Source: a virus
Direction: 5' to 3' (one strand)
IMG/VR virus record: IMGVR_UViG_3300006916_000041
Span: 108,410 to 172,409 of that record
DNA: 64,000 nt
In this document: in pieces, positions 1 to 64,000 of the stretch
How the letters are laid out: each line of letters opens with the position of its first letter
How positions within the stretch are numbered: the stretch's first letter is position 1
Notes under the pieces: generated by a model
The model's input: only the letters and a program-made list of their open reading frames with translations
Databases searched by the model: none
What the model was told of the DNA's origin: nothing
Translations under genes and position numbers: made by a program

Positions 1-2
1 GT

Positions 3-137
3 CAACAATTTGATCAACCAATAAAGTTACAAGAAATTGGATGCGCTCATGCTAGAGCAGATTTCAGTGTTCCAGCTGAGGACAGAACTCCTGAACTAAC
101 ACTAAAAATGCCAGTCTGGAACGGAACAGAAACATGA
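3..137 (+). CDS. Partial hypothetical protein (C-terminal end, truncated by window edge)
   Basis: Open frame from base 3 (QQFDQPIKLQ...VWNGTET*) ending in TGA 135-137, overlapping the next ATG as ATGA. Confidence 0.6.
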   Translation, partial: QQFDQPIKLQEIGCAHARADFSVPAEDRTPELTLKMPVWNGTET

Positions 138-376
138 ATTGGTTAATAGTGGTAGTGTTTGCTACAATGACAGGTGATGTATACATATTCACTGATCCTA
201 AATTTGATACACGTGAAGAATGTGTGGCATCTATTAAAGATCCAAACATGGTACCTGTGTACTCAAAAAAACTAGTAGAAGAGTATGGGCGTTTGTTGCC
301 AATTATAGGATTAAATTGTTTGCAAGAAGATGAAATCAAAAAAATAATAAAAGGTGTGAAAGAATCCAAAGCATGA
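134..376 (+). CDS. Hypothetical protein with hydrophobic N-terminus and two Cys
   Basis: 80-aa ORF, ATGA-coupled at both ends. Confidence 0.75.
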   Translation: MNWLIVVVFATMTGDVYIFTDPKFDTREECVASIKDPNMVPVYSKKLVEEYGRLLPIIGLNCLQEDEIKKIIKGVKESKA

Positions 377-576
377 AGTGGATGTTAATTTATATCTTAA
401 TTAGCAATGGTGAACCAATGGCAATAAATGCATATGGTCCTCGACACACATTCGATGACATGTATGATTGTTTTCATGCTAGAGAAAGTCTAAGCGAAAA
501 GATAGGAACCGGGCAAGGGTATTTTGGAAATAACCAACAAGCTGTTTGTGTTCCAGTAGAATCTACCAACACTTAA
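373..576 (+). CDS. Hypothetical protein, similar architecture to upstream gene
   Basis: 67-aa ORF; hydrophobic N-terminus, F-D-x4-C and a C-terminal C as in 134..376. Confidence 0.7.
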   Translation: MKWMLIYILISNGEPMAINAYGPRHTFDDMYDCFHARESLSEKIGTGQGYFGNNQQAVCVPVESTNT

Positions 577-600
577 ACTCATAATTCTATACCGTTTTAA

Positions 601-607
601 CTAAATA
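601..607 (+). promoter_or_regulatory. Putative late promoter (TAAATA core)
   Basis: CTAAATA in intergenic gap ~22 nt upstream of ATG 630; the same core recurs at many gene starts. Confidence 0.45.
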
Positions 608-629
608 CATTAAAGCAGTAGAGAATGAA

Positions 630-941
630 ATGGCAAGACCAAAACCAAAAATACTAATGGAGTTTACAGATCCAAAAAGTTATCGCAGTGAACAAATACT
701 AGCAGCAGATGCAATCTATGCAGTGTTTCATGATAACAAGCCGATTAACCTAAGAAGCTTAAATAGTCTTGTAAACTTTCCAGGACCAAAATATAAAAAG
801 GTAAGTTTTAGCAACAGCGGGCATGCGTTTAATCTAGCAACTAGATTAAATAAATTGTTCAAAACAGACAAATTTACAGTGGTAAAACTGTTACAAGGCG
901 AAACAATAGTTGAAGACGATGGTGAACAAGGAATGGTATAA
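630..941 (+). CDS. Hypothetical phage protein (basic)
   Basis: 103-aa ORF with purine-rich RBS. Confidence 0.8.
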   Translation: MARPKPKILMEFTDPKSYRSEQILAADAIYAVFHDNKPINLRSLNSLVNFPGPKYKKVSFSNSGHAFNLATRLNKLFKTDKFTVVKLLQGETIVEDDGEQGMV

Positions 942-1266
942 TCAAATATTGGCTCATGCACAACGTACCAAACCTGAAACCAAAATACAAGACCTTTTTA
1001 AAAATTACAGAAATAATCACGGGCTCAGCTTGACCAAGCTGGGCCTTCATGTAATATCCAGCATGGATATAGAACGTGAAGATTTTAATTTACCCAACAT
1101 AAAAATCACTCCTAGAGTAAGACTACTGCTGGACAGATACATGCAGTATCCCTATTACTTTGAAAAAAAGTGGTTGGTGTTGTTTAGCACAGAAGATCGC
1201 ATATTCTACAAGATGTACGGCAAAGACTGGGATAGTTTTGTAGAACACATGGAAGAAAATCTTTAA
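919..1266 (+). CDS. Hypothetical protein
   Basis: ORF 910..1266; ATG 919 is the likelier start. Confidence 0.75.
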   Translation: MVNKEWYNQILAHAQRTKPETKIQDLFKNYRNNHGLSLTKLGLHVISSMDIEREDFNLPNIKITPRVRLLLDRYMQYPYYFEKKWLVLFSTEDRIFYKMYGKDWDSFVEHMEENL

Positions 1267-1293
1267 AAAAGACAAAAAACTTGCAAAAAAAGG

Positions 1294-1322
1294 TTGACAA
1301 GTAAGACATCTTGCTGTATATT
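1294..1322 (+). promoter_or_regulatory. Sigma70-type early promoter
   Basis: TTGACA-17 nt-TATATT with A-rich upstream tract. Confidence 0.75.
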
Positions 1323-1355
1323 ATAAGTGTAAGTTAAGAAAAAACGGAGAAACAC

Positions 1356-1754
1356 ATGTTTGACCAAACAGTAAAATTTGAAGATGTTGACACTGATACA
1401 CTGTGCATTGAACACTTTGATGATATGCAACAAGAACTAGGCATGTCAACTGTTTGGAGCATGTGGGATGGCGGCACTATGTCCGCAGACCATGCTATCT
1501 TTACTCCCAAGCATCACCGAGTTGTTTATGAATTTGTGCGTGATGACGCTACTTCAGAAGAGATTTACGCAGACCTAGAAGATGGCGGTAAACGCTCAAT
1601 GGCGCAAGTTAGTTCTTTTGCAGTAGACGGAACAGTTAAAAGTTTATGGGCGGCTGCTGAAAGCTGCATCAAACAAAGCGGAACACATCATCAGTTCATT
1701 GAAGATTTTGAAGTCAATGAAGATGGAACACTAGAATTGATCACCGGCTCTTAA
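1356..1754 (+). CDS. Hypothetical acidic early protein
   Basis: 132-aa ORF, GGAG RBS, own promoter. Confidence 0.8.
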   Translation: MFDQTVKFEDVDTDTLCIEHFDDMQQELGMSTVWSMWDGGTMSADHAIFTPKHHRVVYEFVRDDATSEEIYADLEDGGKRSMAQVSSFAVDGTVKSLWAAAESCIKQSGTHHQFIEDFEVNEDGTLELITGS

Positions 1755-1758
1755 AAGG

Positions 1759-1786
1759 TTGACACAGACTTTTAAGATGCTACAAT
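1759..1786 (+). promoter_or_regulatory. Sigma70-type early promoter
   Basis: AAAAGG-TTGACA-16 nt-TACAAT with TGn extended -10. Confidence 0.7.
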
Positions 1787-1823
1787 ATTAGTATAGTTAG
1801 AAACAAACCCAGGAGTATTAACT

Positions 1824-2921
1824 ATGTCTATGGAAACACAAACCCGTACAGTTACACTAAAAGAGCTTAAAAAGTATGCAATGCATAACTTTAAAAAGCA
1901 ACGTCCAATGTTTGTTTGGGGTCCTCCCGGCATTGGCAAATCTGAGACTTTTGAGCAGATCAAAGTCAGCTATGAAGAAAAAGGTCTTCGTGCTAAATTG
2001 ATCGATGCTCGTTTGGCACTGTGGGATCCTACAGATCTCAAAGGCTATCCTTACTTTGATCAGGAAGCAAACCGCATGCGTTTTAGTGTGCCAGATGAAT
2101 TGCCCACCGAAGATGATGCCAAAGAATATGATATTATTATCCTGTTCTTAGACGAACTCAACGGTGCGGCACCTGCTACACAGGCTGCGGCATATCAGTT
2201 GATTCTCAACCGTGCAATTGGCAAGTACAAGCTACCAGACAATGTTGTGATTGCGGCAGCTGGTAACCGAGACACTGACAAAGGTGTTACCTATCGCATG
2301 CCCAAGCCGTTAGCAAACCGCTTCCTACACTACGAAGTGCGTGTTGATTTTGACACTTGGTTTGACTGGGCTGTTAAAAACAACATTCACCCAGACGTAG
2401 TAGGTTACTTGCAAACCTTTAAAAATCACCTTTACAACTTTGATGCTGGCAGCAACGAGCGTTCGTTTGCTACACCACGCAGTTGGACCTTTGTGTCAGA
2501 AACACTGGATGATGTTGATGACTTTACCGAAGAGGAAATCACTGACATGGTGTCAGCTGGTATCGGTGAAGGACTTGCGCTACAGTTTAAAGCACACCGC
2601 GAAGTTAGTGGTCAGTTGCCTAACCCAACAGACATTTTGGATGGTAAGGTAAAAGACCTTAAAACAGACAACATCAGTGCAAAATATTCATTGACCACTG
2701 CACTGTGCTATGAACTTAAAACTGCTTTCGACAACGACGACAAGGGCAATGAAAAGTTTGATAACTTCCTTGAGTTTATGCAAAACAACTTCGAAAGCGA
2801 AATGGTTGTGATGGGTGCTACAGTTGCTCTTAGCAAATATGGTATCCGTCCAAAGTTCAATCAACTTAAAAACTACAAGCCATTCATTCAACAGTATGGC
2901 AAGTTGATTGAGCAAGCATAG
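1824..2921 (+). CDS. MoxR-like AAA+ ATPase
   Basis: Walker A GPPGIGKS, Walker B LFLDE, AAGN sensor I, LANRF arginine finger, TPRSW; followed by a VWA gene. Confidence 0.9.
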   Translation: MSMETQTRTVTLKELKKYAMHNFKKQRPMFVWGPPGIGKSETFEQIKVSYEEKGLRAKLIDARLALWDPTDLKGYPYFDQEANRMRFSVPDELPTEDDAKEYDIIILFLDELNGAAPATQAAAYQLILNRAIGKYKLPDNVVIAAAGNRDTDKGVTYRMPKPLANRFLHYEVRVDFDTWFDWAVKNNIHPDVVGYLQTFKNHLYNFDAGSNERSFATPRSWTFVSETLDDVDDFTEEEITDMVSAGIGEGLALQFKAHREVSGQLPNPTDILDGKVKDLKTDNISAKYSLTTALCYELKTAFDNDDKGNEKFDNFLEFMQNNFESEMVVMGATVALSKYGIRPKFNQLKNYKPFIQQYGKLIEQA

Positions 2922-2939
2922 GCAACTATGCTCCTGGGA

Positions 2940-2968
2940 GATAATAGGGCTGTAATGGCCCTATTATC
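2940..2968 (+). terminator. Hairpin, putative intrinsic terminator
   Basis: GATAATAGGGC...GCCCTATTATC inverted repeat after the ATPase stop; weak T-tail. Confidence 0.55.
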
Positions 2969-2978
2969 ATTTAAAAGG

Positions 2979-3006
2979 TTGACATCTAGGCAAGATATGT
3001 TACTAT
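2979..3006 (+). promoter_or_regulatory. Sigma70-type early promoter
   Basis: AAAAGG-TTGACA-16 nt-TACTAT with TGn extended -10. Confidence 0.7.
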
Positions 3007-3039
3007 ATAAGTATAGCAAAGAACACAGGAGTGATTCGC

Positions 3040-4299
3040 ATGTCAGAATTTGAAACCGCACACGATAAGCTAGTTGCCGCACGTATTAAGATGCTGTTTA
3101 ATCAGCCTTTCTTTGGTAACATTGCCTGTCGTTTGAAATTGGTAGATGCTACTGACGATGGTTGGTGTCCAACAGCCGCTACAGACGGTCGTCATTTTTA
3201 CTACAATCGAGACTTTGTTGACACACTTAGCGTTGGTCAAACTGTGTTTCTTGTGGGACATGAAATCGGACACTGCATTTACGAACACTTCCTGCGTGTA
3301 AACGGCAGAGATAAACAGTACTGGAACATGGCAGGTGACTACAAAATCAACGGTATGTTAGTACGTGAAAAAATTGGTGAGATTATCGACCAAGTAAAAA
3401 TTTGCTATGATGAAAAATACAATGACAACGAATGGTTCACTGAAAACGTATACGACGATTTGTACAACAATCAAGCACCTGTACAAGCTACACTAGATGT
3501 ACACTTGGACATGGAAGGTGAAGGTGAAGGCGAAGATGACAAGCCTGGTGCAGGTGGCGACCAAGGCAAAGATGGTAACCAAAAAGGCAAAGGTAAAAAG
3601 CCTACCATTAGTAAAGATGATGCCAAAGCTATCTCAGACGAAATGAAAAATGCAATTATCCAAGCGGCACAAACTGCTGGTGCTGGCAATGTTCCTGCTG
3701 AAATTGCACGTATGATCAGGGAGCTAACTGAACCTAAAATGGATTGGCGTCAGTATGTTCGTGTTACACTTGAAAGCAATTTGAGCAGTGACTTTACTTT
3801 TATGCGTCCTAATCGCAAAAGTCAGTTTAACAGTGTTGTTATTCCGGGCATGAAGAAAGATGAAAAAATTGACATTTGTATTGCACTGGATGCTAGCGGA
3901 TCTATCAGTCAACGAGACTGCACAGACTTCCTAAGTGAAGTACAAGGTATTATGGATCAGTTTGGCAGCTACAGAATTCGTATTTGGAGTTTTGATACTG
4001 CGGTGTATGCATACGATGAGTTCACTGACGACGACGGACGTAGCATTGAAGAGTATCAAATTGTTGGCGGAGGCGGCACAGACTTTATGTGCAACTGGCA
4101 CTTTATGGAAGAACAAGGCATAGAGCCTGATCAGTTTATTATGTTTACAGATGGTTATCCTTGGGATAGTTGGGGAATGCCAGACTACTGTGATACATTG
4201 TTCTTGATCAAGTATCCTGAATTTTGTGGTAAGCCTGGGCCTGCACCTTTTGGACAAACCGTTTATTATAACGAACAAGAACAGAAACAAGCGGCATAA
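3040..4299 (+). CDS. HExxH metallopeptidase-like plus VWA domain protein (DUF2201-type), MoxR partner
   Basis: TAATDG and HEIGH motifs, acidic/Gly linker, MIDAS DASGS, GGGGTDF, FTDG; AGGAG RBS favours ATG 3040. Confidence 0.85.
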   Translation: MSEFETAHDKLVAARIKMLFNQPFFGNIACRLKLVDATDDGWCPTAATDGRHFYYNRDFVDTLSVGQTVFLVGHEIGHCIYEHFLRVNGRDKQYWNMAGDYKINGMLVREKIGEIIDQVKICYDEKYNDNEWFTENVYDDLYNNQAPVQATLDVHLDMEGEGEGEDDKPGAGGDQGKDGNQKGKGKKPTISKDDAKAISDEMKNAIIQAAQTAGAGNVPAEIARMIRELTEPKMDWRQYVRVTLESNLSSDFTFMRPNRKSQFNSVVIPGMKKDEKIDICIALDASGSISQRDCTDFLSEVQGIMDQFGSYRIRIWSFDTAVYAYDEFTDDDGRSIEEYQIVGGGGTDFMCNWHFMEEQGIEPDQFIMFTDGYPWDSWGMPDYCDTLFLIKYPEFCGKPGPAPFGQTVYYNEQEQKQAA

Positions 4300-4303
4300 G
4301 TAA

Positions 4304-4585
4304 ATGCGTATAGTTGAACAAAAAAATAGTTTAAGCGAGGAGGATCTCGAATGGTTACGAGGAACTCCCACAATACAAAAAATGTTAAAACAAAGACTAA
4401 TAGTTGAGTTTGACACACCACCAGACATTGAAACAATAGATTTTAGTGGCACTAGAGGTTTTTATCTTATTAAAAACTTAGGTCACAAAATCTATCAATT
4501 TTGGTTTGAAGAGTCAAGAGACTATGAGGATTTTAGAGCCAATATATTGGCTTACAAGTTAAGTAGTACCAAAATCAAAGAATGA
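4304..4585 (+). CDS. Hypothetical protein
   Basis: 93-aa ORF tightly packed in the + strand run. Confidence 0.75.
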   Translation: MRIVEQKNSLSEEDLEWLRGTPTIQKMLKQRLIVEFDTPPDIETIDFSGTRGFYLIKNLGHKIYQFWFEESRDYEDFRANILAYKLSSTKIKE

Positions 4586-4626
4586 TAAATAACTGCGTAT
4601 ATAATTCGTTACAATAGGAGTTTATA

Positions 4627-4887
4627 ATGAGCGAAGAAAATAATATTGAAGCAACTGCAACAGAAGCACCAGAAGCAAATGAACCCGTAGCACTAGGCGT
4701 AGCTGACCTACAAAATGCGGCACAAATTATCGATGCGGCTGTAACTAGAGGTGCTTTCAAAGCTAGTGAAGCTGCCGGCGTTGGCGCTGTCTACAATAAA
4801 ATTGTAGCTTTTGTACAACAAGTAGCTGAACAACAAGCCGCACAACAAGCCGCGGCAAACGAAACTGAAGCTGCCGCTTCAGAGTAA
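4627..4887 (+). CDS. Hypothetical Ala/Glu-rich protein
   Basis: 86-aa ORF, AGGAG RBS, GATAAATA upstream at ~4584-4591. Confidence 0.8.
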   Translation: MSEENNIEATATEAPEANEPVALGVADLQNAAQIIDAAVTRGAFKASEAAGVGAVYNKIVAFVQQVAEQQAAQQAAANETEAAASE

Positions 4888-4898
4888 GGAGAAATCCA

Positions 4899-5540
4899 AT
4901 GGCAAATCTAAAACATATAGGACAAGTAGCTAATACTGGTCTAAAATGTATTGTGGTCTTTAGAGAGATCTATGACGAAAATGGTAATGTAACAGATCCT
5001 AATCATTGTTTGATTGTGGAAACAGAACGTTTACCTGACATGGAGCATGACGATATAGTACGTGTTGTTGAAAGTGATTCTGGACAAAGTGCAAAACAAT
5101 TTTATGAGATTGCACACCGTAGCATGTTTAGTGATGGCATCAACATGCTCACTAAACTACACACCAGGGGTTATTTAAAAAAGTACCCAACAGATCAAAT
5201 TTTAATGACTCCCAATAGCAGTACCGCAGTTAAACTAAGCGAAGTTAACGAAGTTATTCGTAAACAATCAACTGGCATGAGCGAGCAAGACATTCAAAAC
5301 AGCATGGTCGATGACACTGACAGCGCACCTAGAAGTGCAACTACCAGTCGTCAAGCGCCTCCTCCGCCACAAACAGATTCAGGAGTAATGGACGATACAA
5401 CTATTGCACAAAATATGTTGGCACAAGCAGAAACATATGAAGCAGAAGTTAAACGCCTTCGAGAAGAAGCATATAGCATGGCGCCTGACTTGAAACCCAA
5501 GCGGGGCCGTAAAAAGGCTACTGCTGATGCCAATACATAA
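4899..5540 (+). CDS. Hypothetical phage protein with basic C-terminal tail
   Basis: 213-aa ORF, AAGGAG RBS; C-terminal coiled coil and KPKRGRKK. Confidence 0.8.
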   Translation: MANLKHIGQVANTGLKCIVVFREIYDENGNVTDPNHCLIVETERLPDMEHDDIVRVVESDSGQSAKQFYEIAHRSMFSDGINMLTKLHTRGYLKKYPTDQILMTPNSSTAVKLSEVNEVIRKQSTGMSEQDIQNSMVDDTDSAPRSATTSRQAPPPPQTDSGVMDDTTIAQNMLAQAETYEAEVKRLREEAYSMAPDLKPKRGRKKATADANT

Positions 5541-5838
5541 GCGTGACAGAAACTTTCAAAAAATTGTAAGTGAATTAGAAATCAAAAGCGTACCAACTGA
5601 GTTTGTTCAACAGCTCACGTTGGTATGTGAAAACGGAGATCGAATCACGTTTGAAGATGAGACTATACAAACTTTCCAAGACGAAAAAGATTTTGTATCA
5701 GCTATGATTAAACTAGTAGAAGACAATGACGACTTACAAAGCAATATTGTAGATGTAGAAATTATTATCAATTACAAAAAACTAGAAGAAAACATTGGTA
5801 ATTTAACCAAACAGTTATTGGATGCAAAATCAAAATGA
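5527..5838 (+). CDS. Hypothetical protein
   Basis: 103-aa ORF overlapping both neighbours. Confidence 0.75.
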   Translation: MPIHKRDRNFQKIVSELEIKSVPTEFVQQLTLVCENGDRITFEDETIQTFQDEKDFVSAMIKLVEDNDDLQSNIVDVEIIINYKKLEENIGNLTKQLLDAKSK

Positions 5839-6314
5839 TCAGAGCTATACTAGCGTGTGACGAAGATTGGGGAATAGGCAAGGATAACAATCTTCCTTGG
5901 CCACATAATCCAGCAGATCTTCGCTGGTTTAAAGAAAACACCACAGGTGGTGTTATTGCTATGGGCAAGTCTACATGGGATAGTTTACCTATCAAACCAT
6001 TGCCCAATCGTAATAACATAGTTGTAACCAGCAGTACTGATGATTATAACGGCGGCGGCTATCATTATGTAAAATTTGATACTGCTAAAACAGAACTTGT
6101 TAACATGAACAAACTTCAAGACGTTTGGATTATCGGCGGCGCACAACTTGTTAACGGACTGTTATCTATCATTGATGAGATATGGTTAAGTCGTATTCCA
6201 GGGACATACGACTGTGACGTATTCCTCCCACGTAGCATTATTGAAACAACTTATAGCTTGTACAGTAGTGAACGTGAAGGAGACTTATGGATCGACAAGT
6301 GGAGACAAATATGA
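5835..6314 (+). CDS. folA: Dihydrofolate reductase
   Basis: GIGKDNNLPW, DLRWFKENT, MGKSTWDS, PLPNRNNIVVT, IIGGAQL, CDVFLP. Confidence 0.95.
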   Translation: MIRAILACDEDWGIGKDNNLPWPHNPADLRWFKENTTGGVIAMGKSTWDSLPIKPLPNRNNIVVTSSTDDYNGGGYHYVKFDTAKTELVNMNKLQDVWIIGGAQLVNGLLSIIDEIWLSRIPGTYDCDVFLPRSIIETTYSLYSSEREGDLWIDKWRQI

Positions 6315-6742
6315 AAATATTAATATTTGGACTACCAGGCAGTGGTAAAACTACACTAGCAAAACCTTTTTCAGAACTTATAGGCGGTGTACACTTAAAT
6401 GCTGATGCTGTAAGAAAACAATATGATGATTGGGACTTTACACCAACAGGACGCATACGACAAGCCCAACGTATGCGTCATTTAGCAGATGGAGTAGTAA
6501 TGGCTGGAAAAATAGCAGTAGCAGATTTTGTTGCACCTACTGACGCTGCACGAGCGGAATTTGACCCCGATTTTACTGTTTGGATGGACACAATCAATGA
6601 AGGTCGTTTTGAAGATACAAATAAAATGTTCGAACGTCCTTATAATGCATATATTGATTATCATGTAAGCAAATGGTTTGATGATACTCATGCACAATTA
6701 CTACCTGTTGTGCAAACTTGGATGGAGCGTAATAATGTTTGA
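6311..6742 (+). CDS. cysC: Adenylylsulfate (APS) kinase-like P-loop kinase
   Basis: GLPGSGKTT, NADAVR, DFTPTGRIRQAQR, DFVAP, FERP; GGAG RBS before ATG 6311. Confidence 0.65.
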   Translation: MKILIFGLPGSGKTTLAKPFSELIGGVHLNADAVRKQYDDWDFTPTGRIRQAQRMRHLADGVVMAGKIAVADFVAPTDAARAEFDPDFTVWMDTINEGRFEDTNKMFERPYNAYIDYHVSKWFDDTHAQLLPVVQTWMERNNV

Positions 6743-7145
6743 TTGGAAAAAGCCTACTGCACAAATGCTCGGACGTTGGCAACCTTGGCATGATGGTCAT
6801 ACAGAATTATTTAAAAAAGCACTAGCAGAAACTGGACAAGTTTGTATCATGGTACGTGATGTGGGAGGCATTATTGGCGAAGATGCTGGTGCCGGACGTA
6901 CAGTAACACAAGACGATAATCCATTCGAATGGAAGCAAGTTAGACAAAACATTATTGCAGGACTAAACAAAGCAGGGTATTTGATTGGTATAGATTACGA
7001 AATTATGAAAGTACCAAACATTGTTGATATTAGTTATGGACGTGGTGTTGGATACACATTTACTGAACATGATCTTGGAGAAGCAATTCACAACATCAGT
7101 GCTACAAAAATTAGAGCAAAGATGAGAGAGGAAGGCGAACTTTGA
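6735..7145 (+). CDS. HxGH-family (cytidylyltransferase-like) nucleotidyltransferase
   Basis: GRWQPWHDGH, DNPF, ISATKIR. Confidence 0.8.
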   Translation: MFDWKKPTAQMLGRWQPWHDGHTELFKKALAETGQVCIMVRDVGGIIGEDAGAGRTVTQDDNPFEWKQVRQNIIAGLNKAGYLIGIDYEIMKVPNIVDISYGRGVGYTFTEHDLGEAIHNISATKIRAKMREEGEL

Positions 7146-7996
7146 AGCAGTATTTAGATGCACTTAAACATATCCTAGATAATGGAGAACAAGTAAGTGA
7201 TCGTACTGGAGTAGGTACAAAGAGCGTGTTTGGATATCAAATGCGCTTTGATTTACAAGAAGGTTTTCCTGCTGTTACAACAAAACGACTTGCATGGAAG
7301 AGTGTAGTAGGAGAACTGTTATGGTTCTTAGAAGGTAGCAGTGACGAACGCAGACTTGCTGAAATTACATTTGAAAAGCCCCGACGTGAACTAATTGATA
7401 AGAAAACTATCTGGACTGCTAATGCCGATAAACAAGGTATAGACTTGGGTTATCGTAACGACGACTTGGTTAAAGAACTTGGCCCTGTGTATGGAGTACA
7501 GTGGAGAGACTTTGGTGGTGTTGATCAAATCAAGTGGCTCATAAACGAAATTAAAAATAATCCAGACAGTAGACGCATTATACTAAGTGCATGGAATCCA
7601 ACTCAAGTTGACAAAATGGCACTTCCTCCTTGTCATACTATGGCACAGTTTAGAGTGACAAATAGTCGTTTAAGTTGTCAACTATACCAGCGTAGTGCTG
7701 ACATGTTCTTGGGCGTCCCATTTAACATTGCAAGTTACAGTTTGCTCACAGTTATACTAGCACACATATGTGATTTAGAACCGGGAGACTTTGTATGGAC
7801 AGGCGGAGATTGTCACATATACAACAATCATACGGAACAAGTAAAACAACAGATTGCTCGTAAACCCGACAAGTTGCCAGGTCTAGCAGTGCCACTGTTT
7901 CATGATTTAGAAACACTGCTAACATGCAAACCAAGTGAGTTTATTCTGGTAGAATACAACCCACAACCCAGTATTAAGGCACCAATGGCAGTATAA
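7142..7996 (+). CDS. thyA: Thymidylate synthase
   Basis: DRTGVGT, ELLWFLEG, LGPVYGVQWR, SRRIILSAWNP, MALPPCH, QRSADMFLGVPFNIASY. Confidence 0.97.
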   Translation: MKQYLDALKHILDNGEQVSDRTGVGTKSVFGYQMRFDLQEGFPAVTTKRLAWKSVVGELLWFLEGSSDERRLAEITFEKPRRELIDKKTIWTANADKQGIDLGYRNDDLVKELGPVYGVQWRDFGGVDQIKWLINEIKNNPDSRRIILSAWNPTQVDKMALPPCHTMAQFRVTNSRLSCQLYQRSADMFLGVPFNIASYSLLTVILAHICDLEPGDFVWTGGDCHIYNNHTEQVKQQIARKPDKLPGLAVPLFHDLETLLTCKPSEFILVEYNPQPSIKAPMAV

Positions 7997-8018
7997 CAAG
8001 TACGTTATACTGCCATTG
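7983..8018. terminator. 15-bp perfect hairpin between convergent transcription units
   Basis: CAATGGCAGTATAAC-aagtac-GTTATACTGCCATTG overlapping the thyA stop. Confidence 0.7.
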
Positions 8019-8050
8019 TAATTATAATATATTTACTCTAATAAACGAAA

Positions 8051-8314
8051 TCAGATAGTTTCTTTTAAAACATCACTGGTGGTAAAATTTAATGCTGGTC
8101 CTGCTTCTTTTTCTGCTTTCAATGTAGCATGATCAGCTTCACTTGCAAAAATTTTTACGCAACGCACACTAGTAGGACTTGCTAGAGTAATAGATCCACT
8201 AGTAACCAATGGATTAGTTGTTCCGCAATTTCCGTGTTCTGCCTTCCACTCGTTTACACTAGCATATGTATTACCACTAGTTGTTGTAAGTATATTAGTT
8301 ACTCTATATGCCAT
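8051..8314 (-). CDS. Small Thr/Ser-rich hypothetical protein
   Basis: 87 aa from ATG 8314 with AGGAG RBS; AATAAATA upstream at 8347-8354. Confidence 0.75.
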   Translation of the reverse strand: MAYRVTNILTTTSGNTYASVNEWKAEHGNCGTTNPLVTSGSITLASPTSVRCVKIFASEADHATLKAEKEAGPALNFTTSDVLKETI

Positions 8315-8352
8315 GTTGTTTTCTCCTGTCACATAATTTATAAGTGTATTTA

Positions 8353-8952
8353 TTAATAAAATCCAAATGCCCAGTATTTTTCTTTACACCACCAGCATGT
8401 TTTACAAGGTCTAGGCGCTGTTAAACTTTCACAGCTTACTGTTAAATCTGACAGTTCTTGCAACTGATGTTGTTTATATAGTTCAGCAACATAACGTTTA
8501 TCCTGGTTTATAAATGGCTGATAATGATAAATTCCGTTACGGCTCACACTGCGCCATTCTCTTGTAACATCTCTGGTTTCATCACGTCCTTCTGTTTGTA
8601 ACTCTGGAGGATTTGTTGTCATACCACTTAGTATTCCAGTAACATTATATTTTTCTACCAATTCTTTTGTTTGTTTTGCTCTTCCGCCTGCTTTTGCTGT
8701 TTCCCTGTCAGGAAGAAATCCTATACGATGCTCTATAATACGATTTGGAAAATTACTATCCAAATATTTTTTTATTTTTTCGACATTGTCTAAATTATAA
8801 TTTTGCATATGAGCGAAACAAATAGTACTCAGTACTATTTTACATTCTGGTTTATAATTCATTACTAAAAATGTAAGTAATGCACTATCTAATCCGCCAC
8901 TTAGTGTACTCAAATAAACACCTTCGTTTGGAATTAGGTCAATTTTTTCCAT
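8353..8952 (-). CDS. queC: QueC-like PP-loop ATP pyrophosphatase (7-cyano-7-deazaguanine synthase-like)
   Basis: SGGLDS PP-loop, PFINQDK, SC-x8-CKTCWWC zinc motif; actual substrate uncertain. Confidence 0.6.
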   Translation of the reverse strand: MEKIDLIPNEGVYLSTLSGGLDSALLTFLVMNYKPECKIVLSTICFAHMQNYNLDNVEKIKKYLDSNFPNRIIEHRIGFLPDRETAKAGGRAKQTKELVEKYNVTGILSGMTTNPPELQTEGRDETRDVTREWRSVSRNGIYHYQPFINQDKRYVAELYKQHQLQELSDLTVSCESLTAPRPCKTCWWCKEKYWAFGFY

Positions 8953-10067
8953 AATTCTTCTCTACTATTTTTGTTTAGTTCAGAGCAAATTTTATCCATA
9001 GTAGCACCATTAAATGAAGTAACACAATGGTCACTACCATACCCAGCAATGTCAGGATTATATTCTGCTATTGTATTGAAAAAATCTAGTGCGCCTCGAT
9101 AACTTTGTTGACTGCTTCTGAGGATATTAGCTGGTAGTCGTTTTAAAGCACCGTTCCACCAAAAAGCACCTTTGCCTGTTAAGTCTAAACCAGCAAGGGT
9201 GTTGCGTAACATTTGATTATCGCCAAAATTACACACATTATAAGTATGTTGACACTGTTGATATCTGTGCCAATGTTCTGACCATTTATCACCAAAAGTA
9301 TCTTGTACATGTTGCCAAACATTTTTAGTTGCAGGACTAAAACTACGAAGTTTATGTATTCCGTTATATACTTCTAATAGTTCAAACTTCTCATACAAAT
9401 GATCTATCCAAGCATAAAAATTGTTTCCATCCCAATTTTCGATTGTGTACTTTCTTACTCGTAAACTCATAGGACTTACATCCAAGTGATGCACATTGGT
9501 ATTGTTGTCAAACGAGCTTAAATTTAACACATAATTTATATAGAATCCACTGCTCACAGTCATTACAAAATCTAGATGTTCGTGTGTTGGTTTTGGCCTG
9601 GGTATTTCATTATGAATTACGTAAGATATATTGCTATTTGCAACAACTGAATTCATAACGCTAGTATGAGTTGCCGAAAAACTATCATCAGTGCTTGGGT
9701 CTACACACGGAAAAGACACAGGCATTTCTAGTTTCCAGTCACTTTCTCCACGAGAATTATACACAGTCACATTATCATGAAGTTTAACTACACCAACGTT
9801 TGTACTTAAAACTTTTGTTCTTAAATTGCCTTCCCAATTTGCAGACCAACGATTATAATCAAAAATAACACCAGGCTTTAACTGTACTGTAACTTCGTAT
9901 TTGCTTAAATCCACTTTTGATATATCGTCTGTAATGATAAATTCATGTCCTCGGTCTTGTTCAAATCTATCAGCCATACAATAATCGTAATTTAATTGTG
10001 TATAGTTTTTGGCTACTTGATATCTCCAAGTATCAGTACCATTGTCTAATAATACTATTGCTATCAT
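8934..10067 (-). CDS. Hypothetical protein, paralog of 21448..22719
   Basis: 377 aa; VSSG...D...ENWDGNNF shared with 21448..22719. Confidence 0.75.
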   Translation of the reverse strand: MIAIVLLDNGTDTWRYQVAKNYTQLNYDYCMADRFEQDRGHEFIITDDISKVDLSKYEVTVQLKPGVIFDYNRWSANWEGNLRTKVLSTNVGVVKLHDNVTVYNSRGESDWKLEMPVSFPCVDPSTDDSFSATHTSVMNSVVANSNISYVIHNEIPRPKPTHEHLDFVMTVSSGFYINYVLNLSSFDNNTNVHHLDVSPMSLRVRKYTIENWDGNNFYAWIDHLYEKFELLEVYNGIHKLRSFSPATKNVWQHVQDTFGDKWSEHWHRYQQCQHTYNVCNFGDNQMLRNTLAGLDLTGKGAFWWNGALKRLPANILRSSQQSYRGALDFFNTIAEYNPDIAGYGSDHCVTSFNGATMDKICSELNKNSREELWKKLT

Positions 10068-10780
10068 GTTAACCTCGGTTCAATATCTTCAAAATTATAG
10101 TATGCAAACTGTGTATCAAATGTTACATCTCTACTAGGATCCTTTTTGTAGAAAAAGTATCCTTCTAAACTCTTAATCCACTTATTGTTTTCGTCTGTTA
10201 TATTCCAGAACTCTCTCCAGTGTCTACTGGTCGCTGTATGTACGTGCAAGTCTTTTTTAAATATCCATTGTCTACAGTCTCGAAGTTCCTGTTTTATCAT
10301 TCGTTTTGCTGTCTCTTCGTCTTTGTAGTATGAATGATAGGTAGGATATGTAATATCAAAGCCGCCAGCACCAAACCATCCAGTGTAACACTGTTGTAAT
10401 GGTCTAAACACTACGATAATTTTACTGGTTGGAAAGGTTTCTGTAATCCAGTCTAATCGATTACTAATACAATGACTTTTAACAATACGGTATTGATCAT
10501 AATGAGGTTCAAACCAAGCACGATCTATCTCGTCTAGTATTTCTTGTTTGCTGCAACAACTTATATCATCCCAATAATTTCCAAATTCAAATCCCGGACC
10601 AAAGTAACTGCCCAAATGACTAGCACTGTTGAACTTTTCAGGGTGTATGTATTCACGTTCAGGACTTCTGTCATGTGTATTAATTTTTATTTTAGGAGTC
10701 ATACTAAGAACATTAGCTACTGCACTCCATTTACTTCCAGGTGCACCTGTAAGAAATATCAACTTACTTTCGTCGATCAT
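10064..10780 (-). CDS. Sulfotransferase-like/P-loop fold protein
   Basis: LIFLTGAPGSKWS N-terminal loop, IVKSH, KIIVVFRP. Confidence 0.5.
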   Translation of the reverse strand: MIDESKLIFLTGAPGSKWSAVANVLSMTPKIKINTHDRSPEREYIHPEKFNSASHLGSYFGPGFEFGNYWDDISCCSKQEILDEIDRAWFEPHYDQYRIVKSHCISNRLDWITETFPTSKIIVVFRPLQQCYTGWFGAGGFDITYPTYHSYYKDEETAKRMIKQELRDCRQWIFKKDLHVHTATSRHWREFWNITDENNKWIKSLEGYFFYKKDPSRDVTFDTQFAYYNFEDIEPRLT

Positions 10781-11570
10781 CCAAATCTCCTATAAAATTT
10801 TTCATTAAATTGTAATCTTTTTTTGTAACAGTTAAAACTCTACTGTCATTGATACAACGTCTCTTTTCCATGTTATTCGAGATACGTTCTTTTGTGTATT
10901 TAACAAAGTCTCCGGTGTTACGATTTTCCCAAACATCTTGAACTGTGAAATTTTTACCTAATTTGTCTGCTAGTTCTTGCAAAAATTGACCATGTTTTGT
11001 TTGTTCACCGTTCATCCATTGATGTTTTAAATATCCTGGAAACTTTGCACTGGTATTCATATAGCGTTCAACAGTACTTGCAACATCACTAACAATGTTT
11101 ATTATTTTACTGTTAGGAAATATTTCTAATAACTCCATTGGTAAACTGTGACTGCAAAACAACAAGTAACAGTCAAACGATTGTGCACCAGATAGCAAGT
11201 ATTGAGGAGCAAAATGTTTGGTATAATATTCGTGCCAACAAGGTACAAAATCTTTTACATAATCATGTGTAGGTGGTAGCATTACCCCGTTAGGCATAAC
11301 ACGATTGAAATGGCGTCTAGACACCTTGCGTTCTCGAATACTTGTGTGTGATATATTCCACGGATGTACACCGTTATCGCTGTTACTGTACCAATGCACT
11401 TGCGGTAATGTACACAAAACTCTACCCACGGTGTGACCAAATGCACCTGGCTCAAAACTCACAAACAAATAATTTGTACGTTCAAATACGTCCGAGAAAG
11501 TAGTACATTTCGTTTTTTTGTTCAACAATATCTCCTGTTGCAAACCAATCATCATACACACATATGTCAC
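10764..11570 (-). CDS. Hypothetical protein, possible sulfotransferase-like fold (start uncertain)
   Basis: FVSFEPGAFGH N-terminal loop, CSH, FPNSKIINI. Confidence 0.5.
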   Translation of the reverse strand: MTYVCMMIGLQQEILLNKKTKCTTFSDVFERTNYLFVSFEPGAFGHTVGRVLCTLPQVHWYSNSDNGVHPWNISHTSIRERKVSRRHFNRVMPNGVMLPPTHDYVKDFVPCWHEYYTKHFAPQYLLSGAQSFDCYLLFCSHSLPMELLEIFPNSKIINIVSDVASTVERYMNTSAKFPGYLKHQWMNGEQTKHGQFLQELADKLGKNFTVQDVWENRNTGDFVKYTKERISNNMEKRRCINDSRVLTVTKKDYNLMKNFIGDLDDRRK

Positions 11571-12165
11571 CTTTAACCCACAACTGTTTTGCTTCGATAG
11601 TTGTTTCGCACCAAGCAGTATCTCCCATAACAGTTTCGGTGAAGTTTACATGCATGCCAGGTTTAAAGGTTTTGTTAATAGCACAAGGACCTATCTCTGT
11701 CATTCCCCAATTGACAATAAATGTACAACCTTGATCAATAAAATTTTGTATTATTTTACTATCTACTCTGTCGCTACCACACATAACTGTGATGCCATTC
11801 AAATTTAATTTTTGAAAACTTTTTGTTTTAATTACAGCTCTGGCCATATCTGGTGTTAAATGACTGTGTGTATAATCTTGTATTTGTCTAGTCCAAGCAT
11901 ATGCGTTGAAAGGTTGTATTTCAATGTGTGCATCAACTTCATGTGCTGGCAGTGTTTGTGCTAGTAATCCTCCTGCATGTTTTAGTGTACACACTGTGAG
12001 TACTCTACTATTTTTATCGATTTGCTGGCATTCTCGAGCCGCACTGTTTGCAGCCCGAAGTTTTTCAACACTTTGCCAAATACGTTTAGGTTCGCCAGTT
12101 GTACCACTGGTTTGTAAAAAACAACCTTCAGTTAGTGTCTTTTTTAAAGTTTTTTTCAGTTCCAT
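11482..12165 (-). CDS. Short ANL-superfamily adenylate-forming (AMP-binding) enzyme
   Basis: QTSGTTGEPK, HAGG, NWGMTE, WFATGD, LGR; ends right after this last motif. Confidence 0.8.
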   Translation of the reverse strand: MELKKTLKKTLTEGCFLQTSGTTGEPKRIWQSVEKLRAANSAARECQQIDKNSRVLTVCTLKHAGGLLAQTLPAHEVDAHIEIQPFNAYAWTRQIQDYTHSHLTPDMARAVIKTKSFQKLNLNGITVMCGSDRVDSKIIQNFIDQGCTFIVNWGMTEIGPCAINKTFKPGMHVNFTETVMGDTAWCETTIEAKQLWVKGDICVYDDWFATGDIVEQKNEMYYFLGRI

Positions 12166-12343
12166 CTGTAATCTTTTTTGCTAGTCTATACGGTGTAAAT
12201 GCAAACACCCAAGGTACAAATGCATGTATAGTGCCAGTTATAAAAACCAACAATGCTAAAAAATTATAATACATTGCATAACCCAAGTGACGAAAATAGC
12301 CACTACGAGCCTTTTTTAAATGTTTAAGGTCAAAATCCATCAT
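12128..12343 (-). CDS. Small membrane protein, DUF6356-like
   Basis: HL-x6-YFRH...IHAFVPWVF pattern, one hydrophobic segment. Confidence 0.55.
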   Translation of the reverse strand: MMDFDLKHLKKARSGYFRHLGYAMYYNFLALLVFITGTIHAFVPWVFAFTPYRLAKKITDGTEKNFKKDTN

Positions 12344-12858
12344 AAAATCCTTTTTCTTATTTCAAAATATCTGTCTACGTTCAATCTCCATATACTTTGC
12401 CAAGTGTGAAATATTTCTGCATCGCCCATATATTCCACCATACCTCCTTTAGCCATTACACTAAAACTACGATGTATTCGATTCATTCTTCCACTGGCAT
12501 CATTACTTACATTAGTAGTTATATATAATGCATGCCCGCCAGCAAACTCTATTTGTTTAGGTAACTGTTCACTGATACAATAACTTTGCATTTGGTATCT
12601 AGTAAGACTATTTATAGGGCGAGTTTCTAACTGTGCTCCTCTGAACAAACCACGATATCCATCTTCAAACTTGTGTATGCCACTTATACTAACTAGTTTA
12701 TCGTTAACACTTGTGCCATACCAAGCACCATTTTCTAAACACCAGTCCCATTTCATTGCTTTAAGACTGCTATTATTTTTAAATCCACGATTTTCACATT
12801 CGCTTATATAATCCATAACACTGTCGTCAGGTGTATAAAGTCTTTTAGTCTGGATCAT
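12340..12858 (-). CDS. Hypothetical protein, possible GNAT fold
   Basis: 172 aa; KLVSISG...YRGLFRG...LYITTN pattern resembles an acyltransferase strand order. Confidence 0.45.
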   Translation of the reverse strand: MIQTKRLYTPDDSVMDYISECENRGFKNNSSLKAMKWDWCLENGAWYGTSVNDKLVSISGIHKFEDGYRGLFRGAQLETRPINSLTRYQMQSYCISEQLPKQIEFAGGHALYITTNVSNDASGRMNRIHRSFSVMAKGGMVEYMGDAEIFHTWQSIWRLNVDRYFEIRKRIL

Positions 12859-13669
12859 AGTCTGTCAAGTCCATTGTTTGCATCATGCTGTCTTCTAATG
12901 AATCAGTTAGCTGATCGAAAAAGTTTTCGCGATAAAGATCTACTGAGTTATCTTTCAGTAACTGATAATTAGCATCTGCATAATTTTTAAAACTGATTTT
13001 ATCTAATTCGATGTTTAAGTATTCCTCTAACTTGGCTGTATTTGCATTATATACTAAATCTGCAATATCAAAATAAGTATATCCTTCTTCCTTTTTGAAC
13101 GACAGATTGCACTGTTGTTCGTAAATTTTAAAATAGCCTTTAATATATTCTCTGAGATTAAACTGACTATTGACCATAATATTATTATAATAACATAGAT
13201 ACTTCCATTTATGAAACTTTGTTATTAATTCCGTGCGAACAGGTTCTGGCGTGTCTTTGAGTTGTTGTAATCTTTCTTTATGAGGTTCTTCAAGTATCGA
13301 GTGACTTTTATAAATCCACATAGCATAACTTAGCTTTATAATGTCTGTATTTTTGGTGTACAATCTTACTAAATTAACATCATCATTGTTAAATTCGTTA
13401 AAGTGATAAGCAGGTCTGAAGCGATGTGTAGGCAGAACCAAGTCTTTATAATTATAAAATTTGTTTAATTTATCTACTACCTCTTTTGTAATATTATTTT
13501 TTGTAACTTTAACTTCCCAGCCAAAAATATCTTTAGTCAAGCAAGGCAGTTCGTATCTGTTAACACCATTGGGCTGTAACTTGATTTTATAATAACTTTC
13601 ATTTTTGTGTATCTGAGTGGCAACAAAATCGCCACTACAGCCTTGCGGATAACTCAATATTGTAATCAT
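12845..13669 (-). CDS. Hypothetical protein, possible sulfotransferase-like fold
   Basis: ILSYPQGCSGDF loop resembling 10764..11570; LPTH. Confidence 0.5.
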   Translation of the reverse strand: MITILSYPQGCSGDFVATQIHKNESYYKIKLQPNGVNRYELPCLTKDIFGWEVKVTKNNITKEVVDKLNKFYNYKDLVLPTHRFRPAYHFNEFNNDDVNLVRLYTKNTDIIKLSYAMWIYKSHSILEEPHKERLQQLKDTPEPVRTELITKFHKWKYLCYYNNIMVNSQFNLREYIKGYFKIYEQQCNLSFKKEEGYTYFDIADLVYNANTAKLEEYLNIELDKISFKNYADANYQLLKDNSVDLYRENFFDQLTDSLEDSMMQTMDLTDYDPD

Positions 13670-13670
13670 C

Positions 13671-13678
13671 TATAAATA
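13671..13678 (+). promoter_or_regulatory. T4-type late promoter TATAAATA, 5 nt before ATG
   Basis: TATAAATA-cctgt-ATG; no room for a Shine-Dalgarno. Confidence 0.6.
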
Positions 13679-13683
13679 CCTGT

Positions 13684-14244
13684 ATGAAAAAATCTTTACT
13701 GTTTAGTGGCGGTGTCGAAAGTACTTTACTATACTACGAATTACTAAAAAATGCAAGTGAAAACAATAGTCTAAATATATTTATTCTTGACAGAGACAAT
13801 AAGCCAATACAAAAAGCATTATCAGTTTACAACCTTATTAAAGATTCATTTGATGATACCGCAAGTACGTGTAATATTTTAGAAGTGCCTGAGGGACTTA
13901 ATAATACAAAACGAATGATGTGGGCAGTAAACGAACTAAGTACGTTATCGGATGAAATTTATTGGGGTATAAATGCATACTTTGATCACATAAAACCCAA
14001 TCAGCAAATTTTTAAAAATGTTGATGAAAAAATAAAAAGATATCCGCAACTTCGATTTCCTTATCTTAATTACACAAAAGATAAAATAATAGAAAAGTAT
14101 ATTAAATATAACATAGAATGGATACTTGAACATACGCATAGTTGTGGTTTACCCGAAAACCAACCGTGTGGTAATTGTTTTAACTGCCGAGAACGTGAAT
14201 ATGCTTATCAATTACAAGGTCTAGATTTACATAGAGGAATATAA
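13684..14244 (+). CDS. queC: Second QueC-like PP-loop protein
   Basis: FSGGVES, FPYLNYTK, HSC-x7-CGNCFNC. Confidence 0.55.
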   Translation: MKKSLLFSGGVESTLLYYELLKNASENNSLNIFILDRDNKPIQKALSVYNLIKDSFDDTASTCNILEVPEGLNNTKRMMWAVNELSTLSDEIYWGINAYFDHIKPNQQIFKNVDEKIKRYPQLRFPYLNYTKDKIIEKYIKYNIEWILEHTHSCGLPENQPCGNCFNCREREYAYQLQGLDLHRGI

Positions 14245-14774
14245 TGCTAGTACAAAATATAGGAAAATATCCAAGATATAACGAACTAAAAACTTTTGTT
14301 ATGGACTTTTATAACGAGTATGATTTACACAATAGTGGACAATATGCTCTTCAAGGAAAAGATAAACACGACGGGCAATTCTGTTGTTTACGTCAAAAGT
14401 TCGGCGGAACGTTCACAGGACATGATGATCGTACACACAGCACCCTACTAGAAATATTCGAAGGTACTGAAATTGAAACGCTGTTTAACTGGTTAAGTGA
14501 TTATACTGTTTGCAGAAGTCGGATATTTGTACTAGGACAAGGAAATAAAAGTGAGTACGGTATCCACACAGATCCAACAAAAAGATTACATGTACCTATC
14601 GTAACCAATGAAAGCTGTGGATTTAATTTTTATGATGAGAATAAAAGTTTAGTTCATACTGATTTTTTATCAGCAGACGGAAGTGTGTATATTGTAGATA
14701 CTACTGTGTTTCATAATACACAGAATACCAACAACGAAGATCGTATTCATGTTGTGTGTAGTTACTATGATTAA
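14244..14774 (+). CDS. 2OG-Fe(II) oxygenase, aspartyl/asparaginyl beta-hydroxylase-like
   Basis: HTD...RLHVPIVTN...DTTVFHNTQN...DRIHVV. Confidence 0.75.
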   Translation: MLVQNIGKYPRYNELKTFVMDFYNEYDLHNSGQYALQGKDKHDGQFCCLRQKFGGTFTGHDDRTHSTLLEIFEGTEIETLFNWLSDYTVCRSRIFVLGQGNKSEYGIHTDPTKRLHVPIVTNESCGFNFYDENKSLVHTDFLSADGSVYIVDTTVFHNTQNTNNEDRIHVVCSYYD

Positions 14775-15721
14775 GGCTTAATTTTTTTAGTTGCTATTTC
14801 AGGTACACAAGCACATTTGTTAGCAATACACGGAGCAGGGTTATCCATTAGTGCAAAGTCTGGATCTCTGATATCACCAATTGGTTTATTAATTTCTCCC
14901 CAACAACGATATACTTTGTTTTCATGAATACGTATAAAATTAACGCCTGCCCAACATGTCCAGCCTTTAAAACTTAAATAAGGATTTGCTTTTGGAGCAA
15001 GTCCGTTAAGTTCATTTGCATGTAGTGCAATTGTTTTATCACCTGCAGTAACTTCTAACTGTTTACCGCCGCCAGAAGATATCTGATATTCTCTAATAGT
15101 GTCAAGCTGATCAGATGAATACTTCATTGCTGTTTGAACAGGGTATTTGTGATTTTTTGTTGGTCGTATTCTGCGGATTGTATATGGTATATTATTTGCT
15201 TTGTAATACTCTATTGATTCGATAACACTGTCTTCGTGTTGTGCATGATACATAACTTGTACTTGCATACCTTTTTTGCCACGATGTTCATTTATAAATT
15301 TCATTTTAGGCAAAAATATTTCGTTTTTTGCATGTTCAAAATGTTGACTAAATGTTATATCGCTAAACGACGGATAGATGTCAATGTAATATTGTGCTGT
15401 TCTGGAACCATTGGTAGTTAGATCAACAGGCAAATTTTTATCTGACAGAAACTTGCAAAGTATTTCAAACTCAGGATGTACTGTAGGTTCACCACCTGTA
15501 AAGTTTATTTTTAATTTATTACCAAACTTTTCAATCATCTTACTGATAGTATCAATGGTATACTTGATATCAGTGTGCGGACTAAAGTTGTCATGATTCA
15601 TGTCATGACAATAACTGCAATCATAATTACACCTTTTACCAACAAACCATTCAACATGCAACTCTTGATTACACACGTCAGGAAATCTTTTTACTTGCGT
15701 TATTTCTTCTAACTTTATCAT
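14771..15721 (-). CDS. Radical SAM protein with C-terminal Cys cluster
   Basis: CNYDCSYC, TGGEP, TTNG; C-terminal CWAG...RC...PC...CAC. Confidence 0.9.
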   Translation of the reverse strand: MIKLEEITQVKRFPDVCNQELHVEWFVGKRCNYDCSYCHDMNHDNFSPHTDIKYTIDTISKMIEKFGNKLKINFTGGEPTVHPEFEILCKFLSDKNLPVDLTTNGSRTAQYYIDIYPSFSDITFSQHFEHAKNEIFLPKMKFINEHRGKKGMQVQVMYHAQHEDSVIESIEYYKANNIPYTIRRIRPTKNHKYPVQTAMKYSSDQLDTIREYQISSGGGKQLEVTAGDKTIALHANELNGLAPKANPYLSFKGWTCWAGVNFIRIHENKVYRCWGEINKPIGDIRDPDFALMDNPAPCIANKCACVPEIATKKIKP

Positions 15722-15747
15722 TGAATTATTGTGTGCAGTTACTATGA

Positions 15748-16386
15748 TTAAACTCTAACTACTTTTAAAGGAACTTTTTTATGAGCTTCTACTTTTTCTC
15801 CTGTGAAGTGCTCTTCTCTGCGGTTTCTTGTATCATCTTTGATTCCGATACCCATCATTAAAATAGCATCTTCATCGTCTTGTAAATTTAAAATTTCCTT
15901 AACAGCTTCACCGTCAAAACATTTATTACATCCACAACGATAACCTAGCATACTTGCTGTGAGATTTGAAAATCCTGCAGCCACCCCAATTGCTTGATGC
16001 ATGTCCACATGTAAATTATAAAGACTTTCTTCATCCCATGCTCTAGTTTCATTGTTTCTGTAACTTTGATTTGTACTTACTACATCTGGATTTTTAACAA
16101 ATACCAATAGTAATTGACCTAGTACCTGCGGATTAAACCTTCCCTTTACAGTCTTAGTAGTTTGATAAATTCTTTCAATTGTAGATCTATCTTGTACAGC
16201 ATATACACTAAAAAAGTCTAGATTTTGTTTACTGGGTGCTTGTGTTGCTGCATGAATTAATAGTTCTACATCAGCCTCTGGCATTGTTTGTTCTAAATCA
16301 TAATTACGCTGACAGTGTTGTCCAACCAAGTGACTTTTTTTTAGTTTAGTCCTTAAACTATCTTTTTGGATTATAAGTTCTGTCAT
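15748..16386 (-). CDS. Nitroreductase-family flavoprotein
   Basis: HCQRNY, QAPSKQN, AIGVAAG, LGYRCGC, MMGIG. Confidence 0.75.
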   Translation of the reverse strand: MTELIIQKDSLRTKLKKSHLVGQHCQRNYDLEQTMPEADVELLIHAATQAPSKQNLDFFSVYAVQDRSTIERIYQTTKTVKGRFNPQVLGQLLLVFVKNPDVVSTNQSYRNNETRAWDEESLYNLHVDMHQAIGVAAGFSNLTASMLGYRCGCNKCFDGEAVKEILNLQDDEDAILMMGIGIKDDTRNRREEHFTGEKVEAHKKVPLKVVRV

Positions 16387-16410
16387 ATTCTCTCTCACGT
16401 TTTATGTTAA

Positions 16411-16418
16411 TATTTATA
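16411..16418 (-). promoter_or_regulatory. Late promoter TATAAATA
   Basis: Exact TATAAATA on the minus strand upstream of the nitroreductase gene. Confidence 0.55.
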
Positions 16419-16422
16419 TATT

Positions 16423-17544
16423 TTATTTTTTTCTCTTGGGTATCTTACTATCAGCACTTGACACACATGCAGGTGTTGTGCAAATACGAGGTCCATCAAA
16501 TAATTTAAATCCTGTTTCAATATTACCTAGTGGAACATCATGACAACTGTAGCTACGCTTGATACTACCATCAGGTTCGCGTATAATAATTCCCTGAAAC
16601 CCACTGTTGCACATCCAACCTTCAAAGTTATTAAAGTTAAAAGCATTAAAACGTTCTGCCTGATCCATGTACCATTTTTTGCCATCACTGTCAGTGAACT
16701 CTACTTGCATGTGCCAGGGCACACTTTTATCGTTTTCACCTATTGCATAAGGCGGCAGTTCGAAACTAGGCCTTGGACGAGCTGCCCATTTACGCTTTGA
16801 CTCTGTATATGCCATTTGCGGCATACCGTTCCACAATCGCTGTAGCATTTCTTGTGTATAACCGTCCACGACTCTTGACGCCGTGGGGTCAGATTGGGGT
16901 TTGAGGGTAACGTTGATTCCTTGCTCGTGGAAGAAAAGAGCATTTTCCCAATCTCTTTCAAACCAGTCTGGAACCATGACCATGTTGATTGTAATTTGTA
17001 CATCGTGTTCTTGACAGAGAATCAACTTGTCTGCAAAGTCTTGCATTTTCTCTCGTGTATTTAAGTGTTCTGTGTGCAAACTAGCCGTTATACTTGCTCT
17101 ATGAAATGGTTTTGCACATTCTACATAATTTTCAAACCACTTCATGTTGCGGCTACAGTTTGATGTCATATGAATACTAGTATAATTAGTGTTAGGAACA
17201 TCACTGGCAAGATGCTCCAAAATATCCAAGTAACCAGGGTGGAAAGTAGGTTCTCCGCCACTGAGACTAAAGTGGAAACTATTAAATCCGTTCTCACGAG
17301 CTTGCCTCTTTATTTCGTCTACTGTTTTGAGACATAGTTCTGTAGGTCTATGATCTTTTCTGTCGCTTCTTGCGTAGGGCCAGCAATAACTACATTTGTA
17401 GTTGCAGAAGCGTCCCAGTAGCCAACTGACAGTAAACAAGTCTCTATATAAGAGTGTCCGTTGTCCAACTTGAACAATGTCATCATACGGGATTTTGGTA
17501 AAGTCATATTCACTCCATTTTAGATCTTCACTGGATTGTGCCAT
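16423..17544 (-). CDS. Radical SAM protein (same class as 14771..15721)
   Basis: CNYKCSYC, SGGEP; C-terminal CNSG...SC...C...C. Confidence 0.9.
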   Translation of the reverse strand: MAQSSEDLKWSEYDFTKIPYDDIVQVGQRTLLYRDLFTVSWLLGRFCNYKCSYCWPYARSDRKDHRPTELCLKTVDEIKRQARENGFNSFHFSLSGGEPTFHPGYLDILEHLASDVPNTNYTSIHMTSNCSRNMKWFENYVECAKPFHRASITASLHTEHLNTREKMQDFADKLILCQEHDVQITINMVMVPDWFERDWENALFFHEQGINVTLKPQSDPTASRVVDGYTQEMLQRLWNGMPQMAYTESKRKWAARPRPSFELPPYAIGENDKSVPWHMQVEFTDSDGKKWYMDQAERFNAFNFNNFEGWMCNSGFQGIIIREPDGSIKRSYSCHDVPLGNIETGFKLFDGPRICTTPACVSSADSKIPKRKK

Positions 17545-17683
17545 CTAATCTCATCTCCAAGTATTTAATTACCTGTTCTAACATTGTTTTCATTTCAGGA
17601 TCCAGTGTCTCTTCATACATGTTACGACACTCTTCTAGTTCTAGTTCGAATAGTTTTTCAACACTCCAAACTTTATATTCCAT
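17528..17683 (-). CDS. Small acidic hypothetical protein
   Basis: 51 aa from ATG 17683, fills the gap and overlaps both neighbours. Confidence 0.6.
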   Translation of the reverse strand: MEYKVWSVEKLFELELEECRNMYEETLDPEMKTMLEQVIKYLEMRLDGTIQ

Positions 17684-18230
17684 TGTACACTTCCAAAAAC
17701 TCATCAGCACCATCAGCTACATTTTTAGCCCATTCATCAGCAGCATTTTCATCTGCCATGTCACTGATATATTTCCAACTTCTAAATGGTATACCATATT
17801 GTTTTGCAACATATGCCAGTGCCCATCCTTCCATGTCTACACAGTCTATATCAGCTCTAACAAACCACGGATCTGGCTCCGTTACAAAACTGTCACCCGT
17901 ACCACAGCGTACTTGCATAGTAGGTGCTGCTGTTTTTATATCTCCCACAGTGGGTTCACTGAACGGAATAGTACCTCTAGGTGCCTGAGGTTCAGCTTGC
18001 ATGTCACGCTGTACAAAGGTTCCTATTTCAGTCATTCCTTTTACCAGTGGATGAAGTCCTCCTGCTGTACCATAGTTTACAATCAAGTCTGGCTTGGTAC
18101 TTTTACATAGTGCTTGTGCTAGTGCAGTTGCAGCTTGAACTTTGCCCACACCTGTATAAATCACAGGACTAGCATGTGGTAATTTATTGTGCGGTAATTC
18201 CGCTTCCAGTGCTACACATAGTAATATCAT
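17673..18230 (-). CDS. mtnN: 5'-methylthioadenosine/S-adenosylhomocysteine nucleosidase (PNP/UDP phosphorylase fold)
   Basis: ALEAE, TGVGKVQAA, VNYGTAGG, TGDSFV, VDMEG, KYISDMAD. Confidence 0.85.
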   Translation of the reverse strand: MILLCVALEAELPHNKLPHASPVIYTGVGKVQAATALAQALCKSTKPDLIVNYGTAGGLHPLVKGMTEIGTFVQRDMQAEPQAPRGTIPFSEPTVGDIKTAAPTMQVRCGTGDSFVTEPDPWFVRADIDCVDMEGWALAYVAKQYGIPFRSWKYISDMADENAADEWAKNVADGADEFLEVYNGI

Positions 18231-18796
18231 AGTTCATCCCTATACCACATAGAATCCTGCATGGGATCTATGCTTATTTCGTTTATATTAACATACTTTG
18301 GTTGATCTATCAACCACTTTATATAACCAGCAGCTTGATCTATATCCATGCAACGACGATCAGGATGCTTGTGCTGATTGTTGCTGAGTGTTCCAAAACT
18401 AATATAACTTATTTTTGGTTTGTTGCCCCACACACCACCAATAGCAAGTGTATTTGAATAATCACGCAGTGCTTTCTTTTCTGCATTGTAAAGCCATGCT
18501 TTGCCGTTCTTGACTCTGTCCGTGGTGCTACCTACAACTACTATATGTGCTTGTTTTTTGGCGTCTACAAGTGCCTTGTATACTGCATCTAGTAGCACAG
18601 TTTGTTGAAACTGCCATAGTGCAGCATTGACTATGATTACGTCACACAGAACAGCTAATTGTGCAAACTCTTGTCTACCTTGCTTGTTAGTGAGTTCATA
18701 TTCATTTCGACGGCTACAAAATGTTGCATCTGGATACATTTTATGCAATGCTTGCGCTAGTCCAAAGTTTGGATTTCCGCTTATTAATATTTTCAT
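18227..18796 (-). CDS. Short-chain dehydrogenase/reductase
   Basis: ILISG-x3-GLA Rossmann start, VNAA, VGS, YNAEK (YxxxK). Confidence 0.75.
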   Translation of the reverse strand: MKILISGNPNFGLAQALHKMYPDATFCSRRNEYELTNKQGRQEFAQLAVLCDVIIVNAALWQFQQTVLLDAVYKALVDAKKQAHIVVVGSTTDRVKNGKAWLYNAEKKALRDYSNTLAIGGVWGNKPKISYISFGTLSNNQHKHPDRRCMDIDQAAGYIKWLIDQPKYVNINEISIDPMQDSMWYRDEL

Positions 18797-18801
18797 AATG
18801 A

Positions 18802-18821
18802 TATTTATTTTTTAATAAATA
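18802..18821. promoter_or_regulatory. Back-to-back divergent late promoters (AATAAATA on each strand)
   Basis: TATTTATT 18802-18809 (- strand, 5 nt before the SDR ATG) and AATAAATA 18814-18821 (+ strand). Confidence 0.55.
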
Positions 18822-18841
18822 CACATAGAAGGAGAACAAAA

Positions 18842-19486
18842 ATGTTTTTAACAGATGACGCAAACACCCATATTAAAAAAGCTGTAATTCGTAGCCAACA
18901 TGTTCAAAGAAATTGGGATCTTGAAAAGGAGATGCCACAAGACGATGTTGATCTTCTGGTACATGCGGCAACTAATTGCCCAAGTAAGCAAAACTTTAGA
19001 TTTTATGATTTGCATGTTATTCAAGATAGAGATACAATTGAAAGAATTTATTCTCACACCAAAGGCTTAGGAATAACTAATCCCGAAACAGGCAAAGCAG
19101 AGTTCACAACCAATAGTCAAGTATTAGCTCATACTCTATTTGTATTTACAGACACTGTCAGATCTGAAAGATACGTTCAAAAATGGAAAGAAGATGATTT
19201 TGCGATGGACTTTAACTGGAAACGTGATCAAGACATGGCTGTAGGAATTGCAGCTGGTTATATCAATGTAATCGCAAGTCAATTAGGTTACGGTACAGGT
19301 TGTTGTGCATGTTTCGAGTCTGACAAAGTTGTTGAAGAATTAGGTTTAAGTTCTAGCGAAACTCATGTTATACTTATGATGGGTGTAGGAATTAAAGGCA
19401 GCGATAAAAATCGTAGAATTCACCAAGAAACTGGTGTAATGATGCCAACACACACCAAAGAACCTATTAATGTAACTTACATATAG
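18842..19486 (+). CDS. Nitroreductase-family flavoprotein (paralog of 15748..16386)
   Basis: HVQRNW, NCPSKQN, AVGIAAG, LGYGTGCC, MMGVG; AAGGAG RBS. Confidence 0.75.
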   Translation: MFLTDDANTHIKKAVIRSQHVQRNWDLEKEMPQDDVDLLVHAATNCPSKQNFRFYDLHVIQDRDTIERIYSHTKGLGITNPETGKAEFTTNSQVLAHTLFVFTDTVRSERYVQKWKEDDFAMDFNWKRDQDMAVGIAAGYINVIASQLGYGTGCCACFESDKVVEELGLSSSETHVILMMGVGIKGSDKNRRIHQETGVMMPTHTKEPINVTYI

Positions 19487-19490
19487 AAAG

Positions 19491-20687
19491 TTACTCAACA
19501 ACATAATTATATACATCTGGCTCTATCAGGGCCAGATCTACTTTTCTTACTTTTTTGTAATAATCTACGTATTCTTTTAGTAAGTATTTTTTATCTTGAT
19601 TTTTTCCAACAGATGCAATAAGTTCTTCAAAACTTAATCCGTCAAATGTTAACTTTATACTATTTGAAAACTCTTGTGCTTCGATCAAGTACTTTACAAA
19701 ACTTTCATCTAATACACTAATACTAAATGCCATCGGTTCGTATATCTGACTTAGTTGCACGCCTACAGATTTGTTAGGAAAATCCAGTTTCATCTGATGT
19801 ATATATTCTAAATAGTTTTTTAGTTTTGTTATACCCAAACTATTAACAGTTAAATGAAATTGAATTCTATCTACAGAACTTTGGAAAAATTTGTTTAAAT
19901 TGCTTTTAAAATTATTCCAATCGGATCCATATCTGATAGCCTCACTTGTTTGTCCTATAGATTCATTACTAACACTCAATTGAAAATAAAGATTAGTGTG
20001 TTTATATTTTTCTTTCAAACTGTTTATTTCTTGTACATATTTGTCTATCATATTTTTAGGAGTATTGCAATTAGTAAACACATTGAGTAAAAATGATGTT
20101 TTATGATCAGTTGTTAATTTAAAATATTCATCTACTAGGGGTGTCAGATGATTATTCTTAAATAAGTCATTGAAAAACGGCTCACCGCCAAGCAATATAA
20201 GTTCTACTCTATCTACATCTTTTGCTCGTTCAGCTGCCTGTCTTAATGCACGATAGATGTAATCCAACGATTGTTGCAAAGTTGCATTATTAGGCTCAGC
20301 TTCAAGAGAACTAAGATGCTTGTATTCATCTGGTGCATTTTTTGCTTCAGCTTCCCATACACTACTTAAATTACCATAGCAATATCCACAGGCTAAGTTA
20401 CACGTATTATCTAGTGTAATTTCTATTTTAAAAATTTTATTTTTTGTATGAACTTCATTACCTTGATCACGCCAAGACCTAATACCTTGTTGTTCTGCAT
20501 TTTCACACATAAAACATTCTTCTGGAAAATCGCCACTGTCTAAAATATTAACAACTTGCTTGTGCCTGTCTATATTTTCGATAGGCATTTTCATCTTAGC
20601 ACACTTTCCCAATTTCTTTTCGTTTAGTCTTAGATGTAATTCCGAATGAACTCGCTCACAAAATTTCATTACAAAGCTCGTTTTCAT
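19491..20687 (-). CDS. Radical SAM protein with N-terminal Cys (twitch-like) domain
   Basis: CNLACGYC, LGGEP, IRYG; N-terminal C...C...CFMC. Confidence 0.88.
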   Translation of the reverse strand: MKTSFVMKFCERVHSELHLRLNEKKLGKCAKMKMPIENIDRHKQVVNILDSGDFPEECFMCENAEQQGIRSWRDQGNEVHTKNKIFKIEITLDNTCNLACGYCYGNLSSVWEAEAKNAPDEYKHLSSLEAEPNNATLQQSLDYIYRALRQAAERAKDVDRVELILLGGEPFFNDLFKNNHLTPLVDEYFKLTTDHKTSFLLNVFTNCNTPKNMIDKYVQEINSLKEKYKHTNLYFQLSVSNESIGQTSEAIRYGSDWNNFKSNLNKFFQSSVDRIQFHLTVNSLGITKLKNYLEYIHQMKLDFPNKSVGVQLSQIYEPMAFSISVLDESFVKYLIEAQEFSNSIKLTFDGLSFEELIASVGKNQDKKYLLKEYVDYYKKVRKVDLALIEPDVYNYVVE

Positions 20688-21447
20688 GGTTGTGAATAGT
20701 TATAGTACCAAAGCCGACGATTGCTCTTTTATATTCGTTTGCTTTTTCATAACTAGCAGGTATAAACTTACTGCTTAAAAACCAGCTGCTACTGTGCCAT
20801 CTTGCAGGATCAAACAACATCATTGTACCTAATTTCCATTCATAAGCACTGTGTACTTTAAGTTCTGCAAACTCTGTCAGATATCCACTAGCAATTGGAT
20901 GATACTTTAAAACTTCAGGATCATAATGCCAAAACTTCCAATCGTTGCCTCTATAATGAACAACATCTTCTAAATTTTTCACATGACGCATTTCTCCATG
21001 TTTATAAATTAACTTACTGCCAGTAGTTTCCATTCTATCATAGTTCACAGTGTACGGAACACATCCTTTTGTGTTCCATTCCAGTGGGATAATAATACCT
21101 GCTGCAATTTTAATTGTGTGTGAATCTCTAGTGTCGGGTTCTTGAGGATGTGCGTATGTCTCAGATACATAATCAGTGTGCAACCCTGCTGGTTCTCCAC
21201 TGTGGAAATATTCCCAAGTCCAATCCATGCGGATCCCCATGCGAGAATCTAAAATGTTATTCAACTCTTCTATTCGCGATTTGTCTGGAATTTTAGCAAA
21301 TCTATTCAGATCATTGGCGCCTCTGATTTTGCAATCGCCTGTTTTAATCGCATCTTCTAAAGCTCGCTTGTGCCATTCAATATCTATATCAATTAGATGA
21401 CTGCCTGGTCCTATTTTACTGTCTGGATATACATAAAGTTTTTCCAT
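20656..21447 (-). CDS. Putative 2OG-Fe(II) oxygenase
   Basis: LHTD...IIIPL...FDPARWHSS...KR, consistent with an HxD...H facial triad. Confidence 0.6.
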   Translation of the reverse strand: MEKLYVYPDSKIGPGSHLIDIDIEWHKRALEDAIKTGDCKIRGANDLNRFAKIPDKSRIEELNNILDSRMGIRMDWTWEYFHSGEPAGLHTDYVSETYAHPQEPDTRDSHTIKIAAGIIIPLEWNTKGCVPYTVNYDRMETTGSKLIYKHGEMRHVKNLEDVVHYRGNDWKFWHYDPEVLKYHPIASGYLTEFAELKVHSAYEWKLGTMMLFDPARWHSSSWFLSSKFIPASYEKANEYKRAIVGFGTITIHNHENELCNEIL

Positions 21448-22719
21448 TTAACTATCCTTTTGTTTTATGTAGCAAGATTTTGTAAAAAATTTAGGCTGAT
21501 TTAAATTTACACTATCTGCAAATACTAATGTATCTTTTTTAAGTTGCGAAACAACAAGATCTTGTCGAGCTGATCTATAGTCTTTACTGTATAATATACT
21601 AGATGGTTTATAATGAAAAATATTACTTAACCATAGTAGATCACACGACCCTTGACAAAAATCTGCAAAGCAACTTACATCATCTTTCATTATATCTATA
21701 TTTAAGAATTTTACAGTTACGCAAGTTCGAAATTCATTGAACCATTCGGCGAACTGTTGTTCACTTCCCCAAAACTGTACAAAATTATCCCAGGTATCAA
21801 AGTCATCAGCTACAACATCAAAGTCAGTATTTTGACTAATAAATTCGGGATAATTAGTGCCATCCCAATCTTTATAAATTTTTTCCATCATGTGTAAACT
21901 ATACTTGTCCCAATCAAAAAATAACAAATTGATCGTGTCGCTGTATCCACAATGTTTAATAACTTTCAAATGATTTAATCCTGCACTCACACTAGCAAAA
22001 TTGTCCAGCGGAGCATCGGGTAAATTTTCAAATTTTATACGCTCAGTGTTAAACATGTAATACTTTTGTTTAAAATTAAAATCTAATATATCTTGCATAT
22101 TGTCGTCATCTTCATACGGATAAGCATACATTTTACTGCGTCTTATTTTATCGTTAAAACTTTTTATTGTATATCCAGCATCTAAAAATGATTTTATGAA
22201 ATTATATCCTTGTTTTAAGTTTTTATATGTTTTTACTTTTTCTCCTGGAGCTATCCAAAACGGTGTATAGTTGTCATGATGATTGTCAGTTGATCTAACT
22301 GGAACTTCACAAGTTAGTTCGTCAGCCCAATGCCCGTATGTTGGACAACCTATTTGTCGCCACACATCTGCATTAAAATAAAAACATTGATTATGAAGTT
22401 CGTAATATCTTTCTTTTTTATCTAATATATGACCAACCAACACATCGTCGTCGGTGATATTTTCTACTAGCTTTTGAATAAACTGACCTGCTACTTCTAG
22501 ATCATTTCCAATATCAATTATTACAACATGCTTGTGAGTACTCCAATTTTCTACAAAATCTAGTGCAGATTCCATATATGTGAATGTCTTTGTTTTTGCA
22601 TATATGCCTATCTCTTTTTCCCAGTATTGCAAAAGATTCAAGCAATATGTTTCTGTATCTTTGTTTTTAATATACTCGGTATTATCTAGGAATATGAATA
22701 AATAATCATTAAGTAGCAT
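21448..22719 (-). CDS. Hypothetical protein, paralog of 8934..10067
   Basis: 423 aa; VSAG...FFD...DWDGTNY, WLSNIF. Confidence 0.75.
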   Translation of the reverse strand: MLLNDYLFIFLDNTEYIKNKDTETYCLNLLQYWEKEIGIYAKTKTFTYMESALDFVENWSTHKHVVIIDIGNDLEVAGQFIQKLVENITDDDVLVGHILDKKERYYELHNQCFYFNADVWRQIGCPTYGHWADELTCEVPVRSTDNHHDNYTPFWIAPGEKVKTYKNLKQGYNFIKSFLDAGYTIKSFNDKIRRSKMYAYPYEDDDNMQDILDFNFKQKYYMFNTERIKFENLPDAPLDNFASVSAGLNHLKVIKHCGYSDTINLLFFDWDKYSLHMMEKIYKDWDGTNYPEFISQNTDFDVVADDFDTWDNFVQFWGSEQQFAEWFNEFRTCVTVKFLNIDIMKDDVSCFADFCQGSCDLLWLSNIFHYKPSSILYSKDYRSARQDLVVSQLKKDTLVFADSVNLNQPKFFTKSCYIKQKDS

Positions 22720-22724
22720 GTTAA

Positions 22725-22732
22725 TATTTATA
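22725..22732 (-). promoter_or_regulatory. Late promoter TATAAATA, 5 nt before ATG
   Basis: TATAAATA-ttaac-ATG on the minus strand. Confidence 0.6.
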
Positions 22733-22742
22733 TAGGAAAAAT

Positions 22743-23420
22743 ATGAAAGAGTTTATAGAAGAATTCAACTATCCTGCGATCATTGAAAAAGACAACAGCA
22801 TCACTGATGTAAAACAATTAACAAGAACAAACAATATTCCGTTTTTACCTATAACTGGATTTGAAAACGCAGACTGGGAAGCGATGTACAGAGAAGCAAA
22901 AAACTTGTCTAAGTTGTATGTACATCACAGATCAGGAGATAGCGAAGGCTGGCAGAGTTTGTGCATACACGGTCTGAGTAGTGTACACACTGACCATCAT
23001 CCATATTATGGATTTCCGGATAGAGAAACTGCTCCTTATCGCTGGACCGACATAGCAGATTGGTGTCCTACAATAACTAAATTTTTCAAACAAACATTTG
23101 ACTACACCGAGTATGCAAGAATAAGAATTATGAAATTATGTGCAGGAGGATATATTGCACCTCATCGTGATGTTGAAGACATAAATGAGGCACGATTAGG
23201 TCCGATAAACATCGCACTCAATAACCCAGAGCAGTGCAAGTTTTACATGAAAGACGTAGGCTATCTTCCATTCGAACAAGGAAGTGTTATAAAACTTAAC
23301 TTATTCAATAAACATTGTGTATACAATGACAGCGATGAAGATAGATATCACTTGATAGCGCACGGCAAAGCAGGATCATCTTGGCGTGATCGTATTTGGA
23401 ACAGCTACTTACAATTGTAA
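22743..23420 (+). CDS. 2OG-Fe(II) oxygenase, aspartyl/asparaginyl beta-hydroxylase-like
   Basis: RIRIMKL-x-AGGYIAPHRD, NIALNNP, HCVYN-x4-DRYHLI. Confidence 0.8.
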   Translation: MKEFIEEFNYPAIIEKDNSITDVKQLTRTNNIPFLPITGFENADWEAMYREAKNLSKLYVHHRSGDSEGWQSLCIHGLSSVHTDHHPYYGFPDRETAPYRWTDIADWCPTITKFFKQTFDYTEYARIRIMKLCAGGYIAPHRDVEDINEARLGPINIALNNPEQCKFYMKDVGYLPFEQGSVIKLNLFNKHCVYNDSDEDRYHLIAHGKAGSSWRDRIWNSYLQL

Positions 23421-24562
23421 ATATTCAATGGTGTTTTTACCTAATACCTGTTTAGGCATTTGACGTTGTTCTAAAAACCATTTAACACTGCTTTTAGTTT
23501 TATCAATTAAATGCTGTTGATTGAGATCTTTATAATTATCTAGTACATATTCTATTGTAGTACAAGAATGTCTGTCGTTATTATTAAGTTTTTAAGTGTA
23601 TCATACAATATAGACTCAGGCAATACTTTAAAGTCTAATTCGCTTCCTATAGGTTTTAAATCAAAATTAAAACTATAACTAGGAAACTGTTCGAATACTT
23701 GTATTATATCAGGCAAGTATTCAAAATTAAAAACAGTAACTAAATTATCTACATTTACAAATGAACTTTCGGGTTTGTTGTCTAATAGATATTGTGTATT
23801 TTTTAATGCTTTATCCCAGTTGTGTGGCCATCTAATAAAGTTATAGTTTTCGTTTATACTATCCAGACTAACAGTTACATTACTAGACTTCACTTTGTGT
23901 AAATTATCAATTATTTTTTTATTCATAACAGTAGCGTTAGTAGTAAACGTAAGTCCCATATCGTTACATGCACCGCTGTCAATGACTTTTCCTATTTCAT
24001 TCCAGTTTTCCGCTAGCAATGGCTCTCCACCAATTACTTTGAGTGTACCTACACGTCTATTGGCTATAAAGTCACTCACAACACGAGCTACGTCTACAGG
24101 CTTACCGTTTACTTCAGGACTATGACCCCACTTGCCTGGAAGTATTGTTTTGTCTGTAACGTTGCTTGTAATTTTTTCAATTAAACTACTGACTGTAGGA
24201 CTGCAAAATGGACATGCAAGATTACATGTATTACCTACTACTACATCTAATATATGATAATCCACTGCGTCATTTTTCTTCCAATGATACATAGGATTTA
24301 CACCTCCGCTACGTTCAGCAGTCTCGCACGGAACACACGCAGGATGAAAAGTTGTGTGCGTATTTTGCCAATCTATAAAATGATGCCTATTGTCGTGGTT
24401 TTCTAAATCTTCCCAACTGTTGCATTCTACCCACTGCTGATATTTTCTATCTATATTAAATCCATGCATATGACAACAAGGTCTTGATTTAAAATAAAGT
24501 TTATCGTTCTTTGTGGTAAACTCTACTCGCAGTGCCTTAGAAATCCACTCGCAGTTAACCAT
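23409..24562 (-). CDS. Radical SAM protein with N-terminal twitch-like domain; apparent frameshift near 23589-23593
   Basis: PCC...CVPC, CNLACPFC, IGGEP, IRWP; first frame stops at 23552, the shifted frame continues ~60 codons to TAA 23409. Confidence 0.8.
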
Positions 24563-25898
24563 TAAACAAATCCTTGTATTGAGGAACAATATCTAGAATA
24601 TTTTGATTACGTATTTTGTCTAATTTTACAGTGTAACGAATAAATTCATCTAACCATTCTTCACTGTAATCTTCACTGAGCATAAACTTTTCCACACCAT
24701 CCAATAACTTAACAAAATTATTTTTAATATGGTCATTGTAATCAGTTGTTTGAATCCACTGCCTAAATGTATCATAGTGTGCAACAACCTGTTGTTTTAA
24801 TTGAGGAGGTAATACTTTTACATTGTAATATTTTGGACTGTGGCACATGTGATGTGTCACAATTGGTCTTGGACCAGTAACTGGATTATAACTGTCTAAT
24901 CCACTTTCTTCTAGTTTCCAGCGCATAAATTCAGGAAAATGAAATACGTTATATGGTGTAACTGTAAATGCGTACCATGCTTTTAAATTAACATCAGCTT
25001 GTTCTAAACGTTGCATATTTCTATAAACTGCTTGCCATTTTGCAGGAGTGCGCTGATAATCAAACACAGCACCAAATCCATCGATGCTAACGCCAATACG
25101 CACTTGTTTAAACTGTTCCCACAAATGAATGAGTTTGTCAGGCACCATTGTTAAATTGGTATTATATTCTAACCTAACTTTATTTGCACGACCACTAGCA
25201 ACCAAACGTTCTAAACTTTCTGTGTGTTCATCAATAATAAGAGGCTCTCCGCCTACAATATATATTTTTTTACTGTAAGGAGCATATTTTTCAAAGTTAT
25301 CCCAATACACATTGTTTTGCTGAAACCAATCATATTGATCTGTACTCCAACGACCTTTTGCATTTTTGACAAGTTGTATTTTCTCATGTGTATCCTTGTA
25401 GTGTGTTCTGTCATGTAATTTTACATAATCATCATACCAAGTATGACTGTCAGTAGGGCCGCACATTCTACATTTGAGATTGCAAAAGTTTCCATATCTG
25501 ATGTCAATAAATTCTATATCTTGTTTGCTTGTGTCTATTGTACCGTCTTGGTCTGTGAAACTTTGTACTTTTTCTAAACTCAAATCTCCAAACCATTTAC
25601 CCCAGTCTTCGTTTTCATATTCACGTCGACTGCGTATACCATTTAGTTCTTCTTGTCTACAGCGTTCACATTCTGGATGCCATTCGCCTTTCATCATTGA
25701 CTGACGAACTTGTTTTAGTAAAGGAGCATTACGAGCTTTGTTCCAATCATCTTTGCCAGCATTGTATGTTTCACCTGTTTCTTTTTTCATAATGCCACGC
25801 TGAGGACTATAGCTGTTTGTGTTACAACAGATACGCAAATCCCCATTGTTTCTCAGATTAATACTGTTCCAAGGTAGTGGACAAAATGTACAACTCAT
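24555..25898 (-). CDS. Radical SAM protein with N-terminal twitch-like domain
   Basis: FCPLPW, ICC, ECERC, CNLKCRMC, VGGEP, YNTN. Confidence 0.92.
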   Translation of the reverse strand: MSCTFCPLPWNSINLRNNGDLRICCNTNSYSPQRGIMKKETGETYNAGKDDWNKARNAPLLKQVRQSMMKGEWHPECERCRQEELNGIRSRREYENEDWGKWFGDLSLEKVQSFTDQDGTIDTSKQDIEFIDIRYGNFCNLKCRMCGPTDSHTWYDDYVKLHDRTHYKDTHEKIQLVKNAKGRWSTDQYDWFQQNNVYWDNFEKYAPYSKKIYIVGGEPLIIDEHTESLERLVASGRANKVRLEYNTNLTMVPDKLIHLWEQFKQVRIGVSIDGFGAVFDYQRTPAKWQAVYRNMQRLEQADVNLKAWYAFTVTPYNVFHFPEFMRWKLEESGLDSYNPVTGPRPIVTHHMCHSPKYYNVKVLPPQLKQQVVAHYDTFRQWIQTTDYNDHIKNNFVKLLDGVEKFMLSEDYSEEWLDEFIRYTVKLDKIRNQNILDIVPQYKDLFNG

Positions 25899-27364
25899 TG
25901 GTTTTTCCTTGTATTAATATCTTCTTCAGCTCTTTTGACAGAAATAAGATCATCTCTTTTAGGTCTTGCATAATATTGTTCGTTTAAATCATCTACAAGT
26001 TTTCTAACTTCGTATAATCTTCGTTCTCTTACTTCCAATGAATTATCTTTCCATGTCCAGTCTATATGATCATTATAATGTGTGATGCCGTCTTTAAATT
26101 TTTTGTAAGCCACCATACCCGATCCTAAATGCATTATATTACCAAAACTAAATGATATGTACTCTGCATGTCCTCTTTCAAATAGCTTGCGTACAGTGTC
26201 TAATGTGTGCTGATGATGTTGTTCTGTTTCAGTTACATATCCTACAATCATTAAAAAGGTTTGATGAATTTCTAAATCTTTCAGTGTATCGAAACAAAAC
26301 CACATATCCTCGTCAGTAAATTTTTTACCCATTTCCCATCTAATATCTTCACAAAAACTTTCAACACCTATTTCTAGTCTTCCACATCCGCTAGCTTTCA
26401 TTAACACATAATCATCGTAAGTCATTTGGTGTTGACTTCTCACAATCCATTGACTACTCCACTCAATCTTCTCTTCATTTTTTTCATTATAATCTTTTAA
26501 AATATTGCATAAACTTCTAAAATGTTTCATGCTACCATTTATTAAACTGTCAGTAAAAAGAAACATATTTCTGTTATATTTTTCTGCACAATATATTATT
26601 TCATTGGCAATACTTTCTCCTGATCTAAAAATATACTTGGGCCAAATTTCATATACATTACAAAAATCACAGCGTTTAACGCATCCTCTACTACCAGTTA
26701 CATATATAGGTTTATAATCCACCGGAGGATTGTATATATCCCATTTAATATCGCTGTAATCTGGTAACGGAATACTTTCTAAATTTTCAAAAGGAACTTT
26801 GTATTTTTTTGTTTCAGATGTTTTGTATGTGTTTATTAGTTCAATGATAGCTTTTTCTCCATCACCTTCTACATAAAAGTCAACGAACTCATCATATTGT
26901 CCATAGAGTCTGATGATCCTCTCCATGTATCTTGGCAAGATACCAGTGCCTCCCCATACAATTATTATATCAGGATCGGCTTGTTTTATTAGTTTACTTA
27001 GATATATCGAACTACAATGACTGTATTCAGATAACAAACTTAATCCTACAAATTTTGGTTTTAATTCCAAAATTTCTTTAACTTTTTGTTTCCAAAATTC
27101 CTCGGATATTGGTACAAGTGTTTCAACAAACTTGGGATATCTATCTAAGAAAAATGCACTATCATCTTTCTCATAATAATGATACCCGAGCTCGCCTTCT
27201 AAGTTGTTTAGCCAGTTAAAAAACTCTATGTTTAAATCAATTATCAATGAACTAATATTGTGTTCATTCAAAACTGTTTTTAATAGTGCAGGTCCAACAC
27301 TGGGTGCTTCTACACTCATTTTAGGCATTGATAAAAAGACAAAATCAATCTCCGAGTTGCTCAT
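25895..27364 (-). CDS. Cobalamin-dependent (class B) radical SAM enzyme
   Basis: B12-binding domain (FVGLS, IVWGG, GDGE), SRGCVKRCDFC, IGVES, IVGYVTET. Confidence 0.88.
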   Translation of the reverse strand: MSNSEIDFVFLSMPKMSVEAPSVGPALLKTVLNEHNISSLIIDLNIEFFNWLNNLEGELGYHYYEKDDSAFFLDRYPKFVETLVPISEEFWKQKVKEILELKPKFVGLSLLSEYSHCSSIYLSKLIKQADPDIIIVWGGTGILPRYMERIIRLYGQYDEFVDFYVEGDGEKAIIELINTYKTSETKKYKVPFENLESIPLPDYSDIKWDIYNPPVDYKPIYVTGSRGCVKRCDFCNVYEIWPKYIFRSGESIANEIIYCAEKYNRNMFLFTDSLINGSMKHFRSLCNILKDYNEKNEEKIEWSSQWIVRSQHQMTYDDYVLMKASGCGRLEIGVESFCEDIRWEMGKKFTDEDMWFCFDTLKDLEIHQTFLMIVGYVTETEQHHQHTLDTVRKLFERGHAEYISFSFGNIMHLGSGMVAYKKFKDGITHYNDHIDWTWKDNSLEVRERRLYEVRKLVDDLNEQYYARPKRDDLISVKRAEEDINTRKNQ

Positions 27365-28754
27365 CAAAAATGTCCTTCATTTCTGGAAATGTTGCACTGA
27401 AACTATTGTTACGCTGGCGATCACACAGTGCTAAAAACTCTTGCATTTCTGGTAAACGTACACTCCAGTCTTCGCTTTCCATAAAACTTAGCATGCCTTC
27501 TAAACGTTTGATTCCATATTCAGCATTTCTCCAGGTATCGTAATCTACTTTGCCTTTGTGCCAACTAGGTATACTTAATTCCCAATTGTCTTCCCACCAT
27601 GGATAAAACTGTTCGTATTTTTCTCTACACTTTGCTTTAAACCAGTCTGGCAATACTTTTACATTTAAATGTGCTGGATGATAAACAAAGTGATAGTTAA
27701 TACCACCTGCACCAAATGGCCACATATTAATCTTGTTAAACTTTTGTTCTAATTTCCATTTAATGAAATCAGGCAAGTAATAAATGTTTAAGGCTTGTAC
27801 TGCACAAGCAACTGTGATTTCTACATTGTTACTAGTTTCTTTATCTAGTATGTGGAACACTTCTTCAGTGCGCTTCCATTCACTTGGATAACGTATATAA
27901 TCATTCATAGCATGTATGCTGTCTACACTATAGTGAAAACGTACAAGTTTGAATTCTCGCCATAGATCAAATAAATCCTCTCTCCATTCAACTCCATTTG
28001 AGTTGTAACGTAGTTCGAGATTTTTTGCGTGACCTTGACGTATACATTCTTCAAGTATTTTATAATGCTCCTCAATAATTAAACTTTCTCCTCCAGCAAA
28101 ATAAATTTGCTGCATGTTTGGAATTTGTTCATAAAACTGTTGCCAAAACGTGGGATTTTGTTTGTGCCAATTATAACTACTCCCGTTAATACTTCCTTTA
28201 TCACGCCACATTGTATTTTCTTTTAGCGTTTCATTTTGTATTTGAGGATGTATAGCACTCCAGTCTTTAACCCAACCTGAACTATCGTGTGGGCTACACA
28301 TCACACAAGCTAACTGACACTTTGTTCCAAAACGTAAATCAATATAAGTTAATTCAGGCGGAACTTCTCCGTCATCTGTGGTATTTTCTAATAAACGGTC
28401 AACATCAACACGCCGACTCCAATATCTTGTTTCCCACATACGTTTACTGTTGTGTCCAGCAGCTTCTTCTTTAAAACATTTAGCACAACTAGGAGGGATC
28501 TCACCATTGATCATCTGCTTGCGCACATTGCGCATGTATTTGCTGTTCCATGCTGTTTGAAAATCTGTTACATTTAAATTGTTGGGCTTGCCTTCATCGT
28601 CTTTGAGTACGCCAACCATACCTCCGTGTTGTTTATCATTTGTAGGACCCACACTACTAGCATTAGCCGTACAACATACTCTCATACTTCCGTCGGGTCG
28701 GGTGCTTAAATGTACCCATGGTAAGATACAAAATGTGTCACTTGGTTTTGTCAT
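27345..28754 (-). CDS. Radical SAM protein with N-terminal twitch-like domain
   Basis: FCILPW, VCC, SCAKC, CQLACVMC, AGGE, YNSN. Confidence 0.92.
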   Translation of the reverse strand: MTKPSDTFCILPWVHLSTRPDGSMRVCCTANASSVGPTNDKQHGGMVGVLKDDEGKPNNLNVTDFQTAWNSKYMRNVRKQMINGEIPPSCAKCFKEEAAGHNSKRMWETRYWSRRVDVDRLLENTTDDGEVPPELTYIDLRFGTKCQLACVMCSPHDSSGWVKDWSAIHPQIQNETLKENTMWRDKGSINGSSYNWHKQNPTFWQQFYEQIPNMQQIYFAGGESLIIEEHYKILEECIRQGHAKNLELRYNSNGVEWREDLFDLWREFKLVRFHYSVDSIHAMNDYIRYPSEWKRTEEVFHILDKETSNNVEITVACAVQALNIYYLPDFIKWKLEQKFNKINMWPFGAGGINYHFVYHPAHLNVKVLPDWFKAKCREKYEQFYPWWEDNWELSIPSWHKGKVDYDTWRNAEYGIKRLEGMLSFMESEDWSVRLPEMQEFLALCDRQRNNSFSATFPEMKDIFDEQLGD

Positions 28755-29833
28755 TTAAATTGCTCTGCAAATGGATCAAACTCAGTTCCGCACTTCATAG
28801 CACACACCCCTAGCTTTCCTTGAGCTACACTGTCGAATGTCCAACTATCACTAATACTACTTAGTAGTGATCCTTGCATCACTTTTTTGATACCATGCTC
28901 TATCACATTGATTGCTTGCTTGCTGCCAGCACGATCAATATGATCCCATATTTGTTCTACACGATAATCCTTGTGCCACCATTTGTACATGCGTCCGCCA
29001 GTCCAACAACAAGGCATTAGCAAGCCTTCTGCTGTAATAAAGATTTCTTTTTTCTCTACAGCTTTGCAGTTTATACTACACTTGTCATAATAATCTCGCA
29101 TACTGCCGTATGTTTTTTCAATTTCTTTTTGTTTTAACAATGCTAGGTTTTGATTTTCAACTTTAGTTGGTTTAGCAATTGCTTGTGTTTGTTCACCTTT
29201 TCGATTACGTGCTTGATGCACATCCTTTTGTTCACTTTTAGCAGTAAAGAAACGGCCTGACTTTTTAAGCTGGAACCGTTCCACACCCCAAGACTCTGCT
29301 AGTTCACGTGCTTCGTCGACTTGGTGTTCGTTGTGTCCAAACACAATGTAGTCCCAACGTGCTCTACCGCCAGCATCTATAAATGCTCGCATGTTGCGTT
29401 CTACGTTAGCCCAGACAACATTCTGCCTGTATAAATGATTAGTGTCACTAAGACCATCCACGCTGAAAATAACAGTGCCCATTCTACCAAAGACTTGGGC
29501 AAGTTCACGCCACCATGTTTCATCTTTTGCTCCTGCATTTGTATTCATACTCAACCACATTGTGGGGTTATGTTCTCTGAAGTATTTAAATATTTCCAAC
29601 GTGTCGTGTGCAACAATAGGATCACCCAAGTTACCACACATGTACATAGTCTCAAGTTGTTGAATAAAATCTGGTTCGAATATACGTTTGCAATCTTCTA
29701 AACTTAGTTCGGCATTAGTAATGTGACGATTGTCTGCTCCGCCATTTTCATTACGATCACACATCGGACATGCTGCTTGACAACGTTGTGTAATTTCTAA
29801 ATGAACCATTTTTATTTCTTCGTATGTATACAC
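28751..29833 (-). CDS. Radical SAM protein with C-terminal SPASM/twitch-like Cys cluster
   Basis: CQAACPMC, CGNLGDP, FSVDGL; C-terminal C...PCC...CAMKC. Confidence 0.9.
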   Translation of the reverse strand: MYTYEEIKMVHLEITQRCQAACPMCDRNENGGADNRHITNAELSLEDCKRIFEPDFIQQLETMYMCGNLGDPIVAHDTLEIFKYFREHNPTMWLSMNTNAGAKDETWWRELAQVFGRMGTVIFSVDGLSDTNHLYRQNVVWANVERNMRAFIDAGGRARWDYIVFGHNEHQVDEARELAESWGVERFQLKKSGRFFTAKSEQKDVHQARNRKGEQTQAIAKPTKVENQNLALLKQKEIEKTYGSMRDYYDKCSINCKAVEKKEIFITAEGLLMPCCWTGGRMYKWWHKDYRVEQIWDHIDRAGSKQAINVIEHGIKKVMQGSLLSSISDSWTFDSVAQGKLGVCAMKCGTEFDPFAEQFK

Positions 29834-30195
29834 TAGTCGTTGTCCCAGTACATGGTGTTATGCTTTTGAAAAAAATATTCTCTTTCTACAGCTACCATAT
29901 CGTCATAACTAACACGATGCTGATTGTGTATGCCAGACTTGCTAATACTAACTCGTACATGAGGATCCGGTATACGTTCAGGCCTGGGCCCATGTTTTTT
30001 ATATTGTACAAACCAGCGACTACCTTCACATTCTATGTTATGCCCTTCGCTGTTTTTCCAATTACGCAGTAAATCTTCAAATATTTCTGAAAAAACATAA
30101 TAAGTAAGCGCATACACATCACTTACTTTAAAAGTTATTGAAACTTTGTTTTCTTTTTTGAAAAAATAAATTTTAATTGGTTTAGTAAACTTCAT
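29833..30195 (-). CDS. Hypothetical protein
   Basis: 120-aa ORF whose stop abuts the next start. Confidence 0.7.
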   Translation of the reverse strand: MKFTKPIKIYFFKKENKVSITFKVSDVYALTYYVFSEIFEDLLRNWKNSEGHNIECEGSRWFVQYKKHGPRPERIPDPHVRVSISKSGIHNQHRVSYDDMVAVEREYFFQKHNTMYWDND

Positions 30196-30212
30196 TAAAA
30201 TGCCTGTTAATA

Positions 30213-30437
30213 TTATTTATCGTATATTAGTTTAACATCTTTTCCTGGCCCATATCGACTAGGCAAATCACCATACTCACCAACATACCATTCAATAACT
30301 GCTTTATACCATAAATGACTGTCGTGATATGCAAGTTTATTAAACTTGTAGATGTTATTATTAGTTGCTTGCATTGTACTTAATGCACGAGCACTTTCTT
30401 TTTGCAATTCTCTTACTGATAAATCATTTATATCCAA
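30213..30437 (-). CDS. Small hypothetical protein
   Basis: 74-aa ORF overlapping the upstream gene end. Confidence 0.7.
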   Translation of the reverse strand: MDINDLSVRELQKESARALSTMQATNNNIYKFNKLAYHDSHLWYKAVIEWYVGEYGDLPSRYGPGKDVKLIYDK

Positions 30438-31608
30438 TTAACATAAACCTCGTATATTTTGGTAGTTTTAATTTTCCACTGTATAACAGTTGGCTCATTG
30501 GAGCCATTTTTTTAAACTCTTGTACGTTACTTACACAATTTACATGCTCGTCAATTTCATAATAATTATTACTTTGTAATACTACTAATTTTCCTTTTGG
30601 TATTTTAGTATACCATTCTTTAAAATTAGTTATGTGTTCACAACTCGTATTAATAATTGTATCTGGCACGTCTGTAATTTCTTTACTCATACGATTGTTA
30701 GCATTACTCCAGAATTGCCAGGTGTGTTCGCTGTAATCTATATTGTGTATATCTTCTACCAGTGCTTTAAACTTCCACTTCTCCATAAACCAAGGCTTGT
30801 TAAACACTTCTGCAATATCTATTGTTGTAGGGTCGATATCAAAAGATCTAACTTTATCTACATTAACGTTACTCTCAAATAACATTGTAGCTAGTGTAGC
30901 ATACCATCCTGCACATAAGAAGACTGTGCCTAGTTCTACATCAAGATCTTTTAGTTTACTTACTAACCAAAGTTTACTTTCAAGTTGACCTCTACTAAAG
31001 CAATCTGGATCTATACTTTTGTTATTAACAAAGAAGTTTTTAAATGCTGCTGTAAACTGTGTGTCTACGTATTGTTCTAATAGCCCCCAAAGTTTCCATG
31101 TATTATTATTTGTAATAAGTTTACGTAAATCATCGTTACCTAGTAACTTAAAAATACTGCGAATGTTTTTGTTTACAATGGCAGTTCTGTATAAGTGTAT
31201 AGTTTCGTCATCTTCAGGAAATAGTCTGAACAAACTGTACAAGTTTTCTTCTAACATAGCTCGTCGAAGATCGTCAACGTGCCAACTGTCTTGATGTTCC
31301 AATAACCTAAACAAACTATTTAAATTTTTTTCAACAACAGTTTTTCGAATGTCTGTTAAGTTAGTAATGTTTAACTTAGCTTCCTTTAATACTCTGAATA
31401 CACTGTGCCAATTTTCGTCAACAACTGCTCGACGTAGTTCTTGGTTTTCTTCACACAGTCTGAAAATACTGCTAAGATCACGGTCCACTACTGCACGTCT
31501 TAGATCACTGAGTTCAGATATGTCTGGATATAGTATTTCAAAACGATCTAACAATTCGTGCAGGGGTAGAGGAAAATCTTTTTCATCGTCATTATCAATC
31601 TTCATCAT
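30424..31608 (-). CDS. Class I SAM-dependent methyltransferase-like protein with N-terminal helical repeats
   Basis: SKLWL, LCAGWYATLA, SFDID, INTSCEH, LQSNNY, RFMLIG; six LR-x-A-hh-x2-N-x2-S-hF-R-L repeats. Confidence 0.65.
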   Translation of the reverse strand: MMKIDNDDEKDFPLPLHELLDRFEILYPDISELSDLRRAVVDRDLSSIFRLCEENQELRRAVVDENWHSVFRVLKEAKLNITNLTDIRKTVVEKNLNSLFRLLEHQDSWHVDDLRRAMLEENLYSLFRLFPEDDETIHLYRTAIVNKNIRSIFKLLGNDDLRKLITNNNTWKLWGLLEQYVDTQFTAAFKNFFVNNKSIDPDCFSRGQLESKLWLVSKLKDLDVELGTVFLCAGWYATLATMLFESNVNVDKVRSFDIDPTTIDIAEVFNKPWFMEKWKFKALVEDIHNIDYSEHTWQFWSNANNRMSKEITDVPDTIINTSCEHITNFKEWYTKIPKGKLVVLQSNNYYEIDEHVNCVSNVQEFKKMAPMSQLLYSGKLKLPKYTRFMLIGYK

Positions 31609-32314
31609 CTTTCAAAGACTCTTCATACTGTTCACGCAACCAGTCAAAGTCATTAATAAGTTTTAATACTTTGTCATTTTTGCGATAGTGTGTACCAAAG
31701 TCCCGTCCCTGATTTGCTCCCATTATACTGTAATCACCGTACGGTCTATCTTTGCCTCTAGTACACCAAATATTCAGTCTATATTCATTATCTATATTAT
31801 CGCCATTTGGAATAATACTACTTGCAAGTTTTGTACATTCTCTGAATGCGCTTTTCCAAGTTTCAAAAGGATTGGTATTGAATGCAGTAACATTACTGAT
31901 TTGAAACTGCGGAACAAAAGGACAACCTAATGTAGTAGTCATATCAACATTCCAAGTCTTGGCTTCTAACATTTGTTTGCGAGGAAACAGTTTCACGCCA
32001 CCATATCCGTACAATAGATCATTTACAGGATTTCTACTGCGCCAGGTATATATACAATCAGTTTGGGGGAAATGATCGTATTCCAATTGATTACTTTTAG
32101 GAATAAAATCAAATTTAAATGTTTCTTCGATAACAGCATCAGCATCTACTACATAAAAATGATTTGTTTCTGCGATCCTAGCTGCGGCTTGGTGAGCATC
32201 AAAAATACCTTTAACACCTTCAACACGCTTTGCGTGAGGTGCAAATAACTGTAAAATTTCAAAATTTTCATCAGCTGTTTCTTCATAATAGCTGATTTGA
32301 ATAACGTCTAACAT
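31595..32314 (-). CDS. GT-A-fold glycosyltransferase-like protein (paralog of 54093..55076)
   Basis: ISYYE, AHQAAA, VVDAD (DxD), NPVNDLLYGYGGVK, WKSAFRE. Confidence 0.6.
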   Translation of the reverse strand: MLDVIQISYYEETADENFEILQLFAPHAKRVEGVKGIFDAHQAAARIAETNHFYVVDADAVIEETFKFDFIPKSNQLEYDHFPQTDCIYTWRSRNPVNDLLYGYGGVKLFPRKQMLEAKTWNVDMTTTLGCPFVPQFQISNVTAFNTNPFETWKSAFRECTKLASSIIPNGDNIDNEYRLNIWCTRGKDRPYGDYSIMGANQGRDFGTHYRKNDKVLKLINDFDWLREQYEESLKDDED

Positions 32315-32339
32315 ACTGATATTTTATCCTTGTAGAACA

Positions 32340-32368
32340 ATTATAACTGCTGCATCAATCAAAGTCAA
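32340..32368 (-). promoter_or_regulatory. Sigma70-type promoter, with late TAAATA site just upstream
   Basis: TTGACT-17 nt-TATAAT; AATAAATA at 32383-32390. Confidence 0.7.
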
Positions 32369-32385
32369 GCAGTAACTTGTGTTAT

Positions 32386-32631
32386 TTATTGAATTATATA
32401 CGTATATATTAACAGCGGAATAATGATAAAAAATTGCGGTAAAAAGTTAAGAAGTATGCTTTTCTCTCGCCATTGCCAGCCGCAGTAGCACCATCCTGCT
32501 GCTCCCAACAGTTGAGCAAGTGAATTCCAAGGTGTTATACCCAAGGTGTGCAAGACCATCGCAACAAGAATGGTCACTGCACTAGCATACTTTATGTATG
32601 TAACTGTTTTATATTGATATTCTGTTGTCAT
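32386..32631 (-). CDS. Small three-TM membrane protein
   Basis: 81 aa, three hydrophobic segments, TPWN and W-x-WRE motifs. Confidence 0.7.
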   Translation of the reverse strand: MTTEYQYKTVTYIKYASAVTILVAMVLHTLGITPWNSLAQLLGAAGWCYCGWQWREKSILLNFLPQFFIIIPLLIYTYIIQ

Positions 32632-33274
32632 ATGTGCTAAAAAGTCTCAGTGTATTTTCTGTTGCCACACCTGTAACCAACAGTGTGCAACGTGGGCCAT
32701 GACCTGCGTTTGCTGTACAGTGCGGTGTGTTGTACCAGTCAAAGCTATAAATCTCACCTGCACGATAATGTGTATGAACAAAGTTACCATATTGAATAAA
32801 ATGACCAGGTTCCCAGTCGTTCAACATAACCATGAAACGATATACTTTATGAGGTTCGTCTTCATGCCACTTTTCTAATTTGTCAATGTGTAAGTTCCAG
32901 ACTTGACCAGGAAACTGTACATGTACTCTGCTTTGTATTTGTTGTTTGTCACCTGGCAACAAATGTAGCGCATCTGTCATTTTTTGAAATATTGGAAGTA
33001 AGTTGTACTCTAAATTAGTTAGTGCTAAGTCTTTATTTGCACCACTGCGTTCTAAATCATATTCTTCTGCTTCAATATCTTTGCTTGTACCGTCAATAGG
33101 ATTACGTGTGCGCCATGTAATCTCTTTGCTGTTTTCAATTGTTTGTTGTAATTCTTGTTGCCAATCACCAACAAAGCGACCAATATAACGCATGTTATCA
33201 TATGCAGGGTCGCTCTTAAATGCATCAAAGTGATAGTTTGTTCTTGACTTAACTTTATCCCAATTGCTTTCCAT
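32609..33274 (-). CDS. Putative 2OG-Fe(II) oxygenase
   Basis: QFPGQVWNLHID...PHCTANAG...R; GAAGGA RBS before ATG 33274. Confidence 0.65.
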   Translation of the reverse strand: MESNWDKVKSRTNYHFDAFKSDPAYDNMRYIGRFVGDWQQELQQTIENSKEITWRTRNPIDGTSKDIEAEEYDLERSGANKDLALTNLEYNLLPIFQKMTDALHLLPGDKQQIQSRVHVQFPGQVWNLHIDKLEKWHEDEPHKVYRFMVMLNDWEPGHFIQYGNFVHTHYRAGEIYSFDWYNTPHCTANAGHGPRCTLLVTGVATENTLRLFSTYDNRISI

Positions 33275-33292
33275 ATTAATTCCTTCAGAAGG

Positions 33293-33318
33293 TGATGGGA
33301 GAGTTTTCCATCCCATCA
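33293..33318 (-). terminator. Hairpin downstream of tctC
   Basis: TGATGGGA...TCCCATCA inverted repeat in the intergenic gap; no clear U-tail. Confidence 0.4.
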
Positions 33319-33328
33319 ATACTTATGT

Positions 33329-34390
33329 TTATTTTACTAGGTTTGCTTTATAGACTGATTTAAGTCCTAGTGCTTCTTTATTAAACTTTACTAGGTTTTG
33401 AAGTGCATCTTCTGTAATAAATGTCATCAAGCGATCACGTATTGCATCACCACGCTCACCAATAAACCACTCATACTTGCCATTTTTTGCTTCAATAGCA
33501 GCCATTGACTCTGGGTCATTTGCCATAGCTGTCATTGCTGCAACCAAACGGTCACGTAGTTCTGGGTTTCCTTTGTTGATCCAAATTGCCTTTTGTAGTC
33601 CATCACGGAAACTTTTAACTAGCTTGTATGCATCATAAAACTCACCGCTTGGTGCAACACCCCAACGTGCTTCAAAGATTTGCTCAACTTGATAGCCTGC
33701 TGGATAGTTTGTGTCATCCACGTGATTGCCTGTCTCTGGATCTAGTAGACCATGATGGAACCAAAGTTCTGCATTTTCATCCGGTTCAACGTGTTTTTGA
33801 TATGTTGCTGGATTTTCACGAGTGCCGTTTAAGTCACCTCGTTTAAATGCCAATCTACGTTCTGCTCCGCTCATACCTTTTACCCAAGTTACTTTGTCTT
33901 GAAAACAAGCAATATACTCATCTACTGACTTGTCCGGACCACATAGCATTAGTGTCATTGCAAATGCTTCTGGTACCATACCTGAACCTGCTGGAAAACG
34001 TGGTGCTGACATATCGTCGCCAATACGCTTGCCTGCGATAATGTTCAGGTTCATAAGACCAATACTATCATACTCTGCATAGTTGTAGTCTACTTCCTCT
34101 TGTAAGAAACTTACACCATTACCACCATGCGAAACAACGATTGTGTTTTCGTCAAAACGTAGTTCATTGTGGAATTTGTTTATACCTGGAATATCACGTG
34201 CTCCTGGAATAAGACGTAGAACAATACGCTCACCTAGATGTTTTTCCAATTCTTTAGTAATAATTTCTGCCCATACTGTTGTACCTTGTCCTGCTTTTTG
34301 CGGAACAACAAGTGTGATATCTGCAAATGCTGCGCTTGCAGTCATTGCTAGTGTTGCTATTGCAACTCTAAATATATTTTTGATTTTCAT
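33329..34390 (-). CDS. tctC: Tripartite tricarboxylate transporter substrate-binding protein (TctC/Bug-like)
   Basis: Signal peptide ending AFA, ITLVVPQKAGQGT, PGA, RGDLNG; adjacent to tctA. Confidence 0.7.
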   Translation of the reverse strand: MKIKNIFRVAIATLAMTASAAFADITLVVPQKAGQGTTVWAEIITKELEKHLGERIVLRLIPGARDIPGINKFHNELRFDENTIVVSHGGNGVSFLQEEVDYNYAEYDSIGLMNLNIIAGKRIGDDMSAPRFPAGSGMVPEAFAMTLMLCGPDKSVDEYIACFQDKVTWVKGMSGAERRLAFKRGDLNGTRENPATYQKHVEPDENAELWFHHGLLDPETGNHVDDTNYPAGYQVEQIFEARWGVAPSGEFYDAYKLVKSFRDGLQKAIWINKGNPELRDRLVAAMTAMANDPESMAAIEAKNGKYEWFIGERGDAIRDRLMTFITEDALQNLVKFNKEALGLKSVYKANLVK

Positions 34391-34400
34391 TTTTTTTCTC

Positions 34401-35864
34401 CTATACAAAATCAATCTTTGCTTTATTAAAAAATAACCCCCAAACAAGTGCTAGTAGTGTAAGCACCATAAAGGTTAATGGCAATGGTCTGAATAATAAG
34501 TCTTCCCAACCATAGCCAAATGTATTAAACTGTACCCAGCTTGCTTCTAATCGAGCACTTAATATAAATCCAATTAGAAAACTAACTCTACTGAATTTAA
34601 GATATTTCATAACAATACCAACGCCCATACAGATCATCAACATGATGTAATCATCTAGTAGTCCTGTGTATTGTGTTGAGCTCCATACTAAACTTGCCAA
34701 TATAGGCCAAAAGTAGAACTTAAATGGCAAATTTGTAATGTAAACAGCATATTTGATAAAAGCATAACTGATTGGTAAAATTAAAATTAATGCCCACAAA
34801 TAACTGCTCAATAGTGTATCAAAAAACTTTTGATCAGTTAGCACATCTGGTGTACCTAATTCAAGACCAACATACATCAATAGTCCCATAACAATCACTT
34901 CAAACGGTGCTCCTGGAATGCCAAATAACACTGTTGGAACATATGAAGTTGCCTTTTGTGCATTGTTAGCGCCTTCGCAGCCAATAACACCTCTGACATT
35001 TCCTTGACCAACTGGATAATCTTCTGTGTTGTTGGATTTACGTGCTACTGCCACAGTTTGCGAATAACTAAACCAATCTGCAATAGCGCCTCCGATACCT
35101 GGTATGAGACCAATAAAAGCACCGATAAATCCCCCTCTTAGTCCATCCCATTTGTATCTCCATGTATCTCTGACACCTTGTATTAATTGTGATACAATTA
35201 CACCATTTGTTAGTTTTATCTTTTCTGCTTGCATACGATATGCGCTTAAAAGTTCCGGAAACGCTAGTACACCTGCCATAACTGGAATCATTTGTACACC
35301 TGCTCCAAGATAATCCCATCCCATGGTCCATCTATCAGCAGCGGTGTTTGGATCCATGCCTATGTGTCCTACAAGTACACCAGCAATCAGTGCCAAAAAT
35401 CCTCTGAACCAATATCTACTAGAAATAAAAATAACACAGGTCATGGCAAAAATTAAGAAACTGAACATTTCAACTGTGCCAAAATACAATACAATCTGTG
35501 TATACCATGGAAGGAATAAAAACACCAACAATCCCCAAATCAATCCATTTATCCAACTTGTTGACAGTGCTGCACTCAGTGCTCTAGCTGCTTCACCCCT
35601 GCGGCTCATAGGAAAACCATCTACCATAGTAGCGGCTGCTCCACCTGCCCCTGGTATGTTCATAACCACACCACAAAAGCTATCTCCTATACTGCTGGTA
35701 ACAACAATTGCTGTGGTAAACACAACCAACATATAAGGATCATGAAAGTATCCAACAAAACTATAAACAGCAATCAATCCTGTGGTAGCGCCAGCCACTG
35801 GAATAAGCCCTACAAAAAATCCGTAGAGTACACCTAATAACAATACAACAATGTAATGGTCCAT
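34401..35864 (-). CDS. tctA: Tripartite tricarboxylate transporter large permease
   Basis: NIPG-x3-AAATMVDGFPM-x2-RG, GLIPGIGG, EGANNA, LFGIPG, GFILS; polytopic. Confidence 0.9.
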   Translation of the reverse strand: MDHYIVVLLLGVLYGFFVGLIPVAGATTGLIAVYSFVGYFHDPYMLVVFTTAIVVTSSIGDSFCGVVMNIPGAGGAAATMVDGFPMSRRGEAARALSAALSTSWINGLIWGLLVFLFLPWYTQIVLYFGTVEMFSFLIFAMTCVIFISSRYWFRGFLALIAGVLVGHIGMDPNTAADRWTMGWDYLGAGVQMIPVMAGVLAFPELLSAYRMQAEKIKLTNGVIVSQLIQGVRDTWRYKWDGLRGGFIGAFIGLIPGIGGAIADWFSYSQTVAVARKSNNTEDYPVGQGNVRGVIGCEGANNAQKATSYVPTVLFGIPGAPFEVIVMGLLMYVGLELGTPDVLTDQKFFDTLLSSYLWALILILPISYAFIKYAVYITNLPFKFYFWPILASLVWSSTQYTGLLDDYIMLMICMGVGIVMKYLKFSRVSFLIGFILSARLEASWVQFNTFGYGWEDLLFRPLPLTFMVLTLLALVWGLFFNKAKIDFV

Positions 35865-35972
35865 AGCAAATCGCCGCGGGGAAGCCCACGACGCCTTTCA
35901 TAATTTTTTGGGGGATTGTATTACTGAACTTCTTTACATTCGAGCGTTAGTAATAACTATGTGTTTATTTAG
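35865..35972 (-). promoter_or_regulatory. Structured 5' leader of tctA (two hairpins, one between SD and AUG)
   Basis: GAAAGG-[CGUCGUGGG-CUUC-CCCGCGGCG]-AUUUGCU-AUG; UAUUACU...AGUAAUA upstream; CTAAATA at 35966-35972. Confidence 0.5.
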
Positions 35973-36669
35973 TCCGCCACACAAAATACATTCTGTTTCT
36001 GTGAGTATCAGTTCTAATATCAAGTATATCAACACCAAGTTGATCTGCACAGTTTACAATAAAATTTGAATCCCAAGGATAAAAACTAATCCATTTACTG
36101 TGATCTTTACCTTCCTCGGGTCTATCGTCTTCGTCGTGTGCTAGTCCTGGATTAGCACGAAAGAACATCACTGCACCTGGGTTACACAAACTCACAGCAT
36201 GTTCGAGTTCAGCAAAAATTTTATCTGTGCTGCCAAAGTTAATGCTACCCAATGCTAGTGTTGCATCAAACTTTTCTTGAGGATGATAGTCCAATAACTT
36301 TACTTGATAATCTGCTGCACTGTTGTAAGGATCAATACCTACTAGATTGTCAATTTTACCTTTGAATTCATGATATCCGCAACCAATGTCTAACACACGT
36401 CTTGGCTTTAAATTGTTTACTTCATCAATTAATTTTAGACCACTGTACTTGTATTTTTTTATTTCGCCTTGCCAATAGTTACTAAAGTAGTTGCTCAATA
36501 CTCTATCGTCAATCCTGTCAACTAATTCGCCAATGGTGTTGTATGTTACATTTTCTACATCCACACCAAATGTTCCTCTGATAGCTTGCCTCAGTGTTTG
36601 AGGTTGTCGCAGTAATTGAGGACTTGTATGAATTAATTGTTCGAGTTTGTATAGTATTTTGTGATTCAT
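35965..36669 (-). CDS. Class I SAM-dependent methyltransferase
   Basis: RVLDIGCG, VGIDP, FDATLALGSINF. Confidence 0.8.
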   Translation of the reverse strand: MNHKILYKLEQLIHTSPQLLRQPQTLRQAIRGTFGVDVENVTYNTIGELVDRIDDRVLSNYFSNYWQGEIKKYKYSGLKLIDEVNNLKPRRVLDIGCGYHEFKGKIDNLVGIDPYNSAADYQVKLLDYHPQEKFDATLALGSINFGSTDKIFAELEHAVSLCNPGAVMFFRANPGLAHDEDDRPEEGKDHSKWISFYPWDSNFIVNCADQLGVDILDIRTDTHRNRMYFVWRTK

Positions 36670-36674
36670 ATTTT

Positions 36675-36703
36675 ATTATATAGCTTTTAGTTTACGTTGT
36701 CAA
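36675..36703 (-). promoter_or_regulatory. Consensus sigma70 promoter, 5 nt before ATG
   Basis: TTGACA-17 nt-TATAAT-aaaat-ATG. Confidence 0.8.
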
Positions 36704-36705
36704 GA

Positions 36706-36822
36706 CTACTCGTAAATAAAAGGATCTCTTTTGCGTAATTCTTCTATTCTTTTTTTCATGCGCTTTTTTTCTTGATAGTAATCCCAAGGCCACATAAAGA
36801 AATTTCTTAGTCGGGTAAGCAT
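36706..36822 (-). CDS. 38-aa peptide following the carbamoyltransferase (not in ORF track)
   Basis: MLTRLRNFFMWPWDYYQEKKRMKKRIEELRKRDPFIYE*; overlaps the carbamoyltransferase stop and fills the gap. Confidence 0.6.
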   Translation of the reverse strand: MLTRLRNFFMWPWDYYQEKKRMKKRIEELRKRDPFIYE

Positions 36823-38294
36823 ACTTCAACTCTATATTTTTTAGTCCAACGCTCTGCGTCTTGTCTAGTATTTACTAGAGGTTCGCCTCGAACATTGAGG
36901 CTAGTGTTCAACAACATCGGACAGCCTGTTTCAGCATACCAACGTTCTAGTAATTTCCTAATACCATGTTCACTGCCAGCAGGCACCGTTTGCACTCTAC
37001 TGGTGTTGTCATAGTGTATGATAGCAGGAAACTGTTCGGGCTTTTTACACTTGGCTACGTATTGCATAAAGTCTCCTACTCTGCCTTCAAAATAATCTTG
37101 TGCATGTTCTTCAAGTATCACAGGAGCAAACGGTCTGAATGCTTCTCTGTGTTTGATTGTGTTTACAAGGTCCTTAACATCACTTCCACGGGGATCAGCA
37201 AGAATACTACGGTTGCCAAGAGCCCTAGGGCCAAACTCAGCCCTACCAGATGCCACGGCTGTAATTTTTCTAGTGTGTAATTGTTCAAGTACTTTTTCAA
37301 CGGGGTACTCTCCTTCTATGTTATGTCCAAGGAAAGCGTGATCCATGTACATAAATTCTTTTTTATGTGCTAATACACATCCTATTGCACTGCCCGCATC
37401 ACCTGGGTTAGCTGGTACATGCACATTGGTAAAAAACTCTCCTGCTAGTGGATTTGCAACACAGTTAAGTGCGCAACCTCCTACCAGTATTATGTTACTG
37501 TACTTACCTTCTGTCATATGGTATACACTGCGACATAATTCAACAAATATTTCTTCGTATATACGCTGCACAGCCGCAGCGATGTCTGCATAGTCTTGAG
37601 GAGTGTTTAGATCAGATCTCCAATCTAAGCAACCTCTGTGACAGTTCTGTTTAAATGTTGTATATGGAAACAAACTTGTGGGCAGACCATCTATAAAATC
37701 ATTTTTTATATCTTCATATAATCTATCAGGATCACCTATTGCAGCCATACCCATGAGTATATACTCATGCTCTTGTGGCTTGAGTCCTATACGCTGTGTC
37801 ATAGCACTGTACCATATGCCTATGCTTTCTGGATAACGCTGACTCAACAGTTTGCGTAGCTTCCCGTCACTGCCTTCCCATATGCTAACAGTTTCCCATT
37901 CGCCTATGCTGTCAATTACTAGTATCAGTGCATCGTGCCAAGGACCTGTGTAGTATCCATATGCTGCATGACTCAAATGATGACTAGTTGTAGCACATTT
38001 AGGAGCGTTATTGATGAATTTGCGTATATATGTAGTAGGAGATTCTTTGCGTAGTAGTGTGTATTGTCCAGCACTAAACTGACGTGTCTTTTTAAGCAAA
38101 GGTCGTTCATAAAAATAGATTTTGTCAGGTTTGCCGTACAAATCAACAGCTTCTTCTATTAGTAAACTGTTCAAGTGTTTGTCATTCTTGATTCTACTGT
38201 AGCGTTCACTGTGTGCTGCAAATTCCAATCCCGTTTCACTAAACACAGCCAAACTAGCATCATGACTCATGCCAGTCCATCCCCAAGTAATCAT
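36807..38294 (-). CDS. NodU/CmcH/TobZ-family O-carbamoyltransferase
   Basis: HDAS, ERYSRIKND, HHLSHA, GGCALN, GDAGSAIG, EFGPRALGNRSILADP, FRPFAP, LNTSLN. Confidence 0.95.
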   Translation of the reverse strand: MITWGWTGMSHDASLAVFSETGLEFAAHSERYSRIKNDKHLNSLLIEEAVDLYGKPDKIYFYERPLLKKTRQFSAGQYTLLRKESPTTYIRKFINNAPKCATTSHHLSHAAYGYYTGPWHDALILVIDSIGEWETVSIWEGSDGKLRKLLSQRYPESIGIWYSAMTQRIGLKPQEHEYILMGMAAIGDPDRLYEDIKNDFIDGLPTSLFPYTTFKQNCHRGCLDWRSDLNTPQDYADIAAAVQRIYEEIFVELCRSVYHMTEGKYSNIILVGGCALNCVANPLAGEFFTNVHVPANPGDAGSAIGCVLAHKKEFMYMDHAFLGHNIEGEYPVEKVLEQLHTRKITAVASGRAEFGPRALGNRSILADPRGSDVKDLVNTIKHREAFRPFAPVILEEHAQDYFEGRVGDFMQYVAKCKKPEQFPAIIHYDNTSRVQTVPAGSEHGIRKLLERWYAETGCPMLLNTSLNVRGEPLVNTRQDAERWTKKYRVEVCLPD

Positions 38295-38719
38295 TTTTTA
38301 TCTCCACACACACCGTATATACCTGTTGTATCTTCTGGTAAGGGTATATCTTCTAAGTCTAACCAAACTGCTCGTTTGTGTCTAGGAAAATTTCCTGGGT
38401 AACACCATATGTGTCCGTCGTTGGTTAGTGTAACTGTATCTGTATCATGCCAAAAGCAACGTGTACGCATGTCTAACAGCATTTGTAGTGCGTCTAAATC
38501 TTTTGCATGACACCACACACCAGGCTCTTGTAAAAATCCCGTGTTGGCAATTTGCAGCGGTTCGTCGTGTCCTAGGTATAGCAACCCACGATGTGCTCGT
38601 ACATCTACTTCAACGTCATAACCTTTGTCGTAGTACGCAAACTCTACGTAGTCCTTGGTGTTCTCCCATGCAGGTTGTACGCCTTGCCAGTTACCTCTGT
38701 GTGCTATGAATTTAACCAT
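38291..38719 (-). CDS. Glycerophosphodiester phosphodiesterase-like (PLC-like) protein
   Basis: IAHRGN, EN, DVEVDV, LGHD, WCHAK. Confidence 0.7.
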   Translation of the reverse strand: MVKFIAHRGNWQGVQPAWENTKDYVEFAYYDKGYDVEVDVRAHRGLLYLGHDEPLQIANTGFLQEPGVWCHAKDLDALQMLLDMRTRCFWHDTDTVTLTNDGHIWCYPGNFPRHKRAVWLDLEDIPLPEDTTGIYGVCGDKK

Positions 38720-39399
38720 AAATCTAAATCCTCCGGTGTACCAACTCCATACATGTGTTCGATAGGAACTCGTACTACACGCCCTCCAACAGCAATAGTT
38801 TGGTTGTATGTTGGTGCAAGATAAAATTCGCCATTTACACGTTCATTGTTTGCGATCATTTGGTTGGCACTGTTCTTAAATGTTTTCCATTGGCTCCAGT
38901 AGTAGTGTCCACTTGTAGCATGTGTACTAATAGGATTTTTTTCTGCTACTTCCACAACTATGTCGTTTTCTGTTCTAGCATAACTCCATTTAGGATCACG
39001 CTCTGGACATTCAAAAGTCATAATAACTCCATCGTTGTGCATTTGTTCAGTGAACAAACTGCTATCCCAATCAATAAACTGATCACAGTTTGTAACAAAC
39101 ATTGCATCCTCTGAATTCATATAAGGATCTGCTGTTAACACACTACAGGCTGCACCTTGTGTTAGCGCATCAAGTTCAACAACATGTGCATGGGGATAGT
39201 AATCACGTATACCATCTGCTATGTTATGCTCTTTTCTAGTAATAAAAATATGATTGTCAAACTCTAAGTCAACGCTTTCTACTGCTCGTACAAACATTGG
39301 CTTGCCACGTACATCTATTAGTGGTTTTGGAACAGTATAGCCTTGTTCACGAAAGCGACTGCCTTCGCCTGCCATTGGCATTATTAAATTAAAATTCAT
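38704..39399 (-). CDS. Sugar-phosphate nucleotidyltransferase (GT-A/NTP_transferase family)
   Basis: PMAGEGSRF, PKPLIDV, TQGAA, NCD, VAEK, NGEFY, GTPEDL. Confidence 0.85.
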   Translation of the reverse strand: MNFNLIMPMAGEGSRFREQGYTVPKPLIDVRGKPMFVRAVESVDLEFDNHIFITRKEHNIADGIRDYYPHAHVVELDALTQGAACSVLTADPYMNSEDAMFVTNCDQFIDWDSSLFTEQMHNDGVIMTFECPERDPKWSYARTENDIVVEVAEKNPISTHATSGHYYWSQWKTFKNSANQMIANNERVNGEFYLAPTYNQTIAVGGRVVRVPIEHMYGVGTPEDLDLWLNS

Positions 39400-39413
39400 A
39401 AATTTACCTCTTA

Positions 39414-40505
39414 TTATCTCTGTTTATATACAGATAAGTTACCTAGATATACCTTAGGGTGGTTAAAAATATCATCCTTTAATATGTTCAAAAATAAATT
39501 AAACTCAGGATGTTCAATTTTCCATATAGCATGTTCATCAAATTGTTTCTTATCCCATGTGTTCCAATCATTTAATTTAGAAAAATGGATACTAGAAGCA
39601 TTGTCAAAATTTTCTAAGATCAGCTCGATGTACGTTTTCATTTCTTTGTAATTGTCTTTCTGAACAACGAAATCAAAGTGTATATTAAAATTGGAAATTT
39701 CTTTTGAACGCTCATTTAAATATCTACAGTTTTCTATCAATAATTCCCAATTGCCGCCTAGTCTTGTTTTATTTTCATATGTTTCTTTGGTCCCTGCATC
39801 AAAACTAATTCTGCAATTGTGTAAATTGTGTTGTATTTTTTCTAACTTCTTCCACATTTTTGATGTGAACATTACTCCGTTTGTATTCAAATTAATAATC
39901 AAGTTGGGGAAATCATGTCCATTTATATTTTCTAACATTTCTCTGTATATTACACTAGCAAAAGGATCACCACTTCCAGTTACATATATTTCAAATTTTC
40001 TATCAGTGGGTGTTTTTAAAAAAATTTCACAAATCTTATCATTTATTTTTTTCTTCTGAATATACTCAGCTGATTCTCTACTTAATAGTATCTTTTCTAA
40101 CCTACAACTAGGGCAGTAAAGATTACAACTCCTATCTTCACTAAAATGTATCGATGTAGGCATTTCTTCTAAGATAACTTTGTTTTTTTTAATAGCATCT
40201 TTAGAATAATCTGTTAAAAAACGATCGTTGTTAATGTCTTCAAGTAACGGCAACGAGTCAGACACTATATATGGACAAAGATCATGATTACAATAGCACC
40301 AATCTCCTGTATACACTTGATTTCTCAAATTTTGAGACACTTCTCCGTTCCATATTTCTTGAAAGTCATCTGTTAAAATATTTCCTATTTTTTCTGGTAA
40401 CCACGCAGGACAACATATCCAACATGAACCATCAGTTGATATTTCTAGAAAACTAAAAAGTTTATGACAGTACTTGTTTTTAGTGTTGTTGACTAGATTT
40501 TTCAT
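39414..40505 (-). CDS. Radical SAM protein with N-terminal SPASM-like domain
   Basis: YC...ICC...IGNI...YC-x3-LCP, CNLYCPSC, GSGDPF, NTNG. Confidence 0.9.
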   Translation of the reverse strand: MKNLVNNTKNKYCHKLFSFLEISTDGSCWICCPAWLPEKIGNILTDDFQEIWNGEVSQNLRNQVYTGDWCYCNHDLCPYIVSDSLPLLEDINNDRFLTDYSKDAIKKNKVILEEMPTSIHFSEDRSCNLYCPSCRLEKILLSRESAEYIQKKKINDKICEIFLKTPTDRKFEIYVTGSGDPFASVIYREMLENINGHDFPNLIINLNTNGVMFTSKMWKKLEKIQHNLHNCRISFDAGTKETYENKTRLGGNWELLIENCRYLNERSKEISNFNIHFDFVVQKDNYKEMKTYIELILENFDNASSIHFSKLNDWNTWDKKQFDEHAIWKIEHPEFNLFLNILKDDIFNHPKVYLGNLSVYKQR

Positions 40506-41353
40506 GTGTGTTTTAATACTAGAGTATTATTTCCATTTTGATTAAAATTTTTAATTATATTATAACCTATCAACTGATTATCATTGCTTTTATTCTTAGC
40601 AATAGAAACATACGGTCCCCAACAAGGTACATTGTGTTTATCACATTCATCGACAAAAGAATCAACACACGGCTCTTGTTTTGCAGATCCATTTAGTTCG
40701 ATAGTATCAACTAAATTTTGATAATGACTTATTTCTGGATGATCAACTTTTCCGGAGATCCTATATTTCTCATACTGCGGACGACCAATGTCGTAAAATG
40801 GTATAGCTATCGAATCTTTGATAAATCCGGTGTCTTCTGGTTTAATTTTGTATTCATTCAATGATGACGTATCTTTATATAATTTGATATTATGCAAATA
40901 AAAAAATTGATATAAAAATTCTATTTTATGTACTGCCGTATTGATATGCGAATAATCAATTGATTTACTGCGAAGTTTCAAGTTTATTATATCATATATT
41001 TCTTTAGTGTCTTGATCAAATATAGGAAGATGCATTTCTAAAGATTGCTTTGTTATATGTGCCCACTGCTCATGTGTACGTTGCAAGAAAGCAGTATCAT
41101 AAATTGTCGAAAGTTCATAATGCCATTTATCTGGAAGGTTTTCAGTTACTGAAATACTGTTAACTTCTTCAAGTATATTGTTAAGATAAGATGTGACCTC
41201 TAACCATTTATTATAATGACTATTAATTGCGTGTTCATTGAAATTTAATATTATTTCATTTGAACTGTTAAATGCCCAACTAACCCACCTATCAACAAAA
41301 TTTGTATTATAGTAATCCAAATCAACTTCATTATTATTAAAACTTAGTATCAT
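40502..41353 (-). CDS. Hypothetical protein, distant paralog of 44353..45420
   Basis: 283 aa; HEQW, INTAVHKIE, YDIGR correspond to HHHF, LNHFCHEIE, YSQIGK. Confidence 0.7.
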   Translation of the reverse strand: MILSFNNNEVDLDYYNTNFVDRWVSWAFNSSNEIILNFNEHAINSHYNKWLEVTSYLNNILEEVNSISVTENLPDKWHYELSTIYDTAFLQRTHEQWAHITKQSLEMHLPIFDQDTKEIYDIINLKLRSKSIDYSHINTAVHKIEFLYQFFYLHNIKLYKDTSSLNEYKIKPEDTGFIKDSIAIPFYDIGRPQYEKYRISGKVDHPEISHYQNLVDTIELNGSAKQEPCVDSFVDECDKHNVPCWGPYVSIAKNKSNDNQLIGYNIIKNFNQNGNNTLVLKHT

Positions 41354-42112
41354 TTAATTCTCCACAACATGACTTACAAAAATCTCAAAATTTGATGTTG
41401 TCATGTATTCCCAAACTTTCCCATTAAACTCCTTATATTCTTTATTATAATATAGTCCGTTAAACGGCTGAGTTTTGTAATTTGTTTCTATAATGGTTTC
41501 TAAATGATTTTGTAAATAGTCCGACTTATCTTTTGTTTTACATATTATAGTTTCTTTTTGACTAAAGCACAAGGGATACGCATATCCCTTTTCTATTAGA
41601 TTAATAACTAACATTATTCTTTCTAATCCACAATTAACCCTAGTGTCATCTATTATTATTACTGCATCATCTGTCAGATTTTTTTCTATTAGTTGAACAA
41701 CATCATTGAAATTTATTACACAATCAATTCTCATTACAGATATGTTATTTTTATACTTTTCATTGAAACTATCTGATTTAATTAACATTGATATATCATT
41801 GTCATATATATCACTTATTTTTACATCTGAATACTGTTTTTCAATGAAAGATTTAAGTTGAATTTTGTTAATTGGCCAATCATAATTCTCAGACGAAAAA
41901 TTAGAATCAATCCAGTTGAAGTTTTCTACTAATATCCATTCACAATTTTTAACGTTAAGCTCGGTCTGAACTCTAGTCCAGCCGCCTGAGCCTGCTCCTA
42001 GTTCTAGTATTTTTATATTTTTATCTCTTGATAGTTCATGTAATATGATACTTTGAACTATCATATCATTTAATTCTGCCATAACTTGACATTTTTTAAT
42101 TAAGTTTGTCAT
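41354..42112 (-). CDS. Class I SAM-dependent methyltransferase
   Basis: KILELGAGSGGW, RID, AVIIIDD. Confidence 0.7.
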   Translation of the reverse strand: MTNLIKKCQVMAELNDMIVQSIILHELSRDKNIKILELGAGSGGWTRVQTELNVKNCEWILVENFNWIDSNFSSENYDWPINKIQLKSFIEKQYSDVKISDIYDNDISMLIKSDSFNEKYKNNISVMRIDCVINFNDVVQLIEKNLTDDAVIIIDDTRVNCGLERIMLVINLIEKGYAYPLCFSQKETIICKTKDKSDYLQNHLETIIETNYKTQPFNGLYYNKEYKEFNGKVWEYMTTSNFEIFVSHVVEN

Positions 42113-43254
42113 ATATATAAAATATCCCTAGGGCTTTTATTCTTTAAACACATCGATGTACATGTAGTAAGTCTTCCGTTACAATGTGAAAGTTCCCATA
42201 ATTTTTCTATCTTAGATAAAAAATCTGTTTCTAATATTTGTTTTACAGTATAATTTTTAGCATTTGTTTTTTCTAAATCAATGTTTTTTTCTAACCATTT
42301 ATTATATTGTACATTATTTAAATCAAGTGATACATTCTGGCTTCCTATTCCTAAAAAACAACAAGGATGAACATTTCCGTTACTATCAATATAAATTTCT
42401 TTATTGTTTTTTGTCATGCATGATATTTCTGTGCCATCTAAATCAACAAAACGTTCGCCGTGTTCTTTTAATACCAATTCAGTAAACTTATTATTATTAT
42501 CCAGTCTCCACTCATATGATTCCATTGGCAGTGTATCTACATGTTTTGTATTTTTTTCGTTTGTAAAAATATCATTATTAAAATTTTTGTCGGACGATTG
42601 TTCAATGAAATAATCTATATCTCCTTTTTTGTCTAAGACTCTCATTGCTGAAAAACCCTGTAATGGAGTGTCAAACCCAAAAGGTCTTTTAAATCGTATG
42701 GCAGAAAAACCCATTTTTTCAGAAAGTTCTCTTGCTTCGTCAATTTGATGTTGGTTGTGTTTAAAAATTAAAAATTCCCAAACTGCATTGCCGCCGCCAT
42801 CAATGAAAGACTGCATGTTTTCTTTTAATCTTTCCCAAATTACACCACGCCTGTATATATGATTTGTATCTTCTAATCCATCTACACTAAAGGTAACTGA
42901 TAATTTTGGATTTATTGATCCAAGTCGCTTCCACCATTCAGGCGATCTTATTCCTCCGTTTGTATGAATACTAATTAATAGATTTGGATTTTGCATTTTT
43001 AAATATTCTAATATATCTGGTATTTCTTTGCAAAAAATTGGATCTCCATAATTTCCGCACATCAAAATTTTATCAAGTTGTTTACTTGTTTCTTCATTAA
43101 ATATTTTAACAAAATCATCATAACTCATGGTTCTTGTTATTAATCCAGGCACTGTATATCCACCGTCGACATTTCTTGGACATACAGGACATGCTGCATT
43201 ACATGCACTGCTTAATTCTATGTGTATTGTTTTTAACTCTTCAAATTTAATCAT
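42109..43254 (-). CDS. Radical SAM protein with C-terminal Cys cluster
   Basis: CNAACPVC, CGNYGDP, HTNGG, FSVDGL; PCC...CTSMC. Confidence 0.92.
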   Translation of the reverse strand: MIKFEELKTIHIELSSACNAACPVCPRNVDGGYTVPGLITRTMSYDDFVKIFNEETSKQLDKILMCGNYGDPIFCKEIPDILEYLKMQNPNLLISIHTNGGIRSPEWWKRLGSINPKLSVTFSVDGLEDTNHIYRRGVIWERLKENMQSFIDGGGNAVWEFLIFKHNQHQIDEARELSEKMGFSAIRFKRPFGFDTPLQGFSAMRVLDKKGDIDYFIEQSSDKNFNNDIFTNEKNTKHVDTLPMESYEWRLDNNNKFTELVLKEHGERFVDLDGTEISCMTKNNKEIYIDSNGNVHPCCFLGIGSQNVSLDLNNVQYNKWLEKNIDLEKTNAKNYTVKQILETDFLSKIEKLWELSHCNGRLTTCTSMCLKNKSPRDILYI

Positions 43255-44360
43255 GATTCTATACGAAGACCTTTTCTTAAATTATTTTTCATTGAGCACA
43301 TTGTAGCACATGTATAAAATTTACTATCCGTGTCCCATGTTTGTTTTATCTTTTTAAAATAATCGGATTCTATAATTTGTTTCAATGAATATTTTTTTGC
43401 ATTTATATTATCAATTCCGATATTTTCTTGTAGCCATTTCACAAATTGCAGTTCCTCTGGATCGTGTAGTACGTCAGACTGACCGCCAAAACCAAACCAG
43501 CAACACGGAAATACATTATATAATGCATCTATATATATTTCTTTTTGTTTTATAGCATGACAGTTTATTTTATTGTCCCAGGACCTACTATTTATATGTG
43601 CATTTTTAGATTTTATTTTTGTAGTAATATATTTGTTATATTCACAATCATGTTTTACTAAATCTATTTTCTCACTGTCAAACGGCTTATTTACAAAATC
43701 ATCATCACCTGGCATTACGAAATATTCAAATTTTCCGTCATTGTCAATGACATTTATTGCAGGAACTGAAGTAAGTGGATTATTAAATCCATATGGTCGC
43801 TTGGGAATAAATTCAACAAATCCAAGTTCATCGGCATACTCTTTAGCTCGGTCAGTCTGATGTTGGTTGTGTTTAAAAATTAAAAATTCCCAACGAGCTA
43901 TGCCGCCAGCATTTATATATGCAGCAACATTAGTCATAAGTTTATTCCAATTAACATTACGTCTATATATGTGGTTAGTATCTTCTAAACCATCGATACT
44001 AAAAATAACATTTGTGTCATATGAAGCTAGTTGCTGCCACCAGTCTGGATTTCGTAAACCTCCATTTGTATGAATTATGATGTTTACTGTTTTATTATGA
44101 GTTCTTATGTATTCTAAAATTTTATTAAGGTCCTGGCACGACATAGGATCACCGTATCTACCAACCAATAAAATTTGAGTTAGCTTACTTATAAATTCTG
44201 GGTCAAAAATATCTAAGAAATCATCAAAAGTAAATGTATTGTGTTTAATATACGGCTGGTCATATCCACCCATTACATTTCTTGGACATACAGGACATGC
44301 TGCATTGCACAGTGTACTTAATTCTACATGTATTTTTTTGATTTCATTATAATTAAACAT
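43251..44360 (-). CDS. Radical SAM protein, tandem paralog of 42109..43254
   Basis: CNAACPVC, GRYGDP, HTNGG, FSIDGL; PCC...CATMC. Confidence 0.92.
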   Translation of the reverse strand: MFNYNEIKKIHVELSTLCNAACPVCPRNVMGGYDQPYIKHNTFTFDDFLDIFDPEFISKLTQILLVGRYGDPMSCQDLNKILEYIRTHNKTVNIIIHTNGGLRNPDWWQQLASYDTNVIFSIDGLEDTNHIYRRNVNWNKLMTNVAAYINAGGIARWEFLIFKHNQHQTDRAKEYADELGFVEFIPKRPYGFNNPLTSVPAINVIDNDGKFEYFVMPGDDDFVNKPFDSEKIDLVKHDCEYNKYITTKIKSKNAHINSRSWDNKINCHAIKQKEIYIDALYNVFPCCWFGFGGQSDVLHDPEELQFVKWLQENIGIDNINAKKYSLKQIIESDYFKKIKQTWDTDSKFYTCATMCSMKNNLRKGLRIES

Positions 44361-45420
44361 GCTCTTTTACTGTTTCAACATAGAGCTTTTTCTTTTCAGA
44401 TTCATAAAGATCTCGCCATGTATAATCGTACCGTTTGCGCCCAATTTCTTCAGTATCATCATAAAGTGCAATTTCCCATAAGTCATCAAATTGATACAAT
44501 TGTTTCATAATATCAATGTCTTCCATATCAGGAAAATTATCTCTGTTAATTTCTCCGAAAAAACATTGACCCAGGGCAAGTGATTTATCTTTCATATTTA
44601 TCTGACCTTCCATTAACCATGTTTGAAATTTATCCCACACTGTATGATCTTGGTCAGGTATAATATTAAAAACAATATCAAATTCACCACTTAAATAACG
44701 GTGACCTGTAATATTTTCATCGTAAATATCTCCATCTTCATCAAAAAATACTTCCCAATGAGTTTTTCCAATTTGACTATAGTGAATTCGAATCTCACCA
44801 AATTTTGGCCAACGATATTCAAAATAATCCCAGTCGCCTTCCTCAAGACTCATGTCGTGGCGTATCGGCGGATACATTGGAAGAATGAGACTTGTATTAG
44901 TAGAAGGTTGTTCACTATTAAGTGATTCATATGCACGTTCAAGTGCTTCTATTTCATGACAAAAGTGATTTAATTGTCTAACACTGTATTTACGAGGTTC
45001 ATCAAACATTTTATACCATTCACTGATATTCCAAACTTGGCCTTGTAATATTTCAAAATGATGATGAATAGCATTCATTTTTTCTCTTGTTATAGAATCA
45101 GGACTAAACCACAGATCAATAAAATAGTCATAATTGTTTTCTTTACAATGTGAGTTGATTTGATGAATATGGAAATTAAGTTCATCGCAGAGATATTTAA
45201 AATCTCTATTATTTGAACTATCAGTGTTTACCCATCCATGAAACATAAAATTCTTTTCAATGACACTTTTATTATCTTCAGATAGATAATCTTCTAATAG
45301 ATAGTTTGCCCACTTTTGCGCTACTGGTATATCTTTGATATCAAAATACACAGGTTGTGTATCTCCAGTAATACTGTTTCTCATAAGAATTTCTAATTTT
45401 TTAATTGTTTTTTTTGTCAT
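44353..45420 (-). CDS. Hypothetical protein
   Basis: 355-aa ORF with His-rich motifs (AIHHHFE, NHFCHEIE); AGAAAG RBS. Confidence 0.75.
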   Translation of the reverse strand: MTKKTIKKLEILMRNSITGDTQPVYFDIKDIPVAQKWANYLLEDYLSEDNKSVIEKNFMFHGWVNTDSSNNRDFKYLCDELNFHIHQINSHCKENNYDYFIDLWFSPDSITREKMNAIHHHFEILQGQVWNISEWYKMFDEPRKYSVRQLNHFCHEIEALERAYESLNSEQPSTNTSLILPMYPPIRHDMSLEEGDWDYFEYRWPKFGEIRIHYSQIGKTHWEVFFDEDGDIYDENITGHRYLSGEFDIVFNIIPDQDHTVWDKFQTWLMEGQINMKDKSLALGQCFFGEINRDNFPDMEDIDIMKQLYQFDDLWEIALYDDTEEIGRKRYDYTWRDLYESEKKKLYVETVKEHV

Positions 45421-45471
45421 TTTACTTTCTTTCTATTATAAAGTTTGTAATCTTAATTCTAATCTTAACTT

Positions 45472-46683
45472 TTATTTCTCTGTTATTTCTGACAATGGAT
45501 AAAAAGAAAAATAGTCAATTTTTCTTCTTTGTGACATTGCTTTCCAATATGAAAAAAATTGCGAATCAGGAACACATGTACCAGTACGTTGATACATATT
45601 ATCTAAATGCTGATGTACTTGTTTTACTTTAAATTTGTTTACACCATCTACTGTATTTATGATATCATTAAATACTTGTTTAATTTTTTTAATATCTACT
45701 AATTTAGTAGGACAATAAGACAAATCTGTAAATCCGTTCTGTACATTGTTCAATGAGAAATTCCAGGTTTTTGTGTAGTCATCTTTTCCAAGTATATCAA
45801 AACACCATAATAAAAACTCATCAAAATTAGAGAAGCTAAACAAACTAAATGTTGTTGTTATGTATAGATGGTCTACCTGAGATTTTACTGCACGTAAATT
45901 ATTTTCAAACGTGTGGAAATCTAGATGATATCTTACAGCTTCAGCACGCTCGTGAATATCTTCGATACTAACACTGAGATTCCATTCAAATATATCTTTA
46001 GTAGCATTTATTGTCAACAATAATTTTTTTAACAGTGCTGGTTTACAATTTAAATTTGTTGTTATCATCAATACCGGCTTGTTTTCGAAGTGTCCGCATA
46101 TTTGACTCAAATATGAGATAATGTCATATGTGTCTGTGATCAGAAGAGGCTCTCCTCCTAGTAAATTAAATATTAGTTTTCTATCTTTATCAAAACCTCC
46201 AATATAGTTTTTCAAATTTTCTAATATTTGTTGTTTCCAGTTTTGGTCAATCGTATTCTTTACAGGTTGTCCCAATTCTTTTGCCCACATTGTACTACTC
46301 CAAGGCCCACAATATATACATGCAAGATCACAGCTATTTCCGATGTCTAAATCAATGTAAGAAGTTCGAGATATTGTTTTTAATTGTGGTTTTACATTTG
46401 TAATATATTGATCATCCCATATATTCCATACTTTTTTAATATTATCTGGCGCTGTGTCAATACACCACTGGCAGTTAGGAGGAAGTTGATTGTCATCAAG
46501 GCTTATTTTTCTGTTTAAAATATTTTGTTCGTGAAAATCAAACACACGTTCTTTTAGTGTGTCGATTTCCTCAAATGATATAGGTTGAGCAGTTTGCTTA
46601 CAACAATGCTGAAAAGTTTGTTTTTGGAAATTAATGTTTAAGTCAGTCCACATTTTGCTGCACACATTGTACTTAGAATCCAT
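45472..46683 (-). CDS. Radical SAM protein with N-terminal twitch-like domain
   Basis: VC...HCC...CQWC, CDLACIYC, LGGEP, TTN. Confidence 0.9.
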   Translation of the reverse strand: MDSKYNVCSKMWTDLNINFQKQTFQHCCKQTAQPISFEEIDTLKERVFDFHEQNILNRKISLDDNQLPPNCQWCIDTAPDNIKKVWNIWDDQYITNVKPQLKTISRTSYIDLDIGNSCDLACIYCGPWSSTMWAKELGQPVKNTIDQNWKQQILENLKNYIGGFDKDRKLIFNLLGGEPLLITDTYDIISYLSQICGHFENKPVLMITTNLNCKPALLKKLLLTINATKDIFEWNLSVSIEDIHERAEAVRYHLDFHTFENNLRAVKSQVDHLYITTTFSLFSFSNFDEFLLWCFDILGKDDYTKTWNFSLNNVQNGFTDLSYCPTKLVDIKKIKQVFNDIINTVDGVNKFKVKQVHQHLDNMYQRTGTCVPDSQFFSYWKAMSQRRKIDYFSFYPLSEITEK

Positions 46684-46685
46684 CT

Positions 46686-47879
46686 CTATTCTTCTCCAGA
46701 TATAAATTTTTTAACAGAACTATAAGGCATAATGTCTGCATAACTAACACCTCTGAACTTATCTCTAGATGTAGTGTTTTTAATAAATATTTCTTTCCAC
46801 ATTTTATCTACCGGTCTGTTAAGTTCTTGTTGAAAATAACGATAATCAATATTTTTATCTACAGTTGTAAAATCATCTCGCCAACCTTGCTTAATTTCTT
46901 CAAGAATTTCTGTCTTAGCTTCATTTGGTAACAATCCTGCACTTAATTCATCTTCGTTTACCATATTAAACCATACATCAATATCATGCTGTGTATAAAA
47001 CTCTAAACTTTTAATAATATTTTGTATACTGTATGCACTTACTGTATACGAAATACCTATCCAGGCAATTTTATTATCAAGTTGAAACTGTTTAGCCTTT
47101 AAAAGATTTTCTTTAAACACATCCCACTTGGCTGGAAATCTATTGTACTCAAAAGTTTCTTCAATACCATCTGCACTATACAAAATACTTACACGCTTAA
47201 ACTTACTAAAATATTCATTGAAATATTCATCGTTGTGTATACTTCCATTTGTTGCATAATTTAAACTCATATCTGCACTTTTGCCAGAATCAATCAAATG
47301 TTGCAAAAATTCCCATTGTTTTTTAATAAGCCAAGGTTCACCGCCATAAAAGTCAAAATGTTTTGTTTTATGTGTTTTTTCAATAATGTGTTTCCAAACA
47401 TCTTCGTTTTTATACCAATGATACAAGTGATGTATTTTATCAAATTTTTCGTTCAAATGCGGCAGTATTTGTGCATTCTCAGATGCTATTAAACTACTAC
47501 TTGTAGTATTACAAATAACACATTTTTGATTGCAAAGATTACTTAATTTTAAGTCTACACTAATTAAGTCAGTATTATCAACAGTTGACGTAATAAAACT
47601 TTTATACTGCTGATTTTTTCTTATGCGTAAACTAAGAACGTTTACATTTTCTTCTTTCCAACATTTATTACACCCGCTTGGGTTATCACCTGCTAGTAAT
47701 TGTTGTCTCAAGATTTGCATTTCCTGACTGTTCATATAATCGTCGATACTGTCGGTGCTAATATTAAATTCTTGTCCTTTGGAATTTTTGAAGCCGCCAG
47801 AATAAACACAACAAGGGCGCATTCGACCTTCGTTATTAATTTCTAAACCAATCCAAGGCATTATACAATAATTTTTCAT
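46686..47879 (-). CDS. Radical SAM protein with N-terminal twitch-like domain
   Basis: YCIMPW, PCC, CNKC, CNQKCVIC, YGGEP, ATNG. Confidence 0.92.
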   Translation of the reverse strand: MKNYCIMPWIGLEINNEGRMRPCCVYSGGFKNSKGQEFNISTDSIDDYMNSQEMQILRQQLLAGDNPSGCNKCWKEENVNVLSLRIRKNQQYKSFITSTVDNTDLISVDLKLSNLCNQKCVICNTTSSSLIASENAQILPHLNEKFDKIHHLYHWYKNEDVWKHIIEKTHKTKHFDFYGGEPWLIKKQWEFLQHLIDSGKSADMSLNYATNGSIHNDEYFNEYFSKFKRVSILYSADGIEETFEYNRFPAKWDVFKENLLKAKQFQLDNKIAWIGISYTVSAYSIQNIIKSLEFYTQHDIDVWFNMVNEDELSAGLLPNEAKTEILEEIKQGWRDDFTTVDKNIDYRYFQQELNRPVDKMWKEIFIKNTTSRDKFRGVSYADIMPYSSVKKFISGEE

Positions 47880-49189
47880 AATTTATTTACACCAAAATAT
47901 TTTTTAAGCACATCTTCGATATGTGGCAATGATTTTTTCCAGTCGAGATTTCCAGTAATGTCGTACGTGTTTAGTCTTTTCAACAGACTTTTCATGTTGT
48001 TGTCAATTTTCTGCGAATCAATATCTAAACTCATTTCAATTCTATTAAGAACTTCACTGGGTCGATTAATATATGCATCGTCTATATCAGGATTATTTAA
48101 GATCCATGCAATATAATCTTGATATACTTCTATTAGATGTTGTTTATACTCTGTTGGCATAAAATACAAATTCATGAATTCAGGTGTCATAATATAGTTC
48201 ATTGAACTATTTGGATATTCGAGCCAGTTGTTTTCGATACAATATTTGTCAAACTCAGGAAACTTTTCAACATTAAGAATTCCAATTGTAGGGCTAGGTG
48301 TAATTGTAACATGCGGTGCTTTTTCTTTAATTTCGTTAAAATTATTTTTAAAATCTTCCCATACTAAGTTTGTTCTTATGTATTCAACGGTATCTTCCAT
48401 ACCATCAATACTTGCTCCTATATATACATTTGGAAAATTTTTCCAAACATCAACTAAATTCCTTCCTTTATACTTTAGTGTAGTTAAATTAGTGTTGTAT
48501 TTGATACTACAATTAATATTTCCTATCTCTATCAAGCGATCCAGTATCTTTAAATGTTCAGGATATAATACAGGCTCACCGCCAGCAAAATATATTTCCT
48601 TAACGTAAGGAAGATATTCTTCTATTTTATCAAAACAATCACTGTGTATAAATTTCTGTGGTGTTCGTGTAAATCCATAAACCTTTATTTCCTCTTCGTA
48701 CCAACTACTGCTCAGACCATGTCCACACATGCGACATTTTAAATTACAGATATTGCCAAACCTGATATCTAAATAGCGTATTTTTACATCTTCGATACTA
48801 CCATCATCGTTTGTAGAATTGATGTATTCTTCCCATTCAGATTCATCGATGAAAAAGTCATTGAACCATTTTCTCATCGAACTATCTTTAATTTCGATAC
48901 TAGTTTTTTCTCTGTCGTAACATCTATCACAACCTCTGTCTTTTTCGCCAGTCATCATTTTCAGTCGAAGTTCTTTAAAACTATTGTTGTTTAAAATATC
49001 AGTTACTGATTCCGATTCATCTATATTTCCAAATCTTTTTGGATCTTCTCTATAGACTCCATAATCCCAAATACAACATGGTTGCACATTTCCGTCGGGG
49101 CGAGAATGTAGATGTATCCACGGAGCAGCACAAAAGCTACCATTATTTTTTAATTGTTTTATTTTTTCATTTTTTATATTATGTTTCAT
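47876..49189 (-). CDS. Radical SAM protein with N-terminal twitch-like domain
   Basis: FCAAPW, PCC, CDRC, CNLKCRMC, AGGEP, YNTN. Confidence 0.92.
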   Translation of the reverse strand: MKHNIKNEKIKQLKNNGSFCAAPWIHLHSRPDGNVQPCCIWDYGVYREDPKRFGNIDESESVTDILNNNSFKELRLKMMTGEKDRGCDRCYDREKTSIEIKDSSMRKWFNDFFIDESEWEEYINSTNDDGSIEDVKIRYLDIRFGNICNLKCRMCGHGLSSSWYEEEIKVYGFTRTPQKFIHSDCFDKIEEYLPYVKEIYFAGGEPVLYPEHLKILDRLIEIGNINCSIKYNTNLTTLKYKGRNLVDVWKNFPNVYIGASIDGMEDTVEYIRTNLVWEDFKNNFNEIKEKAPHVTITPSPTIGILNVEKFPEFDKYCIENNWLEYPNSSMNYIMTPEFMNLYFMPTEYKQHLIEVYQDYIAWILNNPDIDDAYINRPSEVLNRIEMSLDIDSQKIDNNMKSLLKRLNTYDITGNLDWKKSLPHIEDVLKKYFGVNKL

Positions 49190-49964
49190 TTATTTTCATA
49201 ATTTCATTACTTTTATTTAAGATATATCCATCATATTTACATAAATTTTTTCTGACCTCTGATTTTATTAAATCTACAACTTCATCATAATTTTTCACAG
49301 TATTTTTTTTATCTTTGCTAGGAACAATATTAATCATATTGTCATCAATTTCAAAATTACTAGATATTTTCATATCTTCAAGTATTTGGGGTCCACTTTT
49401 TCCTAAAATAGAATCTTCATAATATAAGATTTCATGACATGGAATGTTAAATTTATTTTCTATTAACATAATATGATCTCGTACTGAAATTTCCGTTATA
49501 AAGCGAATCGTTTTATCATCTATTATATATATGTTTTCATCTTGCGATTTTGCTTTTTCTGTATACCATAAACCTTGAATTTTTGAAATACAATGACTCA
49601 AAATATTCTCAACGATATTCTTTCTTACAAGAAATATATTATACATATCCTCTGTTTTTTGTAAATACGTGTCTATCAACGTTTTATCGATAAGTTCTAA
49701 ATCATATATATTTGGAATTTGTGTTTTTATAATACATTTTTCGGCAAACATCAAATCATCTAATCTATTGTAGATATATTTACTCATTTTTTCAAAATCC
49801 GAAAAATCATCATTGAATGCATACCTAAGATTTAAAAATTCTGTAGGAAATTTATTAAACGGAGGCGGTCTTCCTATATCCGTGCCACCAATTAACACAT
49901 GATACAGATAACTAGACCCAGAACGCGGTTGTGAAATTATTTGTATTTTTTTCTGATTTATCAT
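49179..49964 (-). CDS. Sulfotransferase-family protein
   Basis: SQPRSGSSYL (5'-PSB loop), LVRKNIVENILS (3'-PB), YYED. Confidence 0.7.
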   Translation of the reverse strand: MINQKKIQIISQPRSGSSYLYHVLIGGTDIGRPPPFNKFPTEFLNLRYAFNDDFSDFEKMSKYIYNRLDDLMFAEKCIIKTQIPNIYDLELIDKTLIDTYLQKTEDMYNIFLVRKNIVENILSHCISKIQGLWYTEKAKSQDENIYIIDDKTIRFITEISVRDHIMLIENKFNIPCHEILYYEDSILGKSGPQILEDMKISSNFEIDDNMINIVPSKDKKNTVKNYDEVVDLIKSEVRKNLCKYDGYILNKSNEIMKINET

Positions 49965-51067
49965 AACATACTTTCTATTTTTGAAATATATTCTTTATAG
50001 TCTAGTCTTTTAAAGTTTTTTGTAAATTCTAATCTCGTTTTTAATTTTTTGAACTCCATTGGGTCAAAAATTGACATTTCTATATTTTTTCTCACATGGT
50101 CATCAAATATACCAAAATAGTTGTTATCTAAAATTTTTTGCTTAATATCATTATTAATAACATTAAAGGAGTAGTATTTTGGATATTTTACAAATGTTAT
50201 TACTGGAGTATAAAATTCATTTTTTATTAACCACTCTGATAGTTCATTTAAATAAAAAAGGTTTAATACACTAATAGTTACGTGAATGTTAATATTTAAA
50301 TTCTTGTTTGTTTTTTTTAAATCTATCAAATCTGATATATTTTTATTAACTGTTTTCCATTTTGCGTTTGTTCTTATATATTCAAATGGAAGTCCAATCG
50401 CATCTATACTCAACCCGAAAGTTAACTTATTGACAGTATCTAAGTTATTTTTATAGTAATATTTTTTTACAGATAAACTACCATTGGTCGAATAGTAAAT
50501 TTCACAATTTTTATTTTCTTTCAAAACTTTTTTTAATATATCTTGATGTAAATTATCAAATAATGGTTCACCCCCCAGAAATTCTACTAGTTTAACATGG
50601 GACATATCTTCCTTTTTGATTTCTTCGAAGTTGCTATATTTTTTTACTACGGAAGATATTTTTTCGGTCTGATATAATTCGCTGTATTTTTCTTCTTCTC
50701 TTATTAATTGAAAAGTTGCTTCTGGAACACATGTCCTACAAGCGAGATTACAAATATTACCAGTTGATAATGATAGATATAATAAAGAATTATATTCGGA
50801 ATCTTTTTCATATTGTTTTCTATTTTGTTTAATTCTAAGACTTTCAATATTTTTCTTTTCTACATCCCAACATTTTTGACATTGGATTGGACGGTTTCCA
50901 TTGTTCAATTGAACCCTTATTGTTTTATGTTCATCAGAATTTAATAGTCGATTAAATGATTTATATTTCTGACCTAATTTCATATGACAACAGCTACTAC
51001 CATTTTCTTGATGAAATCCATGAAATGCAAGCATACAATATGTATCAGAATCCCTATTAGGTTTCAT
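49961..51067 (-). CDS. Radical SAM protein with N-terminal twitch-like domain
   Basis: YC...SCC...CQKC, CNLACRTC, LGGEP, STNG. Confidence 0.9.
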   Translation of the reverse strand: MKPNRDSDTYCMLAFHGFHQENGSSCCHMKLGQKYKSFNRLLNSDEHKTIRVQLNNGNRPIQCQKCWDVEKKNIESLRIKQNRKQYEKDSEYNSLLYLSLSTGNICNLACRTCVPEATFQLIREEEKYSELYQTEKISSVVKKYSNFEEIKKEDMSHVKLVEFLGGEPLFDNLHQDILKKVLKENKNCEIYYSTNGSLSVKKYYYKNNLDTVNKLTFGLSIDAIGLPFEYIRTNAKWKTVNKNISDLIDLKKTNKNLNINIHVTISVLNLFYLNELSEWLIKNEFYTPVITFVKYPKYYSFNVINNDIKQKILDNNYFGIFDDHVRKNIEMSIFDPMEFKKLKTRLEFTKNFKRLDYKEYISKIESML

Positions 51068-52529
51068 TAATTAATCCATTTTTTACAGCATCAGCTTTAA
51101 CTTCATTGAAAATATCACTACCCCACTCAACCGCATTTGCTTCTATTGCATGTGGTACGTGATTTTTGTTTTCATTATCTGACAAACTCAAATACCAGTT
51201 TATCAAATCCCCCCAATCTGAAAATGCCTTTTCAAATAACTTGTTTCTTCTAATATCATATTGATTATAAAAGTTGAAAAAATCATTTTGTCTTACTTGT
51301 AGGTCACTGACTTTTTTTACACTGTGTCCTTCATTAACCTCACGAATATAACTAATTGTTCTAGTCATTCCGTCGACTTCATGAACTCCCATATATTGTT
51401 TATTTTGTTCTAACCATTTTTCATAATAGTCTGCTCTTTCGTTACGAATGTTTTCTGGAAGTGTAGTAATACTTTGAAAACTTGGAAAGCGCAAAATATT
51501 ATAACTTAAATAAATATTTTTTCCTGTTTTTTCTTTTAACTTAAATACTTCCTCGTGAAACTTATCTAAACTACCTAGACATAAAGCATTTAATGTTAGC
51601 ATAATATGAAATCCAGATAACTCTCCTTCTGTTAGCAATCTTTCCATATTAGCATACCATTCATCCCAGATTAAACCATCCCTAATATACTCTGCTTGAA
51701 TACCAAAACTTTCATTACTAGTATATATATCTAAATTTTTAATGAACTTACTACATTGTATAAGTCTATCTAGTTTATCTTTTTTTATACCTAGATTAGT
51801 ATTTACTGCTAATCTTACATCGCAATCTGGATTCTTTTCAAACCAATCTACCAATTTCCAGAAATCATTACTCACAGTAGCTTCACCGCCTGTAACCCTT
51901 AGTTCTTTTAAACTATATTGTAAATCACTTTCCCACCATTTCCAAAATGCATCAATATATGGATTTTCTTTATTTGCTGGTCCATATGGTTGTGCCCAAT
52001 TACCTTCTGTGCCAAATGCACCCCAGCCATCACTTAGTAAGTCTTGGTAAGGTCCATTTTTCTTTACATCGTGTGACCATGTTGTACTGAAACCAGCATT
52101 ACAGTAACTACAAGCAAAGTTACAGTTATTATCAAACGCTATTTCTAAGTTTATTGGATTAAAACTTTGTCTCCAGTTAGCGTCAAATGCTTCTTGAAGT
52201 TTATTATCTTCATAAATTTTACTTTTGTAAACTCTGTCACTTACTAAATTTTGATCTAAATTTTCTATCTTCCAGCAATACTCACATTCTCGAGTTTGCT
52301 TTCCTTCTTGCATTTCTTTTCTTACTAATTTTTTATAGGTAGTATTGTGCAATGCACTAGGATCTCGTTTAACTTCTTCGGGATCAATTTTATGAGGAGG
52401 CGGATGATGACAACTAGTAGTTGCGCCATGCCCTAGCCATATTGTAGCATTATACCATTTTGCTCCACAAAACGTAGCACTCTTTGTGTCTAATATATTT
52501 TTTTTATATTCTAAAGAATCACTTTTCAT
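51057..52529 (-). CDS. Radical SAM protein with N-terminal CHH-variant twitch-like domain
   Basis: FCGAKW, SCHHP, ECEYC, CNFACSYC, TGGE. Confidence 0.92.
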   Translation of the reverse strand: MKSDSLEYKKNILDTKSATFCGAKWYNATIWLGHGATTSCHHPPPHKIDPEEVKRDPSALHNTTYKKLVRKEMQEGKQTRECEYCWKIENLDQNLVSDRVYKSKIYEDNKLQEAFDANWRQSFNPINLEIAFDNNCNFACSYCNAGFSTTWSHDVKKNGPYQDLLSDGWGAFGTEGNWAQPYGPANKENPYIDAFWKWWESDLQYSLKELRVTGGEATVSNDFWKLVDWFEKNPDCDVRLAVNTNLGIKKDKLDRLIQCSKFIKNLDIYTSNESFGIQAEYIRDGLIWDEWYANMERLLTEGELSGFHIMLTLNALCLGSLDKFHEEVFKLKEKTGKNIYLSYNILRFPSFQSITTLPENIRNERADYYEKWLEQNKQYMGVHEVDGMTRTISYIREVNEGHSVKKVSDLQVRQNDFFNFYNQYDIRRNKLFEKAFSDWGDLINWYLSLSDNENKNHVPHAIEANAVEWGSDIFNEVKADAVKNGLINET

Positions 52530-54091
52530 TCAAAACTCTCTTTTGCTAACTTACAAACTTCAAAGAAATTTTTCATTTCAGGATATACTTTAAGAAAATC
52601 TGTTCCTCTGCGTTTATCCATTTCATTGATGTAATCATAAAATTTAGCTCTACCTTCTCTAATATCGTCATGCCCTTCACGCTCAGGTCTCGTTTTTTGA
52701 TTATAATAAGCACGGTGCATAACAATACGTTTTAATTTTTCAACTTCTACATTTAAAAAACCTATTTCTGTATTCCATACACTGCTAGGATTATTATCAC
52801 TCATGTATTTAATTGTCGGTAACAAATAGTTCGTAAGTAAATCTTCAGAGCAAAAATGAACATCCATCCACTCAGGCCATCTCAAATACGGAATATCTAG
52901 ACTAACTGTAATAGTGTGCGATCGATTACGTTCTCTATGAGCTATAATTTGATCCATTGTTCCGTCAGAGTTATCATATCCTGTAGCACTTAAAATAACA
53001 GTTTCACTAGTGTCATTTGGAGTATATTTTCTTTTAAGATTAAGAACCCATTCTAGCATCGGTTTAAAACTAGTAATACTTAATATATTAAATGCAGACA
53101 TTATAGAAAGTCTGATATTATCCATTTCAGCGATTTGTTCTGCACGAATCTTTAAAAGATTAAAGTTTAAACCAGTTCTAGCATATTCTGCACGTTCGCC
53201 CCAGCCTTCTAAACTAGTATAAACAGTAATTTTTTTAACAACTTCCTTATCTCTCATTTCAGTTAATAGTAAAACAAACTCGTTCCATAACTTGTCAGGA
53301 ACACTAAGATTACTGTTAATAGAAAATTCCATTTCGGTATTTGGATTTTCTATCAAGTATTTCATAGTTTTAAAAGTTTCTTTACTCATAAGCGGTTCGC
53401 CGCCTGTAATACGATAATGTTTTAAATGCTTACTAGCTTCAGGAAACCATTTCCAAAATGCATCAATGTATGGATTAAACTCTCTATTTTTAAATGTTAA
53501 TTTTTCGAGATCATGATGTGCATGTACTATTTCTTCTTCTGTACTATCTTTTAAAAGTTCAATCGGACCATGTTGTTTTAATTCTTCTACCCATTTACTA
53601 CTAAATTCAGGACCACAGTATGTGCATTTCATATTACAAACATTGCTAAAACTTACTTCTAAATAGCTTGGATATATATCTTCATCGCCAGTTAAACTAA
53701 CAATATCGTCATGATCTTCGAAAGCCCAATACTCTAAACTTTTAATAAATCTATCACTTTTACCGCCGTCATCTTCTACTCGCCAGCAGTAATCGCACTC
53801 TGCCGGACGTTCGTCACTAAGCATTTGTTTTCTAGCTTGTTTAAGATGATTTGTATTAAAAAGTGCATGAGGATTTTGTTGAATTTCATCTAAAGGAATT
53901 TTATGAGGAGCTGGATGATGACAAGCATGTGTCATACCTGTGCCTAGATGTAATGTAACTTGTTTAAATTTAGCTAAACACATCCCACATCCTGTATTGT
54001 CGAGCAGAGATTTCATATTCCAAATATTATTATCGTTGTGTTCTAGTACACCATTGGAAAATCTATTCCAATTTAAATCGTCTTTTTTCAT
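52526..54091 (-). CDS. Radical SAM protein, tandem paralog of 51057..52529
   Basis: MCLAKF, ACHHP, ECDYC, CNMKCTYC, TGGEP; GAGGA RBS favours ATG 54091. Confidence 0.92.
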   Translation of the reverse strand: MKKDDLNWNRFSNGVLEHNDNNIWNMKSLLDNTGCGMCLAKFKQVTLHLGTGMTHACHHPAPHKIPLDEIQQNPHALFNTNHLKQARKQMLSDERPAECDYCWRVEDDGGKSDRFIKSLEYWAFEDHDDIVSLTGDEDIYPSYLEVSFSNVCNMKCTYCGPEFSSKWVEELKQHGPIELLKDSTEEEIVHAHHDLEKLTFKNREFNPYIDAFWKWFPEASKHLKHYRITGGEPLMSKETFKTMKYLIENPNTEMEFSINSNLSVPDKLWNEFVLLLTEMRDKEVVKKITVYTSLEGWGERAEYARTGLNFNLLKIRAEQIAEMDNIRLSIMSAFNILSITSFKPMLEWVLNLKRKYTPNDTSETVILSATGYDNSDGTMDQIIAHRERNRSHTITVSLDIPYLRWPEWMDVHFCSEDLLTNYLLPTIKYMSDNNPSSVWNTEIGFLNVEVEKLKRIVMHRAYYNQKTRPEREGHDDIREGRAKFYDYINEMDKRRGTDFLKVYPEMKNFFEVCKLAKESFE

Positions 54092-54092
54092 A

Positions 54093-55076
54093 TTATTCCT
54101 CAACTGAATCTTTAACTTGATCTTCTCGAATTTGCGGGCCTAATCGACTGGGATTACGATATACTGTTTTCCAAAAACGACTGCCAGCTATACCGACATC
54201 AGCAATTTCTAAATCAAGTTTTCCTCTGAGATCATCTCCTAATCTCACGATTTCTTGTTTAAGTTTAGTGCTATCCCACTGCATACCTGTGCGTGGACAC
54301 AATTGATCTCCGCCTTCAAATTTAGGAGCAAGTTCTTGATTGAAATAGTTGCTGAGCCAATCAAAATCTCTAACATTTTTCCAATCCCATTCATGACGCA
54401 GTATATTAGTCATGTGACATCCAAGTCTGGCACCGTAAATAGCCCATAATCCGTTCTCAACATCTTCGCCAACTGTCATCCATACCATTAAACGTCTGTA
54501 GTTTTCTCTAAAAATTTGTTTAAGTTTCTCAGGAGGAACAACATCGCCGTTTTCTAATCCCATTTTAACACCTTCGCGGAAACCAGCTCTCCATGCTTGT
54601 AATGGGCTGCCATTATTGTATACCCAACTATACCAGTTATTCATTTGAATATACTGTATGTTCCAACAAAAGTCAACTTGTGCCCGTTTGTCTGTTGCAG
54701 GTGCAGCTTCGTGTGTACGCATACTGTTAACAACATCAACTGGCCACATTTTAATACCGCCGTTGCCATATACTAATCCGTTTACAACGTTCTTTGCTGC
54801 AAAACTAATAACATGACTGGGAGCAATTTTGTCCATGTCCAGTTCGACATTAAAGAAATCGTCGTTAACAATATTATCAGCATCTACAGTAATAAAGCGT
54901 TCAGTTTCACTCAATGCTGCCGCAGCTTTGTGTGCAGCATCGCTGCCCCAGACGCCGTGACTGCGTTTGGCCCACGGACACTTTTCTAATAGATCTGCAT
55001 AGTTTTCATCTGCGTTAGGTTCGTCATAACTGATGTATACTATGTCAAATTCGTTAATACTTACCAGATTCGACAT
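54093..55076 (-). CDS. GT-A-fold glycosyltransferase-like protein
   Basis: ISYDEP, AHKAAA, TVDAD (DxD), NGLVYGNGGIK, WRAGFRE. Confidence 0.6.
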   Translation of the reverse strand: MSNLVSINEFDIVYISYDEPNADENYADLLEKCPWAKRSHGVWGSDAAHKAAAALSETERFITVDADNIVNDDFFNVELDMDKIAPSHVISFAAKNVVNGLVYGNGGIKMWPVDVVNSMRTHEAAPATDKRAQVDFCWNIQYIQMNNWYSWVYNNGSPLQAWRAGFREGVKMGLENGDVVPPEKLKQIFRENYRRLMVWMTVGEDVENGLWAIYGARLGCHMTNILRHEWDWKNVRDFDWLSNYFNQELAPKFEGGDQLCPRTGMQWDSTKLKQEIVRLGDDLRGKLDLEIADVGIAGSRFWKTVYRNPSRLGPQIREDQVKDSVEE

Positions 55077-56070
55077 ATTCTATTTCCTCAAATTTAAAAT
55101 TTATGTTCTTGCCTTGTTCTCCCACTAATATTTTACAAGTGGCAGGATCCACTTGAGTTTGTACAATATACTCCTGATGATTTCCTATTTTATCAATGGG
55201 TATTATAATCCTATCCAACAGCTGATTGGGATTATTTCCGGTTAGATATAAACGTAAATCATTGTAGATTTTATATTCGTGTGGATTTTCAAAGTTACTG
55301 CGTATAATCCAACCCTGTGTACTAGGACTTACGCTAAAAATCGCATCATCGTCATAATCTTTATTTTGAATGTATATGTGTTTTCTCTTTTTATTGTTTC
55401 TGAGTTCATTTTCAATGAACTGATGTTTTATTTTTAATCCATAGGTTTTAAACACTCGTTTAGTATATATATCAATATCTCCGAGTTGTACTTTAGTTCT
55501 AAGTCTGCTGAGATCAAATAGTTGAGCTTTGTTTGTTACTAAATCAATGGGGTTTATTGATATTGTTTGATATAGTATATTTGGGTTATTTTTACGAGTT
55601 ATATAAAATTTTAAATCATCAAAACCGTGAGTGTTCTCAATATGTACTGCACTATTTCCTTTGTTTCCGGTAATTTTATAAAATAGCTCTTCGCTTATAT
55701 AAACTTGAATTTTATAATCACTTAGATAAGCTACAATATTAATATCTTGATCTGATGATAACGATGACTCAGATACCTTACTAAGATATTCTTCTGCTTT
55801 TTTAAGTCTTAGATAATTATCTCTCAGTACTATTTTATAACTTTGTGTTTGATAATCTTCGGCTACAACATATTTTTTAAGACTTTTAGTACCTGTCATC
55901 AAGTCTTTTACAGTTGGGTCTGTAGTTAGAAGATAAGGGTACTCTATATTGTTTTGCTTTTTACTAGCAATTGATATTATATTTCCGTGCCACTCGTCGA
56001 AATAAACATAGAAACTATGCGTAGTGTTCGAGTCTGGTTTTTCTTGAATTAAAAGTTTGTTTAAGCTCAT
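55054..56070 (-). CDS. Hypothetical protein with internal duplication
   Basis: 338 aa; LKFYITRKNNPNIL repeated as LRLYLTGNNPNQL. Confidence 0.7.
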   Translation of the reverse strand: MSLNKLLIQEKPDSNTTHSFYVYFDEWHGNIISIASKKQNNIEYPYLLTTDPTVKDLMTGTKSLKKYVVAEDYQTQSYKIVLRDNYLRLKKAEEYLSKVSESSLSSDQDINIVAYLSDYKIQVYISEELFYKITGNKGNSAVHIENTHGFDDLKFYITRKNNPNILYQTISINPIDLVTNKAQLFDLSRLRTKVQLGDIDIYTKRVFKTYGLKIKHQFIENELRNNKKRKHIYIQNKDYDDDAIFSVSPSTQGWIIRSNFENPHEYKIYNDLRLYLTGNNPNQLLDRIIIPIDKIGNHQEYIVQTQVDPATCKILVGEQGKNINFKFEEIEYVESGKY

Positions 56071-56896
56071 TGATTATTTCTTTTGTTAGGAAATTTTCAT
56101 CTCTGTAATGAACAATTCCATTGGATATAGTACTGTTTTCTATAATTATTTCTTGTTTATTTGTGTACCAATTATTCAATGAATCTGTCCAGTTATCGGA
56201 CAGATCAGTTGTCCATAAATTCTGAGAAGAAACAGACAAATCGTAAAAATTATTAATAACAACATTTGTTTCATTGTTTATATCTAAACAATGTGTAACT
56301 AAATTGCACAGTATATTTTTATCAAATGTGTCTGGCTTTATATCGTTAAAAAAGATACTGTATACTTGTCTCCAATTTTGAAAAATTGGATCAGCCATTT
56401 TAAACCAAGCTAATGCCTCGTCACTTGTGTTATAATAAAACAATTGATTATAATTTTGAGGCAATTGGTATTTTTGTTCAATTTCAAAATCAGATATTTT
56501 TTGCGTTAATCCGTTTCTAAAATTTCTAGCTATGCTGGTCATACCTATGTCGACATTTGCAAATTGATCCCAAAGTAGACCGACATCAACATTTAAGAAT
56601 AAACTATCTGCATCAACATAAATCGTTTCATCAAATGGTGTACAGTGTGCTAATTGCCAAAAGTTACTGCCATGATATCCGTCTGCATGTCCGGTATTAC
56701 CAAATGGAAGTTCAACAATATAATCAAATGCATCAAAATAATTTTTATCCACTAGATCACTTTTATCCTTGTCTACTACTAGACAAACTTCTGCTTCTGG
56801 ATCACAATTTTTAATACTCAGAGAAAGTGCATAACTGTATTTTACTCGATCCGCATCGGTATCTATACCAATTGTGATAAATCCTCGTTTACTCAT
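56015..56896 (-). CDS. Glycosyltransferase-like protein (GT-A, GT8-like)
   Basis: LSLSIK, TPFDETIYVDAD (DxD), C-terminal VHY. Confidence 0.6.
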   Translation of the reverse strand: MSKRGFITIGIDTDADRVKYSYALSLSIKNCDPEAEVCLVVDKDKSDLVDKNYFDAFDYIVELPFGNTGHADGYHGSNFWQLAHCTPFDETIYVDADSLFLNVDVGLLWDQFANVDIGMTSIARNFRNGLTQKISDFEIEQKYQLPQNYNQLFYYNTSDEALAWFKMADPIFQNWRQVYSIFFNDIKPDTFDKNILCNLVTHCLDINNETNVVINNFYDLSVSSQNLWTTDLSDNWTDSLNNWYTNKQEIIIENSTISNGIVHYRDENFLTKEIINELKQTFNSRKTRLEHYA

Positions 56897-57806
56897 AAAT
56901 TGCTTCCTGTAATTTTTTTATAATTGTCGAAGAGTGCCTACTTAATGCACGTTTGTTCATAGCATGTAGATTAGTGTCTATGTTTTTAGTTAGTATATTT
57001 TTCCACTGCTCTTTTCTGTCGTGACTGAGTAATACCCAACTGTTGATGTCTTGTATTTCTACTACATCATCTTTTTGATCCATGTTTACTAGAGGTACAC
57101 CTAAAAAATCGTGAATGAAGTTATTTTCATTGAAACCATTCATAATATGTGCAGCAATACTCACACAAAAATCAGTTCTGAACAGTGCTGGAGGAAACTG
57201 ATAAAGCAGATGATAATAGTCCCAATTGTCTTTTACATGAGTCCATAAATCAAAAAACATTTTGCTTTCTTCACTTTGATCAAAGTAAACAACTGTGCTC
57301 CACCAATGATTGACTCCGCCGTCACTTAGTGTAATTTCGTTTAAATATGGCAACTGATGCTCTAGGTAACGTGCAGTTCTATGCATTGAAACTGGGATAT
57401 CTGTATCAAATATATAATCGTAAAAATTGTTTTTAATAATATAATCAGTATCTATCAACAGTGTTTTTTCAAACGGAGTATATGAAAAAACTTGATCTTT
57501 ATTGTTGTTATAAAACGGAGCAGTAAATTCTGTCCATGGACTATCAAAATGTCTACGTGGATTGTTAACTGGTTGATCTTCAGTTATAACAACATGATCA
57601 AAGCATGCACTATGCCATTTAGAATCAACACTGTCTTTTAACCAACCGTAGGTTCCTTCATCTGTAATTAGACAAATGTTTTTGTTTTCCATGTGTGCTT
57701 TTACGTAACCAGCTGCTATGTGTGCGAATTGTACGTAATCCAACTGATCATTGTTGTAAGCAAACATGCAAATGCCTGATTCTTCTTGTTTTACACTGTC
57801 AGACAT
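56889..57806 (-). CDS. Glycosyltransferase-like protein (GT-A), paralog of 56015..56896
   Basis: ICLITD, TPFEKTLLIDTD (DxD), FRTDFCVSIA, LHAMNK. Confidence 0.6.
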   Translation of the reverse strand: MSDSVKQEESGICMFAYNNDQLDYVQFAHIAAGYVKAHMENKNICLITDEGTYGWLKDSVDSKWHSACFDHVVITEDQPVNNPRRHFDSPWTEFTAPFYNNNKDQVFSYTPFEKTLLIDTDYIIKNNFYDYIFDTDIPVSMHRTARYLEHQLPYLNEITLSDGGVNHWWSTVVYFDQSEESKMFFDLWTHVKDNWDYYHLLYQFPPALFRTDFCVSIAAHIMNGFNENNFIHDFLGVPLVNMDQKDDVVEIQDINSWVLLSHDRKEQWKNILTKNIDTNLHAMNKRALSRHSSTIIKKLQEAIYE

Positions 57807-58153
57807 TACCAATCCATTATTTGTTTTATACTACGAGCACGTTTGATTTTATCCATTTGAACTTTGTATTCATTGCTAGCCTGTTGATAAGCATCAATCA
57901 AAGTAGTTTGAAATTCTTGTAAATTTTCAATTTCGACAGGATTATCTTTGGTATCAACAACTATAGCTGATTGTTTACCATTAGTGATAAGTGCATTTAC
58001 AAACGAAATTAAAGTTTCATTAGCTAAGAAACTACCTCCTTTGTAGTGTAAATTTTGCAGTACTTGCATACGGCTTCTAATATTACGTTTTTGATTACTA
58101 AGTGTTGCACGATAATTTGCAAATTCGAGGGCTTTCTCGAGTCTCTCATCCAT
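57806..58153 (-). CDS. Hypothetical protein, possibly tail-fibre assembly chaperone-like
   Basis: 115 aa, AAGGAG RBS, helical, directly after tail genes; functional call is inference. Confidence 0.6.
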   Translation of the reverse strand: MDERLEKALEFANYRATLSNQKRNIRSRMQVLQNLHYKGGSFLANETLISFVNALITNGKQSAIVVDTKDNPVEIENLQEFQTTLIDAYQQASNEYKVQMDKIKRARSIKQIMDW

Positions 58154-58181
58154 AATGAGTTTCTCCTTATAATTATATGCT

Positions 58182-58211
58182 ACTATAACTTATTTATGTG
58201 GTTTTTGTCAA
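58182..58211 (-). promoter_or_regulatory. Nested sigma70 and late promoters heading the tailoring cluster
   Basis: TTGACA-18 nt-TATAGT with CATAAATA (58191-58198) inside the spacer. Confidence 0.6.
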
Positions 58212-58219
58212 CAGTTTTT

Positions 58220-59410
58220 TTAGTTGTCGTCTGCTGTATTGAAGTTGTCAATGATATCAAATTGAGGATCAGGAGTAACATCAAATTCGCTTTGATTCAA
58301 TGTTAGAACATCAGGCATAAGATAATTACAAGTTGCTTCTATTGTACCATCTACAGTTTGATTCAAAGTAGTATTGTCTAGTACAACTTTAAAATGGACT
58401 TCGGCTCCGTTGTTAGCCCATTTTCCATAAACTTTAAGATATCTAGCTGCATAACCACTATAGCTGGTAATCGGAACAATGTAAACAGGTGATCCAGGAC
58501 AAGAACCTGAATATCCATATCCATATCCATATCCACTAGTAGTATTACTTACAAATATACCTGGCGTACTGCTCCCATATCCGTATCCGTATCCGTATCC
58601 ATAACCGGTATTTGCATTTATTGTTACACCTGCACTAGTAAACAGCAAGCCTGCATCATCTACTATACCGTCTGCGTCACTGCCATCACCGTAACGATCT
58701 GTCAGATCATAAAAACCTTTGCCAGCACTATTACCTGCTGTGGTATAACCTTCACTTTGATACATTGTATTCCAATCAAATACTAATGTACCAACTTCGT
58801 TGATAATATCAGCCCAGTTAAAATATCCAGCTGTACACCCACTGCTCATTTCTAAAAATAGCTGTAGCTGTCCACCGCCATTAAAAAAGTGTCTTGCATG
58901 TGTATAATCATTAAATATAAATTTATGTTCACCTGTTAGATTGTTAGTCCACGGCATTATCCTTCTGTATAATGCTCCACTCAGTGGCGTAGACGGTAAT
59001 AAACTAGCATCAGCAGGATCTACATATGCATGATTATCATTAACAAGTATACTATTATTAAATTTAGTTTCGATTAAATTAAGATCTTCTGCTCTTACTA
59101 GTGTATTTGCTGTAACTCCAGTTCTGCCAATTGGAATTGCAAATACCAATATACTATCTGTTACATTAATATGATCAATACTAACATTAGTATGATCTAC
59201 CATTGTTTGTAATCTATCAGCAGTAATAAGTGTGCCTTGCGCTAGCGCATCGTCGATATTAACAGCACCCCATCCGAATTTATGTGTAGCTTTTCTATTA
59301 GCATCTGTCACTAGTGCAGATGGATATTTGTCGCCAAAGATTTTGTTGACAACTTCTGCTACTGCGTTATAGTGTGCTGCTTCGGCTAATTGGCCCACTG
59401 TTTGCGGCAT
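58220..59410 (-). CDS. Putative virion/tail structural protein with (GY)n repeats
   Basis: 396 aa, G/T/S/N-rich; ARHFFNGGG; GYGYGYGYGYG and GYGYGYGY; in structural gene run. Confidence 0.65.
   Translation of the reverse strand: MPQTVGQLAEAAHYNAVAEVVNKIFGDKYPSALVTDANRKATHKFGWGAVNIDDALAQGTLITADRLQTMVDHTNVSIDHINVTDSILVFAIPIGRTGVTANTLVRAEDLNLIETKFNNSILVNDNHAYVDPADASLLPSTPLSGALYRRIMPWTNNLTGEHKFIFNDYTHARHFFNGGGQLQLFLEMSSGCTAGYFNWADIINEVGTLVFDWNTMYQSEGYTTAGNSAGKGFYDLTDRYGDGSDADGIVDDAGLLFTSAGVTINANTGYGYGYGYGYGSSTPGIFVSNTTSGYGYGYGYSGSCPGSPVYIVPITSYSGYAARYLKVYGKWANNGAEVHFKVVLDNTTLNQTVDGTIEATCNYLMPDVLTLNQSEFDVTPDPQFDIIDNFNTADDN
58511..58606 (-). repeat. Two hexamer tandem-repeat tracts encoding (Gly-Tyr)n
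   Basis: (ATATCC)4 at 58511-58534 and a (RTATCC)-type array at 58577-58606. Confidence 0.85.
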
Positions 59411-60324
59411 TACTTAGCTCCTACTACTACTTCAATTGTGCCAGATTCTTCTGTATTCTTGGATTCTAGTGCTCTGCCGATGATTTCTTGCCAATTTACT
59501 CCCATGCCATCTGGGGCTACCATTGCATGTCCTGGAGTATTGCTTGAAACCAATCTCTGTCCTTTGGCTACTATGCCAACAACTTTGCAAGGAACACGCC
59601 CTGCTAGTGCTACAAATGGATGAGTAGCATCAGTGCCTGCAGCACTGTTCATTTCAAACCCTGGTGCAGTTGATACTATGCCAAAAACATCTGTATCACC
59701 TGCTTGTAGAGTTTGTGTAATTTCGTGTGTTCCGCCTAATCTAACTACTGTTCCTGCTTCGTATTCTTGATCTGCTGCATATCGTTCTGCAAGGTCAGCA
59801 TACTCTGCACTGGTAGCAGTACCTCTGAACTTGTAATCAGTTGTGGTATTCATATTGATGCCAGCTTGAATAACCGGAAACTGAGTACTAAGTGCAGTAA
59901 CACCGTCTTCTAAAAATTCTGTTGCTGCTGGTGTCCATGCTGTAGTATCATCTACAATAATACTAACAATATTGTCATCCACTATAGTTTCGATAGTCCA
60001 GTGATATACTCCAAGTGTATCTAATCTTTGTCTATACTCGATACGTGTAGTTCCAGCTGGCGCACCAATTGTATACCATTGTCCATCGTACAACATCAAT
60101 CGACTTGTACTTGTATCGTACCAAAGTTGTCCTTCAGTTGGATTGTTTGGCGCTGTACCGTTGGCAAAGTTTTCCAACAAATGCAACATGTTTTCGTTTA
60201 GGATTTCACCAAATCTTGTGTAGTTTTTACCAATCAAGGTCAGACTTGTACTGGTATCTGCTGTACCGTCGTTTACTACTATTGGTGATTTTCCTGGATC
60301 TGAATAATCTATTGTATATGGCAT
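59410..60324 (-). CDS. Tail fibre/baseplate-associated protein with C-terminal autocleaving chaperone-like (peptidase G2/IMC-type) domain
   Basis: LIGKNY-x2-FGE-x2-NEN-x3-LLENFA, PTEGQLWYD; ADLAERY, GIVST, VALAGRVPCKV, IIGRALE. Confidence 0.7.
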   Translation of the reverse strand: MPYTIDYSDPGKSPIVVNDGTADTSTSLTLIGKNYTRFGEILNENMLHLLENFANGTAPNNPTEGQLWYDTSTSRLMLYDGQWYTIGAPAGTTRIEYRQRLDTLGVYHWTIETIVDDNIVSIIVDDTTAWTPAATEFLEDGVTALSTQFPVIQAGINMNTTTDYKFRGTATSAEYADLAERYAADQEYEAGTVVRLGGTHEITQTLQAGDTDVFGIVSTAPGFEMNSAAGTDATHPFVALAGRVPCKVVGIVAKGQRLVSSNTPGHAMVAPDGMGVNWQEIIGRALESKNTEESGTIEVVVGAK

Positions 60325-60336
60325 CTTATTTTCCTA

Positions 60337-60936
60337 TTATAAGTCCGCGAACGAACTTCTTATCCTTAGAGTGTATACTACTTGAATTTTTCTGTTTGCG
60401 CTTTTTTGCACCGGGTGAAAAACCACATGAGTCAACAAATCGTTGTTGGCTGTATATAAAGCTAGTTCATCAAACACATATGTACCATTCATATCGGTAC
60501 CCGTGTCTGTTGCATCTTGTCCCACTGGAATTGCATAATCCAATGTACAAGTTGTGATCACATCACTGTAATTATTTGGACTAGTATGACTTGCTACTAC
60601 TTGATTGTCTGTTGAACTTGTAATAGCATCATCAACTGTCTGACTGTGTGTTTCATTGTATAGTGCTCCACTAGCACTGTTGGTATTAGTTGCTTTGTAT
60701 GTAACTGCACCCAAGCCATCAATGCTAGTACCGCCGTTACCAAAACGCATGGTACTAATTTCATAAGTACTGGTGCTGCCACTAGCGTTGGCCAACAAAT
60801 TAGCAATTGCTATACTCATGTTTTCATAGTTCACTGCATTGCGTCTGCGAACAAATACTTCGCCTGAATCAGGATCCCAAATTTTAATATGTCCTTCGAC
60901 GCCTATCAGTGGTGTTTCAAATTGTTCTAAACTCAT
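60337..60936 (-). CDS. Putative virion structural (baseplate/tail) protein
   Basis: GHIKIWD, NAV, FGNGG, FDELAL, LLTHVVFHPVQKS; TATAAATA at 60956-60963 favours ATG 60936. Confidence 0.6.
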   Translation of the reverse strand: MSLEQFETPLIGVEGHIKIWDPDSGEVFVRRRNAVNYENMSIAIANLLANASGSTSTYEISTMRFGNGGTSIDGLGAVTYKATNTNSASGALYNETHSQTVDDAITSSTDNQVVASHTSPNNYSDVITTCTLDYAIPVGQDATDTGTDMNGTYVFDELALYTANNDLLTHVVFHPVQKSANRKIQVVYTLRIRSSFADL

Positions 60937-60958
60937 AGCTTTATTCCATTTGTAGTAT

Positions 60959-63900
60959 TTATATCGATCCTTGCCCTGCATTTCTAATGAAAGCATGTTC
61001 AGGCGAAATTCCTGGAGATCCAGGATCTGCTAGGCTTACACCACTGTCGTTATAAGCCATTCTTAAATTATCTCCGTAATCACTGAACCTAGCAAGTGTT
61101 GGTATTTGTTCATTTGCTTCTACAACTGTAGTGCCGCTAAGATGCAGTTGTGCGCTTGTGCTGTTGGTTCCACGCTTGCAATACAACAAGTTAGTTGCAC
61201 TTTTAGCGCCATATTCAACACGCTCGCTGCCTATCCAAACAACTCCGTAGTCAGCTAGTGCGGCTGTACTCAACACCCCAATAGTTGTGTCTGTTGCACC
61301 TATACTAGCAGTGATTTCAGTTTTTCTTGTATCTTCAATCACTGTGCTTGTTTGTAAATTATTAGGATGATACAAGTTCATTCTGAATGATCTAGTTTCA
61401 GCATCAACTGTATTTCCTGTGGTATTAGTTTGTACAAGTATACTAACATTCTCACTGTAGTCAACTGGGTAAAGTTCTTCTCCCCATCCCTCTTCGTGTG
61501 GTTGGTCAAATTCATTACCATTATAGATGTATTCTATATCATTGTCAACAGTTGTGAATTCCATACCGTCAGTATGATCAGGCTCACTAGTAAAGTCTCC
61601 GCCTAGCAATAGTGTGTCACCTTCCCAATCTCTTGTGGTGTGATCATTGTAAAGCATGGTAATGATACTTCTTCTATCTTCTTCGTCAATTTCAATCTGT
61701 GTTGCTTCACCGTGTGTAACTTTTTCCAGTCCGCTGTGTAGTTTGGTATGGAAAGGTTTAATATCATGAAAGAAATCTTCTACCACACTTGCATCGTAAC
61801 GCTTGAAGTGCTGTTGTGTTAACAACAGTGGATGCTCTACTTCCAGTTTCACATAACTGGTTTTAAATGCAAAGTCATCTGTTGTGTTCTGCACCACAGC
61901 TTCATGCAAACAATTAAACCAAAGTTCATTGTATTTTGCTAGATGTGTTCCAACAAATACTTTTGTTCTCAGATTATCAAACAATTTTCCAATTACATCG
62001 CTGCTTCCACTGTCAAATGGCATAATATCAAAACCACTAGCATCCCATCCATGACCAAACTTGCTTTGGTTCCATGTTTCTTCTGTAATCTGTATTGTGG
62101 CTTTTTCTTTCCAAACCATTGTGCTTGTACCATTGTTGTAGTAGTGTATTTCTGGTCTGTTGATACCATCTGCATGCACCACAGTTCTTACTTTTACATA
62201 AGTTCCATCAGGTTCGTCAATGAGATCTATCAAGTCTTGCTGTGTAGCTACTGTTTTGTCTGCAACAATCGAACTGTCGTAACCACTGGCACTCCAGTCG
62301 ACCCAGTTCCAGTATGGTTTGGTATCATAAGTAACTGTTCCTAGTACGAAAGTATAGTTAAATGTGCTTTCCCAATTTTGTATTTCATCAATAACATTGA
62401 TTGTACTCAACAGTTCATTTACTTTGTAAACCCAGTTCTGTCTAGCATCGACTAGATTTCTATACAAGCTCTGTCTTGGTCTTACAAGATGACCATATCT
62501 GTTGTATGGGTGTAAATCTAAATCTGGAACAGGTTGACCACGCCACACATCAATATCATCTTCAGCAGTCTCTGGAGGCAAATCGTAATCATAAATTTTA
62601 ACCCAATGACTCATATCTGTATCCAAGCTAGGTTGTTGATTTTGATTAGGACCATTTTGTGTTCCGTTTGCAAGACTGATATAAAAGTCACTGCCTTCCT
62701 GAACCACTTGATTTGGCTGATATACTGTAGTATTTGACCAGGTAGTGTATGTGTATCTTTGTTTATAGTTGTTAAATCCTACTAAACTATCACGCATTTT
62801 TATGTGTAAGTATTCTGGTATAGCCACGCTTGGATCATTTTCAGCAAGCATAGTCCATTCATTCATAGGTTCACTATTGCTGGTGTAAATTTGGTTTACT
62901 TGAGCAACACTGTCTCGAGTAACATACTTGTCGACATTGGTCAAGAACAACACATTGCTTCCGCTGGCAGCTGCCCAACTCAAATCAAAACCTTCTGGAT
63001 TTTGTAGTATTGTACTCAATTGTAGTGTATTGTAATTTCTTTGTCCTTCATATGAACTTTTGTTTTTAACCCAGAAATAATATTCAGTTTCGTTTCTGTT
63101 TGTTCTGCGATTGTAATAGGTGTTTTCACTCCAAAAATACACATCATCACCGTCAACTGTTTCTTTGTATGCTTCACCACTGGCAGTTACACCTCTGATC
63201 TTAGTTCCTTGATCTACTAGTGTACTCCATTGTTCAGGTAGTACAGGACTGCGAGTCCATTCATATATGTCGATACTAGCACCATCAAAAAGTCTACCCC
63301 AGTTGTTTTGTTGATATTCAATACTACCTTGTTCATAATTTAGATAAACTGCGGTGTTAAGATTCCACCACCGCTTGCCTACTTGTGCTGCACCCCATGC
63401 ATTTGAATCAGCTTGTTCACCTTCGATGGTATTGTAATTATAGTTTGCAACGTCTGCTGTAATCAAGTAATCTATTTCACTGCGAATAAATCCAAGTACG
63501 ATTCCTTTGGCTGGATCCCAGGTTTCTAGTTGGGCAATAGTGCTTTTACGTTTAGCATCATATATTTTAACATTTTCAATAAGATCATTTCTTGCTTGTC
63601 CGCCTTGTGTTCTTACTGCTTTGAGTTCACTAACACTATGACCGCCACCATCTGTCCAAGTTCCTGTGTACTTGTAAACTGCTGGTTTACCTGTGCCATC
63701 ATTGTCTACAAAAATATAAATTGGACTTTGCTGATTGTTTTGTCTAAGTCCACTAAAGTTGTACTTGTATACTCCATTTTGTTGAGCATTGATGTTGTTG
63801 TCTAATTGAGATTTACTAGAGAATCTCACATTTCTCAAAGGATAGATATTACCAGTTCCGCCTTCTTGTTCGATATATTCATCTATATAAAATTTTTGTG

Positions 63901-64000
63901 TATTAGCACTGTCAACCTTAGTAACACGATGTATACCGTCGATGTTAGGAACAGTTGTACTACCTCTGATTAACACATAGTCACCTTCTACTAGATTGTG
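60959..64000 (-). CDS. Large virion structural protein (baseplate wedge-like), 5'-truncated by window edge
   Basis: Frame open to base 64000; >1000 aa; IKPFHTK, GWDASGFD, WIGSERVEY...RGTNST motifs. Confidence 0.7.
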   Translation of the reverse strand, partial: HNLVEGDYVLIRGSTTVPNIDGIHRVTKVDSANTQKFYIDEYIEQEGGTGNIYPLRNVRFSSKSQLDNNINAQQNGVYKYNFSGLRQNNQQSPIYIFVDNDGTGKPAVYKYTGTWTDGGGHSVSELKAVRTQGGQARNDLIENVKIYDAKRKSTIAQLETWDPAKGIVLGFIRSEIDYLITADVANYNYNTIEGEQADSNAWGAAQVGKRWWNLNTAVYLNYEQGSIEYQQNNWGRLFDGASIDIYEWTRSPVLPEQWSTLVDQGTKIRGVTASGEAYKETVDGDDVYFWSENTYYNRRTNRNETEYYFWVKNKSSYEGQRNYNTLQLSTILQNPEGFDLSWAAASGSNVLFLTNVDKYVTRDSVAQVNQIYTSNSEPMNEWTMLAENDPSVAIPEYLHIKMRDSLVGFNNYKQRYTYTTWSNTTVYQPNQVVQEGSDFYISLANGTQNGPNQNQQPSLDTDMSHWVKIYDYDLPPETAEDDIDVWRGQPVPDLDLHPYNRYGHLVRPRQSLYRNLVDARQNWVYKVNELLSTINVIDEIQNWESTFNYTFVLGTVTYDTKPYWNWVDWSASGYDSSIVADKTVATQQDLIDLIDEPDGTYVKVRTVVHADGINRPEIHYYNNGTSTMVWKEKATIQITEETWNQSKFGHGWDASGFDIMPFDSGSSDVIGKLFDNLRTKVFVGTHLAKYNELWFNCLHEAVVQNTTDDFAFKTSYVKLEVEHPLLLTQQHFKRYDASVVEDFFHDIKPFHTKLHSGLEKVTHGEATQIEIDEEDRRSIITMLYNDHTTRDWEGDTLLLGGDFTSEPDHTDGMEFTTVDNDIEYIYNGNEFDQPHEEGWGEELYPVDYSENVSILVQTNTTGNTVDAETRSFRMNLYHPNNLQTSTVIEDTRKTEITASIGATDTTIGVLSTAALADYGVVWIGSERVEYGAKSATNLLYCKRGTNSTSAQLHLSGTTVVEANEQIPTLARFSDYGDNLRMAYNDSGVSLADPGSPGISPEHAFIRNAGQGSI

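Follow-up and report, generated by a model that had tools for sequence, protein, structure and literature searches.

Closest described systems

Radical-SAM-rich phage islands are already known descriptively, in a marine T4-like genome with 12 radical SAMs (PMC5332604) and in the host recognition cluster of pelagimyophages and cyanomyophages (PMC7029224). Like the locus described here, these are large hypervariable islands beside structural genes, with GT8 glycosyltransferases (GTs), swappable radical SAM cassettes and genome-borne Fe-S support genes (ATC, PaaD/SufT and glutaredoxin). However, they belong to a separate phage lineage, and their functions are likewise putative. Unlike them, our island has a fixed five-gene core and no fibre genes recognised inside it, and it ends at DHFR/ThyA, not at a neck gene.

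The Ralstonia phage RsoM2USA (MG752970; PMC8504454) provides a lab-cultured virus with a small version of the island. Its ORFs 355-347 show the identical core gene order together with a radical SAM, a second GT and a methyltransferase, and a second locus (ORFs 199-203) contains a carbamoyltransferase and a radical SAM. In contrast to the present island, RsoM2USA has two twitch radical SAMs rather than 17 and no Gly-Tyr loop, and the pattern used here gives no sigma-70 match ahead of its core; all of its counterpart ORFs are annotated as hypothetical.

Mycobacteriophage virions carry glycans (cited in PMC12619734), and these phages resemble the present one in encoding soluble GT-A enzymes near structural genes. 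The same holds for chlorovirus PBCV-1, whose capsid GT (PDB 2p6w) matches the island GT models with Z 11.8 and 7.4. Sequence identity to these GTs is nevertheless under 20%. We know of no radical SAM array in either glycosylation system. BtrN, NeoN and HygY, which tailor sugars or aminocyclitols (PMC10991966), offer a mechanistic model, since they combine radical SAM and auxiliary-cluster (twitch) chemistry within glycoside pathways; the island enzymes, however, have a permuted domain order and no close sequence relation to any solved enzyme. Finally, the 5-hydroxymethylcytosine carbamoyltransferase system (PMC8670742) likewise has a two-domain carbamoyltransferase in a phage, but the island enzyme is flanked by GTs and has no dCMP hydroxymethylase beside it.

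Setting and gene content of the island

The window analysed is a stretch of 64,000 nt; genes are named by their low coordinate and lie on the minus strand unless marked +. The island (8051-58153) is a gene block of ~50 kb directly 3' of the virion particle genes of a large uncultured bacterial virus, an RsoM2USA-related jumbo myophage. The phage origin assumed in an earlier note on this DNA was borne out, and a chimera with cellular DNA was ruled out, since other assemblies are 99.8-99.99% identical. Every gene except four runs on the same strand as the structural genes, and the majority overlap or abut.

All 17 ORFs with a CxxxCxxC motif listed by the earlier note are present at their low coordinates, and in profile searches every one matches Pfam or NCBIfam models for radical SAM enzymes. 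Outside the cluster, one of 142 ORFs (at least 100 aa) has the motif, located in a spurious upstream extension, which excludes chance as the source of the 17. The proposed carbamoyltransferase, nucleotidyltransferase and two QueC-like proteins have Pfam matches above cut-off, and the four DxD genes have the GT-A fold. Other assignments held in part: the adenylation enzyme has an AMP-binding Pfam match above cut-off but is a fragment of just 227 aa; two of the four 2OG-Fe(II) oxygenases exceed the Pfam cut-off, the others (20656, 32609) being weak or motif-only; the sulfotransferase-like genes match weakly (E about 0.01), as do the three methyltransferases (35965, E 2e-4; 41354, E 0.05; 30424, by Atlas features).

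The block had been read as a single pathway with no characterised counterpart known. It is instead a mosaic, with radical SAM matches numbering from 1 to about 20 in individual relatives, and is close to typical for its lineage. Comparison of these genomes shows a layered island (core, shared module and hypervariable rest) rather than one pathway.

Virion genes and the five-gene core

The upstream genes, called tail genes in the earlier note, deserve that name to differing degrees. The first encodes a very large virion structural protein, its 3' part lying at 60959..64000 (PHROG 10938, E 1e-65); the protein is 3725 aa in a longer assembly and is a homologue of RsoM2USA ORF361, detected in virions by MS (PMC8504454). 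It is followed by a structural gene with a weak PF12571 tail-collar fibre match (60337..60936), a putative tail-fibre/virion protein (59410..60324; PHROG virion structural E 6e-9, tail fibre E 4e-4), and the last putative structural gene ahead of the island (58220..59410), for which family searches including PHROG gave no match. Gene 58220 carries a variable Gly/Tyr/Ser-rich loop (about 58500-58610), found in most close relatives and absent from RsoM2USA ORF355 and several radical-SAM-rich relatives. On the opposite flank, DHFR and a canonical thymidylate synthase with Asn at the specificity position (5835..7996, +) converge on the island; in some relatives this pair is inserted 3' of the 54093 homologue.

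The core consists of a 115-aa conserved protein (57806..58153), a GT8-like GT of the glycogenin/Gat1/LgtC fold (56889..57806), its divergent GT8-like paralogue (56015..56896), a fast-evolving protein (55054..56070) and a GT-A (GT2-like) glycosyltransferase (54093..55076). Its order is kept in 77/77 viral loci whose 54093 ORF is intact, to the extent that the contigs cover it, a count that allows single insertions or unrecognised divergent genes, and also in a complete 363-kb genome and in RsoM2USA. Linkage to structural genes in relatives is tight, and the core is fixed behind the baseplate/fibre genes.

The predicted model of 56889 (pLDDT 91.7) matches glycogenin (Z 15.1, rmsd 4.0, 214 aligned), tied with Gat1, GlyE, UGGT and LARGE1 and also with the lipooligosaccharide enzyme LgtC (Z 14.0); WbbM is among the GT8 fold matches as well. 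Its DxD (119-121) is invariant (40/40). The paralogue 56015 aligns with it at an HHalign value of 98.9%, and its profile matches only glycogenins in the PDB (E 3.5e-4); DxD is present in 23/40, the second Asp not being conserved. Gene 54093, the most conserved gene, has about 8000 homologues, keeps DxD in 60/60 and gives a predicted model (pLDDT 85) with a fold match of Z 10.4 (rmsd 3.0, 138 aligned). Hydrophobic segments were found in none of the four GTs, and neither a flippase nor a polymerase was found in the island.

Radical SAM genes

Seven of the 17 radical SAMs pass the cut-off of NCBIfam NF033640 (N_Twi_rSAM), which has its twitch domain at the N-terminus, and 11 have a Cys cluster N-terminal to CxxxCxxC. 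The other six differ from this family: three are short C-terminal-twitch enzymes, two are viperin/MoaA-like with a weak score, and one is B12-binding (25895..27367; PF02310 and PF04055), a putative methylase whose B12-binding nature the earlier note had not recorded. N-terminal-twitch members include 24555 (24555..25898; NF033640, 373 bits) and 52526 (52526..54103; 306.7 bits), the type most often retained in minimal cassettes (RsoM2USA ORF349). No solved enzyme in the PDB is closely related in sequence (best E about 0.008, for 16423 and 28751), and RiPP maturase models score far below cut-off. Gene 23409 (23409..24562) encodes 384 aa when intact; in the present assembly it reads 24562-23552, with one base missing near 23593. 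Five other assemblies have this base and the intact gene, and the apparent frameshift is private to the present assembly.

A variable sub-island of low GC (39414..52529, 29.6%) contains radical SAMs 51057, 49961, 47876, 46686, 45472, 43251, 42109 and 39414, with sulfotransferase-like 49179, methyltransferase-like 41354, and unassigned 44353 and 40502. Read-contig depth (run X11) was 20-65 over the core and under 5 over this segment.

Shared module and accessory cassettes

A second GT-A glycosyltransferase (31595..32388), paralogous to 54093 (31%) and with DxD in 26/26, has as constant partner a class I SAM-dependent methyltransferase-like gene (30424..31608; Atlas features 0.98). Small genes 30213 and 29833 and radical SAMs 28751 and 27345 occupy 27345..30437. 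The latter two are shared with Bdellovibrionota at 41-46% and 59-62%, respectively, and 19491 and 16423 at 60-67%. The GT-A pair, the methyltransferase and three radical SAM types form a module that also occurs on Bdellovibrionota chromosomes. In two Bdellovibrionota the 31595 GT is fused to radical SAMs, the fusions being of two different types (L222, L264), and the bacterial module copies have canonical GT2 neighbours, which ties the radical SAMs to glycan chemistry. Among 301 Bdellovibrionota genomes the GT-A pair was found in 19 and the GT8-like gene in none; the GT8 pair therefore travels with virion genes.

Genes beyond core and module are hypervariable, swapped in and out. A sugar nucleotidyltransferase (38704; PF12804/PF00483) and a small phosphodiesterase-like gene known by motif only (38291) form a pair (38291..39399) conserved at 91-93%. 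Next to it lies the NodU/CmcH-type O-carbamoyltransferase (36807..38294; PF02543 and PF16861), whose best cultured match is RsoM2USA ORF199 (47%); in many relatives its gene immediately precedes the 31595 GT. A methyltransferase-like gene (35965..36703; PF13489) precedes an inserted cassette found in few relatives (32386..35864), with TctA permease 34401 (PF01970, 284 bits), secreted TctC-like 33329 (by eye only), oxygenase-like 32609 and DUF6552 (32386). Mixed-strand segments follow: 20656..23420, with Asp/Asn beta-hydroxylase-like oxygenase 22743 (+, PF05118), unassigned 21448 and oxygenase-like 20656; 15748..20687, with radical SAMs 19491 and 16423, nitroreductases 18842 (+) and 15748, SDR-like 18227 and MTA/SAH-type nucleosidase 17673; and 13684..15721, with radical SAM 14771, QueC-like 13684 (+) and hydroxylase 14244 (+). 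The TctA/TctC-like pair, the nitroreductases, the nucleosidase and the SDR were missing from the earlier note. The terminal cassette (8051..13669) holds 12845, 12340, a DUF6356 gene, the truncated adenylation domain 11482, sulfotransferase-like 10764 and 10064, 8934, QueC-like 8353 and small gene 8051. Relative G001 has the 12340-11482-10764-10064-8051 set elsewhere, and its twitch radical SAMs are scattered far from tail genes.

Elsewhere in the genome are genes for SAM synthetase, ferredoxin, ferredoxin reductase and an Fe-S carrier; SAM synthetase is present in two radical-SAM-rich genomes and absent from two complete radical-SAM-poor ones. Beside the polymerase lies a distinct set of 7-deazaguanine genes that has a GT of its own.

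Promoters

The core operon has a dual promoter (58182..58211), of sigma-70 type (TTGACA-18-TATAGT) with TAAATA in the spacer (58196). In relatives, sigma-70 is kept in 65/76 (0.7 expected), TAAATA in 56/76 (14.5 expected) and both in 47. Sigma-70 promoters, which the earlier note did not mention, also precede 35965 (TTGACA at 36703) and 31595 (32368, with TAAATA at 32388), so its description of the island as late-expressed fails for these three units. As a positive control for the late motif, 60337 has a late-only promoter (TAAATA at 60961), with TAAATA in 55/55 homologues and sigma-70 in 0/55. The proposed TAAATA promoters find no support in overall enrichment (33 vs 32 on the two strands) but do in position: TAAATA stands at 10/21 unit starts against 3.8 expected (p=0.002), including most units within 15748..20687 and the plus-strand 13684/14244 unit (TAAATA at 13673).

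Possible functions of the island

Most likely, the island builds and chemically edits a sugar decoration. This glycan part of the earlier interpretation agrees with the GT folds, and tailoring is the likeliest chemistry given the GT-radical SAM fusions in bacteria. We infer that the acceptors are virion proteins, and our tentative reading, which we put at a little below even, is that the GT8-fold enzymes attach to them a glycan tailored by the radical SAMs and other enzymes. NDP-sugars would come from the nucleotidyltransferase and from host pools; radical SAMs may dehydrogenate, epimerise, deoxygenate or C-methylate the sugars or growing glycan, which the SDR, oxygenases and carbamoyl-, methyl- and sulfotransferases may also modify; the GT-A pair would assemble the glycan, and the phage-specific GT8-fold pair, acting in the cytoplasm, would link it to Ser/Thr/Tyr of virion proteins. 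Sigma-70 promoters would start expression early and TAAATA promoters would keep it going late, the nucleosidase would clear the inhibitory by-products 5'-deoxyadenosine and SAH, and the support genes elsewhere may carry the load. The variable part would give every strain a different surface chemistry, and the accessory cassettes need not all serve one product.

Virion glycosylation is suggested by the fold matches to glycogenin, Gat1, GlyE, UGGT and LARGE1, the position of the core by virion genes, soluble GTs in an island that has neither flippase nor polymerase, the positioning of late promoters at unit starts, and the support genes, with SAM synthetase tracking radical-SAM-rich genomes in the four compared. 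Mycobacteriophage virion glycans, the PBCV-1 capsid GT and the sugar-acting BtrN, NeoN and HygY are precedents. Against it, the LgtC match is tied, the conserved sigma-70 promoter suits early functions equally well, and the shared module works in bacteria producing no virion. Further, the 58220 loop is missing in core-keeping genomes, some with many radical SAMs; G001 scatters its twitch radical SAMs; the RsoM2USA carbamoyltransferase/radical SAM locus is about 90 kb away; and the 64-kb window contains no set of sugar epimerase/dehydratase genes that would complete an NDP-sugar route.

The sigma-70 promoter conserved on the core, the LgtC and WbbM matches and the bacterial copies among GT2 envelope genes would also suit enzymes that act from the cytoplasmic side during infection to alter a glycan of the host surface (LPS O-chain, capsule or glycolipid), excluding other phages or grazers; the tail-gene link would then be co-inheritance of receptor choice and receptor masking. 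This reading has been put forward, as a guess, for islands of pelagimyophages and cyanophages (PMC7029224, PMC7824862). We consider it unlikely, though with a real chance: the island has no membrane GT, flippase or polymerase, exclusion would need earlier expression than late promoters give, a search of 301 Bdellovibrionota genomes did not find the GT8 pair, and marine phages share the core with a soil Ralstonia phage, although their host glycans are presumably unrelated.

There is a smaller chance that the products of the whole island, or of its accessory part, are small molecules, diffusible or nucleotide-linked and with no macromolecular acceptor, such as modified sugars or aminocyclitol-like or cofactor-like compounds, for counter-defence or host metabolism. 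Similar cyanophage clusters are so read (PMC7824862), the cassettes move independently, and the adenylation fragment, nitroreductases, QueC-like amidotransferases, TctA/TctC-like transporter and oxygenases are atypical of protein glycosylation. However, there is no scaffold synthase or carrier protein, and fixation of four GTs behind structural genes across the lineage would be left unexplained.

Hypermodification of phage DNA or RNA with glycosylated or carbamoylated bases is disfavoured and looks doubtful. In its favour, 5-hydroxymethyl bases can be substrates of phage GTs and carbamoyltransferases (PMC8670742), an early promoter is present, and DHFR/ThyA lie next to the island in this phage and some relatives. 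Yet the contig has a single thymidylate synthase homologue, which is of the canonical type with Asn, bearing in mind that the contig is about 48% complete and a missing hydroxymethylase could lie outside. The carbamoyltransferase is GT-flanked, as in the unmodified contigs of PMC8670742, the 7-deazaguanine set has its own GT, and the island GTs are of GT-A fold and linked to structural genes.

SPASM/twitch enzymes frequently act on peptides, and the 58220 loop is adjacent, hypervariable and aromatic-rich, but sugar-independent, RiPP-style cross-linking or editing of this loop or of other virion proteins by the radical SAMs seems very improbable, given RiPP maturase scores far below cut-off, genomes with 6-14 radical SAM matches but no loop (L174, L183, L200), and bacterial orthologues fused to GTs.

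Setting and integrity of the island

The window is the terminal part of a viral contig that is linear, 172,409 bp long and about 48% complete; outside the window, the contig carries phage genes of the ribonucleotide reductase, polymerase and chaperone types. Complete relatives measure 344-363 kb, and among cultured phages, the Ralstonia jumbo phage RsoM2USA (MG752970) alone matched the core glycosyltransferases (GTs). Nine loci from other assemblies showed 99.8-99.99% identity to the window with identical gene order. Therefore, we ruled out a chimera or assembly artefact. We also ruled out that 23409 (genes are named by the low coordinate of their ORF) is a pseudogene: a one-base loss near 23593 is private to this assembly, and the gene is intact elsewhere. 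Contigs of this phage lineage were found in bacterial MAGs of unrelated taxa (L210-L214, L216, L217 and L219), and such binning can fake a cellular distribution.

A fixed glycosyltransferase core next to virion-side genes

The gene order 60959-60337-59410-58220-57806-56889-56015-55054-54093, in which four virion-side genes precede the five core genes, was kept in 20/20 loci found with 56889, and the order from 60959 to 54093 in each of the 77 informative loci that the search with 54093 yielded; both counts apply within contig reach and allow single insertions or unrecognised divergent genes. The order was intact in a complete 363-kb genome and kept in RsoM2USA, but without a match to 60337 there; ORF356 and ORF357 of that phage were ruled out as its counterpart. 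The linkage to structural genes on which the earlier note had built its reading thus holds in relatives. The RsoM2USA homologue of 60959 is a virion protein by mass spectrometry (PMC8504454).

The predicted structure of 56889 is confident, and its closest folds are GT8-type enzymes. The matches were glycogenin (Z 15.1, rmsd 4.0, 214 aligned), Gat1 (15.0) and GlyE (14.9), followed by UGGT (14.8), LARGE1 (14.6) and LgtC (14.0), and the GT24 and GT49 domains tie with GT8 in this search. The profile of its paralogue 56015 matched glycogenins alone (E 3.5e-4). A DxD motif is conserved in 40/40 homologues of 56889 and in 23/40 of 56015. As single sequences, neither matched a GT Pfam model at E 0.05, and an HMM search with 56889 found no family. 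The predicted model of 54093 is a GT-A domain (Z 10.4-9.1 over residues 4-155), a fold that nucleotidyltransferases match too, at Z 8-9. DxD is invariant in the GT2-like 54093 and the second GT-A gene, 31595; no Pfam match to the PF00535 clan was found for either. On these predicted models, the matches show glycosyltransferase folds for these genes, and the acceptor stays outside their reach.

We had presumed that 57806 resembles a tail-fibre chaperone; this candidate was rejected, with no Pfam support in 38 homologues, nor with PF16778. When 57806 was modelled in complex with 56889 and 58220, the score was 0.19, which speaks neither for nor against contact. For 58220, no fold or family was found. 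Its loop of Gly-Tyr repeats (58500-58610) has Gly-Gly-Tyr repeats in other clades or is acidic and Tyr-rich there, and distant relatives lack it. In one clade (L052, L053, L055, L056, L058, L060, L079 and L083-L085), DHFR and ThyA sit directly after the 54093 homologue, within the core operon.

Radical SAM genes and their support set

The earlier note had listed 17 radical SAM ORFs with CxxxCxxC motifs; all 17 were correctly placed and match Pfam or NCBIfam models. Seven of them (24555, 27345, 46686, 47876, 49961, 51057 and 52526) reach the 170-bit cut-off of NF033640 (N_Twi_rSAM), a large catalogued family without a measured reaction. Below the cut-off are 45472 (131 bits), the truncated 23409 (128), 19491 (119) and 39414 (60), and the other six genes miss it too. 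A Cys cluster lies N-terminal to the radical SAM motif in 11/17, and 25895 is a B12-binding radical SAM. Against RiPP maturase models, no radical SAM gene reached any family cut-off. Paralogues in the window share 20-33% identity, with a single pair at 43%; therefore, we regard them as old families and not as a recent tandem expansion.

A support set for these enzymes is also encoded on the full source contig (G000:C1:36467-38157, 83834-84538 and 103975-105063): SAM synthetase, SufT, an A-type Fe-S carrier, a ferredoxin and a ferredoxin-reductase-like protein. In a small sample, two genomes rich in radical SAMs carried SAM synthetase, and the two complete genomes poor in them lacked it. This gene content suggests that the radical SAM enzymes are both active and costly.

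Variable part of the island

The number of NF033640 matches per relative was 1 (the complete genome G005), 2 (RsoM2USA), 3, 9, 10, 15 or about 20, and minimal cassettes consist of four GTs and one radical SAM. Seventeen radical SAM genes are a high number for the lineage, yet not exceptional. Cassettes of the island relocate: in the relative G001, the terminal cassette and radical SAMs sit at other places in the genome, and a second locus of RsoM2USA pairs a carbamoyltransferase with a radical SAM. Across the fetched loci, orthologues above 45% were lacking for most accessory genes. The 39.4-52.5 kb stretch has a GC content of 29.6%, versus 38.6% for the remainder of the genome, and in one run the summed contig depth falls sharply beyond 54093.

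As for the other enzymes named in the earlier note, the carbamoyltransferase, the nucleotidyltransferase and two hydroxylases are firm, while the sulfotransferases, the methyltransferases and two oxygenases are weak or motif-only. The QueC-like genes score 17.7 and 23.6 bits with TIGR00364, the model of QueC (7-cyano-7-deazaguanine synthase), far under its 150-bit cut-off. Further genes emerged beyond that list, namely TctA, a TctC-like protein, two nitroreductases, an MTA/SAH-type nucleosidase and an SDR. The TctA permease and the secreted TctC-like protein (33329-35864) occur in few relatives.

The products of 44353-45420 and 40502-41353 have paired His/Glu motifs, possibly of a di-iron family, and such proteins repeatedly lie next to radical SAM genes in phages, as well as at one Bdellovibrionota locus (L263); no fold was found for either, and neither fold nor family for 44353 or 33329. 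The products of 8934-10067 and 21448-22719, which we take to resemble SAM-dependent aminocarboxypropyl transferases, are weakly related to each other (E 0.003). The methyltransferase-like 30424 gave a weak nicotianamine-synthase lead in Atlas (0.86), and a PDB search with it returned no fold or family match. Two short minus-strand ORFs, 36706-36822 (38 aa, overlapping the end of the carbamoyltransferase gene) and 17528-17713 (61 aa), have no Pfam match.

A related module in Bdellovibrionota

The 54093/31595 GT pair was present in 19/301 Bdellovibrionota genomes, several times on megabase contigs, accompanied by the 30424 methyltransferase and by orthologues of the radical SAMs 27345 (59-62%), 16423 (60-67%) and 28751 (41-46%). 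SDR, QueC-like and B12 genes join the module in some loci, one bacterial copy has three tandem QueC-like homologues, and canonical GT2s are among its neighbours. Moreover, two loci carry GT fusions, with a 27345-type radical SAM in L222 and a 28751-type in L264. From this linkage and these fusions, we conclude that radical SAMs and sugar transfer are coupled. A search of the 301 genomes did not find the GT8-like gene; therefore, it is the GT8 pair that accompanies the virion genes. A free tree nests the phage clades among bacterial rows, and a single bacterial clade was not rejected by the AU test (p 0.43), so we claim no donor between phages and Bdellovibrionota. Glycosylation of Bdellovibrio fibres was rejected; the paper reports GlcNAc binding.

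Promoters and timing

The raw TAAATA count was rejected as late-promoter evidence, being strand-symmetric. Upstream of 60337, TAAATA was found in 55/55 homologues and a sigma-70 site in 0/55, which marks TAAATA as a true late motif of this lineage, judged by its conservation. TAAATA precedes 10 of the 21 island unit starts, compared with 3.8 expected (p=0.002). The core promoter of relatives contains sigma-70 sites in 65/76 (0.7 expected), TAAATA in 56/76 and both in 47. Within the window, sigma-70 sites lie at 58211 (core), 36703 (35965) and 32368 (31595), the latter two resembling the sites before the early genes (1294-2979). Thus, the late promoters claimed in the earlier note stand at unit starts, but exclusively late expression does not, since three units have sigma-70 sites. 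Judging from the dual core promoter and the sites at 35965 and 31595, the island is probably transcribed from early on into the late phase, which weakens the argument from timing. RNA runs yielded patchy low-depth contigs over structural and island genes alike and were uninformative on expression or timing.

Proposed function of the island

We favor virion glycosylation with radical tailoring as the best, still putative, mechanism, at somewhat less than an even chance. A broader version, which we consider rather unlikely, is a lineage-wide protein-glycosylation system in which glycogenin-like enzymes would prime baseplate or fibre proteins on Tyr/Ser, and a domain-permuted radical SAM array, open to expansion, would rewrite the sugars into a strain-specific virion glycan code; predatory bacteria would have their envelope decorated by the same putative radical chemistry.

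Some cassettes would suit a small-molecule role. The island may instead remodel the host surface, but it holds no membrane glycosylation genes: no membrane GT, flippase or polymerase (GtrABX or Wzx/Wzy type) was found in it, and its hydrophobic products are only TctA, one signal peptide and two small DUFs. Direct editing of the Gly-Tyr loop of 58220 by the radical SAMs is attractive, but the presence of the loop follows neither the core nor the radical SAM count, leaving the loop unsupported as an obligatory substrate. Modification of phage DNA is disfavoured, as the single ThyA is canonical and 29 kb from the carbamoyltransferase with no adjacent dCMP hydroxymethylase (in a contig 48% complete), the carbamoyltransferase is GT-flanked as in unmodified contigs (PMC8670742), and the 7-deazaguanine genes form a set of their own near the polymerase. 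The TET/JBP oxygenase model PF12851 had no match anywhere, with controls likewise silent.

Relation to described phage islands

In 2017, a T4-like genome of marine origin was described that combines 12 radical SAM genes with Fe-S support genes (PMC5332604), followed in 2020 by pelagimyophage hypervariable islands with GTs and radical SAMs beside tail genes (PMC7029224); a review of jumbo phages takes up cyanophage tailoring clusters (PMC7824862). The functions are putative throughout. The pelagimyophage host recognition cluster is likewise a hypervariable island of GT and radical SAM cassettes adjoining structural genes. However, that cluster lies between VrlC and the neck gene gp14, with tail fibres, whereas the present island ends at DHFR/ThyA and early genes, with no fibre gene recognised inside. 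Moraphages (PMC12619734) have four core GT orthogroups, a count that coincides with the four GTs here. In the literature searched, we found no paper on the five-gene core, whose RsoM2USA genes are annotated 'hypothetical', and no report joining radical SAM, GT and sulfotransferase with a phage virion.

Taken together, the island is real, large and biochemically unexplored, and is one of many members of a kind already described. The window represents one large member of a class recurring in hundreds of contigs, and in aquatic metagenomes homologues of the core GT number in the thousands. Should virion glycosylation with radical tailoring hold true, a widespread lineage of jumbo phages would be added to those that glycosylate their virions, and the radical sugar chemistry involved would be new. 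RsoM2USA, culturable and with a minimal cassette, makes the question testable, and compact three-enzyme versions in bacterial chromosomes, some GT-fused, offer a further short route.

Other observations in the phage genomes

The 7-deazaguanine-type set beside the polymerase (G000:C1:87730-105063, outside the window; L108 and L109) comprises a DpdA-like gene, FolE, QueE-like and QueD-like genes, a GT-B and a dehydrogenase. No QueC was seen in this run, and PF01702 did not match the DpdA-like gene, whose motif was seen by eye. A glycosylated deazaguanine is possible. In RsoM2USA, a second, divergent thymidylate synthase homologue (MG752970, 7739-8398; L001 region) lies beside a deaminase, far from the GT core, and is a candidate base-modifying gene. 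Finally, a gene run at G000:C1:69898-80517 has similar short N-terminal leaders ending in Glu, resembling capsid-targeted internal proteins, and in G001, twitch radical SAM genes lie among genes with such leaders.
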